64,000 bases of DNA, taken from assembly GCA_938034975.1 (NCBI GenBank), contig CALHNI010000001.1, positions 17,641 through 81,640 of the forward strand, read 5' to 3'. Positions 1 to 64,000 of the stretch are shown here, in pieces. Below the pieces are notes generated by a model, which worked only from the letters and a program-made list of their open reading frames with translations, searched no databases and was not told where the DNA came from. Source of the DNA: Candidatus Goldiibacteriota bacterium (GTDB lineage: Bacteria; Oederibacteriota; PGYV01; DYJU01). Each line of letters opens with the position of its first letter. The stretch's first letter is position 1. Made by a program: the position numbers and the translations under genes.

Positions 1-113
1 TCCTGACCCCTGTGTTGCAATGCATAAAGTCCTAAATATGCCAATTTTGCAGATTCGCTATTGCCATAAATACCAACTATACCACAAGCCTCTTTTATTT
101 TATCTTCATACAT
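1..113 (-). CDS. purF: Amidophosphoribosyltransferase, 5' part (runs off the window)
   Basis: Manual translation [37 protein letters not shown] (propeptide, catalytic Cys, LQHRGQ); overlaps the purL stop; not in the ORF track. Confidence 0.93.
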
Positions 114-2367
114 ATTCATTTACTCCTGTCATCCACAATTTTTCAATCTCATTTAAATCCAAATTTAATTTTTTTGAATATTTTTTTGCAGCCCAATCAA
201 TATTTATTATTAACCTATCACCACCTGTTTTACCAATTTCGGTTGCTATTATTTTGTTTTTAGATGCTATACGTTTTAATCTCAATAAATTTTCTCTTTT
301 AACAGTTACAATGGCACGTGATTGGGTTTCTCCGAATAAAAGCGCATCTATTCTTATATCGCTTTGTAATTCAATATAAGCACCAATTGCTTTTTCATTA
401 TGTAATTTTCCTGATAAACAGCATTCAGCAAGAGCCACCGCCAGACCACCTTTACTTATATCATGTGCTGAAATTATAATTCCATTTTTAATACCTTCTA
501 TACATGTTTTTTGAAGTGCCTTTTCCTTTGCCATGTCAATTCCTGGAACCGGTCCTTTTACCATATTGTGAATTTCTTTTAAATACTCCGACGCACCTAT
601 TTCTTCTTTTGTCTCGCCCAGCAAAACTATTATATCACCTTCATTTTTAAAATATTGTTTCACATATCTTTTATTTTTCCCTTTAATATAACCTACCATA
701 CCTACAACAGGTGTTGGATAAATAGCATTTTGGGGGCTTTCATTATAAAAGCTGACATTACCGCTTATAACAGGAGTATTCAATTTTTTTGCCGCATAAG
801 CCATACCTTCCACTGCTTTTTGGAATTGATAAAATATTTCCGGATCCTCAGGATTTCCAAAATTAAGACAATTGGTAAAAGCAATTGGTTGTGCTCCACT
901 CATACTAACATTCCTTGCTGCTTCTGCAACTGCTATCATACCACCTGTAAATGGATCAAGATAAACATATCTCCCATTTCCATCAACTGATGTTGAAAGT
1001 AATAAATCTTTTCCTTTAATATTAATAACCGCAGCGTCAGAACCAGGCAAAGTAAAAGTATTTGTCTGAACCATGTGGTCATATTGTCGCCATATATTTG
1101 ATTTACAGGATATATTTGGCGATGAAATTAACTTTTTAAAAATCTCTTCTATATTATCAGGGACTTTTATATCATCATTGTTAATATTTATATTTTTTAA
1201 ATATTCAGGTTTTATTCCTTTTTGCTTTTTAAGAGGAAAATATTTATAACTGCTATCGGTTAATGCCCTGATTGGAATATCCGCAACTATTTTACCATTT
1301 TCATAAATTTTAAACTTTTGTTCTTTAATAACTTTACCTATTTTTACAGCATGCAACCCCCACTTTCTCAAAATTTTTTCAACTTTTTTTTCATTTCCTT
1401 TCTTACAAACAAGCAGCATTCTTTCCTGTGATTCAGAAAGCAAAACTTCATAGGCATTCATATTTAATTCTCTTTTAGGGACTTTGTCTATATCAATTTC
1501 AACTCCGGTCCCTGCTCTATATGCCATTTCAGAAGAAGATGACGTAAGCCCTGCAGCCCCCATATCCTGAATCCCTATCACTAAATTTTTATCAATAAGT
1601 TCAAGTGTGGCTTCAAGTAAAAGTTTTTCCATGAAAGGATCTGCAACCTGAACTGATGAACGCCTTTTTTGATTTTCTTCTGTAAGTTCAGCCGATGCAA
1701 AAGATGCACCATGAATGCCATCTCTGCCTGTTAAAGCGCCAATATACATAATTGGATTCCCTGCTCCCTTTGCAATCCCTTTTTTTATTTTATTTTTATT
1801 TACTATTCCTATTGTCATAGCATTTACAAGACAATTATCCTGATATGAATCTTCAAATACAGTTTCTCCTGCAACTGTTGGCACACCAACACAATTTCCA
1901 TAAAATGCAATTCCACTCACAACACCATGTAAAAGATGTTGGGTCTTTAAAGTTTTTATATTGCCAAATCTTAACGAATCTAAAATAGCAACAGGTCTTG
2001 CTCCCATTGTAAAAATATCCCTTAATATGCCCCCAACACCAGTTGCAGCGCCCTGAAAAGGTTCAACGGAAGATGGATGATTATGAGATTCTATTTTAAA
2101 TGCTATTCCTATGCCCAATTTGGTGTCAATAATTCCTGCGTTTTCACCTGGTCCCTGTAATACATATTTCCCTTTTGTTGGAAATTTTTTAAGTACAGGT
2201 TTTGAATGTTTGTAACTGCAATGCTCAGACCACATAGCGGAAAAAACACCGAGTTCAACTATATTAGGTTTTCTTCCCAGTATTTTTATTATATTGTTAT
2301 ATTCTTCTTTATTTAAATTATGCTCTTTTAAAATTTCATCCGTAATTTCTATATCATAATTATTCAT
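106..2367 (-). CDS. purL: Phosphoribosylformylglycinamidine synthase subunit PurL
   Basis: [40 protein letters not shown] motifs. Confidence 0.98.
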
Positions 2368-2379
2368 CTTTCACCACTT

Positions 2380-3090
2380 TCAACTTTTTTTTATATAATC
2401 TATAATTGACTGCCATATTAATCTTCCATCTTCTGAACCAAGTTCTTTTATCATTGCTCTTTCCGGATGCGGCATCATTCCCAAAATATTTCCTTTTGTA
2501 TTCATTATACCAGCTATGTTATATATTGAACCATTGACATTTGCTTCATCGGTTATCATGCCATTTGAGTCACAATACCTGAAAATAATTTTATCCTTTG
2601 CAATCAAAGTATTTAATGTCCTTTCATCACAATAATAATTTCCTTCACCATGAGCAATTGGTATTTTTAATACCTGTCCTTTTGCACATCTGTTTGTAAA
2701 AGGCGTATTTGTATTTTCAACTGTAATATTTACATATTCACAAATAAACTTTAAATTTTTATTATGCAGCATAGCCCCGGGTAAAAGACCTGCTTCAAGC
2801 AAAATTTGAAAACCATTGCAGATTCCAATTATAAATTTGTTTTTTTTATTGGCAAAATCACTTATGCTTTCCATAACTTTTGCAAAACGCGCTATTGCTC
2901 CGCTCCTTAAATAATCCCCATAAGAAAAACCACCTGGTAATACAAGACAATCATATTTTTTAATATTTTTTGATTCATGCCATATAAATTCTGCTTCTTG
3001 ATTTAACACATCCTTTAAAGCCCATAAACAATCCGCATCGCAATTTGAACCGGGGAAAACAACGATACCGAATTTTAATTTTTTATTCAT
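2380..3090 (-). CDS. purQ: FGAM synthase glutaminase subunit PurQ
   Basis: [32 protein letters not shown]. Confidence 0.98.
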
Positions 3091-3091
3091 C

Positions 3092-3331
3092 TTAAATTAT
3101 CTCAAAATCATATTTTTCAATATTTGGATTGGCAAGTAATTTATCACAAATCTCATCTACTTCTTTTTTTATTTTTTCATTATTTCCGTCAATTTCCATC
3201 TCAATATACTTACCTATCCTTACATCCTTTATATTTTTATAACCCATTTTTACAAGTGCCGCATTTACTGTTTTGCCCTGCGGCTCTAAAACACCATCTT
3301 TAAAAGTAATATATATTTTTGCTTTTGCCAT
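3092..3331 (-). CDS. purS: FGAM synthase subunit PurS (start moved to MAKAK)
   Basis: [22 protein letters not shown]; GAGGTG RBS precedes the ATG at 3331. Confidence 0.95.
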
Positions 3332-3378
3332 AAAACACCTCATTGCTTTTTTTAACTTTCAGGAATTATGTTTTTATT

Positions 3379-3406
3379 ATTATATAGAATTTAAATATTT
3401 TTACAA
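3379..3406 (-). promoter_or_regulatory. Putative sigma70 promoter of the pur operon (TTGTAA-16-TATAAT)
   Basis: Hexamers read directly, upstream of purS. Confidence 0.6.
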
Positions 3407-3420
3407 GTTTTTTTATACGA

Positions 3421-3606
3421 CCGCTAAAACGCATTTTTACTGAAAATTTTTTTATCTATCTTATAATAAACTTTTATTTTTATAATGCATTTTTTTTTAT
3501 TCACTCGACTTTTTTAAAATAAAGCATTGGTATTGTTTTAAAATTTTATTTTTTTAATAATGTTTCCATCCTCTGTAAATCTCAATTTCCTATTGCGGTT
3601 TTCAGG
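3421..3606 (+). repeat. Dispersed double-hairpin element, copy 1
   Basis: CCGCTAAAACGCATTTTTACTG (collapsed hairpin A), TATAATGCAT...TATTCAC core, GTATTGTTTTAAA, hairpin B ending TTGCGGTTTTCAGG. Confidence 0.8.
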
Positions 3607-5062
3607 ATATGAATTTGAATTTATTTTTTCTAAAAATATTTAAGCATAACTTACTTATATCATTATCATAAAGAATTCCCTTATTTTTAATAATTTCATC
3701 CAGCGCCTTATTTATTCCGAGCGCCTTTCTATACGGTCTTTTAAATGTCATAGCCTCAATAACATCAGCAATGCCAATAATTTTTGCTTCTAACAGAATT
3801 TTATCTCCTTTAAGTCCGCGCGGATAACCGCTTCCATCTATCCTTTCATGATGCTGGTAAATAATCTCTGCAACAGGCCAGGGGAAATATATAGATTTTA
3901 AAATTTTATAACCCTCTTCAGAGTGAGTTTTTATTATTTCATATTCTTCTTTTGTAAGTTTTCTTGGTTTATTAAGTATGGAACCTGATATAAAAATCTT
4001 TCCTATATCATGAATTACAGCAGAAATATATATACATTCAATCTGTTCATCAGATAATCCATATTCCTTTGCAATAAATTTTGCAAGTTCAGCGGTTCTT
4101 CTCTGGTGTCCAACAGTATACTTATCTTTTTTCTCAACAAGCTTTTCCATTGCGGTTATAACCCCATCCATAATTTTTTTCATTATTAAAAAATTCTTTT
4201 CTATTTTATTCTGAAAATCTGTTCTTTCACTTATATTCCTTATTATAGATAAAACCACAGATTTATTATTGTATTTAAAAACATGAGAATTAACTTCACA
4301 GTTAATAATATCCCCATTACTCTTTTTTACCGGGACTTCAAAAATAGCTTTTTTATTTTCTCTTAATCTTTTTAAATACAGATTTATGATTTTTTTATTA
4401 AATTTCGCATAAAAATCAAAAGGGGTTTTTTTTAATATTTCATTTTTTGATAATCCCAATTGCTCACATGCGGCTTTGTTTACCTCAAAAAATTTACCGG
4501 GTTTTTTATTTTCAATTGTATGTAAAACAATCGCATCATTGGATTTATTAAAAATAGTTTTATATAATTCTTTTTCTGACACATTATCATTTTCTTCCAA
4601 ATATCTAATTGTTAACAATAGTGCAAAAGGTTCCTTATCCGCATTATTAACCCGCGCAATATTTACAAGTCCATAAAATTCTTTTTCTTTTTTTATAAAT
4701 TTGCTCCTAAAATTACCCACAAAACCTTCATTAAATGCTCTTTTAAAAATAGCTTTTATAATTTTCCTTTCATCTGGTAATACCAGGTCAAAAAATTTTC
4801 TTCCTTCCATACTTTTTTCATCCCAAAACCCAAATATTTGAGCTGCCTTATCCGAAGAAAACAATATGTCAAATCTTTTATCAATCATAATTATAGCATC
4901 ATTTGATGTCATTATAATTTTTTTATACATCTCTTCGGAATTTTTAAGTGAATTTTGAAGCGTTTTTATTTTTAAATTTAAATATTGATAATTAAGAAGG
5001 TTGGGATGAAAATCTTTGGATTCTTTGGAATTAAAAACCTGTGAGTATCTGTTTTTAGTCAA
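3602..5062 (-). CDS. PAS-PAS-HD-GYP c-di-GMP phosphodiesterase
   Basis: Two PAS domains; YTVGHQRR, HDIGKI, HHERIDGSGYP, RPYR. Confidence 0.93.
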   Translation of the reverse strand: MTKNRYSQVFNSKESKDFHPNLLNYQYLNLKIKTLQNSLKNSEEMYKKIIMTSNDAIIMIDKRFDILFSSDKAAQIFGFWDEKSMEGRKFFDLVLPDERKIIKAIFKRAFNEGFVGNFRSKFIKKEKEFYGLVNIARVNNADKEPFALLLTIRYLEENDNVSEKELYKTIFNKSNDAIVLHTIENKKPGKFFEVNKAACEQLGLSKNEILKKTPFDFYAKFNKKIINLYLKRLRENKKAIFEVPVKKSNGDIINCEVNSHVFKYNNKSVVLSIIRNISERTDFQNKIEKNFLIMKKIMDGVITAMEKLVEKKDKYTVGHQRRTAELAKFIAKEYGLSDEQIECIYISAVIHDIGKIFISGSILNKPRKLTKEEYEIIKTHSEEGYKILKSIYFPWPVAEIIYQHHERIDGSGYPRGLKGDKILLEAKIIGIADVIEAMTFKRPYRKALGINKALDEIIKNKGILYDNDISKLCLNIFRKNKFKFIS

Positions 5063-5149
5063 TCAAAGCTCCTCTTTAAATTTAGTCAAAAACTTTTAGG
5101 CATTCGTTTTTAATTATATAAAAAAAAAGTGAAAAGTAAAGATTTTTTT

Positions 5150-5326
5150 CCGTAAAAACTCGTTAGAAAACGCGTTTTTACGGAAAAACTAAATTTTTTA
5201 TTATATTTATTAATAAATTTTTATTTTTATAATACAGCCCTTTTATTCACCAGTTTTTTTAATAAAACTCAATTGTTGTTTTAAATTTACTTTTGAAAAT
5301 TGAAATCTTTTAATTCAATTTTTAGG
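5150..5326 (+). repeat. Dispersed double-hairpin element, copy 2
   Basis: CCGTAAAAACTCGTTAGAAAACGCGTTTTTACGG, TTTTATTCACC core, degenerate hairpin B. Confidence 0.88.
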
Positions 5327-5407
5327 TAAATTTTATTAACACGGCTAAGAAAATATTTTTTCATCTCAGAAAAACACAAATTTTATTATCATCTTTTATT
5401 TTTAAAT

Positions 5408-6238
5408 TTATTTATTGCTCATTTCTCTGTATTTTTCTGGGCCTCCTGCTATCATATCAGCGCATTTTATACATTTTATATCATGGCAATGAGTAATTTG
5501 GGGGGTAATTTGTATAATTCTTGCAGTTTTTTTTAATAAACTACCAATCGGGAATAAACGCCATAAACTTTTTCCAATAGTTATTTTTTTATCTATTCCA
5601 TTAAAAAAAATATCAAGATTTAAAAAGCCTTCAGAGCATCCCCCACACTCAACTTCCATTGGCAAACCATCAGTATTTAATGCCCACCTTATAAACATAT
5701 TTCTACCTGCCATCTGTTCTGCAAGATGTAAAGCTGTTAATTTATTTAAATTAACACCCAATAAAAGTATATAACCATTAAATAAAGCAAGTTCTCTTAA
5801 AGGAGCAAATACATCCATTGGTTTTTGTGTTTTTATAATCTCGCTTGCAAATGGACCTATCCCTGTAAAAGAACATACAGGGTGATAACCTCTTATTCTT
5901 TCTTTCATATGCAGCATAGTATAAGGAATAATCCCCATCTCATTTTTTGAGATACAATCAGAATTTGTCGTAAAAATTTCCCTGTTTTCAGTTATTTTAA
6001 CAGAATAATCATAACCGTTTCTTGAATATTTTTTCCCCTCTGGTGGATTTATTAAAAACTCATAAGAAAATGTTGGAGTGATAAGAGTGCAGCCGTTATC
6101 TATGAAAACATTAATTATGGATAAAGGACCACCTTCTACTACATCACCAAATGATTTTAAAGAAGAATGTAATATGATACATTTCCCTTTTATATTAAAT
6201 TTTTTTATAGCATCATTAATCTGCTTTTTAGTTATCAT
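5408..6238 (-). CDS. AAC(3)-family (Antibiotic_NAT) N-acetyltransferase
   Basis: ILHSSLKSFG, TLITPTFS, MGIIP, HPVCSF, LLLGV...TALHLAE. Confidence 0.85.
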   Translation of the reverse strand: MITKKQINDAIKKFNIKGKCIILHSSLKSFGDVVEGGPLSIINVFIDNGCTLITPTFSYEFLINPPEGKKYSRNGYDYSVKITENREIFTTNSDCISKNEMGIIPYTMLHMKERIRGYHPVCSFTGIGPFASEIIKTQKPMDVFAPLRELALFNGYILLLGVNLNKLTALHLAEQMAGRNMFIRWALNTDGLPMEVECGGCSEGFLNLDIFFNGIDKKITIGKSLWRLFPIGSLLKKTARIIQITPQITHCHDIKCIKCADMIAGGPEKYREMSNK

Positions 6239-6246
6239 GAACCGGT

Positions 6247-7380
6247 TTATTTTATTAAAACATTAAAAACAAATTCTTTTTTTCTTTCTGAATCTCCGAA
6301 TTTTAATTCCCAGTTGTGTGCCTTTAAAATGCTCTGACATATTAAAAAATTAAGTATCTGTGTTTTGTATTCTTCGTTTTCTTCAATTCTTTTGTAAAAA
6401 TCATATTTTAAAATATCATCATATATTTTATCTTTGAATTTATTACCGTATATTTTTATATATATAATAAAATTATATTCATTATCGCTTTTTTTTATTC
6501 CAATTACTATTCCTTTATTTTTATCAGTAAAAGAAATTGCATTTTCAATTAATATATTCAAAGCCCGTGCTATTCTATAACTATCAATATTTAATAATAT
6601 CTTTCCTGGTAATAATTCTTTCTCAATTATGGCTTTTTTATAGTTATTTTTTATAACTTCTTTTAAAATTTTAATAATATCTTCTTCTTTTTTTATCAAG
6701 TTCATGATTCCTGTTTCAATTCTTACTGTATCTAAAAGATCGTTCATTAAATCATATATTTTAACTGTATTGTCTCTTATAATTTTTAATTTTTTTTGTT
6801 GAGCAGATGTGCATTTACCATTTTTTACTTTTTCCAGAAAATTTACTGCTTCTTTTATTCCCAACACAGGATTTAAAAGACCTTCTATTATATTTATCAT
6901 AAAATTTGCTTTTGCATTTTCAAACCATTTTACTCTTTTTAAATTCCCATCAAGAATTTCCTTGCTTTTTTGAAGTTCAATGAATATTTTATTTCTTTCA
7001 TACGCATATAAAAGGGATTTTTTTAAAAGATCGCTGTCCATCCTGCCTTTTACAAGATAATCCTGTGCACCTTCTTTTAATGCCTTTATTGCCGTTATTT
7101 CATCATCCAAACCAGTAATAATGACTATAGGTATATTTAATGCCTTATCTCTGACCCTGTTTAAAGTATAAATACCATTACTGTCAGGCAAAGATAAATC
7201 AAGCAAAATAATATCCGGCTTTACTTTATCTATTGCCTGCAAACCAGTTAATAACGTATTTGCCACTTCAAGATAAAAAGGTGAATTCCTTATTTCTGAT
7301 AGTATCTCCCAGATTAATCTGACATCTCCCTCATTATCTTCTATTAGTAAAACTTTTAAATGCTTTTTTTCTTCAAACAC
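6247..7380 (-). CDS. Receiver domain fused to a degenerate HisKA/HATPase (pseudokinase-like)
   Basis: LLIEDN...LLDLSLPD...DYLVK receiver; H-box His replaced; N box NILIENAISFT kept; G boxes lost. Confidence 0.8.
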   Translation of the reverse strand: MFEEKKHLKVLLIEDNEGDVRLIWEILSEIRNSPFYLEVANTLLTGLQAIDKVKPDIILLDLSLPDSNGIYTLNRVRDKALNIPIVIITGLDDEITAIKALKEGAQDYLVKGRMDSDLLKKSLLYAYERNKIFIELQKSKEILDGNLKRVKWFENAKANFMINIIEGLLNPVLGIKEAVNFLEKVKNGKCTSAQQKKLKIIRDNTVKIYDLMNDLLDTVRIETGIMNLIKKEEDIIKILKEVIKNNYKKAIIEKELLPGKILLNIDSYRIARALNILIENAISFTDKNKGIVIGIKKSDNEYNFIIYIKIYGNKFKDKIYDDILKYDFYKRIEENEEYKTQILNFLICQSILKAHNWELKFGDSERKKEFVFNVLIK

Positions 7381-7382
7381 TT

Positions 7383-7832
7383 TTATCCACCTTTATTTTT
7401 GGGTAATCTCACAATATTTAACCAGAATTCTTCAATGCACCTTATAACTTTAATAAATTCATCTAGCTGCATTGGCTTTACTATATAGCAATTCGCTCCC
7501 ATCTTATATGCTTTTATAATGCTTTCTTCTGAATCAGAACTTGATATAATTATTACAGGTATATCTTTAAATTCATCTGATTCTTTTATTTCTTTTAAAA
7601 CTTCAAATCCGTCTTTTTTAGGTATATTTATATCCAGCATAATAATATCCGGTCTTTTTTTATTAACAGATTTATTTTTAAATAAATAATTAATTACATC
7701 TTCGCCATCTTTAATTACAACTATATTTTCATTCCTTATGTATTTAAAAACTTCTGTTATTAATCTTACATCAGCATCATTATCTTCAACAAGCAATATT
7801 TCCAACATAACTTTATTTAATAAATTATTCAT
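7383..7832 (-). CDS. Rcp1-like single-domain response regulator
   Basis: ILLVEDNDAD, PDIIMLDINIPKKDG, GANCYIVKP, IEEFWL. Confidence 0.92.
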   Translation of the reverse strand: MNNLLNKVMLEILLVEDNDADVRLITEVFKYIRNENIVVIKDGEDVINYLFKNKSVNKKRPDIIMLDINIPKKDGFEVLKEIKESDEFKDIPVIIISSSDSEESIIKAYKMGANCYIVKPMQLDEFIKVIRCIEEFWLNIVRLPKNKGG

Positions 7833-7845
7833 TTTTAAACTCCTT

Positions 7846-10287
7846 TTATTTTTTGTTTACAACCGGTATATTAAAATAAAAGGTTGAACCTGCCCCAGGT
7901 TCAGATTCAACCCATATTTTTCCATTATGAAGTTCAATAATTTTTTTACATATAGAAAGACCAATACCACTTCCAGGATATTCATCTTTTGTATGTAACC
8001 TTTTAAATAATTCAAATATTTTCTCATAATATTCTTTTGCGATACCAATACCATTGTCCTTGATAGAAAAAACTATTCCTTTACTTGTTTTCTTATATGA
8101 AATAGTTATAACAGGGGGCACTTCTTTTTTTGAAAAAATTAAGGCATTTGTTATTAAATTTTGAAAAACCTGTTCCATCAAAATCTCATTTCCCCAGAAA
8201 TCAGGTAATTTATCATAAATTATCTTCCCATTTTTTTTCTGAATCAGATAAGAAACATTGTCTATTACTTTTTTAACAATTTCTAAAGTATTTATAAGTT
8301 TAAATTCTCCGGCGGACCTTCCAATCCTTGAATAATCAAGAAGGGCTTTAATTAATTGTTGCATTCTATTTACGCCTTCAACAATAAATTTAATAAAATC
8401 ATCTGCATTTTTATCCAGTTTATCTTTATATCTTCTTTCCAAAAGTTGAACATAACTTGCTATCATTCTTAATGGCTCCTGCAGGTCATGCGATGTAATA
8501 TAAGCAAATTGTTCTAATTCAGTATTTGCCCTTTCTAATTCTTTAATTATCATTTTTAATTTTTCTTCTGTTTCTTTAATTGATGTAATATCAATAATTG
8601 TTATCAAATTCGCAATTTTGTTTGCATAAATTATTTTTTTAAAATTCATATCTATATATTTTATTTTTTTGGATTTTGTCAATATTCGTGTCTGGATATT
8701 GTATATTTCATCTTGTCTTAATTTATCAATATCATCCATATATAGTGCAGCCATCCTTTTCTCATCAGGATGAACCATATTTAAAAAATCCTTATTAGAA
8801 TAACTATATAAATCTTGTATACTAACTTCTAAAATATCGGAAATTGCATTATTGGCATATATTATTTTATTATCCTGATTTATAAGAATGCCATAATTTG
8901 CCTGCTCTGATAAAGTTTTAAATTTTTGTTCTGATTCTTTTAACAACATGTTAGCTTTTATTTTTTCAGTAACATCGCGCATCACACCTAACATTCTATA
9001 AACTTTATTATTGCTATCTGTTAAAAAAATACCCTCATCTTCTAAAAATATATAATTACCATTTTTATGTAAAAATCTATATTCTGCATTATATTTACCT
9101 TTTTCCCGATATGCTTTCTTTAATAATTCAATAACGTTTTTCCTGTCATCTGGATGTATCATTTCTTCCCATTTTTTGATATCAACTTTATTATTAAAAT
9201 ATTCAATTGGCCATCCGGTTATTTTTTCAATTGCACCACTCCAGTTAATTTTTCCTGTTTTCACATCATAGTCATAATTCATCAAACCTGTTTGATTAAT
9301 AAGAATATCATGTAATTTTTTAAATTCAATTAATTTGTTTTGAATTTCTTTTCTTGCAGTTATATCTCTTATTATTGAAAGAGCGACTTTTTTATTTTTT
9401 AAACGAAAAATTCGCGTATTTATTTCAACTGGTATTTTTTTTCCATATTTATTTACTATTTCAGTTTCATATATGCAGAATTTTTTTGTGTTAAGTTCAT
9501 GTCCTATCCTCGGGAAATCTTTTAAATATTCCGGAGTAACTATATCCTGGGGCTTTTTTTTCAACAATTGATTTTTATTAAATTTCAACAGTTGGATCGC
9601 CTTATTATTGGCATCTAAAAAATAATGAGCCCTGCCATCTCTTGTAAGTCCATTTATCATAACCATATCATTTGTGTTATTGAATATTTCCCTGTATTTT
9701 TTTTCGTTTTCTTCTAATTTTAATTGGATATTATAAAATTTAATTATATTGGTTATTATTTTGACAGTTTTTAATAAAAGCCGTTTTGAATTCTCATCTA
9801 AAAATGGCTTTAATTTTTGCTTTTTACATATATCAAAAGTCATTGACCCCATTGTTTTATCATTAGTACTTATTGGAATAAAAATTAAAGTTTCTATATC
9901 AAGATCTGTAAAAAATTTTTTTATTAAATTCCTTGTTTTCAGGTTTTTTATTTTCCCGGGAAAATTTTTTACCAATCTGTCTGTCTGGAAAATTTTATAC
10001 TTTTTTTTAAAAAAATATTTTATAATTTTATCCGGTAATTTATAATTTAAACTTGACTTTATTCCTTTATCTCGCCATTCTATTATACATTCATGGTATA
10101 AATCCCTGTATGCATTATACGAAACCCGGCCAAAATTAAATGTTTTCCCTATTAATTCAAAAATTTTTTTTATTACACGTTTTTCATTATTTTCTTTTAC
10201 AAAATTTATTCTGTATAATTTTGAAAATAGTTTTTCTGAAAAATTTCTCTCATTAATTTTATTTTTTATAATTATACCTTTTGCCAT
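7846..10287 (-). CDS. GAF-like/multi-PAS sensor histidine kinase (Cph1-type kinase core)
   Basis: ELEQFAYITSHDLQEPLR, QVFQNLITNA, DNGIGI, YPGSGIGLSICKK; three PAS/PAC units. Confidence 0.93.
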   Translation of the reverse strand: MAKGIIIKNKINERNFSEKLFSKLYRINFVKENNEKRVIKKIFELIGKTFNFGRVSYNAYRDLYHECIIEWRDKGIKSSLNYKLPDKIIKYFFKKKYKIFQTDRLVKNFPGKIKNLKTRNLIKKFFTDLDIETLIFIPISTNDKTMGSMTFDICKKQKLKPFLDENSKRLLLKTVKIITNIIKFYNIQLKLEENEKKYREIFNNTNDMVMINGLTRDGRAHYFLDANNKAIQLLKFNKNQLLKKKPQDIVTPEYLKDFPRIGHELNTKKFCIYETEIVNKYGKKIPVEINTRIFRLKNKKVALSIIRDITARKEIQNKLIEFKKLHDILINQTGLMNYDYDVKTGKINWSGAIEKITGWPIEYFNNKVDIKKWEEMIHPDDRKNVIELLKKAYREKGKYNAEYRFLHKNGNYIFLEDEGIFLTDSNNKVYRMLGVMRDVTEKIKANMLLKESEQKFKTLSEQANYGILINQDNKIIYANNAISDILEVSIQDLYSYSNKDFLNMVHPDEKRMAALYMDDIDKLRQDEIYNIQTRILTKSKKIKYIDMNFKKIIYANKIANLITIIDITSIKETEEKLKMIIKELERANTELEQFAYITSHDLQEPLRMIASYVQLLERRYKDKLDKNADDFIKFIVEGVNRMQQLIKALLDYSRIGRSAGEFKLINTLEIVKKVIDNVSYLIQKKNGKIIYDKLPDFWGNEILMEQVFQNLITNALIFSKKEVPPVITISYKKTSKGIVFSIKDNGIGIAKEYYEKIFELFKRLHTKDEYPGSGIGLSICKKIIELHNGKIWVESEPGAGSTFYFNIPVVNKK

Positions 10288-10363
10288 ACAAAGCCCCTAA
10301 AAAAGCATTTTTACCCATTCAGATTATATATTTTTTTTAAAAAAAAGTAAAGATATTTTTTAG

Positions 10364-10575
10364 CCGTAAAAACGCGCCAGAAAACGCTTTTTTTAGAAAA
10401 AACAAATTTTTTTATTATTTTTATTTAATAAATTTTTATTTATTAAACACATTAATTTTATTCACCTTTTTTTTTAATTTAAAATAAAACATAAGGTTTT
10501 GTTTTAAAAATTTTATTTGTTTAATAATTTTCTTTGTGTTTTTTCTCCTTACAATTTATCATTGCTTTTTTAAGG
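10364..10575 (+). repeat. Dispersed double-hairpin element, copy 3
   Basis: CCGTAAAAACGCGCCAGAAAACGCTTTTTTTAG, TTTTATTCACC, AAAATAAAAC, TTGTTTTAAA. Confidence 0.85.
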
Positions 10576-10624
10576 TTTGGTATAATATAGCATTATACTC
10601 TTTTTATTATAATATATATCATCT

Positions 10625-11296
10625 TTATTCCCAGGATCCGAAAGCGCCAGCTCCAAAATTTTCAACCTTGCTTATTTTTCTATTTTTAATTTTAAATAAT
10701 AATATAATAAAAAATAAAATAAAAATACTAATTATTATATAAAATGATTTAGTAAATTTTATAAATTTATTTTTGTCCCTACCCCCTGTTTTCTTTATAA
10801 ATTCCATAATACCTTCGTATATACCTCTGCTGTATTCTTCATTTTTAAAACAAGGTATTATTTTATTATCTATTACCGAAGATAATATTGAGATAATATT
10901 AACAGGTATTTGTTCTCCATATTCATAATGTAATTTCCTGTCATTTAGCGCAATAAAAAACAAAATTGCTTTCTGCTTGTCTAAAAATTTTATCCTTTCT
11001 GAATTAAATAATTCTTTCACATACTCTTGAATAACCATTTCATCCTGCACATAATCTTTTAATGAATTTATTACAATTACTTTGATCTCAATATTTTGCA
11101 TTTTATTAAATTTTATTAATAATTCTTCAAGAGATTTTTTATCTGTTTCTTTTAATATTTTTGCAAGGTCATTGATATGTTCATCTTTAATTTCAATTCC
11201 CCTGGCATTTAATATAATATTGATAAATATAAGAAGCAACATGAATCGTAAAATTTTACGAAAAAACGAAATATTTTTATTATTTTTATAACGCAT
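10625..11296 (-). CDS. TPM-domain membrane protein (N-terminus lies within repeat copy 4)
   Basis: INDLAKIL, EIKVIVINSL, ILFFIALNDRKL, C-terminal TM and FGAGAFGSW. Confidence 0.8.
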   Translation of the reverse strand: MRYKNNKNISFFRKILRFMLLLIFINIILNARGIEIKDEHINDLAKILKETDKKSLEELLIKFNKMQNIEIKVIVINSLKDYVQDEMVIQEYVKELFNSERIKFLDKQKAILFFIALNDRKLHYEYGEQIPVNIISILSSVIDNKIIPCFKNEEYSRGIYEGIMEFIKKTGGRDKNKFIKFTKSFYIIISIFILFFIILLFKIKNRKISKVENFGAGAFGSWE

Positions 11297-11377
11297 TACT
11301 TTTATTCACCCGTTTTTTAATTTAAAATAAAACTCAAGTATTGTTTTAAATATTTTATTTCTTTAATAATATTTTTC
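11246..11377 (+). repeat. Dispersed element, copy 4 (hairpin A reduced, hairpin B absent)
   Basis: Palindrome TCGTAAAATTTTACGA, then TATAACGCATTACTTTTATTCACC, AAAATAAAAC, GTATTGTTTTAAATATTTTATT. Confidence 0.85.
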
Positions 11378-11812
11378 TCATTTTTCAAAATATATTATCT
11401 GCCCGGGAATAACTTCTTCTTTTTTATCCGGAAAATATTCTATGGCTTTTTCTGCTATTAAATTTATACCACCTGATAAACCAATTACGAATTCATTATT
11501 CTTAAATTTTTCAACCATGGCTTTAACTGCATTTATCCAGAAATTATCATTCACTTTTTCAGCAATGCCATCATCTCCAAAAATAACAATCTTTTTATCT
11601 TTAATGGAAACTACAAATAAAATATTATTTTTTAAATCAGAATCCCTTAAATTTAATTTGATAAAAATTTCCCGCGCTTTATTTAATGCATCTTTTCCTA
11701 TCTTTTTCATTATATAAATTCTAATTTTACATTTCGTTTGTTTTTCTATACTCTTTATCATATTATTCAATAGCGTTATTTCTTCCTCTTTTAAAAAATC
11801 TTTAAAATTCAT
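11378..11812 (-). CDS. TPM-domain (DUF477-type) protein
   Basis: IEKQTKCKIRI, NNILFVVSIKDKKIVIFGDDGI, FW, YFP; paired with the adjacent TPM gene. Confidence 0.85.
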   Translation of the reverse strand: MNFKDFLKEEEITLLNNMIKSIEKQTKCKIRIYIMKKIGKDALNKAREIFIKLNLRDSDLKNNILFVVSIKDKKIVIFGDDGIAEKVNDNFWINAVKAMVEKFKNNEFVIGLSGGINLIAEKAIEYFPDKKEEVIPGQIIYFEK

Positions 11813-12456
11813 ATTTCACCATTTACTTCCCTGTTTAATCTATCAAAAAATTGAACCATGAATCTATGTCTTTTTTCAGCCATTTTTTTACCAGTTTTTG
11901 TCTGCATTATATTTTTTATTTTTCTTAATTTATAAATATATTCCCGGTAAGCCGTATCTTCTCTTGTATATGGTTTTGTTTTATGTATATCTATATTCCT
12001 GTTATGTAATTTTGCACCAACCTCTCCTGCGAACAAAAAAGCCCGGCCTATACCAACCGCTCCTATCGCATCTAACTTATCTGCATCAAATAAAACTTTT
12101 GCTTCTTTTGTTTCAGGTTTTTTGCTTCCGCGAAATCTGTGAGTTTCAATGCAATGAACGATTTTTTTTATTTTATCAGGGTTAATTTTATATTCTTTTA
12201 ATAACTTAAATGCTTTTTTAGCTCCTTTTTCAGCATGGCATATTTTACCATTTTTTTTATCTTCATCTGCTCTGGCTATATCATGCAATATTGCAGCATA
12301 TTTTAATATTTCCATGTTAGCCTTTTCTTTTCTCCCGATTTTTAATGCAAGATTATATACTCTCTCCGTATGTTCCCAGTTATGTGAATTTTGGTTTTCC
12401 TCTATTATTTTTTTTACCCTGTTTTTTATAATTAAAAATAATTTTTTATTTTCCAT
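11809..12456 (-). CDS. HD-domain metal-dependent phosphohydrolase
   Basis: SHNWEHTERV, AILHDI, HRF, DADKLDAIGAVGIGR. Confidence 0.92.
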   Translation of the reverse strand: MENKKLFLIIKNRVKKIIEENQNSHNWEHTERVYNLALKIGRKEKANMEILKYAAILHDIARADEDKKNGKICHAEKGAKKAFKLLKEYKINPDKIKKIVHCIETHRFRGSKKPETKEAKVLFDADKLDAIGAVGIGRAFLFAGEVGAKLHNRNIDIHKTKPYTREDTAYREYIYKLRKIKNIMQTKTGKKMAEKRHRFMVQFFDRLNREVNGEI

Positions 12457-12504
12457 TTTTTTTATTTTACAGTTAAAAACTTAAAATGGCAATAAAAAAC
12501 ACAC

Positions 12505-12532
12505 TTGCAAAAACAGTTTAATTAAATATAAT
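12505..12532 (+). promoter_or_regulatory. Putative sigma70 promoter (TTGCAA-16-TATAAT) of PASTA-rpe-ffh
   Basis: Hexamers read directly; divergent TTGCCA-17-TAAAAT at 12464-12492 for the HD gene. Confidence 0.6.
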
Positions 12533-12571
12533 AAGAAAAGTATTTAATAAATATATTAAAAAGGTGTTTTT

Positions 12572-13528
12572 ATGGAAAAAGCAAATAAAGCATTTTTTTT
12601 TAAATTAATCATAGTTGGTTTTTTTATTTCAATAATTACCGCTTTATTTGTTATAAAACTTATCTTTTCATTAAGCACAATAACAATGCCTGATTTTACC
12701 GGTATTTCATTTGAAAATGCACAAAAGATATGTTCCAAATTAGCCCTTGAATTAAAAGTAGAAGATGAAATTTATAGCAATATTTATGAAAAAGGTATAG
12801 TTATTTCTCAAAATTTAAAACCAAAATCCAAAATAAAAAAAGGCAGGGTTGTCTATGTTATTTTAAGTAAAGGATCAAAATTAGTTACAACTCCGGATAT
12901 TACAAACACTTTAAAATCTAAAGCTATCATAGAAATAAAAAATAATGACCTTGATGAAGGATATGAATCAGTTATTTTTTCTCCAATTTATAAAGAAAAT
13001 TTTATCATAGCCCAGTATCCGCCACCTGGGGTTCAAATTCAGTTTAAATCAAGGATTAATTTTTTAAAAAGCGCAGGAGAAAAAAAACAATCTTTTTTAA
13101 TGCCGGATTTTTTAAATCAGAATATATTCAGTGTTTATAAAATATTATCATCTAAAAAAATTTTTTTAAATAAACTTATTATAGAAGATAATGAAAATTT
13201 TAACACAGGAACAATTATAAATCAGGAACCGCCATATGGTCATAAAATAAACTCTGATACTCAAATAATTTTAACAGCAACCAAAAAGCCATCTGATACT
13301 TTCCTAAAAAAAAGATTAATAAAAATAGTATATACATTAACAGAATCAAATGTTGCCAGATTGATTAAAATCAATGTTTTCAGTTTATCAGGTAATGAGA
13401 CCATCTTCAATGATGTCATTGAACCACAAAAAACAATATCGTTAAATACCAATGTGATAGGCGATGCTTACGTCCAGATTTTTATGGGTAATGAATTATT
13501 AAAAGAACTTGAATATAAATTAAAATGA
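12572..13528 (+). CDS. Membrane-anchored triple-PASTA-domain protein
   Basis: N-terminal TM; MPDFTG..VISQ, TPDITN..IIAQYPPPG, MPDFLN..IINQEPPYG. Confidence 0.88.
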   Translation: MEKANKAFFFKLIIVGFFISIITALFVIKLIFSLSTITMPDFTGISFENAQKICSKLALELKVEDEIYSNIYEKGIVISQNLKPKSKIKKGRVVYVILSKGSKLVTTPDITNTLKSKAIIEIKNNDLDEGYESVIFSPIYKENFIIAQYPPPGVQIQFKSRINFLKSAGEKKQSFLMPDFLNQNIFSVYKILSSKKIFLNKLIIEDNENFNTGTIINQEPPYGHKINSDTQIILTATKKPSDTFLKKRLIKIVYTLTESNVARLIKINVFSLSGNETIFNDVIEPQKTISLNTNVIGDAYVQIFMGNELLKELEYKLK

Positions 13529-13538
13529 AAGGTGCAAA

Positions 13539-14195
13539 ATGAAAAAAATAAAACTTTCTCCTTCAATTCTGGATTCTGATTTTACGCGTATAAAATATAC
13601 GATTAACTTGTTAAAAAAATCAAATGTTGACTTTATTCATTTTGACGTTATGGATGGAAACTTTGTTCCGAACTTAACTTTTGGTCCCAAATTTATATCA
13701 CAGATACGCAAACTTACGGATTTACCTTTTGATGTCCATCTTATGATAAAAAATCCTGAAAAATATATTGATGATTTTATTGATGCCGGTTCGGATTATA
13801 TAACTATACATTATGAAGCAACAAAAAATATAATCCCAATATTTAAAAAATTAAAAACAAAAAGAGTAAAAACCGGTATATCAATAAAACCCAAAACCGA
13901 TGTAAATAAAATAATTAATTATTTAAAATTTCTGGATTTAGTGCTTATAATGAGTGTTGAACCCGGGTTTGGTGGACAGAAATTTATGCCGGAAGTTTTA
14001 GATAAAATCAAAATTTTAAAAAAATTTAAAAAAAAATATGAATTTTTAATTTCAATAGATGGTGGAATAAATCCTGATACTGCTCCTTTGGCTTGTGATG
14101 CCGGGGTTGACATACTTGTTTCAGGCAGCGCTATTTTTAAATCAAAAAATCCAATTAAAATCATAAAAAAACTTTATAATATCTGCAAAAAATAA
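13539..14195 (+). CDS. rpe: Ribulose-phosphate 3-epimerase
   Basis: SPSILDSDF, HFDVMDGNFVPN, DVHLM, MSVEPGFGGQKF, IDGGI. Confidence 0.97.
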   Translation: MKKIKLSPSILDSDFTRIKYTINLLKKSNVDFIHFDVMDGNFVPNLTFGPKFISQIRKLTDLPFDVHLMIKNPEKYIDDFIDAGSDYITIHYEATKNIIPIFKKLKTKRVKTGISIKPKTDVNKIINYLKFLDLVLIMSVEPGFGGQKFMPEVLDKIKILKKFKKKYEFLISIDGGINPDTAPLACDAGVDILVSGSAIFKSKNPIKIIKKLYNICKK

Positions 14196-14198
14196 AAT

Positions 14199-15512
14199 AT
14201 GTTTGAAACAATATCTGCCAAAATAAGCAACCTGATTAAAAAAATAACAGGACAGGGTATAATAACCGAAAAAAATATTGAAAATATACTACATGATATA
14301 AAAATGGCTTTTTTGGAAGCAGATGTAAATTATAAGGTTACAAAGGAATTTATTGAAAAAGTAAAACAAAAAGCATTAGGTAAAAATGTTCTTAACTCCT
14401 TAACTTCTGAACAGCAATTTGTAAAAATAATTCATGACGAACTTGTTTCTTTTCTTGGAAATAAATTTAACGGTATCTCAAAAGAAAAACCAGTAACAAT
14501 ATTACTTGCCGGATTACAGGGATCCGGAAAAACAACAACCTCGGCTAAACTGGCTTTTTACATTAAAAATGAAAAAATAGCTGAAAAAATATTACTTGTT
14601 TCGCTTGACACAAAAAGAGCAGCAGCAAAAGAGCAGTTAAAAATTCTTGCAGATAAAAATAACTTCCTTTTTTATACTGAAAATAATGATGATTCTCTCC
14701 AAATTGCTGAAAATGCTTATAGATTTGGTTTAGATAAACTTTGTGATGCTATGATATTTGATACAGCAGGTACCCTCCATATAAATCAGGAACTGCTTTC
14801 TGAACTTAAAAAATTAAAAGAAAAAATAAAATTTTCCGAAATATTTTTAGTCGCTGATGCTATGCTTGGTCAGGAAGCAGTTAATATTGCAAAAAATTTT
14901 AACGAAATGCTTGGTCTGACAGGTATAATTCTTACCAAAACAGATGGCGATGCAAAAGGCGGGGCTGCACTTTCCATGAAATATGTAACTTCGGTTCCTG
15001 TAAAATTTATAGGCACAGGGGAAAAAATTGATAAACTTGATATTTTTCATCCTGATAGAATTGCTTCTGCTATTCTTGGCATGGGCGACATAGTATCACT
15101 CGTAGAAAAAGTAGAAAAAACTATTTCAGAAGAAGAAAGAAAAAAACAATTTGAAAAATTAAAAAAAGCATCCTTTACTTTTGATGATTTTTTAATACAA
15201 TTAAAACAACTTCAGAATATCGGACCTTTACAGGATTTAATTAAAATGTTACCCGGTGGTTATAACCTTCCAAATATAAATATAGATGAAAAAGACATAA
15301 AACACATAGAAGCAATAATACTTTCTATGACAAAAAAAGAACGGTTAATGCCGGAAATCATAAATGAGAGCCGAAAATCAAGAATAGCACGCGGAAGCGG
15401 AACAAGTTATGAAAAAGTAAATAAACTTTTAAAACAATTTTCACAGATGAAAAAATTTTTGAAAAAATCCTCCGGTAAAAATTTTAATCCTTTTAAAAAT
15501 TTTTATTTTTGA
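14199..15512 (+). CDS. ffh: Signal recognition particle protein Ffh
   Basis: LEADV, GLQGSGKTT, DTAG, TKTDGDAKGG, M-domain SRIARGSG. Confidence 0.97.
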   Translation: MFETISAKISNLIKKITGQGIITEKNIENILHDIKMAFLEADVNYKVTKEFIEKVKQKALGKNVLNSLTSEQQFVKIIHDELVSFLGNKFNGISKEKPVTILLAGLQGSGKTTTSAKLAFYIKNEKIAEKILLVSLDTKRAAAKEQLKILADKNNFLFYTENNDDSLQIAENAYRFGLDKLCDAMIFDTAGTLHINQELLSELKKLKEKIKFSEIFLVADAMLGQEAVNIAKNFNEMLGLTGIILTKTDGDAKGGAALSMKYVTSVPVKFIGTGEKIDKLDIFHPDRIASAILGMGDIVSLVEKVEKTISEEERKKQFEKLKKASFTFDDFLIQLKQLQNIGPLQDLIKMLPGGYNLPNINIDEKDIKHIEAIILSMTKKERLMPEIINESRKSRIARGSGTSYEKVNKLLKQFSQMKKFLKKSSGKNFNPFKNFYF

Positions 15513-16291
15513 TTTTTATATGGAGAATTAGGTATTGAACAAAGTAAATTTTTGGTATAATCACTTTTCGGGTTTAAAAATATTGTATCTGTTTTACCTG
15601 ACTCTATAATTTTCCCATCTTTCATCACAATAACATAATCAGCAAGATTATATACAATTCTTAAATCATGAGTAATAATCAGAATAGTTATTTTATCCTT
15701 TAAATTTAATTCTAAAAATAATTGTAAAATCTGCGCCTGAACAGAAACATCAAGATTGGATACAGGTTCATCAGCAATTAACAACTTAGGCTCCATTGTC
15801 AAAGCCCGCGCAATTACTATCCTCTGCCTCTGACCTCCTGATAATTCATGTGGATAATTTTTAATAAAATTTTCATTTAATCCGACTTTTTTTAAAAATT
15901 CTTTTACCTTTTCTTTTAATTTTTCTCCGCTTAAATTGAAATGATATCTAATTGGTTCTGCCAATATATCTCCTGTTTTTATTCTCGGATTTAACGAACC
16001 ATAAGTGTCCTGAAATATATATTGAATTTTTCTTCTTTTTTCTTTTGTTGAAAAATCCAGTAGTTTCCCTTCAAAAAATATTTCCCCTTCATCCGGAATT
16101 TCAATACCGGCAATACATCTGGCAAGAGTTGTTTTACCTGAGCCGCTTTCACCTACTATGGCAGCAATTTGCCCTTTTTTTATGCTAAAAGAAACACCAT
16201 CAACCGCTTTAACAATTTTTTCTTTTTCTGAAAAAATTTTTTCTATACTGAAATATTTTTTTAAATTATTCACTTGTAATATTTTTATCAT
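15503..16291 (-). CDS. oppF: Oligopeptide ABC transporter ATPase (OppF/DppF); start moved to MIKILQV
   Basis: KAVDGVSF, GESGSGKT, YPHELSGGQRQR, ADEP. Confidence 0.88.
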   Translation of the reverse strand: MIKILQVNNLKKYFSIEKIFSEKEKIVKAVDGVSFSIKKGQIAAIVGESGSGKTTLARCIAGIEIPDEGEIFFEGKLLDFSTKEKRRKIQYIFQDTYGSLNPRIKTGDILAEPIRYHFNLSGEKLKEKVKEFLKKVGLNENFIKNYPHELSGGQRQRIVIARALTMEPKLLIADEPVSNLDVSVQAQILQLFLELNLKDKITILIITHDLRIVYNLADYVIVMKDGKIIESGKTDTIFLNPKSDYTKNLLCSIPNSPYKNQK

Positions 16292-16299
16292 TTTATCTT

Positions 16300-17265
16300 T
16301 CAACCTTTTAAAGGATAAAAACATTTTACATAATTTTTCCCTACTCGGACAACTTCCGGTTGATACCGTCTGCATTTTGCCTTTGAAAATTCGCACCTGC
16401 CGGAAAAACTACAATTTTTAAAATTTTCTTTCATATCAGGGAATTCACCTTTTATTACCTTGAATTTTTTTATTTTCTTTTTAATATCGGGAATTATTTC
16501 AAATAATGCTTTTGTGTAGGGATGATGCGCATCCTTTGCTGATCTTATAAATCCATCTTCCACAATTTCACCTGCATATATAACTACAATTCTTTCACAT
16601 AACTCCAAAGCAAGATGTAAATCATGAGTTATAAGTATGGTTGTAAGATTTCTTTTAATTTTTAATTTTTTTAAAAGTTCAATTATCTGCGCCTGCACAG
16701 TAACATCAAGAGAAGTTGTGGGTTCATCAGCAACAAGTATTTCTGGTGATAAACTTAAAGCAATTGCAATCATAACTCTCTGTTGTAATCCACCTGATAA
16801 CTGGTGCGGATAGGATTCATAAACTCTTTTTTCATCTTTTATCCCAACTTCTTTCAAAAGATTTAGTCCAATATTTTTTAAAACATCTTTATTGCTTATT
16901 TTCTCCCTTATTTTGATTGTTTCTTCTATCTGCTCTTTGATACTAAAAACTGGATTCAATGATGCTCCTGGCTCCTGAAAAATCATGCCAATTTTTTTTC
17001 CACGTATATCCAATAACTGTTGATTATTTTTGTCTAAAATTTCTTCATTATCTATTTTGATTGAGCCAAAAATTTCTGCATTTTCTGGCAAAAGTTTAAT
17101 CATGGAAACTGCAAGTGTTGATTTTCCACAACCGGATTCTCCGACTACAGCTACTGTTTCACCTTTTTTTATATTTAAATTTATATTTTTCAATGCATAT
17201 ATTTTTTCATTAGATGAGATTTTATAATTAACACATAAATCTTTTATCTCAATAATATTCCTCAT
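16300..17265 (-). CDS. oppD: Oligopeptide ABC transporter ATPase (OppD/DppD)
   Basis: GESGCGKS, YPHQLSGG, DEPTT, HPYT, C-terminal Cys cluster. Confidence 0.9.
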   Translation of the reverse strand: MRNIIEIKDLCVNYKISSNEKIYALKNINLNIKKGETVAVVGESGCGKSTLAVSMIKLLPENAEIFGSIKIDNEEILDKNNQQLLDIRGKKIGMIFQEPGASLNPVFSIKEQIEETIKIREKISNKDVLKNIGLNLLKEVGIKDEKRVYESYPHQLSGGLQQRVMIAIALSLSPEILVADEPTTSLDVTVQAQIIELLKKLKIKRNLTTILITHDLHLALELCERIVVIYAGEIVEDGFIRSAKDAHHPYTKALFEIIPDIKKKIKKFKVIKGEFPDMKENFKNCSFSGRCEFSKAKCRRYQPEVVRVGKNYVKCFYPLKG

Positions 17266-17269
17266 CTTT

Positions 17270-18076
17270 TTACTCTTTTTTCAGTTTGGGATTAAAAAGA
17301 TCTCTTAATCCCTCTCCTAAAAGATTTAATGAAAAAACTGTTAAAAATATGGCAACACCAGGAAACAAAATAAGCCACCACGCGGTATGTATGTAATCTT
17401 TTCCAGACATTAAAATGTTACCCCAGCTTGGATATGGGGGTTGAACACCCAAACCTAAAAATGAGAGTCCTGATTCTATTAAAATTGCACCAGATATACC
17501 AAAAACAATATATACAAGAATCGGGCCCAATGTATTTAAAATAATATATTTAAAAATTATAACTCTTTTGGGTAATCCAATAAGTTTTGCAGATTCAATA
17601 AATGCAGAATTTTTTATTTTAAGAACCTCGGCTCTTACTATCCTTGCTATATCTGTCCAGGATGTAAGTCCAATTATGATAATGATGTTTATAATAGATG
17701 GCCCAAGATAAACAATAAGCATAAGTATTAAAAACAATACAGGTATGGTAAGTATTATATCTACTATGCGCATCATTATATTATCCAAAACACCACCCAA
17801 ATAACCTGAAACAGCACCATATAATACTCCAATAAAAGTTGCAATTATAACTGCTAACAGCCCGACACTCAATGATACTCTTGCACCATATAACATTCTT
17901 GTAAAAACATCTCTTCCCAATTCATCTGTCCCAAAAATATGCTTTAAAGAAGGGGGCTGTAATCTTAAACTTATATCCTGGGTTTTATAATCATAACTTG
18001 ATATAAAAGGTGCAAATATGGCCAAAATTATAAAAAAAATTAACACTATAAGTCCTGTCCAAATCATTTTTTTCAT
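17270..18076 (-). CDS. oppC: Oligopeptide ABC permease (OppC/DppC)
   Basis: HIFGTDELGRD, GLSFLGLGVQPP, WW. Confidence 0.9.
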   Translation of the reverse strand: MKKMIWTGLIVLIFFIILAIFAPFISSYDYKTQDISLRLQPPSLKHIFGTDELGRDVFTRMLYGARVSLSVGLLAVIIATFIGVLYGAVSGYLGGVLDNIMMRIVDIILTIPVLFLILMLIVYLGPSIINIIIIIGLTSWTDIARIVRAEVLKIKNSAFIESAKLIGLPKRVIIFKYIILNTLGPILVYIVFGISGAILIESGLSFLGLGVQPPYPSWGNILMSGKDYIHTAWWLILFPGVAIFLTVFSLNLLGEGLRDLFNPKLKKE

Positions 18077-18117
18077 ATAAATTCCTCATCCATTAAAAAC
18101 CAACATATTTCTTTTTA

Positions 18118-19089
18118 CTATTTATATCTTATTCTAGGATCAATCAATGCATATGAAATATCAGCAAGCAGATTGCCTAACAAAGTCAAAAATGCAGCCA
18201 TTGTTACAACTCCCATAATAACAGGGTAATCAAAATTAACAGCTGCTTCATAAGCCAACCTGCCCATTCCTGGCCAAGCAAAAATTGTTTCAAATATAAA
18301 ACTACCACCTATAAGTCCTGGCAAAGAAAGTCCAAGTAAGGTAATTACCGGTAATAAACTGTTTTTTAATGCATGTTTGTAAATTATAATATTTTCAGGC
18401 ATTCCTTTTGCATAAGATGCTTTTATAAATTGCTGATTTATAGTTTCAATCATACTGTTTTTTACATATCTTGAGATATATGCGAGCCCGCCAAAAGCAG
18501 TTATAAAAACAGGTAAAAGTAAATGCTTTAAAATATCAATTATTTTTTCTCCTGTATTTAAAAAATCAAAATTAACTGACTTTAGACCTGAAATTGGCAG
18601 TAAGTTTAACTTAACACCAAATATGAACATTAAAATTAAAGCAAGCCAGAACGATGGCATAGAATATCCCATAAAAGTAATAACAGTTATACTTTTGTCA
18701 TAAAAAGAATTTCTTTTTAATGCAGATGTAACCCCAAGAATTATACCTATAAAAAATTCTAAAATCAAAGCAGATATATTAAGTAAAAGTGTGGCTGGTA
18801 ATCTTTCTGCAACTTTTATAAGCACTGGTCTTCCGTCAAGGAAAGAATTTCCAAAATCAAAAAAAATAAATCTCTTAAGCCATTTTAAATATTGTATATA
18901 TAACGGCTCATCAAGTCCATAAAGAGATTTTAATCTCGCAATAGAATCAGGCGATGTCCTTATGTCCATCTGGAGATTTACAGTTGTAAATCCGCCTGGG
19001 GTTAAATGAATTATAGAAAAAGTTATCAGTGTAATACCAAAAAGAATAGGAACAAGCAGTAACAATCTTTTTATTATATAATTTCTCAT
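18118..19089 (-). CDS. oppB: Oligopeptide ABC permease (OppB/DppB)
   Basis: YIIKRLL, GLDEPLYIQY, KHALKN, ETIFAWPGMG. Confidence 0.9.
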   Translation of the reverse strand: MRNYIIKRLLLLVPILFGITLITFSIIHLTPGGFTTVNLQMDIRTSPDSIARLKSLYGLDEPLYIQYLKWLKRFIFFDFGNSFLDGRPVLIKVAERLPATLLLNISALILEFFIGIILGVTSALKRNSFYDKSITVITFMGYSMPSFWLALILMFIFGVKLNLLPISGLKSVNFDFLNTGEKIIDILKHLLLPVFITAFGGLAYISRYVKNSMIETINQQFIKASYAKGMPENIIIYKHALKNSLLPVITLLGLSLPGLIGGSFIFETIFAWPGMGRLAYEAAVNFDYPVIMGVVTMAAFLTLLGNLLADISYALIDPRIRYK

Positions 19090-19139
19090 TTCAAAATATT
19101 TTTACTCAACAAGTAAAAACCAAAAATATCAATTAATTT

Positions 19140-20396
19140 TTATCCTTTAAGACCGCTTGTTGCAACTCCTTCTATAAAATATCTCTGCCCAACAAAGAAC
19201 ACTATAAGAACAGGCAATAAAACTATCGTTGAAGCTGCCATCATTAGATGATAATACGAGCCATACATTGTTGTAAATGTTTGTAAACCCAAAGCAAGCG
19301 TATATTTTGATGAACTGTTAAGATAAATAAGTGGATTTAAAAAATCATTCCAGTTATATACAAAACCAAATATGGCAACAGTAATCAATGCCGGCTTAAC
19401 AAGCGGCAATAAAATTATATAGAGTATCTGGAAATAATTGCAGCCGTCTATTTTAGCTGCATCATCAAGTTCATAAGGTATTGTCATAAAAAATTGTCTT
19501 ATAAGAAAAATATTAAATGCTCCTCCACCAAAAAATGTAGGAACAATTAAAGGTGCAAAAGTATCTATCCATCCCAAATATTTAAAAAGTATAAAAGTAG
19601 GTATCATTGTAACCTGGACCGGTATCATCATAGTGCTTATCATGAGTAAAAACAAAGGGTCTCTTAAAGGAAATCTGAAACGTGCAAATCCATAAGCTAC
19701 AAATGTTGAACTTAATACAACGCCAATTATTGCAGATACAGTTATTATAATTGTATTTAATAGATATGTATTAAAAGTTTCATTCAAAGCCTTTGGTGCC
19801 CATGCTTCCAGGTAATTTCTCCATTGTGGTAAAATTGTTGCTAAATGCTGTCCAACTTTAACTTTTTGCCCTTCCTTAACTTTTAATCTTATTCCTTTTG
19901 GAAGATTATATTCCTGGATTGTAAGATCTGCTTTTGAAACAATCCTTAAAATTGTTGTCCCATCAGCATTATTAATAATTTTCACAATACCGGTTTCAGG
20001 TAATTCAGCAGCAACGTCTCCTGATTTTATTAACTGTTTATCTTTAACAAGCAAAGTCCCGACCGCCGGAACTACAACAGAACTTGCCACTTTACCATCT
20101 TTTATTATATCAATAATTTTGCTACCTTCTTCTCCTTTTGAAATAATAACCCTACCACTTGCTTTGGCAATTAATTTAGTTTCATAATCAAGTTTAATAT
20201 GGGAAATCGGTATCCATTTTGGTGGAATAGTAAAAATTTCAGTTGGAGTTTTTAATGAAGTGGTTATCATCCATACAAGTGGCACAACAAAAATACAAGC
20301 TCCTGCCCATGCAATTATGAAAAGTATTAAACTGATTATTCTCTCCTGCCTTTTTTTGCTTGCCCAAAAACCGGCATTTTTTGATGTATAATCCAT
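19140..20396 (-). CDS. CUT1 sugar ABC permease (MalG-like) with a ~125-aa extracytoplasmic insertion
   Basis: AYGFARFRFP, EAA-like ELDDAAKIDG, WNDF; insert between PPKWIP and QWRNY. Confidence 0.9.
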   Translation of the reverse strand: MDYTSKNAGFWASKKRQERIISLILFIIAWAGACIFVVPLVWMITTSLKTPTEIFTIPPKWIPISHIKLDYETKLIAKASGRVIISKGEEGSKIIDIIKDGKVASSVVVPAVGTLLVKDKQLIKSGDVAAELPETGIVKIINNADGTTILRIVSKADLTIQEYNLPKGIRLKVKEGQKVKVGQHLATILPQWRNYLEAWAPKALNETFNTYLLNTIIITVSAIIGVVLSSTFVAYGFARFRFPLRDPLFLLMISTMMIPVQVTMIPTFILFKYLGWIDTFAPLIVPTFFGGGAFNIFLIRQFFMTIPYELDDAAKIDGCNYFQILYIILLPLVKPALITVAIFGFVYNWNDFLNPLIYLNSSSKYTLALGLQTFTTMYGSYYHLMMAASTIVLLPVLIVFFVGQRYFIEGVATSGLKG

Positions 20397-20422
20397 TAAT
20401 AATACCTCCGTATTATTTTTTT

Positions 20423-21349
20423 CTATTTTTTTAATTCACCTTCATAGTATACCCATTTTGAAAATTTAAATTGAAGCATTGTAGCAATAAGAATTATTAT
20501 AAAAAGTATCCAGGCGAGTGCTGAAGCATAACCCATCTGGTGAAATTTAAATGCTTTCTGATATATATATAAAACAAGAACCAGTGTTGAATCTGCAGGA
20601 CCACCCTGCCCCTGCGTCATAACATAAACCTGTGTAAATATCTGGAATGACCATACAATACTCATTATAAGATTAAAAAATATTACAGGAGAAAGCATAG
20701 GCAGAGTTATATTCCAGAACTTTTGAAATATATTAGCACCATCAATTTCAGCTGCTTCATACAGTTGCCTTGGTATACCTTGAAGTCCTGCTAGATAAAT
20801 TATCATGTTACCACCAACTCCCCATAAACTCATTATAATAAGGGCTGGTTTTGACCATTCTTCGCTTGCAAGCCATAAAGGTCCTTTTATACCTAATTTA
20901 CCAAGAAAATAGTTAATAAGTCCAAAGTCCGGATTAAAAAGCCACATCCATATAATTGCTGATGCAACACCTGCTGTGACAGACGGCAAATAATAAATGG
21001 TTCTTAATAACCTTACTGATTTCCATTTCTGATTCATAAGTAAAGCAACTATAATTGAACCAACAATACCTATTGGAACTGCAAAAATTGTATAATAAAA
21101 GGTATTGTATAAACTTTTCCAGAATTTAGGGTCACTCATTATTTTTATAAAATTATCCATTCCAACAAACTGTGGCGGTGTTATCAAATCCCACTTGCAA
21201 AAAGCAAGAACCAAAGATGCAATTATAGGGCCACCAACAAAAAATATCATCCCAAGTATCCACGGCATAAGAAAAACATAACCCCATATTGCTTCATGTG
21301 TGCTCATTTTAAGATATGGTTTTTTAATTTTCCTGGAAGCAACTTCCAT
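20423..21349 (-). CDS. CUT1 sugar ABC permease (MalF/UgpA-like)
   Basis: FVGMDNF, YLAGLQGIPRQLYEAAEIDGA, GYASA. Confidence 0.92.
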   Translation of the reverse strand: MEVASRKIKKPYLKMSTHEAIWGYVFLMPWILGMIFFVGGPIIASLVLAFCKWDLITPPQFVGMDNFIKIMSDPKFWKSLYNTFYYTIFAVPIGIVGSIIVALLMNQKWKSVRLLRTIYYLPSVTAGVASAIIWMWLFNPDFGLINYFLGKLGIKGPLWLASEEWSKPALIIMSLWGVGGNMIIYLAGLQGIPRQLYEAAEIDGANIFQKFWNITLPMLSPVIFFNLIMSIVWSFQIFTQVYVMTQGQGGPADSTLVLVLYIYQKAFKFHQMGYASALAWILFIIILIATMLQFKFSKWVYYEGELKK

Positions 21350-21375
21350 AAAATTCCTCCGTTTTTTATTTTAAA

Positions 21376-22659
21376 TTATTTACTAAAAAAATTTTCATTT
21401 ATTTCCGGAACAATTTCCTTTAATACTTTTTCTGCTTTCTCTTTTCCGCTCCAGATTTTATCAAATGCAGGTGCTATTGCACTTACATTTATTTCTTCCC
21501 ATTCTGACATCAAAGGAGCAAAAACAACATATTTTACTCCTTTTAACACAATATCTTTATGTTTTGGTGGTCTATCATCAATAAAATATTTTGATTCTGC
21601 TATTGATATCATTGCCGGCTGTGCAAGCCCTGTTTTTGCAAGTTCAATCTGTCCTGCCTTTCCTGCAAGATAAGTTACAAGTTTCCAAGCTGCTTCTTTT
21701 TTATTTGAGGCTTTGGTTATTGCATAACCAGACCCGCCTGTTGAAAATGCCCTTATACCTTTTGGTCCTTTTGGAAACATCACAACATCCCACTGAAAAT
21801 CTTTTATTTGTCTGAAAAGTGGTGTTTTCCATATTCCGCTGTAAAACATAGCAACTTTACCGGATACAAACATATCAGATGTCCCCATTCCACCCATTGC
21901 TGTCATTTGGGAAGGTGATGGTGCAATTTTATATTTATGAATCAAATCTGCTCTGAACTGAATTGCTTCAATTGCTTCTTTTTTATTTAATGTGCATTTT
22001 TTTGGGTTTTTTACGTTATCAACCAAAGAACCACCATTACTATATACAAATGATTCCCATATAGGCCAGTCATCTACAAAACCAAACTGCGTATAAATTC
22101 CTTTTGAATCTTTTTTTACTAATTTTTGTCCTTTTTTAACTAAATCATACCATGTCCAGTCATCAGTCGGATATTTTACGCCTGCTTCATCAAATAATTT
22201 TTTATTATAATAAACAACACATATTGGTGCTATATCACGTGGAAGCACATATAAACTATTTCCAATTGTAAATCTGTCTATTATCTGGGGATAAAAATCT
22301 TTTTTCTTAAATGCTGTTTCTTTTTCAAGGTAAGGAGTTAAATCTTCTAAAACATTTCTTTCTGCAAATGCCTTAAAATTATTAACCTCAACAAATAAAA
22401 CATCAGGTGGATTTCCACCGGCAAATTGGGTCAATACTTTTTCCATATAGGGAGGACCTGATGGTGCTCTTTCAGCACTCACTTTTATCTTTGTATCTTT
22501 TTCAAATTGTTTAACTAAATTTGTTATTATTTCTATTTCCTGCACATCGCCCCAGTACATAAATCTTAACATATCCTTTGAAACCGCTTTACTTTTACCG
22601 CAGGAATTAAAAAAAACCAGTAAAAAGATCATCAAGACCAGAGAAATAATCTTTTTCAT
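21376..22659 (-). CDS. Sugar ABC substrate-binding lipoprotein
   Basis: Lipobox FNSC; PPDV, YYNKKLFDEAG, FVSGKVAM. Confidence 0.92.
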   Translation of the reverse strand: MKKIISLVLMIFLLVFFNSCGKSKAVSKDMLRFMYWGDVQEIEIITNLVKQFEKDTKIKVSAERAPSGPPYMEKVLTQFAGGNPPDVLFVEVNNFKAFAERNVLEDLTPYLEKETAFKKKDFYPQIIDRFTIGNSLYVLPRDIAPICVVYYNKKLFDEAGVKYPTDDWTWYDLVKKGQKLVKKDSKGIYTQFGFVDDWPIWESFVYSNGGSLVDNVKNPKKCTLNKKEAIEAIQFRADLIHKYKIAPSPSQMTAMGGMGTSDMFVSGKVAMFYSGIWKTPLFRQIKDFQWDVVMFPKGPKGIRAFSTGGSGYAITKASNKKEAAWKLVTYLAGKAGQIELAKTGLAQPAMISIAESKYFIDDRPPKHKDIVLKGVKYVVFAPLMSEWEEINVSAIAPAFDKIWSGKEKAEKVLKEIVPEINENFFSK

Positions 22660-22690
22660 ACAACAAATCCTCCTTAATAAATTTTTATTT

Positions 22691-22718
22691 ATTTTACTAT
22701 TTTAAATGTTAAAGTCAA
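22691..22718 (-). promoter_or_regulatory. Putative sigma70 promoter (TTGACT-16-TAAAAT) of the sugar ABC operon
   Basis: Hexamers read directly; GGAGGA RBS downstream. Confidence 0.6.
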
Positions 22719-22733
22719 GGAATTTTTAATGAA

Positions 22734-24223
22734 GGCAAGTCTGCATAATAAATTTTCTTTCACACTTAAAAAATATGTTTAAAAATGAATGTTATAATGA
22801 AAAAAAGGGATTTTAATAAAAAAGATAGTATTCCCTGTATATTACTTCCCATTTTTTACTTCATCTCAATTTTTAATAGGGGATAAACATAGGTATATTT
22901 TTTTTATAACTTTAAGATGAATTAAATCCTATCTGTATCGCTTTACTAATTAATCTTTGATATACTTCTTGAGTTATATACTTCGCCCTTAAATCTTCCA
23001 AAAGTATTCGGGCAATGTTTCTAATACTACCAAATACTTTTACTATCTGCTTTTTGAGTAAAATCCATTTTTTCATCAATTGATTAATATTGTGCGCTAT
23101 CTGCATCAGCAGATAGAAATTCTTCATACCTACATTGTCATAACTGTAACCATGTTCCAGATTATATCCCCATTCTTTTGTATATTAAAATATCTTTCAT
23201 CTTCTACGCCCTCCTTCCACTATTTTACTAAAATTGTTTTTATTAATTTCTATGTCTGTTATCCATACAAATCGTTTTTTTCTTCCCCTCCCTTTTCTAT
23301 ACATTCTAACACATTTACTTTATAACTACTTTTATATTGCATCACATCTTCTACCCATCTACATTCCTGTTTTATTTACCTAATGCTATTTTCTCCGTAA
23401 TTCTCATCTCTTGCTCTTTTTAGCATTTCAAATTCTTCCCATGCCACTCTCATTCTCCCTTCTTTAAATGTAATTATATATATCCAATTATTTTCTTTAC
23501 ATACTTTTATTAATGGCTCGGTTTCATATAACCCATCTAATGATAAACATATTTTTAATTGCGGAAATTTCTTCTTTAGCCTTTTACTCATCTTATAAAA
23601 TGCTCTTAATTCACAATCCTGTTTGTCATATCCCTCTTTATCGTTCTCTTTAAATTCTGTCTCTATTGACAATTCTAATCCATTCTCAAATATCAATTCC
23701 GCTTCCAATATATTATGATTATAATATTCTACTTTTTCCTCTTTCTTTGATACTAAACATTTTTTACAATGCCTCTTCTTAAACCCTAAATATCCTGTCC
23801 CATCTATCGCAATTAAATAATATTTATCTAATAACCTGCTCCTTTCTAATACCCTCTTCCTTATTAACCTTTTCACCATCTTTCTCCTTATTTCATTCAC
23901 TCTTCCGGAGCAATACTTTTTAATACATATCCTATTTTATCTGGGTATGCTACCTGTTTTACTTCTTTCTTGGTTAAATATTTGAAATTTTTTATAAATT
24001 CTTTCGTATTAAAAAATGTCTACGCGACTCTAATTTACATATAAATAGTAAAATCACAACCCACAGTATATGCTACAAGTATATGTATCATAGAATAATC
24101 TATCTTATCCTTTGCGAAAAATTTTTTTTTAATAATTTAATGGGATTTAATTTCTATTGTAAAATTAATATTATTTTGCTGCAGGTACGAAAAAAAAACT
24201 TATTCTGCAGGACTGGACTTGCC
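22734..24223 (-). mobile_element. Decayed ~1.49 kb DDE insertion sequence
   Basis: Imperfect terminal IRs GGCAAGT(..)CTGCA(T/G)AATAA(A/G)TTTT at both ends; flanking TGAA direct repeat (22730-22733, 24224-24227); internal transposase fragments. Confidence 0.8.
22912..24070 (-). pseudogene. Fragmented DDE transposase
   Basis: Fragments LIAIDGTG...HCKKCL, KQDCELRAF...LDGLY (23376-23900) and KNFYLLMQIAHNINQL (22912-23127), broken by stops/frameshifts. Confidence 0.85.
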
Positions 24224-24325
24224 TGAACTTGTAGAATCAGCTATTAAAAGATGTGGTAAATCATTAAAAGAATGGTATATTACACCAGTTATATTTTTGC
24301 CTATGGGGATTCTAAGTGTATTTCT

Positions 24326-24612
24326 TTATGCCACAACATCTTCATCTGAAACGTAAGTGGTATCGGTGTTAGTATTGCCTAGGATTATTTTTATTACTTT
24401 AGATTCATAATCAGGCGTAATCATAAGTTCTTTAACACCCAGAACTATTTTAGCGTCTTCTTCGGAAGATTTTAAATCTTTTACTGAAATTTTAGATGAA
24501 GGTTTAACATAGAAGGCATCACTAAGTTCTGTATGTTCTTTTTAATAACTGTCAAATCCAAACCAAGTTGCTTATAACCATTAAGCAATTCTAATATAGT
24601 CAGACTTACCAT
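24326..24612 (-). pseudogene. Frameshifted ~95-aa hypothetical gene
   Basis: MVSLTILELLNGYKQLGLDLTVIK continues in the -1 frame as KEHTELSDAFYV...DEDVVA*, shift at the A5 run 24539-24543; starts 2 nt after the upstream stop. Confidence 0.55.
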
Positions 24613-24614
24613 GC

Positions 24615-25220
24615 TTAAAAGAATATTTTTATATGTGTTCCTATAAGCCAAGCTAAAACAACTACTGCTCCAAGTGCTAATACATACAAAAATTTTTTAA
24701 TTAAATTATCTTTTAGTTCTAAAAATTTATAATAGTTCCAAGAACTTTTTAACGCATCCAGATTTTTTTGATACAGTGTAGTTAATTCATTATATATATC
24801 TATTAATAATTCTTTAGTTGCTGGATCTTCGCATTTTTCTATTTGTTTTTTAAGTTCATCTATAGTAATTTCAGCAGCGTAAGAATATGCTCCCTTTTCT
24901 GCTCTAGCAGAAATAAGAATAAATGGTCGCAGTATATTAATATATTTTACTTTAACTACTTCCTGAATAAAATTTCTATGCATTTCTGCGGCAAATTTAA
25001 ATTTTTTATAATACACCGCTTTATTTATCAAATAGAAAAAGAAAAATGCTCTTTCTTCGGGTATCATCTCCTTTAAATATATTTTATCTTTATAAGGTTC
25101 AATTCCATTTTTTACCACATTATCCGCAAGTTTATACAGGCCGTCTCGCAACATAATCTCATGGATCTTCTTATGTTGTTCTTGTATTATACGTTCAAGT
25201 TCTGTTTTATATTTTTTCAT
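24615..25220 (-). CDS. Hypothetical helical protein with C-terminal TM anchor
   Basis: 201-aa ORF, GGAGG RBS, hydrophobic C-terminus FLYVLALGAVVVLAWLIG. Confidence 0.7.
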   Translation of the reverse strand: MKKYKTELERIIQEQHKKIHEIMLRDGLYKLADNVVKNGIEPYKDKIYLKEMIPEERAFFFFYLINKAVYYKKFKFAAEMHRNFIQEVVKVKYINILRPFILISARAEKGAYSYAAEITIDELKKQIEKCEDPATKELLIDIYNELTTLYQKNLDALKSSWNYYKFLELKDNLIKKFLYVLALGAVVVLAWLIGTHIKIFF

Positions 25221-25244
25221 TGTATACCCTCCAGTTTCCCTTAT

Positions 25245-25616
25245 TTAAAATTGTTGAAACATATTTGATGGTATTTTTACTTCTGTAAGATATGCTGCTT
25301 TAAATATATAATGAAGTTTAGTTGCGTGGTCTAAGCATTCAGTTACATAATATAGCATAGCATTTATTTTTGATCTTTCTGTAACTTTTTCTATATTTGT
25401 AGAATCTTGTTTAGCGATTGCTTCTCGTTTTACATCTGATGTAACCGATGGATCTATTTTTGATGAGTTCATAAGTGCTTTTGAGTATAACAATTTTGTT
25501 TCACGTTCTAATTCTGCCGAGGTAAAACTTAATAAGGTTTTAAACTCAGCAGGTTTTGCTCCTACATTTATTTGCGGCTTCAATAGCCAAGTTTTAAAAT
25601 GGAATTTGAAACTCAT
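25245..25616 (-). CDS. Hypothetical protein (possibly phage-derived)
   Basis: 123-aa ORF directly downstream of TTGACA-17-TATAAT (25627-25655). Confidence 0.65.
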   Translation of the reverse strand: MSFKFHFKTWLLKPQINVGAKPAEFKTLLSFTSAELERETKLLYSKALMNSSKIDPSVTSDVKREAIAKQDSTNIEKVTERSKINAMLYYVTECLDHATKLHYIFKAAYLTEVKIPSNMFQQF

Positions 25617-25713
25617 GGTATGATAAATTATATTCTATGTAAATAATTTTGTCAAGAATACCCGCAGGCAGGCATACAAAAGGTATCTCTGGATTTTTTT
25701 CTATAACTATATG

Positions 25714-25933
25714 TATAGCCGCAAGCTTTATGTTTGCTCTTTTCTAAAACTACACATCTATAAACCCTGTGCCTACATTCTTTTTTATTTTTATTTCCCA
25801 CTTTGGCAAAGTATGCCCTCGCCTTTTTAATTTTTCATTTAAATACACAATTTTAATGTATGGACAATTCATAAATTAATTGCTCATATGTTTTTTGTAA
25901 AAAAATCCGCTTACCTTAAAAGGTGCGGCTATA
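25714..25933. repeat. Degenerate REP/REPIN-like inverted-repeat cluster
   Basis: TATAGCCGCAAGCTTTA (25714) and TAAAAGGTGCGGCTATA (ending 25933) form a 14/17 inverted repeat. Confidence 0.5.
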
Positions 25934-26032
25934 AATGATTAATGTATTATAAAAATATTATTAGAATCCATATTTTAAAAAAATTTCTATTAATTTTTGA
26001 GTTTTAGTAAACGATCAAAATTAAGTAAAAAT

Positions 26033-29014
26033 TTATTTTAATAACAGCAATATCTGCGGTTTTGAACTTATGTTATTGTTATTTATATCAGTAAAATTTA
26101 CCACAAAATAATATATACCATTAGATAATCTCATAAAGTTCTTACTCTCAATTAAAATATCTATATCCCCAAATCCAAAATCACCTGTAATTTGTTTATT
26201 TATCACTAACCTTAAAGATGTTGTATAAATTTTAACATCTATTTTTTTGCATTTTTTTGTAATATTTATTTTTATATTAAGATAATCTCTAGCATTATAT
26301 GGATTTGGATAAATTTTTATATTTTTTATTAAAAATTTTTCTTCTTTATCATCTTCAGGAACAGGTGTATTTACTGGTGTGTTTGTAAAAGTATTCGTTG
26401 CCGTAAAAACAGGTGTTTGTGAATTGGTATAAGTTGCTGTGTATGTAAAAGTCATATTTGATGTTTGAGTAAAAGTAAGAGTTGGACTATTTGTGTTTGA
26501 AAAAGTCAAAGTTATTTGAAATGTAAAACTCTGCGTTGGCGTCAAAGTATTTGTAAAAGTTATTGTAAATGTATTTGTTATTGTTGGTGTATAAGTAAAT
26601 GTCCAGGTTGGTGGCTGTGTCCCGGTTACTGTTTTACTTGCAGTTTCTGTATTACTCGGTGTTGCTGTATAATTATATGTAGCTGTTGATGTCCATGTAT
26701 TAGTGCTTGTTTGTGTATGAGTCATTGTTGGTGTTGTTGTAAAAGTTATTGTAAATGTATTTGTTATTGTTGGTGTATAAGTAAATGTCCAGGTTGGTGG
26801 CTGTGTCCCGGTTACTGTTTTACTTGCAGTTTCTGTATTACTCGGTGTTGCTGTATAACTATATGTAGCTGTTGATGTGTATGTATTTGTCAGTGTATAT
26901 GTATAAGTTTTTGTTGATGTTATAGTAAATGAATTTGTTGATGTATAAGTTATTGTGCCTGTAAATGTATATGTTAATGTATTTGTTGTTGTAAAAGTTT
27001 TAGTATATGTATGTGTTGTTGTTGAAGTATTTGTTCTTGTATAACTTGGGGTTGATGTAAAAGTAAAAGTTGTTGTAAATGTTTTTGTTGGAGTATAAGT
27101 TGGCATACCCCAAAAAATTATATCATCAATATATACAGGTCCAGTTGTTCCACCACTAAATTGAAACCCGACCCTTTCTATTTTTTCAACATTTATAATT
27201 TTATTGCCGTTTTGCCTGCCTGAATACGGATCAACAGAAAGAGTTGAAAGTGTAACAGTAAATTTTTCCCATAAATTCCCGGTTTTTGTAAATGGCATGC
27301 TTCTGTTTGACCAGTCCTCTCCATCAGGATTTGAACCACCTAATCCTGATTCAAACTCTTCAACTTTTATGAAAAAAACTGTTCCAGCAGATGCTTTTAT
27401 CCAGAATGAAAAAGAAGTAGCACCTGTAAAATCACGCCAGTATTCAGGCGCTGTTGCCGTGGTATAAGGAGAACCTATTGACAGATAAGAACCCCAGCCA
27501 CCAGGAGCACAAGGTGAAAAAGGCAATTTCATTGAACGCAATCCTGAATATTTATCATCTGGTGAATTTTCAAGGACTGGGTTACAACCATCACCTATTG
27601 ATGATGGTTCTTTTAATATACCTGTTTCAAAATCATCAAACAAGCCAGGAAGCGGCGTTGGTGTAAAAGTCGGAGTTGGGGTTAATGGATTCCAGGTATT
27701 TGTAGGAGTCGGAGTAGGATAATCACCAAGCGGATTTTTCATATTTCCAGTAAGAACAAGAAGATATAGCATTTTTAAAATATCAGAAAAATAATCTGTT
27801 CCCCAGTTAACACCTGTATCAGTTGGGAAAGGGAAATTTATTAAATTTTCATAACATGTATTTAACCATTGCTGATCACCTGTTGTCATTGCAGCAACTG
27901 CAATAGCACCCTGTAAAGGCGGAAGATTCATAACATCTTCGTCACATAAATCAGGAGACCTGTCTTTACGACAATATGTTTTTTCATTTCCATTTAGTGC
28001 ATAATGGGATTTAATCTGTGTTGAAACGCCATTGTATTTTATCTTAAAAAAATTAGAAATTGTTGATGGACATTCATATGCATACTGATGGTTCAAAGTT
28101 CCGTAAAGCAAATAATCATAAGTAAGACGCCATGGAGTCCTGCACGCATCCCACCAATATGAATACGAATCCATTGCCCATGAGTCATTTGAATCATTTC
28201 TTGTGCCATCATAATTACACCAGTTAGGCATAAGCCAGGTATAAAGTCCTGTTTCTGGATTATAAGTATCAGGATGATTCTTATAATAATTTATAATTGT
28301 GTTGTATGTTCTTTGTGCTACCTGATACCATCTTGTTTCTCCTGTAAAATCGCCAAACATTCTATAATATGCAGGTGCAAAATAACTTATATTACCAAAA
28401 TCCCATCCATCTCCAGGGCGTATATCATTGTTATTTGTAACTTCATGACGCAATATTGCATCAATCAAAGTTAGTGCTTCCTGTCTGTAATTAATTGCTC
28501 CGCCTGAACCCCACTGATAATGCGCCATAATTAGTGCAAATGCAACATCTTCATCTGCATCAGTTGCAGCCCCTGTTCCTATTACTCCACCACCATCTGC
28601 TATTCTCCAGTTCATAAGACCATTCCCGTTCATATATCTTTTATAAAATTTCCACATCCCATCAAAATATTGTTTTGTATTATTAGTTGCTGATGACATA
28701 TAAACCATTATAATCATTCCATAACCAATACCTTCTGATACAGTATCTTCTGTGTTATTATCACCTGTTTCGTAACGAACCACTCTGTATTCATCTGCTG
28801 CCATCCACGGGTCTTGTGCTTTGCCATGAACATAATGATTTTTCCATTGGTCAAACCAATTTTGACAATGCTGATTCATCTGCTCCTGGGTATAATTGTT
28901 TGGTTTTATTCCATAAGGATAATTTACTGCTTGGGGGAAAGGGAAATTACAGGTGTCTGAATATAAATATAATGATATTAAATTAAATAGTAATAATGCA
29001 TAAAATTTTTTCAT
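26033..29014 (-). CDS. Secreted GH8 glycoside hydrolase + CBM11/CIA30-like domain + Thr-rich tract + T9SS-like CTD
   Basis: Signal peptide; TVSEGIGYGM, ATDADEDVAFAL, SYFAPAYY, WDACRTPWR; CTD IYPNPY...IYT...NGIYY. Confidence 0.9.
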   Translation of the reverse strand: MKKFYALLLFNLISLYLYSDTCNFPFPQAVNYPYGIKPNNYTQEQMNQHCQNWFDQWKNHYVHGKAQDPWMAADEYRVVRYETGDNNTEDTVSEGIGYGMIIMVYMSSATNNTKQYFDGMWKFYKRYMNGNGLMNWRIADGGGVIGTGAATDADEDVAFALIMAHYQWGSGGAINYRQEALTLIDAILRHEVTNNNDIRPGDGWDFGNISYFAPAYYRMFGDFTGETRWYQVAQRTYNTIINYYKNHPDTYNPETGLYTWLMPNWCNYDGTRNDSNDSWAMDSYSYWWDACRTPWRLTYDYLLYGTLNHQYAYECPSTISNFFKIKYNGVSTQIKSHYALNGNEKTYCRKDRSPDLCDEDVMNLPPLQGAIAVAAMTTGDQQWLNTCYENLINFPFPTDTGVNWGTDYFSDILKMLYLLVLTGNMKNPLGDYPTPTPTNTWNPLTPTPTFTPTPLPGLFDDFETGILKEPSSIGDGCNPVLENSPDDKYSGLRSMKLPFSPCAPGGWGSYLSIGSPYTTATAPEYWRDFTGATSFSFWIKASAGTVFFIKVEEFESGLGGSNPDGEDWSNRSMPFTKTGNLWEKFTVTLSTLSVDPYSGRQNGNKIINVEKIERVGFQFSGGTTGPVYIDDIIFWGMPTYTPTKTFTTTFTFTSTPSYTRTNTSTTTHTYTKTFTTTNTLTYTFTGTITYTSTNSFTITSTKTYTYTLTNTYTSTATYSYTATPSNTETASKTVTGTQPPTWTFTYTPTITNTFTITFTTTPTMTHTQTSTNTWTSTATYNYTATPSNTETASKTVTGTQPPTWTFTYTPTITNTFTITFTNTLTPTQSFTFQITLTFSNTNSPTLTFTQTSNMTFTYTATYTNSQTPVFTATNTFTNTPVNTPVPEDDKEEKFLIKNIKIYPNPYNARDYLNIKINITKKCKKIDVKIYTTSLRLVINKQITGDFGFGDIDILIESKNFMRLSNGIYYFVVNFTDINNNNISSKPQILLLLK
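26551..26878. repeat. 142-bp direct repeat (26551-26692 / 26737-26878) inside the Thr-rich tract
   Basis: One mismatch; 186-nt (62-codon) offset. Confidence 0.95.
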
Positions 29015-29119
29015 TTTTTTACACCATTAAGCAACATAAATAACTTAATATAATACCTATTTAAACGTTTAGACAAATAAAAATAAATTTTGTTTCGTTC
29101 TTGCTTTTTAATATGCAAT

Positions 29120-30745
29120 CTACTTATTCACTTCGTTATAAATAACATCTAACAGAATATTTTCATTATTTATATAATCCCCTGTTATATCCCAAACAAA
29201 AACGCCTGATAAATTTTTCAAAATAGCATATTTTACTTTTTCTTTGATTGATCTTGCATTATCATAACTGATTATATTTTTTCCCCCAGTCTGATAAAGA
29301 TATGGAACTTTTGCAGCATCATCCCATTTTTCCTGCCAGTTAGAACCAATTAAAGGATGAATTGTATAATACTGCATATATTCATCACTGCAATTGCCTG
29401 AACATTTTTCATTTATATTGCCACAGGTTAAAAATTTTCTTCCAAAAAATGGTATTCCTAAATTTACCTTATCTGCTTTAACCAAGCGAGTATTTAAAAT
29501 ATAATCAATTGCTGCATCACAACTTAAATTATCAAAAATATCATTTCCGGTAAAAAGCGGCGAATTATGACCGCAATGGTCTGACCATGAGCCATGAAAA
29601 TCATAAGTCATCACATTATAAAAATCAACAAACTTATCAAAATTTTCATAATCAAGCCACTGGGCATAAAAATGTCCAGGATTTACAGCCAGTGTTATCA
29701 AAAAATATGATGCTACCCCACCTTTCCTTTTAAAACATTCTTTTACTTCTTTTAAAAGCAAAACAAAATTTTTTTTATCAGTTATCCCTTCTGGAAACTC
29801 CCAATCAAAATCAATTCCATCATATCTGTTTTCGCGCAGGAACTTTTCCAGATTTTCCGCAAAGATTTTTCGTAATTCTTCAGATGCAGCAATTCTTCTG
29901 AATGCAGCAGATGCTTCAAGATTATAACCACCTATTGATGCCAAAACTTTTACTCCTGCCCTGTGTGCATCATCCAAAAGTTCCGGTTCTGAATATCCCC
30001 CAGGTATCTGTATTTCACCTGATGCTGTTGGCAGGATAAATGCGTGGCAAATATGTGTAATTTTTTTTAATGGTATTTTGCTTGACCTGTATTGTGGATT
30101 CCAATATGGATAATAAACAAATATTTTTTTCCCTTTTATTGTTTTGTCTGGCATTGCTGTTGGTGTTGGAGTAACTGTTGGTGTTTTAGAAATAAGTTTT
30201 ATATTATCAAAATAAATTTCTTTTACATTATTTTCTTTTTTATCTATGAAAACAAAATTTATTCTGTCAATTTTATCTTTTTCAGTTATTTCATTCTCTG
30301 TTTTTCTTTTAAAATCAAATTCAAAATAAACATTATTTTTGCCACAGGTTAAAAGTGCATCATTTGCAATTTTTTGCATAACTTTACTTTTAGTAATACT
30401 ATCAGCATAAATTGAAATATCAAAAAATTCATTTTTATATGATGAAGAACAGGGTATATAAACATCTAGGTATAATCCTTTATATATTGATAATTTATCA
30501 GGTTTAAAATCCGAAAGTATAGCAATATCATCTTTTATAATACCATGATTTAAAATAGTAATCTTTAATGCATAATTCCCCTGGGTTATAGCCTGTTTTT
30601 CTTCATTTGAAACTTTTCTTTCTGCACCTTGTCCAATCCATATCCCATTGCTTTTTATGGATTCACAGTCATTCAATAAAAAATCCGATGAAAAAGTTAA
30701 AAATTTAAAAAAAACCAATAATAAAGAAAATATAATTTTTTTCAC
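29120..30745 (-). CDS. Secreted GH18 chitinase-like hydrolase with N-terminal CBM-like domain
   Basis: THICHAF, SIGG, DGIDFDWEFP (DxxDxDxE), MTYDFHG, GVFVWDI; PT linker. Confidence 0.92.
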   Translation of the reverse strand: MKKIIFSLLLVFFKFLTFSSDFLLNDCESIKSNGIWIGQGAERKVSNEEKQAITQGNYALKITILNHGIIKDDIAILSDFKPDKLSIYKGLYLDVYIPCSSSYKNEFFDISIYADSITKSKVMQKIANDALLTCGKNNVYFEFDFKRKTENEITEKDKIDRINFVFIDKKENNVKEIYFDNIKLISKTPTVTPTPTAMPDKTIKGKKIFVYYPYWNPQYRSSKIPLKKITHICHAFILPTASGEIQIPGGYSEPELLDDAHRAGVKVLASIGGYNLEASAAFRRIAASEELRKIFAENLEKFLRENRYDGIDFDWEFPEGITDKKNFVLLLKEVKECFKRKGGVASYFLITLAVNPGHFYAQWLDYENFDKFVDFYNVMTYDFHGSWSDHCGHNSPLFTGNDIFDNLSCDAAIDYILNTRLVKADKVNLGIPFFGRKFLTCGNINEKCSGNCSDEYMQYYTIHPLIGSNWQEKWDDAAKVPYLYQTGGKNIISYDNARSIKEKVKYAILKNLSGVFVWDITGDYINNENILLDVIYNEVNK

Positions 30746-30768
30746 AATTTTACCTGCCCATTTTTTTT

Positions 30769-32598
30769 CTAACTTCTTTCAGTAATTTCGCATATTTTTT
30801 TTATTTCATTATTTATATCAGCATTTAATAATTCTTCAAGGGATAAAGGCAACAATAAATTCCAGTTTTTATCACTTATAATACCAGGGGTATTTATTCT
30901 TAAATCCCATTTGTCAGTATTATTAAAATAATCACCTAGTGATAAAAAATCAAATATATTCTGTATAGAAAAAATTGATTTGGCTTTCATACATTTTATA
31001 AGTGCTGTTCTTACGAATTCTTTTGTTGCTTTTTCTTTATCTAAATTTTCATTTTCAAGGTATTTTAAAAATTTTTCTTTTTCATCAAATGTTTCTCTGT
31101 GTAAATCATAGAACATCCAAACTTCATCCCTTGTTTTTTTCAGGGTCTCAAGCACTTTTTCAGGTGAATTTATTTCGCTTTTCCATCTTAATCTTTTTGC
31201 TTTTAAATCTTTTACTTCAAAAAGTTTTTCTAAAATTTCTTTATAACTAAAATTATATTCATTACATAACTTTTCAACAAGTGCTTTATCAACTTTGCCT
31301 GCTTCTTCTTCCCACCAGCAAATAAGCAAAGTCATGTCATGACTTGAAATTACTGATACTGAATTTTCCCTGTATTCAGACTCTTTTTTAAATTCATAAG
31401 TTTTTCCCCAATCCCGCATCCACCGCTGCACATCAATCCCAGGTATTGAAAATTTTTTTAATGTATCAAAAGAACATTGCGGAACAACCCCTAAATCTTC
31501 AGCACATGGCAACATATCTGATACATAAAGCATAGCATTTAAAATTTTCTGTCCGTTTTTTTCCCATTTTTTTTCATCTTCAGGGTCAAATTTACCATTT
31601 AAACCAAAAGTATTTTCCGGCTCTGACAGTTCAATTGTCCATATCCTGAAAAGACCTACAAAATGGTCTATCCTGAACATATCATAAAAATTTTCTGTGT
31701 ATTTTAATTTTTCTTTTAAATAAACAAAATTTTCTTTTTCTATTTCTTCCCAGTTGTATGGTGGCATTCCCCATCTTTGCCCTTTTGCAAAATACATATC
31801 CGGTGGTGCGCCAGATGCCAAATTTAATTTAAAATATTTTCTGTTTGCCCATACATCAGCTGAATCACGGGAAACCAGAAAAGGTATATCCCCTAAAATA
31901 AAAACCCCATTTTTATTTGCATATTCTTTAATTTCTTTTAATTGCAAATATGCCTGCCATTGAAGCCATCTGAAAAAATTTATCCTGTCAAAATTTTCTT
32001 CCTGAAATTTTCCCAATTGTTCTTCGTCTTTTTCTTTATATCTTATCTCCCATTGCTCCCATGCACTTTGATTATTTTTTTCTTTCAAAACTGTAAAAAT
32101 AGCATAATCATTTATCCAGAAGGCATTTTTATCCACATAAGTTTCGTATTCTTTACATATTTCTTTTTGAATTTTAAATATTTCCCATAATATCTTTAAT
32201 TTTTCTTTTTTAATTTCATAATTTACACGTTCTTTTAATATAAATTTTTCTTTTAATTTTTCAATTTCAGGTAAAAATTTTTCTAAATTTTGTGCATTCA
32301 GTTTGTATAAATTAATATAAGCAGGTTCAATTGCAAATGTTGAAATACAATCATAAGGGGTAAATTTATAGCCGGTATCATTTAATGGTAATAGTTGTAT
32401 TATTGAAAGTCCGCATTTTTTACACCAGTCAACCAGAATTTTCAAATCAAAAAAATCACCTATCCCAGTTGAATTTTTGGAATAGATTGAAAAAAGTGGG
32501 ACTAAAACTCCGGCTCTTCTTTTTATTCCTATTTTTTCCCATTTATTTTTTGTTTGTGAATCCAAAAATTTTTTATATATTTCTTTGCTAAATAACAT
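30769..32598 (-). CDS. malQ: 4-alpha-glucanotransferase (GH77)
   Basis: GIGDF, IQLLPLND, GAPPD, GQRWGMP, RIDHFVG, AEDLG, SHD, INTPG. Confidence 0.95.
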   Translation of the reverse strand: MLFSKEIYKKFLDSQTKNKWEKIGIKRRAGVLVPLFSIYSKNSTGIGDFFDLKILVDWCKKCGLSIIQLLPLNDTGYKFTPYDCISTFAIEPAYINLYKLNAQNLEKFLPEIEKLKEKFILKERVNYEIKKEKLKILWEIFKIQKEICKEYETYVDKNAFWINDYAIFTVLKEKNNQSAWEQWEIRYKEKDEEQLGKFQEENFDRINFFRWLQWQAYLQLKEIKEYANKNGVFILGDIPFLVSRDSADVWANRKYFKLNLASGAPPDMYFAKGQRWGMPPYNWEEIEKENFVYLKEKLKYTENFYDMFRIDHFVGLFRIWTIELSEPENTFGLNGKFDPEDEKKWEKNGQKILNAMLYVSDMLPCAEDLGVVPQCSFDTLKKFSIPGIDVQRWMRDWGKTYEFKKESEYRENSVSVISSHDMTLLICWWEEEAGKVDKALVEKLCNEYNFSYKEILEKLFEVKDLKAKRLRWKSEINSPEKVLETLKKTRDEVWMFYDLHRETFDEKEKFLKYLENENLDKEKATKEFVRTALIKCMKAKSIFSIQNIFDFLSLGDYFNNTDKWDLRINTPGIISDKNWNLLLPLSLEELLNADINNEIKKICEITERS

Positions 32599-32677
32599 AT
32601 TTTTTCCTTAAAAATTTTTATAGATTATACTTAATAAATATAGATTTGTCATTTAAATTCTATATGTCCAAAGGTAA

Positions 32678-32923
32678 TTATCTACTGATAGGTTTTTTTA
32701 TATTATCTAAATTTTTCATTGATACATCAAGATCAGAAAGAAGCATCCTTTTTCTATGGTCAAGTTCCATTATTCTTTTTTTTCTTTTTTCTTTTTTTTC
32801 CTCAGAATAATCTGTTTTCTTTCTTTCGGAAAATGAAAATACATATCTATATAGTTCTTCTTCTGTTAAATTATTTTCCCTGGCAAATTTTAAAAATTCT
32901 TCAGTAAAAATTTTTTTAATCAT
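32678..32923 (-). CDS. Small hypothetical protein
   Basis: 81-aa ORF with AAGGA RBS and upstream TTGTAA-16-TATAAT (32994-33021). Confidence 0.6.
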   Translation of the reverse strand: MIKKIFTEEFLKFARENNLTEEELYRYVFSFSERKKTDYSEEKKEKRKKRIMELDHRKRMLLSDLDVSMKNLDNIKKPISR

Positions 32924-33034
32924 AAATTTTTCCTTTTAATATATACACTAATTTATCCGCACATAACCATAAAATAAATAATTTTCTATTTTTATTATAC
33001 CAAATGATTAAATTTTTACAATAATTTAATTTTT

Positions 33035-33238
33035 CCGTAAAAACGCATTAAAAATCGCGTTTTTTACAAAAAAACAAAATATTTTTATTATTTTTATTTA
33101 AATTATAATGCATTATTTTATTCACCCATTTTTTATTTTTAAAAAAAACAAGTGTTGTTTTGAATATTTTATTTTTTTAAATAATATATAATTTTTTTCT
33201 TCTGAAAATCGAAATCTTCTTATAATGCGATTTTCAGG
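33035..33238 (+). repeat. Dispersed double-hairpin element, copy 5
   Basis: CCGTAAAAACGCATTAAAAATCGCGTTTTTTAC; TATAATGCATTATTTTATTCACC; CTGAAAATCG...TGCGATTTTCAGG. Confidence 0.9.
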
Positions 33239-33263
33239 TTTTCGCTTTCACTTTGAATATAAT

Positions 33264-34491
33264 TTAATATAAAACAATATGCCCTAATACCGCCATTCTA
33301 AAATCAGCATAAGGTTTTAATTTTATTTTTATTGCATCAAAACCATTTTTTGAAACTTCATCAGGCAGATTTATAATATTATTAAATACCTGGAATTGAT
33401 ACATATTTATTGGTAATGAAAAAATTTTTGTATTATATACGACAGAACCATTTTTTAAAAAAAATAATATCATATTCATTTTTAGACACTGATATGTGAA
33501 CCTGATTTTTATGAATGATTTTATCAAATTCAACAATTAAACCACCTGATGGTATAAAAATATTATTTTTATCATCTCATGGAGTACCATCCTGAACTGA
33601 CCTATTAATCATATCATAAGAAACATATAATTCATTTTCTTTTTTATTTTGATGGTATTTTTTTATGAGTCCATTATATATACCAATATTCATTTTAAAT
33701 ATTTCTTTTAATCTTTCTTTTGAGAAAATATTTTCACCCGAAATAATTACTTTTAACTTATCATAATACAAAGCAAGGTTTTTTTCATAAATAAAATTTT
33801 CACCTTTAACTATTGTTTCAATATAACCATCTGGTATTTCCCTTTGAAAATGTCCTATTCTGCAATCCGGCACAGGATAAAGACGGGCAAGTAAAGGTTC
33901 TGTTATTGCTAAATCATCAATTATATTCCATGTTAAGCCATAGCCATTTATGAAATTGTCTATAACTCGCATTGTAATGAATGCATCTTCATTTGCCCAT
34001 GCATTCCTGAGCACAGTTATTATGAAAATAATAAACAATATAAAAGTCAAAATATTTAAAACAAAAGAACTATATATATAATTTGTTTCATTATATTTTT
34101 TAATAAAAACAAAAAATAAAACTAAAATCAAAACGAACAATTGTGGGGTATTATAAAATTTATTGTTTTTATATACACAGCCAATTTATTTAGCACCTGT
34201 GTTTTTTCTATAAAAATTCACCAATAATTATATAAAATGATACTTAGTATAAAAATTAAAAAGATAAGAAACGAAATGGATAATTTTAAGATTATATTAT
34301 TTTTTATTACAAAAAAAGTATGAATAACAAATAGCACAATTAATAACAACCATAGACAAACCAGCAAAATATCATTTCTGGCTGTTTCAATGACAAAAAT
34401 GCAAAAGTTTTTATTTATTAAACAACCTATCAGTAAAGCTAAAAAAAAAGAAAATTATATATATTTTTTTTAAATTTATTTTTTCTTTCAT
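33264..34491 (-). pseudogene. Degraded membrane glycosyltransferase (AftB-like GT-C) with a large internal deletion
   Basis: N-terminal motif AWANEDAFITMRVIDNFINGYGLTWN fused directly to C-terminal IIDDLAITEPLLARL...RIGHF; flanking frames broken. Confidence 0.65.
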
Positions 34492-34540
34492 AAAATAAAT
34501 AATAAAATAAATTATAATCACAGTCAATAATATTTCAAAT

Positions 34541-34791
34541 TTTGAAAATTACAATAGAAAATTGCGCTTTTCATGAGAAAATATTAAACAAACAAAATAA
34601 ATTAAATATTTAAAACAACACTTATGTTTTATTTTAAATTAAAAAACTGGTGAATAAGTGTAATAAAAATGCTAAAATTTTTTGATGTTAAAAAGGAGTG
34701 AATAAAGGTAATGTATAACAAAAAATGGGAAATTATTAAATAAAAATATTATTTCCCATAAAAACGCTTTTTTCTAAAACGTTTTTACTGG
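34541..34791 (-). repeat. Dispersed double-hairpin element, copy 6 (internal partial duplication)
   Basis: Reverse orientation: TTTAAAACAACAC, two GTGAATAA cores, CATAAAAACGC...GTTTTTACTGG. Confidence 0.82.
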
Positions 34792-34913
34792 AGATCATTA
34801 TAAAAATATACTTTGTAAATTGGGTGTTAAATTTTTTTTAAATTCTGTTGCTTTTTTTATTAAATTAAATATAATTATGTTCTATAATCTTTTAAATTGA
34901 GGTGAATTTAATC

Positions 34914-36383
34914 ATGATGAATACTTTAAGATACAGAGCAAAAACATTTTTAAAATTTGTTTTATGGGCTGTTGTTATCTCGTTTATTTTAAGTATTTTT
35001 GTAACATGGGGTATGAAAGGACAATTCGATAAAGGCCATCCTGATGCTGTTGCAAAAGTTTATGATTCCTATATTACCTATCAGGATTTTGGTCTTGTCT
35101 GGCGTAACAGATTACAGGCATTATATGATGAAGGCATAAAAATCACGGAAGAAAAGGAAAAAGAAATAAAAAAACAAATACTAGATGATATGATAGATAA
35201 TTACCTCCAACTTAACCACGCAAAGAAACTAAACATAAATGCAACTGATGAAGAAGTATCACAGGCAATAATGAGTGTTGAGGCTTTTTATGATAATAAG
35301 GGCAATTTTGATAAAAATAGATATCTTTCTTTTCTTTATAATAATAAATTAAAACCAGAAGAATTTGAAGAAGACCAGAGAAAATCCATAATATTAGCTA
35401 AGTTAAAAAATTTTTACAGGTCAACAGTTAAAATATCAGATGATGAATTAGTATCATATTTTTTAAAAAGGCATCGCAGTATAAAAACAAATTATGTATA
35501 TTTCAATTATCTTGACCATTTAAAAGAAATAAATATTGATGAAGAAAAGATGAAGGATTATTATGCCATGAATAAAAAAGAATTTGAAAAACCTGAAAGG
35601 GTTAAAGCATCTCATATTTTAATAAGGGCAGACCTTTCTCCTACTTCACCAACAGGACTTTCAGAAGAAGCAGCAGAAAGTTTTGCCAAAAAAATTTTAA
35701 CTCAAATCAAAGCAGGCGAAGATTTTGCAACACTTGCCAAAAAATATTCTGCTGATCCTGGGTCAAAAGATAAAGGTGGCGATTTAGGATGGTTTGAAAA
35801 AGGACAGATGATTCCCGAATTTGAAAAAATTGCATTTTCCCTTGAGAAAGGAAAAGTTAGCGATGTATTTAAAACCCAATTTGGTTATCATATTGTAAAA
35901 GTAACTGATAGAGATGATGGATTTAAGCCTTCTTATGACAAAGTAAAAAACGATATACTTAAAAAATTACAAAAAAACGAAGGAATGAAAATGATGCTTG
36001 ATAATGCTTTAAAATTTAAAGAAAAATTAGATAACGGAATTCCTTTTGAAAAAGCAGCAAGTGAATTAAAATGTGTTGTAAAATCAACTGATTTTTTTAC
36101 TTATGAATCTAAAATATCTGAAATCAAATCTGACAATTTCAAAGAAATAATTTTTGATTTAAATGAAAATGAACCATCGCAGGTTGTAGAAGGAGAAAAT
36201 GGATATTACTTTTTTATTATAACTTCTTCTAAAAAAGCCAAATTTGACGAAGATAAATTTAAAAAAGAATATGATGAACTTCTGGAAAGATTAAGAAGTA
36301 TGAAATTTAATCAAATTTATAGCGATTTACTTTCATCCTTAAAAAAACACGCAAAGGTTGAAATTTACTGGGACAATATATAA
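34914..36383 (+). CDS. PpiD-like membrane-anchored chaperone (SurA N-domain + parvulin PPIase)
   Basis: N-terminal TM; ASHILI, F..LAKKYSADPGS..GGDLGWF, FGYHIVK; GAGGTG RBS. Confidence 0.9.
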   Translation: MMNTLRYRAKTFLKFVLWAVVISFILSIFVTWGMKGQFDKGHPDAVAKVYDSYITYQDFGLVWRNRLQALYDEGIKITEEKEKEIKKQILDDMIDNYLQLNHAKKLNINATDEEVSQAIMSVEAFYDNKGNFDKNRYLSFLYNNKLKPEEFEEDQRKSIILAKLKNFYRSTVKISDDELVSYFLKRHRSIKTNYVYFNYLDHLKEINIDEEKMKDYYAMNKKEFEKPERVKASHILIRADLSPTSPTGLSEEAAESFAKKILTQIKAGEDFATLAKKYSADPGSKDKGGDLGWFEKGQMIPEFEKIAFSLEKGKVSDVFKTQFGYHIVKVTDRDDGFKPSYDKVKNDILKKLQKNEGMKMMLDNALKFKEKLDNGIPFEKAASELKCVVKSTDFFTYESKISEIKSDNFKEIIFDLNENEPSQVVEGENGYYFFIITSSKKAKFDEDKFKKEYDELLERLRSMKFNQIYSDLLSSLKKHAKVEIYWDNI

Positions 36384-36430
36384 TGTCCACAGATAACCGA
36401 GGATACTGTTATAAATTATAAATCTTAATA

Positions 36431-37726
36431 TTATTTTTTAAAAAATTCCTGATTTATTTTTTTAACTGCATCAGGGATAACTGTTTCTGGTTTTGATGTT
36501 CCATTCCATACCTTATCCATTGCAGGCCAGAAATGTCTGTTCAAAATCTCTGTCCATGCTGATGTATCAGGCTGAAATGTGCCATAATCAACAGCTTCCA
36601 GTAAAAATGCTTTTGATTTTGGAGGATTATCATCTATGAAATTTTTTGATTTCGCAATTTCAATTATTGCCGGTTGTGCAAGTCCTGTTTGTGCAAGTTC
36701 TATCTGTCCTTCTTCTCCTGCAAGGTAAGTTACTAATTTCCATGCCGCATCAGGATGTTTGGTTGTTTTAAGAACTGCATAGCCAGCACCACTTAAAGGA
36801 AAACCACGTTTGCCCTTTGGGCTTTTTGGAAACATAACTGCATCCCATTTGAAATTTTTTATTTCCCTGAAAAATGGTGATTTCCATATTCCACTGTGAA
36901 ACATCGCAACTTTACCTGATACAAAAAGATCAGATGCACCGACACCACCCATTGCTGACATATTAGATGGAGATGGCATAACTTTATGCTTATAAATTAA
37001 ATCCTGTCTGAATTTAAGTGCTTCTAATGCCTCTTTACTATCAAGCAGACATTTTTTTGGATTTTTAATATCATCTACGTATTTTCCACCATTTGATAAA
37101 ACCCATGCATCCCAGATTGGCCAGTCATCAGCAAAACCAAAAACTTTTGTTGCACCTTCACCTTTGGTTAATTTCTTTGCTTTATTAAGAAGATCTGTCC
37201 ATGTCCAGTCATTTGTTGGATATTTTACACCTGCTTTATCAAAAAGATCTTTGTTATAATAAACAACGCAAATAGGTGCTATATCTCTTGGTAATGCATA
37301 TATATTACCTTTCACTGTAAATTTTTCTACAATTTTTTTATAAAATTTATTTATAGGAAAATTTTCTTTTTTTATATATTCATTAAGCGGCAATAAAACT
37401 CCTTTTTCAGCAAAAACAATAAATCTTTCTGCATTTACAAACATAACGTCCGGCGGATTACCACCTGCAATCTGTGTTAGCATTTTTTCTATATATGCAT
37501 CACCTGCTGGAAGTTTTTCCAATTGCACTTCTATGTTAGGATTTTTTTGCTTAAATCTCTTAACGCTGTTAGTTATAATTTCTACTTCTTTAATATCTCC
37601 CCAGTATGCTGCTCTTAAAACTGTTTTACCTTTGAAAATTTTAGTATCTTTACAACCTGTAAAAATTATTACTGTTAAAGTTAAAAATAAGACAATCAAC
37701 GAAATCGCTTTTGCAATTTTACCCAT
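36431..37726 (-). CDS. Orphan sugar ABC substrate-binding lipoprotein (paralog of 21376-22659)
   Basis: Lipobox FTGC; long shared blocks such as LPRDIAPICVVYYNK, DDWPIW, GLAQPA. Confidence 0.92.
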   Translation of the reverse strand: MGKIAKAISLIVLFLTLTVIIFTGCKDTKIFKGKTVLRAAYWGDIKEVEIITNSVKRFKQKNPNIEVQLEKLPAGDAYIEKMLTQIAGGNPPDVMFVNAERFIVFAEKGVLLPLNEYIKKENFPINKFYKKIVEKFTVKGNIYALPRDIAPICVVYYNKDLFDKAGVKYPTNDWTWTDLLNKAKKLTKGEGATKVFGFADDWPIWDAWVLSNGGKYVDDIKNPKKCLLDSKEALEALKFRQDLIYKHKVMPSPSNMSAMGGVGASDLFVSGKVAMFHSGIWKSPFFREIKNFKWDAVMFPKSPKGKRGFPLSGAGYAVLKTTKHPDAAWKLVTYLAGEEGQIELAQTGLAQPAIIEIAKSKNFIDDNPPKSKAFLLEAVDYGTFQPDTSAWTEILNRHFWPAMDKVWNGTSKPETVIPDAVKKINQEFFKK

Positions 37727-37758
37727 TTTAAATCCTCCTTTAATTTTTTATTTTTTAT

Positions 37759-37786
37759 ATTATATCACTTTTTTTTATTTTGTCAA
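37759..37786 (-). promoter_or_regulatory. Consensus sigma70 promoter TTGACA-16-TATAAT with extended -10 TG
   Basis: Perfect hexamers upstream of a GGAGGA RBS. Confidence 0.75.
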
Positions 37787-37799
37787 TAGGAATTAAATA

Positions 37800-38023
37800 C
37801 CGTAAAAACGTATTAGAAAATGCGTTTTTACGAAAAAACATACTACTTTTATTATATTTATTTAATAAAATTTCATTTTTATAATTCATTGTTTTTTTCA
37901 CCATTTAATTTTAAAAATTAGTACACTTTTAAAATTTTTATTTATTTATTTATTTATTTATAAACCTTTTTTATATTTTCTTTTTTCCTCTGAAAAATCG
38001 CAAACTTTAAATGCAATTTTCAG
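37800..38023 (+). repeat. Dispersed double-hairpin element, copy 7
   Basis: CCGTAAAAACGTATTAGAAAATGCGTTTTTACG; TTCACC; CTGAAAAATCGCA...TGCAATTTTCAG. Confidence 0.9.
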
Positions 38024-38176
38024 TAAATAAAAAATTATTATGTTGAATAACTACATACTTAAAAATTACCGAAACATTATTTATTTAAAACTGTCTAAAA
38101 CACTGTATTTAAACGATAAAAACAATGTTGCATAAAATGAAATTAATTGTAAGTATTCTGTTTATAAGGAAATAAG

Positions 38177-41100
38177 ATGAAAAAATTTTTGCTATTCATG
38201 TTTTTATATCTGCTCATTAATATTAATAATATTTTTTCTGCAATAACTGTTAATATAAATTCAGGTAATCCTGCAATGCCATTTCCACAATTTAATAACT
38301 ACCCCGCTGGTGGTCAGACCACCATATATTCAATTGCTGACTGGGCACACTTACCAGATGGAGTGTCTCACGCAGAAATGGAAAAATGGATACGGGATGC
38401 TTATCAGATTATGATGAACAGGGCAAATTATGCCGGCGGCACAATATGCGGTGTCCAGGGAATAAGATTTGAATCTTCTCCTTTCTGTTCAGAAGGACAT
38501 GGTTATGCATTACTTGCTGCTGCTTTAATGGGTGATAAAACAACTTTTGATGGTTTATGGTTTTATTTAAATGATAATTGCTGGTTTAATAAAATTCCAA
38601 GATATAGAGATGGAACTATATGCACACCTGGTTATGCCTATGGCGTTCATGTGCCTGGATGGAATGGACCAGGTGCTGATTCTGCTGCAGATGGAGATGT
38701 TGATATTGCTCTTGCAGCTTTAATTGCCTGGCGTCAATGGGGAGATAACACCGGATATACAAGATGGGACGGACAACCAATAAGATATAAAGATATGGCG
38801 CTTGATATGATGAGATTTTTAGTTGAAAAATATTTAGACCCAAACAATAAATACGTAAGCGGAATCATCGGTTATGATGGTTATGCAAAAGGTGGTAATA
38901 CCTGGAAAGAATTAACAAACTGGTATATCGGACCTGATGTTTTGGAATATCCAGGTCCACAGGAAACATGGTATGATTATTCTGCTCCCTATTATTATAG
39001 ATGTTTTGCAGAAGCATTGCAACTTAATGGCGAGTCCCGAGATATAGGCTGGAACATAACACAATTTATAAGAGCAGCTGCTGCTATGAACTGGACTCAG
39101 GGACAACTTGCTGCTTCATCTCATTTAACAACCTTTGCAGGTAAGTATTCAATTAATGGAACAAATGTTACTTTTACCAATGCAAATCCAGGCGGAGAAG
39201 ATTTCAGGACTCCATGGCGACATGCACTTGATTATCTTTTTTATGGCAATCCAAATATATCCTGGAATCCGACTACCCATCTTACCTTTACTGCTTCTAA
39301 TACTTATGAAAAAGATGCTGCAATAAAACTTGCAAATTATTTAAATGATCCACAATCATACGGGGTTTATGGTTGTAAATCTTATGGTTCTTCGCCAATT
39401 ACATACCGTGGAACACCATCAATTGTTGAATTCAATCTTGACGGTTCTCCTTTCTGGACATTTCATCAAATAAAAACATTTGGCGCAGCATCTCCGGCAA
39501 TTGTTGCTTCCCAGAATTTTGATTTAATGGGACAATGGTTCAGAGAATCAATGATAGAATGGGATGTTGAATCTGCTGGTGATGGATATTTAACTTCTGT
39601 TCCTGCTTATTTTCACGGATTTTTCCGCGTTTTATCTCTTTTAGTCTTAACAGGAAATTATTTGTCACCGTGCAATCTATATCCACAGGCAAATATGAAA
39701 ATATATAAATCTGTTAATAAAACATATACTTTTCCCGGTGAAACTCTAACTTATTGGTTAAATTACAGAAACTATGGTTCAGTTCAGGCAAATAACGTCT
39801 ATATCCGCGATACTTTACCATCTGCATTTGAATATGTTTCATCAACTCCTGTTTATAATGCAGCGAATTCAAATCCAGGGGCTAATGTATATGAATGGGG
39901 ACCTTTTACTGTGCCTGGTCTTCAAAATCAAAATTATGCAGCAACAATGGGCGGCGTTACCCTTGTAGTCAGAGTTAAACAAACTGCCTTACAGGATAAA
40001 TATTGTAACACCGCAGATATAAGAACCAGCAATGGAACCGGCTGGACTTCATCAGATGAAGCAAATGAAATAACATCAATTTTAAAAACAAATTGTGTTG
40101 ATATAGTTGCTGCAGCATTAACAATTACAAAAACCGCAAATGTTTCATTAGTCAATCCAGGACAAACAATAACATACACAATTGACTTTTGCAATTCATC
40201 CCAGGCAGGATGGATAGAAGGGGGTCACTCAGGAGTTATTTTTGCAGGCGGAGTAAATGGTTTACCCGGCTCAGCAAGTTCACAATTAATCCTTGACATT
40301 GCCGCACATCATGAAGCAGCAGAGCCGGTTATTGATTGGGGTAATTACAGAATTTCGTATTTCATAAATTCACCGTATCATGGTTCTAACTGGCAGTTAT
40401 ATATAAATTCAATTTCTCCAAACAATCATAATTTAATTTTAAGCACTGAAACATATTCTGCCTGCACACCAACGCCATGCTATGATAGCGCAACAGGTAA
40501 ATACTGGAACCAGCGAATTATGATACAACCGGCATCACTCCCATCTGCACCAACACATCATTTATATAATTACTACGGTAATATGGGAAGAATTCATTTA
40601 GGAACAGCAACTTCCCCGCTTTATTTTGAAGTAAGAATAACAGCAGGTTATCAAAATCAGGACTGGACTGATGATTGGTCACAACAAACACTTGCAACTT
40701 CAGTTGGCGGACCTGCCGAGATGATGTTTCCTATTTCTCCTGATTGGACAGACGGCATACCTTCTACTCCTGGAATTATTTTAAATAAAGTTAACAAACA
40801 TGCATGCCAAACAACCTCTACACGAATAGAAAATATTTTAATAGAAGAATGGGATGGCTATACATGGCGCAGGGTTTTTGGAAATGGTCCTATGCCAGGC
40901 AGAGAAGTAACAGGCGTTGTTGTATATGACTCCTTACCAAATAATTTAATTTGGGGCGGATTCATAAATACATACGGCACATGCACTTATAATGCCGGAA
41001 ATAGGACAATACAATGCAATATTGGAAACATGCAAATAAATCAATGCGGACAGATAAAATACTATGCAATAGCACAGGATCCTGGTTGTCCTGTATCTGA

Positions 41101-42676
41101 TATAAATTTAGAAAATATTGCATGGATAAAAGGTGATAAAGAAGCACCTGTCTCTGATAATGCACAGGTTATTTTAAGATGCCCATCTGTAATACCAAAT
41201 ACTTATACACCAACTATTACATCAACACCTACTAACACATCAACAAACACAGCAACAAGAACAAGAACTAATACTTCCACAAACACTTTTACTTATACTT
41301 TTACAAATTCACCCACTTTATCTTTAACTCCTTCTTTTACTTTTACTCCTACTAACTCACTAACCAATTCGCCAACTAATTCTATAACCAATTCATCAAC
41401 TAATACTTATTCCATGACTTTAACTTTTACAAAAACTTTTACTCCTACTTTTTCTAATACTGTATCTTCTACTTTTACTTCTACTTTTACTCCCACAAAC
41501 ACATCCACTTCTTCTTTTACTGAAACTGTAACCGGCACTCAACCACCTACATGGACTTTTACCAATACTTTTACTGTTACCTTTACCTTTACACCTACTT
41601 TTACTTTTACATTTACTTTTACTCCTTCTTCATCATTTACACCTACTTTTACTTTTACTGCCACAAATACTGCATCATTTACTTTTACTAATTCTCCTTC
41701 CAGAACATTTACTTATACTTATACTCCAACTCATACTACAACAGGCACTCCACCCCCCAGTTTTACTTTTACCAACACTTTTACTTTTTCTCCTTCTTTT
41801 ACGCCTTCTTTTTCTCATACTATAACTTTTTCACATACTTTTACTTTTACTCCTTCTGCTTCTTACACTTTTACCATCTCGCCAACCCCTTCTTTTACTT
41901 TTTCAAATACAAATACTTTTACATTTACACGCACTCATACCCCTTCTTTTACTTTTACCAGTTCTTTTACTATAACTTCTACACCTACTATTACACCTAC
42001 ACAACGTCCTTCTCCTGTTGACTTAATCATTACTCTTGCTGCTTATGGTGAAGAATCAAGACCAGGTGCACAAATAACTTATTCCATAAATATAAAAAAT
42101 CCTTCTTCTTCACCTGTATATAATATCTCTGTATGGGATACTCTGCCTGATGAAGTTATTTTTAAGGAAAATAAATTCAGCCAAGCTCCTGTTTTAAACA
42201 ACAACGTCTTAAGATGGGACTTAGGTACTTTGGTCCTTGAACCGGGTAAAATAATTACAATTGAATTTACCGTTGAAATAACAAACATTATTCCTGAAAA
42301 ATTGCCCATAACAAACAGGGTCTCTGTTGATTACAATGACCAGCATTATACTGACCCGTATGATAAGCATCCGCCGATTACTTCTGATATGTCTTTTTAT
42401 CCAGTAGGCGAAGTTGTTGTATACCCAAATCCTTTTAATCCAGAAACAGCTAAAGATAAAAAATTAAAATTTGAAAACATAATTCCTGGTTCAGTGATAC
42501 AGATTTTCACAATATCAGGCGAGATGGTAAACACATTATATGCACAAAATATAATAGTATACTGGGATGGGAAAAACAGGTATGGTAAAGAAATTTCTCC
42601 AGGTATTTATTTATTCATTATAACCAATAAACAGACAGGTTCAATAAAAAAAGGAAGGATTTTTGTAATAAAATAA
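38177..42676 (+). CDS. Secreted GH8-like hydrolase + DUF11 repeats + Thr-rich tract + T9SS-like/FlgD-Ig CTD
   Basis: CSEGHGYALL, SAADGDVDIALA, DYSAPYY; DUF11 units (K..PGE/Q.ITY..N....DTLP); CTD VYPNPF...IFTISGE...WDGKN...SPGIY. Confidence 0.85.
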   Translation: MKKFLLFMFLYLLININNIFSAITVNINSGNPAMPFPQFNNYPAGGQTTIYSIADWAHLPDGVSHAEMEKWIRDAYQIMMNRANYAGGTICGVQGIRFESSPFCSEGHGYALLAAALMGDKTTFDGLWFYLNDNCWFNKIPRYRDGTICTPGYAYGVHVPGWNGPGADSAADGDVDIALAALIAWRQWGDNTGYTRWDGQPIRYKDMALDMMRFLVEKYLDPNNKYVSGIIGYDGYAKGGNTWKELTNWYIGPDVLEYPGPQETWYDYSAPYYYRCFAEALQLNGESRDIGWNITQFIRAAAAMNWTQGQLAASSHLTTFAGKYSINGTNVTFTNANPGGEDFRTPWRHALDYLFYGNPNISWNPTTHLTFTASNTYEKDAAIKLANYLNDPQSYGVYGCKSYGSSPITYRGTPSIVEFNLDGSPFWTFHQIKTFGAASPAIVASQNFDLMGQWFRESMIEWDVESAGDGYLTSVPAYFHGFFRVLSLLVLTGNYLSPCNLYPQANMKIYKSVNKTYTFPGETLTYWLNYRNYGSVQANNVYIRDTLPSAFEYVSSTPVYNAANSNPGANVYEWGPFTVPGLQNQNYAATMGGVTLVVRVKQTALQDKYCNTADIRTSNGTGWTSSDEANEITSILKTNCVDIVAAALTITKTANVSLVNPGQTITYTIDFCNSSQAGWIEGGHSGVIFAGGVNGLPGSASSQLILDIAAHHEAAEPVIDWGNYRISYFINSPYHGSNWQLYINSISPNNHNLILSTETYSACTPTPCYDSATGKYWNQRIMIQPASLPSAPTHHLYNYYGNMGRIHLGTATSPLYFEVRITAGYQNQDWTDDWSQQTLATSVGGPAEMMFPISPDWTDGIPSTPGIILNKVNKHACQTTSTRIENILIEEWDGYTWRRVFGNGPMPGREVTGVVVYDSLPNNLIWGGFINTYGTCTYNAGNRTIQCNIGNMQINQCGQIKYYAIAQDPGCPVSDINLENIAWIKGDKEAPVSDNAQVILRCPSVIPNTYTPTITSTPTNTSTNTATRTRTNTSTNTFTYTFTNSPTLSLTPSFTFTPTNSLTNSPTNSITNSSTNTYSMTLTFTKTFTPTFSNTVSSTFTSTFTPTNTSTSSFTETVTGTQPPTWTFTNTFTVTFTFTPTFTFTFTFTPSSSFTPTFTFTATNTASFTFTNSPSRTFTYTYTPTHTTTGTPPPSFTFTNTFTFSPSFTPSFSHTITFSHTFTFTPSASYTFTISPTPSFTFSNTNTFTFTRTHTPSFTFTSSFTITSTPTITPTQRPSPVDLIITLAAYGEESRPGAQITYSINIKNPSSSPVYNISVWDTLPDEVIFKENKFSQAPVLNNNVLRWDLGTLVLEPGKIITIEFTVEITNIIPEKLPITNRVSVDYNDQHYTDPYDKHPPITSDMSFYPVGEVVVYPNPFNPETAKDKKLKFENIIPGSVIQIFTISGEMVNTLYAQNIIVYWDGKNRYGKEISPGIYLFIITNKQTGSIKKGRIFVIK

Positions 42677-42713
42677 TAAAATTATATTTACTTTTTAACA
42701 TAATCAAATAACC

Positions 42714-43022
42714 CTGTAAAAACACATTAAAAATTTTTTTCACGAAAAAACAAGGATATTTTTATAATGCATTATTTTTATTATGCCGTTTTTTTAATTT
42801 AAAATAAAACAAAGCAAGAGTTTATTTAAGCGTTAGAAAAAGCGTTTTTACGGAAATATAAAATATTTCTGCCTTTTTGGTTTAATAATTTTTTATTTTT
42901 ATAGTAAATTACTTTAATTCACCTGTTTTTTTAATTTTAAAAACAAGTTCACTCTTAAAACTATTATTTATTTATTTATAATATATTTCTTTTGAAAATA
43001 AATAGTAAATTGCGATTTTCAG
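42714..43022 (+). repeat. Two tandem partial copies (8 and 9) of the dispersed element
   Basis: CTGTAAAAACAC...TATAATGCATTA...AAAATAAAAC, then GCGTTAGAAAAAGCGTTTTTACGG...TTCACCTG...TTGCGATTTTCAG. Confidence 0.85.
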
Positions 43023-43096
43023 TTAACAATTTTAAATTGCTAATTTTTTTCTATTTAGTATAATTAACCCAATATCAATTCATAAAAGGCAATATA

Positions 43097-44434
43097 ATGT
43101 TAAAATACGATTTCAGGACAATTTCATTAAAAATATTAACAGATGTTTTTAAAAGCAAACGCTGGGCCAAAGAATCAATTGAAGAAAATTTAAATACAAT
43201 TGATAATATACATGGAGATATTAAAAAAGTTTATGAACTTACATATGGGATTTTACGCAATAAAAATTTAATTGATTATTATATTTCAAGATATATAAAA
43301 AAACCGGTTACAGATATTATGTTGCAAAATATTTTAAGAATCGGTTATTACCAGATATATCATATGAATTCAATTCCACCCTATGCTGCAATTAATACAT
43401 GTGTTGAACTTGCCAAAAATTTTATTCATCCCAAAACATCAGGTTTTGTAAATGCTGTATTAAGGAATATTTTAAGATATAAAAATGAAAAAGTTAATAT
43501 CCATGCAAAAGATAATATTGAGTATTTTAGTATTAAATATTCTTATGAACCATGGATGATAAAATTTTTTCTAAAATATTATGATGAAAAAACCGTTGAA
43601 CAGATATTAAAATCCGGCAATGAAAAACCACCTGTTTTTATTAGAACAAATCTTTTAAAAATAAAAAGTCAGGAATTAGAAAAAGAACTAAAAAATCTGA
43701 ATATTTTTATAAAACCAGTTAAAATTTTAAAAAATGCTTTTTTAGTTGAAAAAGGCGACCCAATAAAAACACCATCATTTGAAAATGGCTTTTTTTATGT
43801 TCAGGATTTGTCTTCACAACTTTTGGGATACTTTACTGATGCACAACCTAATGAAATAATAATGGATGTGGCTAGCGCACCTGGTGGTAAAACTATTTAT
43901 TGTGCTATAAATATGAAAAACAAAGGGAAAATAATTTCAATAGAATTAAAAAAAGAAAGAATTTTAATGATGGAAAGGAATTTTATGCGGCTTGGTATTA
44001 AAAACGTAGAAATTATTCAACAGGACGCAACCTTTGATATACCAAATTTTAAAGACAAAGCCGATAAAATTATTCTTGATGCACCATGCTCGGGTCTGGG
44101 AGTTATACGACGCCATCCTGAAAAAAAATGGTGTTTAAAAGAAGAAATTCTTTTTTCTTTTCCAGAATTACAGATTAAATTACTGAATAATGTAAAAAAC
44201 TGGGTAAAAAAAGACGGATTATTGTTTTATTCCACCTGCACCATAAATCCGGAAGAAAATGAAAATTTAATTGCAAAATTTTTAAAACAAAACAAGAATT
44301 TTAAACTGTGTAATTTAATATATAAAAATAATAAATTAAAAACTTATATGAAAGAAAATTTCTTTTTATCCCTGCCAGGAAACAAAGATAATATGGATGG
44401 CTTTTTTATTGCAAAACTTAAAAGAGACCTATAA
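43097..44434 (+). CDS. rsmB: 16S rRNA m5C967 methyltransferase
   Basis: NusB-like N-domain GFVNAVLR; VQD, ASAPGGK, DAPCSGLG, YSTCT, DGFFIA. Confidence 0.95.
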   Translation: MLKYDFRTISLKILTDVFKSKRWAKESIEENLNTIDNIHGDIKKVYELTYGILRNKNLIDYYISRYIKKPVTDIMLQNILRIGYYQIYHMNSIPPYAAINTCVELAKNFIHPKTSGFVNAVLRNILRYKNEKVNIHAKDNIEYFSIKYSYEPWMIKFFLKYYDEKTVEQILKSGNEKPPVFIRTNLLKIKSQELEKELKNLNIFIKPVKILKNAFLVEKGDPIKTPSFENGFFYVQDLSSQLLGYFTDAQPNEIIMDVASAPGGKTIYCAINMKNKGKIISIELKKERILMMERNFMRLGIKNVEIIQQDATFDIPNFKDKADKIILDAPCSGLGVIRRHPEKKWCLKEEILFSFPELQIKLLNNVKNWVKKDGLLFYSTCTINPEENENLIAKFLKQNKNFKLCNLIYKNNKLKTYMKENFFLSLPGNKDNMDGFFIAKLKRDL

Positions 44435-45250
44435 CTTTTTTAAATTTTCTATACGTTGTTTTAATGTAGGATGCGTTGAAAAAAGAGATGCAAAAAAATC
44501 TCCTTTTAATGGATTTACAATAAACATATGTGCTGTTGATGGTTCTATATTAGCAGGTTTTGTTTTGACTGACTGATGCAATTTTTCAAGAGCACTTATC
44601 AAATCCTGTGGTCTTCCTGTAATTTGAGCACTCCCAGCATCTGCTGCATATTCCCTTGATCGGGATATTGCAAGTTGTATTAAAAGTGCTGCAATTGGAG
44701 CAAGAATCAAAAGGAGTAATGCCATTATCCCACTGCTACCGCGCTCATCATCTCTCCCACCAAAAAAGAATGCCATCCGTGCAAGCATTGTAATTGCACC
44801 GGCAAATGTTGCTGCAACTGTTCCGGTTAATATATCATAATGTTTTATATGAGACAATTCATGGGCAATTACTGCTTCTAATTCTCTTTTGTCTAATATA
44901 TCCAGTATTCCAGTGGTTAATGCAACAGCTGAATGAGAAGGATTCCTGCCTGTTGCAAATGCATTTGCCATCCTTTCGTTAATTATATAAACTTTTGGCA
45001 TAGGAATACCTGCATTTATTGATAATTTTTCAACCATTGAATAAATTTCAGGGGCATCTTCTTTTTTTATTGGTTTAGCCCCATACATCGTAAGCACAAT
45101 TTTATCCGAAAACCAGTAACTGAAAAAATTCATAAGCAAAGCAAAAAAGAATGCATAAATCATACCAGTCTGTCCACCGATTAAATCCCCAATATATATA
45201 AAAAGAGCTGTTAGGATTCCCATGAGTAAAAAAGTTTTAAATTGATTCAT
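44429..45250 (-). CDS. htpX: Zinc metalloprotease HtpX
   Basis: NAFATGRNP, HELSH, SRSREY.AD, FSTHP. Confidence 0.96.
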   Translation of the reverse strand: MNQFKTFLLMGILTALFIYIGDLIGGQTGMIYAFFFALLMNFFSYWFSDKIVLTMYGAKPIKKEDAPEIYSMVEKLSINAGIPMPKVYIINERMANAFATGRNPSHSAVALTTGILDILDKRELEAVIAHELSHIKHYDILTGTVAATFAGAITMLARMAFFFGGRDDERGSSGIMALLLLILAPIAALLIQLAISRSREYAADAGSAQITGRPQDLISALEKLHQSVKTKPANIEPSTAHMFIVNPLKGDFFASLFSTHPTLKQRIENLKKL

Positions 45251-45298
45251 TGAAAATCGCCTCCTTTTTATATAAAAAATATTTAATTCAGGAATTAT

Positions 45299-45670
45299 TT
45301 ATTCTTCTACTAATTTTGCAATAAAATTTTTATCTTCTTCTTTTAATACCAAAAATTCTATACCTGTTCTGAATTTATTTAAACTTGCATCTTTAGCACA
45401 CCATCTTACTTCTGCAAAAGTAATTATCGGTTCTTCTTTTCCTTCCGGCTTGAATTCAATTCTTAATATTTGCTCTTTCTGTAATTCATTTTCCCCAATT
45501 AACTGGATTCCACCAACGCTGATATTTGCTGATTCAACTTCTTTTTTAAAAGCTTCCTGTTTTATATTCTGTATTTCATTTTGAGCAGAAACTAATTTGT
45601 AATTTACTTTAAACTTTTTATCAACTCTTTTATATTTTCTCCTTTCTACAAAAATTTCACCTTCTGGCAT
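45299..45670 (-). CDS. PilZ-domain c-di-GMP-binding protein
   Basis: ERRKYKR and NISVGG; VRW...GIEF. Confidence 0.9.
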   Translation of the reverse strand: MPEGEIFVERRKYKRVDKKFKVNYKLVSAQNEIQNIKQEAFKKEVESANISVGGIQLIGENELQKEQILRIEFKPEGKEEPIITFAEVRWCAKDASLNKFRTGIEFLVLKEEDKNFIAKLVEE

Positions 45671-45799
45671 TTTAAATCATCTCCTTTATTTTTTTATTAT
45701 TTTAATATTAAAAAAAATTTTTTTCAATAAAAAAAAGTTTGACCTTGTCTTTTTTTTAATTTAAAATAATAACAAATTAAAACAGGAGGTCTTTTAATA

Positions 45800-46303
45800 A
45801 TGAAAAAGTTGCTTTATTTCTTAATTATTTTATTGGTATTTTCACAACAATTTTTATATTCAGCATCTAAAACAAAAACATCAACAAGTCTTTATTATTC
45901 TGAAACTTACAAAGCAGCCAAAGGTTTTGGTGCAGGACTTATTTTTGGTCTTTCAAGCGGTATCAGTTTAAAAAACTGGATATCACGCGAAGGTGCTTTA
46001 CAATTTGATATCAGCTGGGATTTTCACTGGGCTGCTTTCGGTGTTGGAATTGCTTATTTATTTCATAATTTTAAACTAATTACAGTTAAAGATAGTTTAC
46101 TACCACTTTATTTTGGAATAAAAGGATGGTTAGGGCTTTCTTCTCATTCAATGGCTCTTGGTGTTCAGGTTCCGATTGGTATTGTATGGATTCCCAAAGA
46201 AGCGCCAATTGATGTCTTTTTACAAATAGAACCAGGAATTGGCTTGATTCCTTCTACCGGATTTGCACCTAATGCAGGAATTGGTATCCGGTATTATTTC
46301 TAA
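45800..46303 (+). CDS. Small outer-membrane beta-barrel protein
   Basis: Signal peptide, Gly/aromatic amphipathic strands, C-terminal GIRYYF. Confidence 0.75.
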   Translation: MKKLLYFLIILLVFSQQFLYSASKTKTSTSLYYSETYKAAKGFGAGLIFGLSSGISLKNWISREGALQFDISWDFHWAAFGVGIAYLFHNFKLITVKDSLLPLYFGIKGWLGLSSHSMALGVQVPIGIVWIPKEAPIDVFLQIEPGIGLIPSTGFAPNAGIGIRYYF

Positions 46304-46346
46304 AATAAATTAAAAATCAGGGTTACGAATTAAACATAACCTTGCT

Positions 46347-46557
46347 CCGAAAAACGCATTAGCGTTTTTCAAGAAAAAAAGGGATATAAAAAAGTTTATA
46401 AACAAATAAGAATTTTATTTGAAAGTGTACTTATTTTTTAAATTAAAAAACAGGTGAATTAAAGTAATGCATTATAAAAATAAAAAATTATCAAACAAAA
46501 AAAAACAAAAATATTTTATATTTCCGTAAAAACGCATTAGAAAATGCGTTTTTACGG
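46347..46557 (-). repeat. Dispersed double-hairpin element, copy 10 (perfect hairpin A)
   Basis: 46524-46557 CCGTAAAAACGCATT-AGAA-AATGCGTTTTTACGG (15-bp perfect stem); CAGGTGAATTAAAGTAATGCATTA core; A-like hairpin at the other end. Confidence 0.92.
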
Positions 46558-46577
46558 CCTTGATTTTAATATTTTAA

Positions 46578-47225
46578 TTACAGATAATATCTGATAATTA
46601 CTGGCATTACAGCAAAATCTTCAACTAATGAAAATACAAAACTTGTATCAGATGAACCGCCGGCACTCACACTTTTAAATCCAAACCCTAAACCTATTGA
46701 ACTTCCTATACTTAGATCATTACTTATAGGTCCTAAAAATACTTCAAAACTTGTTCCAACATTAAAAATAAATCTAATCGTGCTTATGTCTCCTGCAAGT
46801 CCGGCATAAGAACCTAAAGACGCTAATTCTTCCAGAGTATTTTTTGAATAAGCAATCAGCATTCCTGGTGTTAAATCAACGCGTAATTTTTGATCATCAA
46901 CAAGTGGGAAAACTATATTTGTTCCTATTTTTAAACCAAATGCTGCTGGATTACCACCAATAAAACTTAACCCTGCAATACCATCTATTGCTAATTTATT
47001 GGAAACCCAGAATCTGATTGATGTTATTTTATTCATTAAATCAACACCAATACCAATTTTTTCCTTAAAAGGTGCATTTTTAGGTTCCTGGAGTGCTTTT
47101 TTTACAACAGGTTGGGTTACCTGTTTTGCTGGCTCTTCTTTTTTGGTTGTCTTTTTCTCTGCTGCAAATAATGAACTGCATAAAAAAACCAGACTTAATA
47201 ACATTATTAACAATTTTTTTCTCAT
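46578..47225 (-). CDS. Outer-membrane beta-barrel protein
   Basis: Signal peptide, amphipathic strands, C-terminal IRYYL. Confidence 0.7.
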   Translation of the reverse strand: MRKKLLIMLLSLVFLCSSLFAAEKKTTKKEEPAKQVTQPVVKKALQEPKNAPFKEKIGIGVDLMNKITSIRFWVSNKLAIDGIAGLSFIGGNPAAFGLKIGTNIVFPLVDDQKLRVDLTPGMLIAYSKNTLEELASLGSYAGLAGDISTIRFIFNVGTSFEVFLGPISNDLSIGSSIGLGFGFKSVSAGGSSDTSFVFSLVEDFAVMPVIIRYYL

Positions 47226-47226
47226 T

Positions 47227-48702
47227 TTATACCTCCTTTGAATTTTTCAAAAAATCAAAAATTAATCTTACCCCAATTCCGCTTGCTCCATAATCAGAAA
47301 TATATTCTTTATTTTTTACTTCATAAGCAGTTCCTGCTATATCAAGATGTAGCCATGGAGTATCATTTACAAACTCTTTTAAAAACATACCAGCTGTTAT
47401 AGTTGCTGCATCACCTCCTCCTGCATTTTTCAAATCTGCAAATTTGCTTTTTATTTGTTCTTTATATTCATCCCATAAAGGGAGTTCCCAAACTTTTTCA
47501 CCTGTATTATATCCTGATATTTTTATTTTTTCAATTAATTTTTCATTATTCCCCATAAGACCTATTGCATATTTTCCTAATGCCACCACACAGGCCCCTG
47601 TCAATGTTGCTATATCAATAATCATTTCCGGTCTATATTTTAATGAATATGTGATTGTATCTGCAAGAAGCAATCTTCCTTCTGCATCTGTTGAAATTAT
47701 TTCTACTGTTTTACCGGATAAAGTTTTTATTATATCCCCTGGTTTATAAGATTTTCCTGATGGCATATTTTCAGCAGATGGAATCAACCCGATAATGTTC
47801 ATTTTTAAATTTAATTCTGAAATTATTTTCATCAAAGCAATAACACATGCAGCACCTGCCATATCATACTTCATATTTTCTATTTTAGAAAGTTGTGTTG
47901 CCTGTGGTTTTAAAGATATACCACCAGAATCAAATGTTATCCCTTTTCCAATAAGAACAATTGGCTTTTCTTTTCTTTTTCCACCTGAATACTCAATAAC
48001 AATAAATCTTGCCGGCTCATCAGAACCCATGGCAACAGAATAAAAAGCATTCATCCCTATTTTTTTTATGCCCTGATTATTAAAAATTTTTAATTTTATT
48101 TTTTTATTCTGCAAAGCAATCTTTTTAGCCTGTTCTGCAAGAAAAACAGGGGTGACATAATTTGACGGAGAATTTATCAAATCCTTTGCTAAATTAACAC
48201 CATTTATTACTGTTTTTATTTCATTTATATCTGTATTTCTTAATAATAATGAATCATCCGCAATCAACAAGACCCTTTTAAGATTATTCTTTTTTTCTGT
48301 TTTAAATCTGTTATATTCATAATCAGAAAGTAAAAAACCTTCTATTTGTGCTCTTATTAAATTTTTATCTTTTATCCAGAAAAAAGTTGCTAATGCTTTA
48401 TTTTTTTCTTCTTTTGTTATCTTTGAAATAAATCCAGCTGCGTTTCTTATTTTTTCTACGTCAATTTTTTCTTTTTTCCCTAATCCTAAAAAAATTATTT
48501 TTTTTATTTGCCCTTTATGTTCAACTGTAAAAGATGTATTTTTTTTGTATCCGGCATTTATCTGTTTTAATAAATTTTTTACTTTGTTATAGTAATCCCC
48601 AAATACTTCACTTATCTTTAAATCAAAATTTTCAAACACAGGAACTATATATACATCTGCTTTTACATCAAGTAATTTATTTTTTTTTATAAAAATTTCC
48701 AC
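47227..48702 (-). CDS. pepA: Leucyl aminopeptidase (M17)
   Basis: GKGITFDSGG, MKYDMAG, STDAEGRL, DIATLTG, HLDIAG. Confidence 0.96.
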   Translation of the reverse strand: MEIFIKKNKLLDVKADVYIVPVFENFDLKISEVFGDYYNKVKNLLKQINAGYKKNTSFTVEHKGQIKKIIFLGLGKKEKIDVEKIRNAAGFISKITKEEKNKALATFFWIKDKNLIRAQIEGFLLSDYEYNRFKTEKKNNLKRVLLIADDSLLLRNTDINEIKTVINGVNLAKDLINSPSNYVTPVFLAEQAKKIALQNKKIKLKIFNNQGIKKIGMNAFYSVAMGSDEPARFIVIEYSGGKRKEKPIVLIGKGITFDSGGISLKPQATQLSKIENMKYDMAGAACVIALMKIISELNLKMNIIGLIPSAENMPSGKSYKPGDIIKTLSGKTVEIISTDAEGRLLLADTITYSLKYRPEMIIDIATLTGACVVALGKYAIGLMGNNEKLIEKIKISGYNTGEKVWELPLWDEYKEQIKSKFADLKNAGGGDAATITAGMFLKEFVNDTPWLHLDIAGTAYEVKNKEYISDYGASGIGVRLIFDFLKNSKEV

Positions 48703-48721
48703 AATTTAATCCTTTTTAATA

Positions 48722-49414
48722 TTATAAAAACTGTAAAATAAAATTTATTACATTTTCACTTAAAAACTTTTCTGTTTTATTTATATTACCGGTTACCAAA
48801 TTACTTTCTGTTGAAAAATCAAATGGTTTTGGGAATATTCCTTTGATTTCAATAAAAAAAGTCTTAAAATCTTCAATTGATGTTTCTATTTTAATATCAA
48901 AAGAATCAATATCCAACTGGCTCATAGCAGGGAAAAGAATTCTTGTTCCTATTAAATGTAATGGCCTTTGAAAAACATTTAATTTTTCTTCATTTAAAGA
49001 AAACATATTTTTAATTATAAATTCTCTTGTATCATTTACTCCAGGTATATTAATGAGTTTTCTAATTGCAATATTATTTACAATAAAAAAGGAAATATTA
49101 GTTGTATTCTTAAATATTTCTATAAAATCATTTATTAGTCCTATGTAATAATTTAAACTTTTATCACAAAATTCATATACCATTAAAAATCTGTCTTTCA
49201 TAATTTTATAGGTTATATTAACTTTATTATTCCCTGGTTGCATACCGGATGTCATAAAAACTCCTTCTGCATGCAAAGTAGAATATGTGCTAATGCCATG
49301 CGTATCTGAAACCTTATCAAAAATTTGTCTTATTTTTCTATCTTCTATAACTGTTGGTGCATAAAATAATTCAACAACCAAGGCGTGCAGTCTTGTTGTT
49401 ATATCCACTTTCAT
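48722..49414 (-). CDS. Hypothetical protein, probably co-transcribed with pepA
   Basis: 230-aa ORF with AGGAG RBS; no family recognised. Confidence 0.75.
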   Translation of the reverse strand: MKVDITTRLHALVVELFYAPTVIEDRKIRQIFDKVSDTHGISTYSTLHAEGVFMTSGMQPGNNKVNITYKIMKDRFLMVYEFCDKSLNYYIGLINDFIEIFKNTTNISFFIVNNIAIRKLINIPGVNDTREFIIKNMFSLNEEKLNVFQRPLHLIGTRILFPAMSQLDIDSFDIKIETSIEDFKTFFIEIKGIFPKPFDFSTESNLVTGNINKTEKFLSENVINFILQFL

Positions 49415-49481
49415 TTACTCCTTTTTGATTAATTTATTTAATATTACCAGAAAAAAAATTTTTGTAAATATATAATCTCCT

Positions 49482-49658
49482 CCTTAAAATAACAATAAAA
49501 ATTTGCGATTTTCAGAAAAAATACAAAAAAAATATTATCAAATAAAACAACACTTGTTTTTTTTATTAAAAAACGGATAAAAAAAAGTAATACTTTATAA
49601 AAATAAAAATATTTTGTTTTTCTTTAAAAACGCATTTTCTAATAATGCGTTTTTACGG
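49482..49658 (-). repeat. Dispersed double-hairpin element, copy 11
   Basis: TTGCGATTTTCAG, AAAACAACAC, TAAAAACGCATTTTCTAATAATGCGTTTTTACGG. Confidence 0.88.
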
Positions 49659-49725
49659 TTTTATTACTTGGTTTTTAAAGTTAATCTGTTATAATATAAT
49701 AAAGCTTAATTTAATGGAGATTTTT

Positions 49726-51951
49726 ATGCAATTATTTTTTATTTTACAGATTTTACATTTAACTTCTTTGTTTATTTATGTCCATTTAATTATTTTTTTA
49801 ATTTCAAATTATCCCATAGATAAAAAAATCAGATTAATAATTGTTTTATTATCATTATCTTCATTATGGTCTTTTTGTAAAATATTTCTTCATAATCCAG
49901 CAACTTCATTTGAAATTGCTATTTTTTTTGATAAATTAATGTCAATTTCCTGGATATTAATTCCTGCTGTTACTTTTTTATTTTCTTTAAGTTTAAATGA
50001 AAAAATTTTTCTACAAACTTTTACTAAAATAATTATTTTTATACCATGTATTATATTTTTAGCACTTAATTTTTCAGGTTTTTTATCTGAACCTGTTAAA
50101 AAGATTGATATCTTCTGGTTCAGTTATTTTAAAAAAAATATTTTTGCTTATTTATTTTATTTTTATTTTATCACATATACAATTGCCAGCATTCTTCATC
50201 TTTTTATCTTAAAAAACAAAACCATTATAAAAAATAAAAAAAAGCAATTTAATATTTTTATTTTTATGACTATTTTAATTTTGGTTATTGTTGTTTTTTT
50301 TGAATTAATACTACCGTTTTTTAATTTAAATATGCATCCTTTTTATGATATTACAAATGTTTATTTTCTTTTGTTTGCCTTAGGTATTTTTTATGCAACT
50401 TTTAAATATCAGTTTTTAGGCTTTTCGCCTATAGAAACATTTAACATTGTTCTTTCAAATTTATCTGAATTTCTTTTTATACTTGATGGTGAATTTAATT
50501 TTTCTTTTATAAATAAAACAGCATTATCTAATTTGCAATATAAAGAGAGTGAATTATTAAATAAGCCATTGGGAATAATAATATCTGACTCGGACAGATT
50601 TAATAAATTATTAAAAGATTTAATAATAAAAAAATCTATTTCTGGTTATGATTTAACTTTAAAAACACGACAAGGCGGAATAATTCCTGTTAGTTTTTCT
50701 GCAAAATTAATAGAAGAACATGGTGATATTTCAAGAATTATCTGCATAGCAATAGATATAACAGAAAGAATTAAATTAACTGAATATTTAAAAGAACAAC
50801 GTGAACTTGCTGAAAAATACTTAAATATTGCACCTGTCATATTTCTGATTCTTAATAAAGAAGGTAAAATTTTGTTTTTAAATGAGATGGGTATGAAACT
50901 TTTGGGGATTTATTCTGAAAGTGAATATTTAGGCAGAAACTGGTTTGAAAATTTTGTTCCGGAAGATGAGAAAGATGCTTTAAAAAGTTATTTTTTAAAA
51001 TTTACCAACGAAAAAACAGTTATAAAGAATTTTGAAAATTTCATTTTAACTAATACAGGTGAAAAAAAATTGATTCATTGGTCAAACACAATATTAAGAG
51101 ATAAAGAAAATAAAATCTATGCTGTTTTATCTGCTGGTATTGATATTACTGAAAAAAAACAGTCAGAAATTGCTTTAAGGGAAAGTTATGAAAAATTGAA
51201 GGAATTAAATAAATTAAAAGACAATTTTATTTCTATAATATCACATGAATTAAGAACACCTTTAACCGCAATAATGGGTTCTATTTCTTTAATACGCAGC
51301 GGCGCAATAGGAAAGTTAAATAAAGATCAGATTGAATTTCTTGATTTGATGAAAAACAACTCAGATAGACTGCTTTCTTTGATAAATGATTTGCTTGATG
51401 TTTCAAAAATAGAAAGTGGAAAATTAACAATTTCTTTGATACAAACCGATCTCGTTTTTTTAATCAAATCTTCTATAGTTAATCTAAAATCATTATTAAA
51501 TAAAAAACAAATTTCGTGCGATTTTAATTCTGAATTCAATGAATTATTGATAACTGTTGATACGAACCGTATTAATCAGGCAATCACCAATATATTAAAC
51601 AACGCAATAAAATTTTCTCCTCCAAATTCAAAAATATTTGTTGAACTGAAAAAAGTAAATAAAGATTTTCCAAAGATACCACCTGATATAAAAGAAAAAA
51701 TAGCCACCAATGAAGTTTATTTTGCCTTAATATCAATTGCAGACAATGGAATTGGAATGACAGAAAAACAAATCAAAAATTTATTCCAAAAATTCTATCA
51801 GGCAGAGGATGCAAATGTTAGGAAGACCCAGGGCACAGGACTTGGACTTTACATAACAAAACATTTAATTGAACTTCACAATGGTTTTATATGGGCTGAA
51901 TCAAAAGGTATAAATATGGGATCCTCTTTTAATATTTTATTACCTTTGTAA
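49726..51951 (+). CDS. 7TM (HisKA_7TM-like)-PAS-PAS histidine kinase; start moved to MQLFF
   Basis: Hydrophobic N-domain, two PAS, SHELRTPL, NAIKF, DNGIG, GTGLGL; GGAG RBS before 49726. Confidence 0.92.
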   Translation: MQLFFILQILHLTSLFIYVHLIIFLISNYPIDKKIRLIIVLLSLSSLWSFCKIFLHNPATSFEIAIFFDKLMSISWILIPAVTFLFSLSLNEKIFLQTFTKIIIFIPCIIFLALNFSGFLSEPVKKIDIFWFSYFKKNIFAYLFYFYFITYTIASILHLFILKNKTIIKNKKKQFNIFIFMTILILVIVVFFELILPFFNLNMHPFYDITNVYFLLFALGIFYATFKYQFLGFSPIETFNIVLSNLSEFLFILDGEFNFSFINKTALSNLQYKESELLNKPLGIIISDSDRFNKLLKDLIIKKSISGYDLTLKTRQGGIIPVSFSAKLIEEHGDISRIICIAIDITERIKLTEYLKEQRELAEKYLNIAPVIFLILNKEGKILFLNEMGMKLLGIYSESEYLGRNWFENFVPEDEKDALKSYFLKFTNEKTVIKNFENFILTNTGEKKLIHWSNTILRDKENKIYAVLSAGIDITEKKQSEIALRESYEKLKELNKLKDNFISIISHELRTPLTAIMGSISLIRSGAIGKLNKDQIEFLDLMKNNSDRLLSLINDLLDVSKIESGKLTISLIQTDLVFLIKSSIVNLKSLLNKKQISCDFNSEFNELLITVDTNRINQAITNILNNAIKFSPPNSKIFVELKKVNKDFPKIPPDIKEKIATNEVYFALISIADNGIGMTEKQIKNLFQKFYQAEDANVRKTQGTGLGLYITKHLIELHNGFIWAESKGINMGSSFNILLPL

Positions 51952-51966
51952 AAGGAGAACTTTAAA

Positions 51967-54900
51967 ATGAAAAAAATTCCTTTAATTTTTTATTTTTGTT
52001 TTTTTACATTTTTTTGCTTTAGCCAAAACCTGATTAAAAATGGTGATTTTGAACTTGATGAAAATAAGGATAATATTCCGGATAACTGGGTAATAGATGA
52101 TCCTAATAACATAAAACTTTTTACAGAAGACAATAATAAATTTATAAAAATTTCAAACAGTTCTCCAAAATATACAGGACTTTCCCAGTATATTCTCATA
52201 GAACCTAACAAATTAAAATCAATTCTTGTAAAAGCAAAAATCAAATTAAACAATGTAATCAAAGGAAGTGAAGATTGGGCTTATGCGCGTGTGCTTGTTC
52301 TTTTTTTTGATAAAAATGGTAATCAGGTTGGTGGCTGGCCTGAACTTGGAAGATGGTTAGGGACTTTTGACTGGTCAGAAAAAATAAATATATTAAATGT
52401 TCCGTCAGATGCAAGAACAATAAAAGTAGAAATTCAGCTATCAAATTGCACCGGCGATATGTCAATTGATGATTTATCCATAGAAAAAGGTATCTCTTTT
52501 AATATTCCTTCTGAACCGGAAAATCTTATCATAAATGGTGATATGGAATATGGCTCTAATTTGCCGCTATACTGGGGTGGTTGGATTTCAGGTAAAAGCA
52601 CTTTTATAAGTCCAGGATATAATTCCCCTTCTTCTTTTATGATAGAAAATGAAAATCCAGGATATTCAATGATAACTCAGAAAATTCCTGTTGATTCATC
52701 AATTATCAAGAGTATAAGAATTTCAGGATATTTAAAAACTGAAAATGTGGAACAAGGTTTAAATCCATGGGAAAAAGCAAGAATAGGTGTTGAATTCCAT
52801 GATGAAAAAGAAAGAATCGGAGACTGGCCGCCTGTTGTTGGTGAATTAACAGGGACTGAAAATAATTGGGTTGAATTTTCCCGCGAATATTCCCTGCCCA
52901 ATGGAACTAAATCAATAGTTATCAGTGCAGGCCTTTTAAATTGTAAAGGAAAAATTTTTATTGATAAAATAAAAGCCATGGGTTTTGACAAAAATGGAAA
53001 ATTGGTAAAATCCAATCTAATTAAAGAAGAAGATAAATCTAATTGGTTTGCATTTGAAAGTAAAAAAGATGATTTTTTAGATAATGCAATTATTGACTTT
53101 ACTAATGAACTTGATAAACCCGCAGGTAAACATGGATTTATAACCGTTAATAAAAAAGGCGAACTTGTATTTGAAGATGGTGAAAAAGCAAAATTTTTCG
53201 GCACTAATTTAGTTAATGGTGACATTTTCAGAAGTTATGAAGAGATTGATAAAATGGTAAAGCGCCTTGCCAAACTTGGAGTTAATATGATAAGGTTACA
53301 TCATATGGACGCATATTGGGGAGAACCAAACATCTTTGATAAAACAAAAGATAACACACGTAATTTTTCAGAAGATTCTTTAAATAAACTTGATTATCTT
53401 ATTTATAAATTAAAAGAAGCAGGTATTTATATTTTCCTTGATTTACTTGTTCATCGCAAATTAAAAAAAGATGACGGGGTTGATAATTTTGAAAAAATAC
53501 CAGCTGGTTTTAAAGAAGTAATTTTTATTGATGAAAATCTTCAAGGATTAACCAAAGAATATATAAAAAACCTTTTAGAACATGAAAACATATACACAAA
53601 AATCAAATACAAAGATGAACCGTCAATAATCTTTATGGAAATTATCAATGAAAGTTCATTATTTTACTGGGACAGGAATTCTGAAATTCCTTCTTTTTAT
53701 ACTGATAAATTGAATAAACTTTTCAATGAATATTTAAAAAACAAATATCAAACTATGGAAAATCTAAAAAGAGAATGGGATAAATTCGGTGATAATAATT
53801 TAAGTAAAGAAGAAGATTTTAATAAAAATACGGTTAAAAGGGAAATTTTTAAAATAAATTGGGAAAATCCAATGTATTTTGCAAAGGCAAATTCAACCGG
53901 AAGGGCTGCTGATACAAAATTATTTTATTTTGAATTAGAAAAAAAAATGTATGATGATTTTTATAATTTTATTAAATCAATTGGAGCAAAAGCACTTATA
54001 ACCGGCAGTAATCATTGGGAATTATGGGATGCGGATATTTTAGTAAATAGCAAATATGATTTTATTGACAGGCATTCATATTGGGACCATCCATCCGGTG
54101 GCTGGACACTTCAGGAAAATATTTCATTTTTAAATAAACCTTTTTTAAAATCAAAATACAATTGCATATCCGAACTGGCACATACAAGAGTTTTTGAAAA
54201 ACCATTTACTGTCAGCGAATGGAATTTTTTAATGCCCAATGAATTCAGAGCCGGCGCACCTGTTATAATGGCATCCTATGGTAAATTTCAGGGCTGGGAT
54301 GCACTTTTGCAGTTTAATTTTTCTCATTACGAATGGAAAGATAAGTTAACTGCTTTTTGCGATTTTTCATCTTCTCCTGATATGCTTTCTTTCTGGTTTC
54401 CTGCTATAATGATTTTCAGATACAATTATATAAAAGAAAGCAAAGAATATATTACTGAATATATATCAGAAGATGATATTTTTTATAATAAAGAAACTTC
54501 TTTTAAATTTATAAATAATGACATTGCCATTCCAAATTTAATAAAAATTGCAAAGGTGTTTGATAAGGATAAAGAAAACAAAAAATTTTTCCCTTCTTTA
54601 AAAAAAGATGCTGCGCTTTCTTTAAACGGAGAGTTGTATTTAAATTACAAAAAAGGTATTTTTCAGATAAACTCTGATAAAATCCAGGGTGCAATTGGTT
54701 TTTTAAAAAACAGTAATTTAAAATTTAAAAATTTTAAACTAACCTGTTCTAATAATTATGCCGCTATCATGTTAACTTCTCTTGATAAAACACCGATTTT
54801 AAAATCACAAAAAATCATTTTAACCACATCTGCCAGAGTTGAAAACTCGGATATGAAATTTAATCCTGCTCATACTTCTATAATTTATGGTGGTAATTCA

Positions 54901-55098
54901 CCTGTTATATTAGAACCTGTTGTCGCAACTTTGAGTTTAAATGTTTCTAAATTTAAAAATGTAAAAATTTTTATATTAGATGAAAATAATTATATCAAAG
55001 AAGAATACAAAAATTTTAAAATTGTTGAAAATACAATAAAAATTATTTTAGATGAAAAATCAAAAGCATTTAATTACTTTATAAATATTGAAAGATAA
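51967..55098 (+). CDS. Secreted clan GH-A (GH5-like) glycoside hydrolase with two N-terminal CBM4/9-like domains
   Basis: NLIKNGDFE and NLIINGDME domains; PAGKHGF, GVNMIRLHH, INE acid/base, VSEWN nucleophile. Confidence 0.8.
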   Translation: MKKIPLIFYFCFFTFFCFSQNLIKNGDFELDENKDNIPDNWVIDDPNNIKLFTEDNNKFIKISNSSPKYTGLSQYILIEPNKLKSILVKAKIKLNNVIKGSEDWAYARVLVLFFDKNGNQVGGWPELGRWLGTFDWSEKINILNVPSDARTIKVEIQLSNCTGDMSIDDLSIEKGISFNIPSEPENLIINGDMEYGSNLPLYWGGWISGKSTFISPGYNSPSSFMIENENPGYSMITQKIPVDSSIIKSIRISGYLKTENVEQGLNPWEKARIGVEFHDEKERIGDWPPVVGELTGTENNWVEFSREYSLPNGTKSIVISAGLLNCKGKIFIDKIKAMGFDKNGKLVKSNLIKEEDKSNWFAFESKKDDFLDNAIIDFTNELDKPAGKHGFITVNKKGELVFEDGEKAKFFGTNLVNGDIFRSYEEIDKMVKRLAKLGVNMIRLHHMDAYWGEPNIFDKTKDNTRNFSEDSLNKLDYLIYKLKEAGIYIFLDLLVHRKLKKDDGVDNFEKIPAGFKEVIFIDENLQGLTKEYIKNLLEHENIYTKIKYKDEPSIIFMEIINESSLFYWDRNSEIPSFYTDKLNKLFNEYLKNKYQTMENLKREWDKFGDNNLSKEEDFNKNTVKREIFKINWENPMYFAKANSTGRAADTKLFYFELEKKMYDDFYNFIKSIGAKALITGSNHWELWDADILVNSKYDFIDRHSYWDHPSGGWTLQENISFLNKPFLKSKYNCISELAHTRVFEKPFTVSEWNFLMPNEFRAGAPVIMASYGKFQGWDALLQFNFSHYEWKDKLTAFCDFSSSPDMLSFWFPAIMIFRYNYIKESKEYITEYISEDDIFYNKETSFKFINNDIAIPNLIKIAKVFDKDKENKKFFPSLKKDAALSLNGELYLNYKKGIFQINSDKIQGAIGFLKNSNLKFKNFKLTCSNNYAAIMLTSLDKTPILKSQKIILTTSARVENSDMKFNPAHTSIIYGGNSPVILEPVVATLSLNVSKFKNVKIFILDENNYIKEEYKNFKIVENTIKIILDEKSKAFNYFINIER

Positions 55099-55116
55099 AA
55101 TGTTTTTATTTATTAT

Positions 55117-56025
55117 TTAAAACTCAACCGTAACAGTAATTATATGGTCAGGATCAAATCCCCCATCCTGCCATATTTTGGATAAAAAGGCATAATCAAA
55201 CTTTATCACTGTATCATTTATAACTGATTTTACTCCGGCACCAGCAGTCAAGCCATTTAAACTTTTCTGCTCTATTGAATAACCTGCTCTTACAGAAAAC
55301 ATATTATCAAATAAATACTCAAGACCTATACCGGCATTTATTTCACTTTCTGTAAAATTATATTTAAAATCACTACTTATTGCTGCTATATGCTCTTTTA
55401 TTTTTAAAACTTCGTAATTAATACCAGCCCCTGCTTTTAAAGGTAAACTTATCTCTTCTGTATCATATTTTAACTTTGTGCCTATATTCTGACAAGTAAA
55501 ACCCAAACTTATACTTTTATTTAAATAATATAGTAATCCTATATCAAATCCAAATGCTGATGATGAATAATCCCCAATTTTACTATTTAAAAATTTTATT
55601 CCAATTCCTGCAAGCAATTCTTTTGTGAATGCATAACTATAACCTATTATACCTGCCAGATCATATATTTTTATTGCACTTTCTTCTATCGCATTATTTA
55701 TATCTCCTTCCAATGCACTATGTATAACACCAAGCCCTAATGAACCAACACCTTCTATTGGTGCTGCAAATGTGATCATAGCATTTCTTAAACCTGCAAC
55801 ATTTTTATCATATGTAAACCCAATTTCATAACTGCCTATATTTGCAAGTCCTGCTGGATTATAAAATATTGTATTTACATCATCTGCCTTTGCAATAAAA
55901 ACACCTGCCATAGATGCAGGTCTTGCTCCGGTTGCAATTTCAAATATTAAACCACCTGACTCCCCTGCTGCGTATAGATTAAAACAAATAATTATACCAA
56001 CTAAAAGTAAATATATCTGTCTCAT
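55117..56025 (-). CDS. PorV/PorQ-family outer-membrane beta-barrel
   Basis: GARPASMAGVFIAKADDVNTIFYNPAGLA; FDIG, QNIG, RAGY, GLTAGAG, DYAF; terminal F. Confidence 0.85.
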   Translation of the reverse strand: MRQIYLLLVGIIICFNLYAAGESGGLIFEIATGARPASMAGVFIAKADDVNTIFYNPAGLANIGSYEIGFTYDKNVAGLRNAMITFAAPIEGVGSLGLGVIHSALEGDINNAIEESAIKIYDLAGIIGYSYAFTKELLAGIGIKFLNSKIGDYSSSAFGFDIGLLYYLNKSISLGFTCQNIGTKLKYDTEEISLPLKAGAGINYEVLKIKEHIAAISSDFKYNFTESEINAGIGLEYLFDNMFSVRAGYSIEQKSLNGLTAGAGVKSVINDTVIKFDYAFLSKIWQDGGFDPDHIITVTVEF

Positions 56026-56049
56026 TATTTCTTCCTCCTTATATTAAAA

Positions 56050-59000
56050 TTATTTAATTATTGCTACTTTTAAAATTTCCATTGTGCTTTCAATTTTTAT
56101 TCTTATTATATAAACACCTGCTGCAACTTTTTTACCGGCATCATTTTTTCCATCCCATGCTATATCATCATCTATGGAAACCTTTTCTATCATTTTTACA
56201 AGTTTTCCGTTTCTGGTATAAATCATTATTTTCCCTTCTTTGCCTTTATATCTTTCAGGTATTCTGATTTTAACAATCTCATTTTTAGATATATTTATTA
56301 AATTTTTATTTAGCATTAATTTATCAACAGGCAATTGTGTAGGAGTAATTGTAGGTGTTTCTGTTATTGTTGGTGTATTACTTATTGTATGAGTATTTGT
56401 AACTGTATGTGTATGTGTAAAAGTAAATGTATTTGTAAATGTTGGCGTGTTACTCGGTGTTAATGTAATTGTATTTGTCGCAGTATCAGTATGTGTCCAT
56501 GTAGGTGGTTGAGAACCTGTCACTGTCTCTGTTGGGGTTGTTGTTGATGTATCAGTTGGCGTATTTGTTGCTGTATTTGTTACTGTGTGCGTTAATGTAT
56601 CAGTTTGGGTGTTTGTCGCTGTATCAGTTGGAGTATTTGTCGTTGTATCCGTTGGCGTAAATGTTTCAGTTGGCGTATTTGTTAATGTATCTGTTACTGT
56701 GTAAGTGTAAGTATAAGTCAATGTAAATGTTTTTGAAGGTGTAAAGGTATATGTATAAGTAAATGTCTTTGTTGGTGTGTCAGTAAAGGTATTAGTTATA
56801 GTATAAGTATTTGTTGGTGTATCTGTCCACCACGTGCCGGTTGGTGTTTCAGTAGGAGTGCCAGTTATAGTAGGTGTAGGTGTAATTGTAGAAGTTGCAA
56901 CATAAACTATCCATGAATATCCTGTGGAATACAAATTATTTTGATTATCCCTCACATCTATTGATATCTGAGCAACATTACCAGGAGTTCTTGCTGCCAT
57001 AGGTAATCTGAATTTATATCTTCTTTCATTTAGACCTGTATCAATATGATCAATGTCAACTGCTGCATTTCCACTAATAAAAATATCTGGTTCACCTTGT
57101 AACCCGGAACCTAAAATTTTATCTGATATTGTAAAATACAAATACTCATTGGCAGGATCAACAATTACTCCTTGATTTGCAGGATTTAAATATCCAACAT
57201 ATGGATTATATTTGTCTTTTGTCGGATTAATACTTAAATTTAAATCCTGATTTGTCCTGTTTCCACCATTTACTAAAACAGGCAATTCTGCTTCATTAAA
57301 GAAATAGCCGGATGACTTTACCAAGTAATTACCATTTTCTATAAAATTACCTGTTATATATGCTGTTTCACCGTTAGCAAAATCATAAAATTTTAATACT
57401 CCAGCACCAATATCTTTTAAAACCCATACATTCGCTCTTGTCATTATCTCATCTAAAGTTTTTCCTGCAAAATATTGATTCCCTGATATTGAATAACCTG
57501 AATTTATATTTATAACTGTTGATGCTGTTCCTGTTACAACATCATATGCTCTACCTAAAAATAATGGAGCTCCACCTTCCATTGTATTTCCATCAAGAGC
57601 AACAAGGTCATAATACATAAATTGCGAAGGGACACCTACAATAAAATTACCACTTGCTGAACTTTGACCCATATATAAATAAGCATTATCACTCTGAATA
57701 TTTGCAGTGCCTGAAACAACCGCAGCAATAATGACACCTGATAAATCCGGATACATACCGGTATTATCAATTATCTGCCCTGAAATTGTTGTATTAATGT
57801 TTGGTCCTGTAAAATTAACAACTTTATTTCCATTTACATTTACATTTCTTACTGGTTCCCAGTATGAAGGACCTGAACCAGCAAAAAAGTCAAAAATCCC
57901 GGTTGGAACATGTCTTATTTCATAATTGTTCCCCGAAGTATCTGTCCTATAATAGTTGCCCAAAGGACTATTTTCTCCAAATTTAGTTCCACCTGGCAAT
58001 TGTATTTTAACCTCAGAACTATAAAATGGTGCCGGATTTAGAGTACCATTTACAGTCCATCCAGATTCAATTGCGAAGTTAAGTTGGGTTGTAATTCCGT
58101 CTCTGACATTTATATTCTCTTTAAAAGCAATTGCATGATTTGCTTCTGTCCAGATATTTGTCCCTGTTTGTTTTGCATATACAAAATAATTACCTGGTTC
58201 TAAATTGTGTATTGCATAACTTGCATTTACATTATTACAATTTCCCGCCCAATCACCATCCACATATGGATCAATAACAATAACATCAACATTATTTAAT
58301 AATGCTCCTGTAATATTCCCTGAAATTATTCCTTCTTTATATACATCAAAATTATCTACTAATTTAACTTCACCGCCAAAAGAAATAATAATAGGTGTAT
58401 CAAATTTTTTTGTTGTTTTCCCATAAGCCCAGTCAGGTGCACAGGAAGGATACCACCATCTTACCGCACGCAAGGTTGTAATTGGCACATTTACAGGAAC
58501 TCTTACCTGATAACTACCCATACCATCTGTCAAAGCAGAATTTATAAAATTATTTTGATATGTCCTTGCCTCAATATTCACATTAGAAAGACCACTTGAA
58601 TTTACTCCTATCAGATTTATATTTCCTGATATTAAACCAGAATCAACTATCTCAATTGTAAGATAATAGGGTTTAGAAGAAGATGAATTGTTATAGCTTC
58701 TTACTCTTATCAAGTAATTCCAATCTTCTTCAGTATGCGATGACATATCAACATAAATAACCGCTGTTTTTCCACCATTAGCACCTTTTGAATTTTTAAA
58801 ATTCCATCCACCAAGCATACTTGCTTCATATACTTCCAAATTATAGTAAAATGAACCTTGTGGCACTTGTAAAGTTATTTTTAGCATATCATGATTTGGA
58901 TTATTATGCGCATTTAAAACAGTAAATTTATAGTAATCATTATCACTTTGATCTGCAATATATCCTATTCCTGTTTTATTTAAATAATTTGGTATTGTCG

Positions 59001-61794
59001 CTGCCTGTCCTTCTGTATCATTGATACCCCGTGATGTTGGTGGTTCTGATGGCATTAAATTTTCTTCATACCAATCTGCAATTGGTGTTCCGGAAGGAGT
59101 CGGAGTTGGTGTTGGAGCAGAGATTAAATATAACTGGAAGTTAAATACATTATTAGGTCCTGAAATATTTGCATTTGGAAAAGGCGGCGGTAAAAATGGT
59201 CCAGAACCACCACCATAATAACCAAAATAATCGCCTTCATTCGGTCCATTCATAATTCCATCTCCACTTTCATCAACAAATCCATATATATAATAAGTAC
59301 CATCGGGCGCACCTGTTGAATATTGAAACTGAGCTGGTCCATTTGTTGTTCCAAAATAAATTGCTACCCATCCATTGCTACCATCTGTATCAGTATCTAT
59401 TACAACTGCACATTCTTTCCCATTTGAAGGTGCTGGCAAACTCACAGTTCCAAACACATTAAGCGGATATGTCTGAGTTGGTGTTGGTGTTGCCGTTGAT
59501 GTAGCAGTACTTGTTGGTGTATTTGTCCACCATGTGCCAGTTGGTGTAGGAGTTGGCGTTGCAGTGCTGGAATAAATATTTACAGTCCAATTGGTAGTTT
59601 GATACTGATTGCCTTTATAATCTGTTAAACTTATTGATATATTATGAGAAGTTCCTGGTATTCTTTGTGAAGTAGGTAATCTGAACTGGTATCTTAATGT
59701 ATTATTTTCCAAAGATTGCCCGGACATATCTTCTACAGGCACACTATCAGAAAAAATTGAAACAAATTGCAATCCACTTCCTAATAATTTATCACTAACA
59801 GTTACATATAAATAATCATCAGCATAAATATAACCATTATTTGCCGGATTTAATTGCCCTGCCCATGGTTTAAATAGATCTCTGTTTATATCTATTGTAA
59901 AATTTATATCCTGCCCTGTTAAAGGATTCCCATTTACCATTACATTTTTTTCAATTTTATTAAAAAATGTATCAAAACCAACTATTTTATAATTCCCATT
60001 TTCTATGTGATTTGCTGTCTGATAGTTATCATTTCCAAAACCCATATCATAAAATTTATATGAACCTAAACCAGTATCCTTTAAAATATAACATCCAGCG
60101 TTGTGTATTCTATAATAACTTAAAGGATTACTAAAAAAATAAAAATTACCTGATATATAATATCCACTGTTTATATAAATATTAGCTGGAATCATACTAC
60201 CTGGATTAACATCATAAGTTCTTCCAACAAAATATGGCGGACCATTTTGTGATTTTGATATATCCACTGCTGCTAAATCATACAAATATCCTGACGGAAC
60301 CGGCATCATAAAATTTCCTGAAGAATTACACATACCTACATATGCTAAAATATCAGACATAACATCTGTTGTTCCTGATATAACTGCATAAACAGCAATA
60401 ATAGATTTATCCGGATATTCTCCGGTATTATCAATAACCTGCCCAGAAATAACACTATTTAGCGCTGGTCCTGTAAAATTAATAGGTGAAATAGGTGGAG
60501 TATTTAAAACAGGATTCCACATAGAAGGTCCTTCTGCTTCTACTCTATAATCAAGCATTATTCCTGCTGGTAAATTTCTTATTTGAAAAGTATTTCCTGA
60601 AACATCAACTTTATAATATTCTGAAAAAGGTTCAAAACTTCTTGTTCCATCAGATTTAGGTAAACCAGCTGGTTTTACATAAACTCTTACTCCTGATACT
60701 GGAGAAGGATTTAATGAACCATTAACATTTACGCCAGAACCAATGTTATAATCTATAAGAGTTGTAAATCCATCTTTAACATTAACATTCGGAGTCCAGC
60801 TTATTGGTTGAGCTGCCTGCATACAATTATAAGTCCCTGTTTGTTTTGCCCACATCCAGTAATTTCCAGCTTCTAAATTATGTATTTCATAATTAAAATT
60901 TACATTTGTACAATTTCCTGCCCAATCACCAGTATAAGGATCTATTACTGCTATATCAACATTGTTAAGCGCAGATATATTACCTGCAATAACACCTTCT
61001 TTATATACATCAAAATTAATATTACTAACAACCTGCCCTGGATTTGTTAAAATAATCGGACTGGTAAATTTTTTTGTTGTTCTTCCATAAGCCCAGTCAG
61101 GTGAACAGGAAGGATACCACCATCTGATTGCTACTAAACTGGTAATTTCAACACTAACTGGAACTTTTATAGAATAGTGTCCTGACAAATTTGTTATTCC
61201 AGAATTAATATAATTATTTTTACTTCTTGCCTCAATGTTTACATCTGAAAAACTTCCCATTGCACCTATTAAATTAATCTGCCCCTGTATATAACCACTA
61301 TCAACCACTTCTATTTTTAAATAATATGGGTTTGCCGTGCTGCTGTTCCAATCAGCATGAACCTGAATTACATATAACCAGTCATTCTCCGATCTATTTG
61401 AAATATCAACATATGTAGTTGAAGTTAATTTATTATAAGAACTAATTTCAGTTTTATTATTATACCCACCAGCACCATCATCTTCATATATTATTAATCT
61501 ATAACCTGTATTTTCAGGAGCACATAAAGAAACTTTTAAAATATCATGATCAGGATTATTTTCAGAATTAGGAATAATTATTTTATAATAATCATTATCT
61601 GAAATATCGGCAATAAATCCTGTGCCTTCTGAATAAGGTAAAGAATAATTTCCCAAATCAGCAGCAGTTGTAAATGAATCATTTAAGCCTTTCTGGTTGG
61701 GTTGTTCACTTGGAATAAGTTCACTTTCTGTCCATCCAAAAAGAGAAATAGAAAAAAAAGTAAATAAGATAAAAATTTTTATGCTTAATTTCAT
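56050..61794 (-). CDS. 1914-aa secreted protein: duplicated ~720-aa beta-rich module, Thr-rich tracts, T9SS-like/FlgD-Ig CTD
   Basis: Signal peptide; two homologous modules (RWWYPSCxPDWAYGxTTKKF in both); CTD IYTRNGKLV...WDGKND.G...AAGVYII. Confidence 0.85.
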   Translation of the reverse strand: MKLSIKIFILFTFFSISLFGWTESELIPSEQPNQKGLNDSFTTAADLGNYSLPYSEGTGFIADISDNDYYKIIIPNSENNPDHDILKVSLCAPENTGYRLIIYEDDGAGGYNNKTEISSYNKLTSTTYVDISNRSENDWLYVIQVHADWNSSTANPYYLKIEVVDSGYIQGQINLIGAMGSFSDVNIEARSKNNYINSGITNLSGHYSIKVPVSVEITSLVAIRWWYPSCSPDWAYGRTTKKFTSPIILTNPGQVVSNINFDVYKEGVIAGNISALNNVDIAVIDPYTGDWAGNCTNVNFNYEIHNLEAGNYWMWAKQTGTYNCMQAAQPISWTPNVNVKDGFTTLIDYNIGSGVNVNGSLNPSPVSGVRVYVKPAGLPKSDGTRSFEPFSEYYKVDVSGNTFQIRNLPAGIMLDYRVEAEGPSMWNPVLNTPPISPINFTGPALNSVISGQVIDNTGEYPDKSIIAVYAVISGTTDVMSDILAYVGMCNSSGNFMMPVPSGYLYDLAAVDISKSQNGPPYFVGRTYDVNPGSMIPANIYINSGYYISGNFYFFSNPLSYYRIHNAGCYILKDTGLGSYKFYDMGFGNDNYQTANHIENGNYKIVGFDTFFNKIEKNVMVNGNPLTGQDINFTIDINRDLFKPWAGQLNPANNGYIYADDYLYVTVSDKLLGSGLQFVSIFSDSVPVEDMSGQSLENNTLRYQFRLPTSQRIPGTSHNISISLTDYKGNQYQTTNWTVNIYSSTATPTPTPTGTWWTNTPTSTATSTATPTPTQTYPLNVFGTVSLPAPSNGKECAVVIDTDTDGSNGWVAIYFGTTNGPAQFQYSTGAPDGTYYIYGFVDESGDGIMNGPNEGDYFGYYGGGSGPFLPPPFPNANISGPNNVFNFQLYLISAPTPTPTPSGTPIADWYEENLMPSEPPTSRGINDTEGQAATIPNYLNKTGIGYIADQSDNDYYKFTVLNAHNNPNHDMLKITLQVPQGSFYYNLEVYEASMLGGWNFKNSKGANGGKTAVIYVDMSSHTEEDWNYLIRVRSYNNSSSSKPYYLTIEIVDSGLISGNINLIGVNSSGLSNVNIEARTYQNNFINSALTDGMGSYQVRVPVNVPITTLRAVRWWYPSCAPDWAYGKTTKKFDTPIIISFGGEVKLVDNFDVYKEGIISGNITGALLNNVDVIVIDPYVDGDWAGNCNNVNASYAIHNLEPGNYFVYAKQTGTNIWTEANHAIAFKENINVRDGITTQLNFAIESGWTVNGTLNPAPFYSSEVKIQLPGGTKFGENSPLGNYYRTDTSGNNYEIRHVPTGIFDFFAGSGPSYWEPVRNVNVNGNKVVNFTGPNINTTISGQIIDNTGMYPDLSGVIIAAVVSGTANIQSDNAYLYMGQSSASGNFIVGVPSQFMYYDLVALDGNTMEGGAPLFLGRAYDVVTGTASTVININSGYSISGNQYFAGKTLDEIMTRANVWVLKDIGAGVLKFYDFANGETAYITGNFIENGNYLVKSSGYFFNEAELPVLVNGGNRTNQDLNLSINPTKDKYNPYVGYLNPANQGVIVDPANEYLYFTISDKILGSGLQGEPDIFISGNAAVDIDHIDTGLNERRYKFRLPMAARTPGNVAQISIDVRDNQNNLYSTGYSWIVYVATSTITPTPTITGTPTETPTGTWWTDTPTNTYTITNTFTDTPTKTFTYTYTFTPSKTFTLTYTYTYTVTDTLTNTPTETFTPTDTTTNTPTDTATNTQTDTLTHTVTNTATNTPTDTSTTTPTETVTGSQPPTWTHTDTATNTITLTPSNTPTFTNTFTFTHTHTVTNTHTISNTPTITETPTITPTQLPVDKLMLNKNLINISKNEIVKIRIPERYKGKEGKIMIYTRNGKLVKMIEKVSIDDDIAWDGKNDAGKKVAAGVYIIRIKIESTMEILKVAIIK

Positions 61795-61826
61795 AACTAC
61801 CTCCTAAAATTTAAATTTCGTTATTA

Positions 61827-61854
61827 ATTATAGCACAAAAAAAATTTATGTCAA
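61827..61854 (-). promoter_or_regulatory. Consensus sigma70 promoter TTGACA-16-TATAAT with extended -10 TG
   Basis: Perfect hexamers upstream of the AGGAGG RBS of the 1914-aa gene. Confidence 0.75.
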
Positions 61855-61883
61855 CTTTTTAATTTTTTTATGTTAATATTTAA

Positions 61884-62018
61884 CCAGAAAATTGCAACAG
61901 AAAATTGCGATTTTCTGGAGAAAAAACACAAAAAAGATATATTATTAAAAAAAATAAAATATTTAAAACAACAGTTGATCTTTATTTTAAATAAAAATAA
62001 CAAGTGGTTTAAAATATG
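61884..62018 (-). repeat. Dispersed element, copy 12 (hairpin B half only)
   Basis: CCAGAAAATTGCA...TTGCGATTTTCTGG, AAAATATTTAAAACAACA, TTTATTTTAAA. Confidence 0.8.
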
Positions 62019-62843
62019 CAAATCAAAGCAGAAAAAAATAATATAGATTTAAAAACTTTTATTTCAGAAAAACTTAAAATTTCCCGCTCAAAAGCAAAAA
62101 GTTTGATTGATACAAAAAATATTTTTGTAAATAAAAAGCGCACATGGATAGCAACTTTTTTACTAAAAAAAGGTGATATTATCTCTATTCCTGATATAGA
62201 TTTAATTAAAAAAGAATCTAATATAGAAATAATATACAGAGATGATTTTATTATTGCAGTAAATAAACCGGCAGGGATTATCACGGACAAAACATCTGAT
62301 TCCTTTGAAAGCCAGTTAAAAAATTTTTTAAATAATGAAAATATAAAAGCAATTCACCGGCTGGATAAGGAAACAAGCGGAGTTTTATTATTTGCTAAAA
62401 ATAATAAAATTTTTGAAACTTTCAAAAATTTATGGAAGGAAAAAAAAGTAAAAAAAATCTATCTTTCAATATGCCATCACGTTGCAGACTTTAACAAAAA
62501 AGAAATAAAATTCCCTGTAAATGATAAGCCAGCTGAAAGTTTTATTGAAAAAATTTCAAGTGAAAATGGTTTAACTCTTTTTAAAATCATCACAAAAACA
62601 GGAAGAAAACATCAGATAAGAATACATCTTGCCAAAATCGGATTTCCAATTGTAGGAGATAAAATATATGGACCATCTTTTATCAAAGAAGAAAATTTAA
62701 GAAACGTAAAGCGCCATTTATTGCATTGTTATGAATTATCTTATCCCTGCCCTTTTACAAAAAAAAATATTATAATAAAAGCAAAATTACCTGATGATTT
62801 TTTAGTTTTTAAAAACTTAATGAAAGAAGGTAAATTATTATGA
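62016..62843 (+). CDS. RluA-family pseudouridine synthase with S4-like domain
   Basis: VNKPAG, HRLDKETSG, TGRKHQIRIH, PIVGDKIYG. Confidence 0.93.
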   Translation: MQIKAEKNNIDLKTFISEKLKISRSKAKSLIDTKNIFVNKKRTWIATFLLKKGDIISIPDIDLIKKESNIEIIYRDDFIIAVNKPAGIITDKTSDSFESQLKNFLNNENIKAIHRLDKETSGVLLFAKNNKIFETFKNLWKEKKVKKIYLSICHHVADFNKKEIKFPVNDKPAESFIEKISSENGLTLFKIITKTGRKHQIRIHLAKIGFPIVGDKIYGPSFIKEENLRNVKRHLLHCYELSYPCPFTKKNIIIKAKLPDDFLVFKNLMKEGKLL

Positions 62844-64000
62844 TTATCAAAATCAAAAAAAAATATATAGGTGCAATAGACCAGGGAACCACAAGCACAA
62901 GATTTTTACTATTTAATAAAGAAGGGAAATTAACAGTCGGTCATCAGATTGAACATAAACAAATTTATCCCCGGCCTGGATATGTTGAGCATAATCCAGA
63001 AGAAATTCTTGAAAATACTTATAAAGTAATTAAATTTACTATAAAAAATTATCATATAAACCCTTCTGAAATTGCAGCAATCGGTATTACAAATCAAAGA
63101 GAAACAACCATTGTCTGGGACAGAAAAACAGGAAAGCCATATTTAAATGCAATTGTATGGCAGGATTTAAGAACTTCAAAAATTTGTGAAGAATTAAGTA
63201 AAAAAGGCGGTAAATACAAATATCAAAAAATAATAGGCTTACCGGTTGCAACTTATTTTTCTGCTCCAAAATTAAGATGGATCTTTGATAATTATAAAGA
63301 ACTTTATAAAAAAGCAAAAAACGGCGATTTGCTCTTTGGAACAATTGATACTTTTATTATATGGAATTTAACAGGCGGTCCTGAATCAGGTGTCCACATA
63401 ACTGATGTAACTAATGCAAGCAGAACAATGCTTATGAATCTGAAAACCTTAAAATGGGATAAGGATATGTTAAATGTTTTTAATATTCCGGAAAAAATCC
63501 TGCCAGAAATAAAACCTTCAATAGAGCCGGAATCTTTTGGATTAACTTTAAGAGATGGTCCATTTAATGAAAAAATCCCTATTATGTCAGATTTAGGAGA
63601 CCAGCAGGCAGCTTTGTTTGGTCAGACATGTTTTGAAAAAGGAAGTGCAAAAAACACTTATGGCACTGGTTGTTTTTTACTTTTAAATACAGGAGAAAAT
63701 CCTGTTTTTTCAAAAAATGGATTAATAACAACAGTTGGTTATAAAATAGGAAAAGGAAATGCAATTTATGCATTAGAAGGTTCTGTTGCCATTGCCGGTT
63801 CTTTAATCCAGTGGGTGCGTGATAAATTAAATCTTATTTCATCTGCAAAAGAAATAAATGACCTTGCAGAAAAAGTAAATGATAACGGTGGGCTTTATTT
63901 TGTCCCTGCTTTTTCAGGGCTATTTGCTCCCTATTGGCGTTCTGATGCTCGTGGAATAATCGCGGGTATTACCCATTATGCAACAAAAGAACATCTGGCA
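62840..64000 (+). CDS. glpK: Glycerol kinase, 5' part (runs off the window)
   Basis: Manual translation ...YIGAIDQGTTSTR, GITNQRET, TDVTNASRT, GDQQAALFG, KNTYGTG; ATGA overlap with the upstream gene. Confidence 0.96.
   Translation, partial: MIIKIKKKYIGAIDQGTTSTRFLLFNKEGKLTVGHQIEHKQIYPRPGYVEHNPEEILENTYKVIKFTIKNYHINPSEIAAIGITNQRETTIVWDRKTGKPYLNAIVWQDLRTSKICEELSKKGGKYKYQKIIGLPVATYFSAPKLRWIFDNYKELYKKAKNGDLLFGTIDTFIIWNLTGGPESGVHITDVTNASRTMLMNLKTLKWDKDMLNVFNIPEKILPEIKPSIEPESFGLTLRDGPFNEKIPIMSDLGDQQAALFGQTCFEKGSAKNTYGTGCFLLLNTGENPVFSKNGLITTVGYKIGKGNAIYALEGSVAIAGSLIQWVRDKLNLISSAKEINDLAEKVNDNGGLYFVPAFSGLFAPYWRSDARGIIAGITHYATKEHLA

What the first reader, a model, noticed from the sequence alone, without database searches (positions are those of the whole stretch)
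3421..62018. Dense family of ~200-bp intergenic elements bounded by two related hairpins (about 12 copies in 64 kb)
Seen: copies at 3421-3606, 5150-5326, 10364-10575, 11246-11377, 33035-33238, 34541-34791(-), 37800-38023, 42714-43022 (two), 46347-46557(-), 49482-49658(-) and 61884-62018(-). They share one layout: hairpin A (CCGTAAAAACGC-loop-GCGTTTTTACGG), an AT-rich spacer, TATAATGCATTA, TTTATTCACC, AAAATAAAAC, GTGTTGTTTTAAA, then hairpin B (CTGAAAATCGCA-loop-TGCGATTTTCAG). The A and B stems are related (CYG(T)AAAAWCGCA). Copies are strongly diverged, yet the hairpins mostly persist, and they fill most of the larger intergenic gaps. I saw no conserved target duplication. Established: two similar subterminal hairpins without a TSD are typical of HUH-nuclease elements (IS200/IS605-derived PATEs, RAYT-mobilised REPINs). 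Inference: an undescribed non-autonomous mobile element or structured regulatory module, possibly with hundreds of copies genome-wide if this density holds.
Basis: partly seen in the sequence, partly recalled or inferred. Interest (0 to 1): 0.85.

Follow-up and report, generated by a model that had tools for sequence, protein, structure and literature searches.

The report
Hairpin-ended miniature transposon family, IS1380-linked

Summary
All 12 listed copies align to one 220-position model. The 1.93-Mb, 84%-complete assembly holds 311 matches, or 255 merged loci covering 2.3% of the assembly and 22% of intergenic bases. The ends are sharp.

An exact 5-bp direct repeat flanks 37 of 143 full-length copies, against 1.8 expected from shuffled pairing. 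The two ends are inverted repeats of each other, and each end is also a 34-bp palindrome. Removing three nested copies with one repeat copy restores a contiguous host element. The same-genus genome lacks the family and has a short orthologous spacer.

The only transposase family found is IS1380. Y1/RAYT, TnpB, rve and Tn3 gave nothing. The resident 1625-bp IS has ends matching the element's ends at 11-13 of 17 positions. IS1380 elements make 4-5-bp duplications (PMC12116815). Chimeras join the hairpins to IS pieces.

Verdict: this is a new family of a known kind, a DDE-type MITE. It is old, with copies 88-93% identical to their consensus. The HUH/REPIN reading is rejected.

The parts
3423..3606 (+). 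MITE copy, nearly full length (model 15-220); its 5' hairpin is decayed
   Evidence: nhmmer E 6e-24; sequence read
5150..5326 (+). Full-length MITE copy (model 1-220)
   Evidence: nhmmer E 9.5e-28; sequence read
10364..10575 (+). Full-length MITE copy; flanks TTTAG/TTTGG match at 4 of 5 bases
   Evidence: nhmmer E 2.7e-30; flanks
11254..11376 (+). Truncated MITE copy (model 27-170) without hairpin B
   Evidence: nhmmer E 7.4e-23
33035..33238 (+). Full-length type I MITE copy; both terminal hairpins fold
   Evidence: nhmmer E 8.6e-33; DNA fold -25.9 kcal/mol, z -2.7
34543..34790 (-). Rearranged MITE copy, hit as two pieces (model 80-218 and 1-121) with an internal duplication
   Evidence: nhmmer E 1.8e-17 and 7.8e-11; alignment
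37800..38023 (+). Full-length MITE copy with an exact 5-bp duplication AAATA
   Evidence: nhmmer E 6.2e-30; flanks
42714..42813 (+). 5' part of a MITE copy (model 1-130), next to the following copy
   Evidence: nhmmer E 1.5e-8; the orthologous spacer in same-genus genome G001 is 116 bp and lacks it
42829..43022 (+). MITE copy (model 10-219) with a type II-like interior
   Evidence: nhmmer E 7.5e-28; absent from the orthologous G001 spacer
46347..46557 (-). Full-length type II MITE copy between convergent genes
   Evidence: nhmmer E 9.6e-37; DNA fold -35.9 kcal/mol, z -7.5, with 15-bp and 9-bp terminal hairpins
49482..49658 (-). Full-length MITE copy in a divergent promoter region
   Evidence: nhmmer E 1.5e-23
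61884..62015 (-). 3' part of a MITE copy (model 92-220)
   Evidence: nhmmer E 1.1e-17

Best explanation
[quoted passage not shown] Each terminus is a 34-bp palindrome made of two inverted copies of a roughly 12-17-nt terminal repeat (CCKKAAAAWCGC...), so both outer edges present the same sequence, read inward. The elements were mobilised in trans by a DDE transposase of the IS1380 family. A 1625-bp IS of that family lies in the same genome and has closely related ends. Insertion goes into AT-rich 5-bp targets (roughly T-W-W-W-A) in intergenic DNA and duplicates them. Two subfamilies amplified after the split from the sister species. Copies have since decayed mostly neutrally, and the only IS copy assembled end to end is now a pseudogene. 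Shown here: the family itself, its sharp ends, the terminal inverted repeats, the 5-bp TSD, nested insertions, lineage restriction, the presence of an IS1380-family IS, and the similarity of its ends to the MITE ends. Inferred: that this particular transposase did the moving, that the palindromic ends are needed for transposition, and that the orientation bias reflects effects on transcription. The confidence given is for the whole statement; that the repeats are a DDE-type MITE with a 5-bp TSD I hold at about 0.9.
For: Family and ends. There are 311 nhmmer hits, 146 of them full length, with a median length of 205 bp. Per-column identity steps up and down exactly at CC...GG.

Terminal repeats. 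The 5' end is CCGTAAAAACGCATTAG. The reverse complement of the 3' end is CCTGAAAAACGCATTAG in type II and CCTGAAAATCGC... in type I.

Target duplication. An exact 5-bp flank duplication is found at 37 of 143 copies, against a shuffled-pair mean of 1.76 and a maximum of 7 in 1000 shuffles. With canonical CC..GG ends the count is 23 of 64 against 1.1. The share of exact TSDs is 14 of 45 in type II and 15 of 78 in type I. That is about what decay would leave in copies 93% and 88% identical to their consensus. The TSD is 6% GC, with T at position 1 in 27 of 37 and A at position 5 in 25 of 37.

Nested insertions. Deleting C15:16185-16398 and one TSD copy restores a host element matching model positions 2-220 (E 9e-29). 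Two further cases, at C10:35905 and C19:54524, behave the same way.

Lineage restriction. No full-length match was found in 40 relatives. The hairpin pattern gave 0 hits in the same-genus genome G001 and three other genomes. The window spacer 42689-43045, which holds two copies, corresponds to a 116-bp spacer without them in G001.

Transposase. NF033539 (IS1380) hits C55:23725-24922 at 190.5 bits, plus fragments at contig ends. An intact 438-aa homologue in G001 scores 286 bits and matches PF13701. PF01797, PF00665, PF07282 and PF01526 gave 0 hits, and PF01609 gave one weak hit.

IS ends. IRR is CCCTAAAATCGCGATAA and IRL is CCTTAACTCCGCAATAG. They match the MITE ends at 11-13 of 17 positions in terminal register. 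Only 21-347 of 200,000 random genome 17-mers do as well.

Published IS1380 properties. The family makes 4-5-bp direct repeats (PMC12116815, passages read). IS1247 is 1672 bp with a 5-bp direct repeat (PMC3281130, table read).

Chimeras. Three loci (C51:354, C53:7065, C64:13952) share the same junction of a MITE-type hairpin to IS position 594, but have different sequence beyond the hairpin. Four loci carry the IRL-terminal 169 bp of the IS, and in two of them it abuts hairpin A of a MITE.
Against: The MITE interior has no detectable similarity to the IS (best nhmmer E 0.06). The link therefore rests on about 17 terminal bases, the TSD length, co-occurrence and the chimeras.

The one IS copy assembled end to end (C55:23462-25086) has a broken transposase gene and no TSD. 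The other copies run off contig ends, so an intact driver is not shown.

The assembly is 84% complete. Another transposase could lie in the unassembled part.

No copy is more than 96% identical to its subfamily consensus, so current activity is not shown.

The chimeras can also be read as MITE insertions into an IS followed by deletion.

Only 26% of copies keep an exact TSD. I attribute the remainder to decay, but this is inferred.
Confidence: 0.7

Rival explanations
1. One reading: a non-autonomous element moved by an HUH (Y1) nuclease. This would be an IS200/IS605-derived PATE or a RAYT-mobilised REPIN, recognised through its subterminal DNA hairpins and inserted without target duplication.
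For: Each end is a strong hairpin. The DNA folds have z-scores of -7.5 and -2.7. The assembly holds 205 intact hairpins. The density in intergenic DNA resembles that of REP/REPIN families.
Against: A 5-bp target-site duplication is present. The outermost bases form terminal inverted repeats, with no conserved target tetra- or pentanucleotide beside one end. Neither PF01797 (Y1_Tnp, which includes RAYTs) nor PF07282 (TnpB) was found in the assembly, although the same searches hit 6 and 8 of 14 control genomes. The assembly is 84% complete, so absence is not proven.
Confidence: 0.03
2. A DDE-type MITE, as in the best explanation, but mobilised by a different transposase that is missing from this incomplete assembly. 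On this view the likeness to the IS1380 ends is coincidental or convergent.
For: There is no interior similarity between the MITE and the IS. End identity is only 11-13 of 17. The IS copy assembled end to end is a pseudogene. About 16% of the genome is unassembled, and 22 of 132 contig ends break in MITE copies.
Against: IS1380 is the only transposase family found among six searched. The TSD length fits that family. The likeness is in exact terminal register for both IS ends and for all four MITE end consensuses. Hairpin-to-IS chimeras exist in several copies.
Confidence: 0.15
3. The copies are kept by the host as intergenic regulatory or structural modules, for example promoter, terminator, insulator or nucleoid-protein sites. 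On this view mobility is only how they arrived, and their hairpins and inner blocks are under selection at each locus.
For: Orientation is biased between co-directional genes: 54 copies are antisense and 24 sense (binomial p 0.0009). Copies are enriched in divergent spacers, at 24 of 112 copies against 77 of 1483 spacers. The inner blocks, which include a TATAAT, are conserved across both subfamilies. IS1380 members are known to carry outward promoters (PMC9330008, passages read).
Against: Hairpin A shows 162 broken cells against 16 compensated ones, which is no better than shuffles (mean 8.7, maximum 19). The excess in hairpin B is almost entirely one pair that differs between subfamilies. 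Promoter-like sites number 120 against 110 +/- 12 in shuffles, and terminator-like sites 7 against 7.0 +/- 2.9. The sister species manages the same spacer without the element. The orientation bias cannot be separated from a strand or replication bias, because 1390 of 1549 ORFs share the strand favoured by GC skew.
Confidence: 0.12

Closest known systems
Bacterial MITEs derived from DDE insertion sequences, for example Correia elements of Neisseria and the MaeMITE families of Microcystis aeruginosa
   Same: Both are small (about 200 bp), non-coding and bounded by terminal inverted repeats with a short target-site duplication. Both are intergenic, present in hundreds of copies, and make up about 2% of the genome. 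Microcystis has 517 copies at 1.8% (PMC2779907, passages read). MITEs are said to reach 'up to 2%' of a bacterial genome (PMC3281130, passage read).
   Different: Here each terminus is itself a 34-bp palindrome of two back-to-back terminal repeats, the TSD is 5 bp, and the associated IS belongs to the IS1380 family. Correia elements have a TA duplication and 26-bp repeats, which I recall rather than checked here. No sequence similarity to anything in Rfam, in the plasmid or phage collections, or in 40 relatives was found.
IS1380-family insertion sequences (ISEcp1/ISEc9, ISPme1, IS1247)
   Same: The resident 1625-bp IS encodes a transposase matching NF033539 and PF13701. The 5-bp duplication of the MITE fits the family's 4-5 bp. 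The ends begin with CC, as the ISEc9 inverted repeat quoted in PMC12116815 does when read inward. The family is known to use imperfect surrogate ends and so to move foreign DNA (PMC9330008, passages read). That would help it adopt MITE ends that are only 11-13 of 17 identical.
   Different: The transposase is only about 25% identical to annotated IS1380 members on plasmids. The MITE has no interior similarity to the IS. I found no paper in the held library that describes an IS1380-derived MITE (searches; the passages read do not link the two). ISfinder could not be consulted.
REP/REPIN elements with RAYT, and IS200/IS605-derived PATEs
   Same: All are abundant intergenic repeats whose most obvious feature is a pair of related hairpins.
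   Different: Those elements have no target duplication and depend on a Y1 HUH transposase. Here a 5-bp TSD is present and no Y1 gene was found.

Membership tests
MITE (DDE-type, non-autonomous) | Short (under about 600 bp) and without coding capacity | tested here: met
   The median length of the 144 full-length copies is 205 bp, with a range of 138-241. They lie in gaps between ORFs: 128 of 146 overlap an ORF of 100 aa or more by 30 bp or less.
MITE (DDE-type, non-autonomous) | Terminal inverted repeats at sharp ends | tested here: met
   The 5' end CCGTAAAAACGCATTAG matches the reverse complement of the 3' end, CCTGAAAAACGCATTAG, at 15 of 17 positions in type II. Identity steps up and down at exactly these ends.
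MITE (DDE-type, non-autonomous) | Target-site duplication of fixed length | tested here: met
   An exact 5-bp repeat flanks 37 of 143 copies, against 1.76 expected and a maximum of 7 in 1000 shuffles.
MITE (DDE-type, non-autonomous) | Evidence of insertion (empty sites) | tested here: met
   Three nested copies can be removed to leave a contiguous host element. The orthologous spacer in G001 lacks the two window copies, but it has diverged too far to show a precise empty site. The test for population polymorphism could not be run.
MITE (DDE-type, non-autonomous) | An autonomous partner with the same ends in the same or a related genome | tested here: inconclusive
   An IS1380-family IS with related ends (11-13 of 17) is present. 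The assembled copy is broken, and the interior is unrelated to the MITE.
IS1380-family derivative | 4-5-bp direct repeats | tested here: met
   The duplication is 5 bp. The family value comes from PMC12116815 and PMC3281130.
IS1380-family derivative | Ends recognised by an IS1380-family transposase | not testable with these tools
   Only sequence likeness and the chimeras are available. A binding or transposition assay is needed.
REPIN / RAYT system | A RAYT (Y1 HUH) gene flanked by the repeats | tested here: not met
   PF01797 gave 0 matches in the 84%-complete assembly and hit 6 of 14 control genomes.
REPIN / RAYT system and IS200/IS605 PATEs | No target-site duplication | tested here: not met
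   A 5-bp TSD is present.
IS200/IS605 PATEs | TnpA(Y1) and/or TnpB partner element | tested here: not met
   PF01797 and PF07282 both gave 0 matches.
Any Rfam RNA family | A match at the gathering score | tested here: not met
   There were 0 matches in the 64-kb window on either strand.

The most novel reading that the evidence does not exclude
An IS1380-family transposase has spawned a high-density MITE whose termini are each a back-to-back pair of its binding sites, forming a palindrome. Because either arm can serve as an end, a hairpin can pair with an IS end or with another hairpin. That would explain the hairpin-to-IS 'tail' and 'head' chimeras that exist in several copies. If so, this would be the first described IS1380-derived MITE and a natural case of the family's loose end recognition building new mobile units. 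The 70:30 orientation bias would mean that surviving copies are filtered by, or recruited for, effects on transcription of neighbouring genes.
Probability: 0.25. Interest if true: 0.6.

Novelty: new member of a known kind. Interest (0 to 1): 0.4.

Why it matters
The finding shows that about 22% of the intergenic DNA of an uncultured marine bacterium with a small genome is a single decayed transposon family. That matters for annotating such genomes and for their assembly, since 22 of 132 contig ends stop in a copy. It also matters for any search for regulatory motifs or structured RNAs, because the hairpins would otherwise be mistaken for terminators or riboswitch-like elements. The report adds a likely MITE partner to the IS1380 family. 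That family is best known for moving resistance genes through sloppy end recognition, and I found no MITE attributed to it in the searched literature. The burst is specific to one species of the genus, which gives a dated, natural example of MITE amplification followed by decay.

Tried and rejected
Rfam at gathering thresholds gave no match in the window.

Multi-copy ORFs were screened as candidate transposases. All-against-all blastp of 1952 ORFs of 100 aa or more found only a PD40-repeat lipoprotein pair and low-complexity frames.

The 229-aa transposase fragment found nothing in genome contigs. The IS-end pattern and the hairpin pattern each found nothing in metagenome contigs.

Promoter and terminator scans were not above shuffled sequence. 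Two of the 7 terminator-like sites are hairpin A of MITE copies followed by T-rich flank.

Solo 34-bp hairpins were tested as 'nano-MITEs'. There are 21 solo hairpins and only 1 has a 5-bp repeat, so the idea was rejected.

I tried to separate the orientation bias from a replication-strand bias using GC skew. This failed because the skew follows the coding strand.

No RNA holder was listed among the sequencing runs. The 4 holders are DNA runs from marine metagenomes of one study, and one of them may be the source of this assembly.

Plasmid and phage collections have no match to the element.

Supplementary files of the papers were not consulted, and lists of MITEs in them might bear on the novelty claim. 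ISfinder could not be searched.
Full report
**Observation.** The window is 22-36% GC and lies on contig C1 of a 1.93-Mb assembly of 66 contigs, 83.7% complete. A profile built from them found 291 matches in the genome, 144 of them full length. A second profile built from those 144 found 311 matches at E<1e-3: 146 full length, 95 with only the 5' part, 60 with only the 3' part, and 10 internal. Some short matches are the palindromic hairpins read on the other strand.

Merged, the matches form 255 loci and 44,301 bp. That is 2.3% of the assembly and 22% of the bases between ORFs of 100 aa or more. Of 297 gaps of 200 bp or more, 162 hold at least 50 bp of the element. In the window the figure is 10 of 13 gaps of 150 bp or more. 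The element also ends 22 of 132 contig ends, so the true copy number is higher.

**Ends and duplication.** I aligned the 144 full-length copies with 30 bp of flank. Per-column identity is about 0.45 in the flanks, rises to about 0.9 exactly at CCGTAAAAACGC, and falls again after TTTTCAGG. The outermost 17 bases of the two ends are inverted repeats of each other. Each end is in addition a 34-bp palindrome, so the terminal repeat occurs twice, back to back, at each end.

I compared the last five bases before each copy with the first five after it. They are identical in 37 of 143 copies. Pairing upstream flanks with downstream flanks of other copies gives 1.76 on average and never more than 7 in 1000 trials. 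For copies with canonical CC..GG ends the count is 23 of 64 against 1.1. Frames of 4 or 7 bases show no excess. A frame of 6 gives 13 of 143, which I attribute to chance extension of the repeat by one base. The duplicated sites are 6% GC, with T first in 27 of 37 and A last in 25 of 37.

Copies are 88% (type I, n=78) and 93% (type II, n=45) identical to their subfamily consensus, and 21 copies fit neither type. Ten flank positions would then survive unchanged in roughly 28% and 48% of copies. The observed shares of exact duplications are 19% and 31%. This fits a duplication made at every insertion and since eroded.

**Mobility.** In three cases, deleting a copy together with one copy of its 5-bp repeat joins the flanks into a contiguous element. 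For C15:16185-16398 the restored host matches model positions 2-220 at E 9e-29. A fourth case, seen by eye, is a type II copy sitting inside hairpin B of another element with the duplication TGCGA.

The family is restricted to this lineage. In 40 relatives only short AT-rich pieces match. The hairpin pattern has no match in the same-genus genome G001 or in three genomes of the order. G001 is syntenic with window 38070-45709 at 77-81% identity. The 356-bp window spacer that holds two copies corresponds there to 116 bp without them, while the promoter-proximal part of the spacer is conserved. That spacer has diverged too far to show a precise empty site.

One exact match to the hairpin elsewhere was found. 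It is a type II copy (E 1.8e-41) at the end of a 3.2-kb, 26%-GC contig filed in a MAG labelled Candidatus Calidifonticultor daggyaiensis (Actinomycetota). The rest of that contig encodes a PLD/SNF2 helicase with no match in this assembly. Given its composition I suspect a mis-binned contig from a relative of this organism.

**The transposase.** A duplication of 5 bp and ends beginning with CC suggested the IS1380 family to me from memory, so I searched for it. NF033539 (IS1380 transposase) matches C55:23725-24922 at 190.5 bits, with a stop and frame changes, and matches fragments at three contig ends and two inner sites. Y1/RAYT, rve, TnpB and Tn3 families have no match, and PF01609 has one weak match.

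G001 and G013 carry intact homologues that are 54% identical. The G001 protein has 438 aa, scores 286 bits on NF033539 and matches PF13701. It is about 25% identical to annotated IS1380-family genes on plasmids. G013:C422 is a 1616-bp contig that is the IS and nothing else, which defines the ends.

By comparison with G013:C422, the IS in this genome spans C55:23462-25086 (1625 bp). Its IRR is CCCTAAAATCGCGATAA and its IRL is CCTTAACTCCGCAATAG. The same IRR with other flanks sits at C36:400 and C64:22921, both running off contig ends, and in diverged form at C64:14495 and C65:26160.

These ends match the four MITE end consensuses at 11-13 of 17 positions in terminal register. Only 21 to 347 of 200,000 random 17-mers from the genome reach the same score. 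Published members of the family make 4-5-bp repeats (PMC12116815, passages read). IS1247 is 1672 bp with a 5-bp repeat (PMC3281130, table read).

In G001 the right end of the IS is itself a hairpin, formed by the terminal 11 bases and an inverted copy 31 nt further in. The palindromic termini of the MITE may therefore be inherited from this clade of IS.

**Chimeras.** A BLAST of the IS against the genome shows two recurrent partial forms. In three loci a MITE-type hairpin is joined at the same point to IS position 594, followed by the IS tail down to the IRR. The loci are C51:354-385, C53:7065-7098 and C64:13952-13986. The sequence beyond the hairpin differs in all three.

Four loci carry the IRL-terminal 169 bp of the IS, starting at position 1457-1479: C5:33032-33200 (98% identical), C49:9374-9534, C49:3-140 and C23:56795-56953. 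In C5 and C23 the inner break abuts hairpin A of a MITE.

The simplest reading is that hairpins landed in an IS copy, and that hairpin plus IS end were then copied as units. That would require one transposase to accept both kinds of end. Insertion followed by deletion and duplication cannot be excluded. The C64 copy, which is 85% identical to the IS, has no surviving duplication.

**What argues against the IS1380 link.** The interior of the MITE has no similarity to any of the three IS sequences (best E 0.06). The only IS copy assembled end to end is a pseudogene without a surviving duplication. The assembly is incomplete. No copy of the MITE is close enough to its consensus to show current activity.

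**Function at the insertion sites.** Of 146 full-length copies, 128 overlap an ORF by 30 bp or less. For the 112 of these with an ORF on both sides, I scored the context in the frame of the element. Fifty-four lie between co-directional genes in antisense orientation and 24 in sense orientation. Another 24 lie between divergent genes and 10 between convergent genes. The 54:24 split has a binomial p of 0.0009. Divergent spacers are over-represented, at 21% of copies against 5% of spacers.

I could not separate the orientation bias from a strand bias of insertion, because GC skew follows the coding strand in this genome.

Selection on the hairpins at individual loci is not visible. In hairpin A, 162 cells are broken and 16 compensated, against a shuffle mean of 8.7 and a maximum of 19. 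In hairpin B the excess of compensated cells (73 against 31) comes almost entirely from one pair, which is T-A in type I (83 copies) and A-T in type II (43 copies). The palindrome was therefore kept in the lineages that multiplied and then left to decay, as expected if it serves transposition.

Promoter-like and terminator-like sites are no more frequent than in shuffled sequence. No RNA data were available.

**Comparison and novelty.** The element meets the defining features of a DDE-type MITE. It fails those of REPINs and IS200/IS605 derivatives. Its density is like that of the classic cases: Microcystis has 517 copies at 1.8% of the genome (PMC2779907, passages read).

Four things are particular to this family: the palindromic termini, the likely IS1380 partner, the restriction to one species of a genus, and the recurrent hairpin-to-IS chimeras. 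Two full-text searches for IS1380 together with MITE terms returned 8 and 10 papers. In the passages I read from four of them, none attributes a MITE to this family. A review notes the family's outward promoters and its use of imperfect surrogate ends (PMC9330008, passages read). I could not consult ISfinder or the papers' supplements.

I rate the element a new member of a known kind, of moderate interest.

Noticed in passing
G000 contig C55:23462-25086 (outside the window): A 1625-bp IS1380-family insertion sequence with a broken transposase gene (a stop and frame changes; the longest ORF is 229 aa). Further copies of its right end run off contig ends at C36:1-400, C64:22921-23280 and C51:1-353, so the IS is multi-copy and collapsed in the assembly.
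   Followed up: yes
G000 C51:354-385, C53:7065-7098, C64:13952-13986; C5:33032-33200, C23:56795-56953, C49:3-140 and 9374-9534: Recurrent chimeras of two kinds. In one, a MITE-type hairpin is joined to IS position 594 (the tail plus IRR). In the other, the IRL-terminal 169 bp of the IS breaks at position 1457-1479, and in two loci this break abuts hairpin A. At C49:9374 the piece follows the first 21 codons of an ORF whose continuation is not evident.
   Followed up: partly
L039 (JACVJA010000310.1, 3179 bp): A 26%-GC contig with a type II copy at its end and a PLD/SNF2-helicase ORF is filed in a MAG labelled as an actinomycete (Candidatus Calidifonticultor daggyaiensis). It looks mis-binned, and it is the only other record found to hold the element.
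   Followed up: partly
L038 (G001:C7), last 40 bases of the contig: In the sister species the contig ends in the right end of its own IS1380-family element, just upstream of the orthologue of the 1499-aa gene. In this window that same spacer (37727-38176) holds a MITE copy. G001 and G013 each have only about three IS ends and no MITE burst.
   Followed up: partly
window 22660-23375, 23901-24614, 25617-26032: Three gaps of 400-700 bp contain no ORF of 100 aa or more, no MITE and no Rfam match. Their content was not examined.
   Followed up: no
G000 C16:5202-7027: Four MITE copies, in two adjacent pairs, flank a 306-aa PD40/TolB-like repeat lipoprotein gene. A near-identical N-terminal copy of that gene sits at the end of C55, next to the IS.
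   Followed up: no
window 38177-42676, 51967-55098 and 56050-61794: Very large ORFs of 1499 aa (with a DUF11-type repeat), 1043 aa and 1914 aa. The 1043-aa ORF had no NCBIfam match at E 1e-10 or below, and the 1914-aa ORF was not scanned. Several PAS-domain histidine kinases lie nearby.
   Followed up: no
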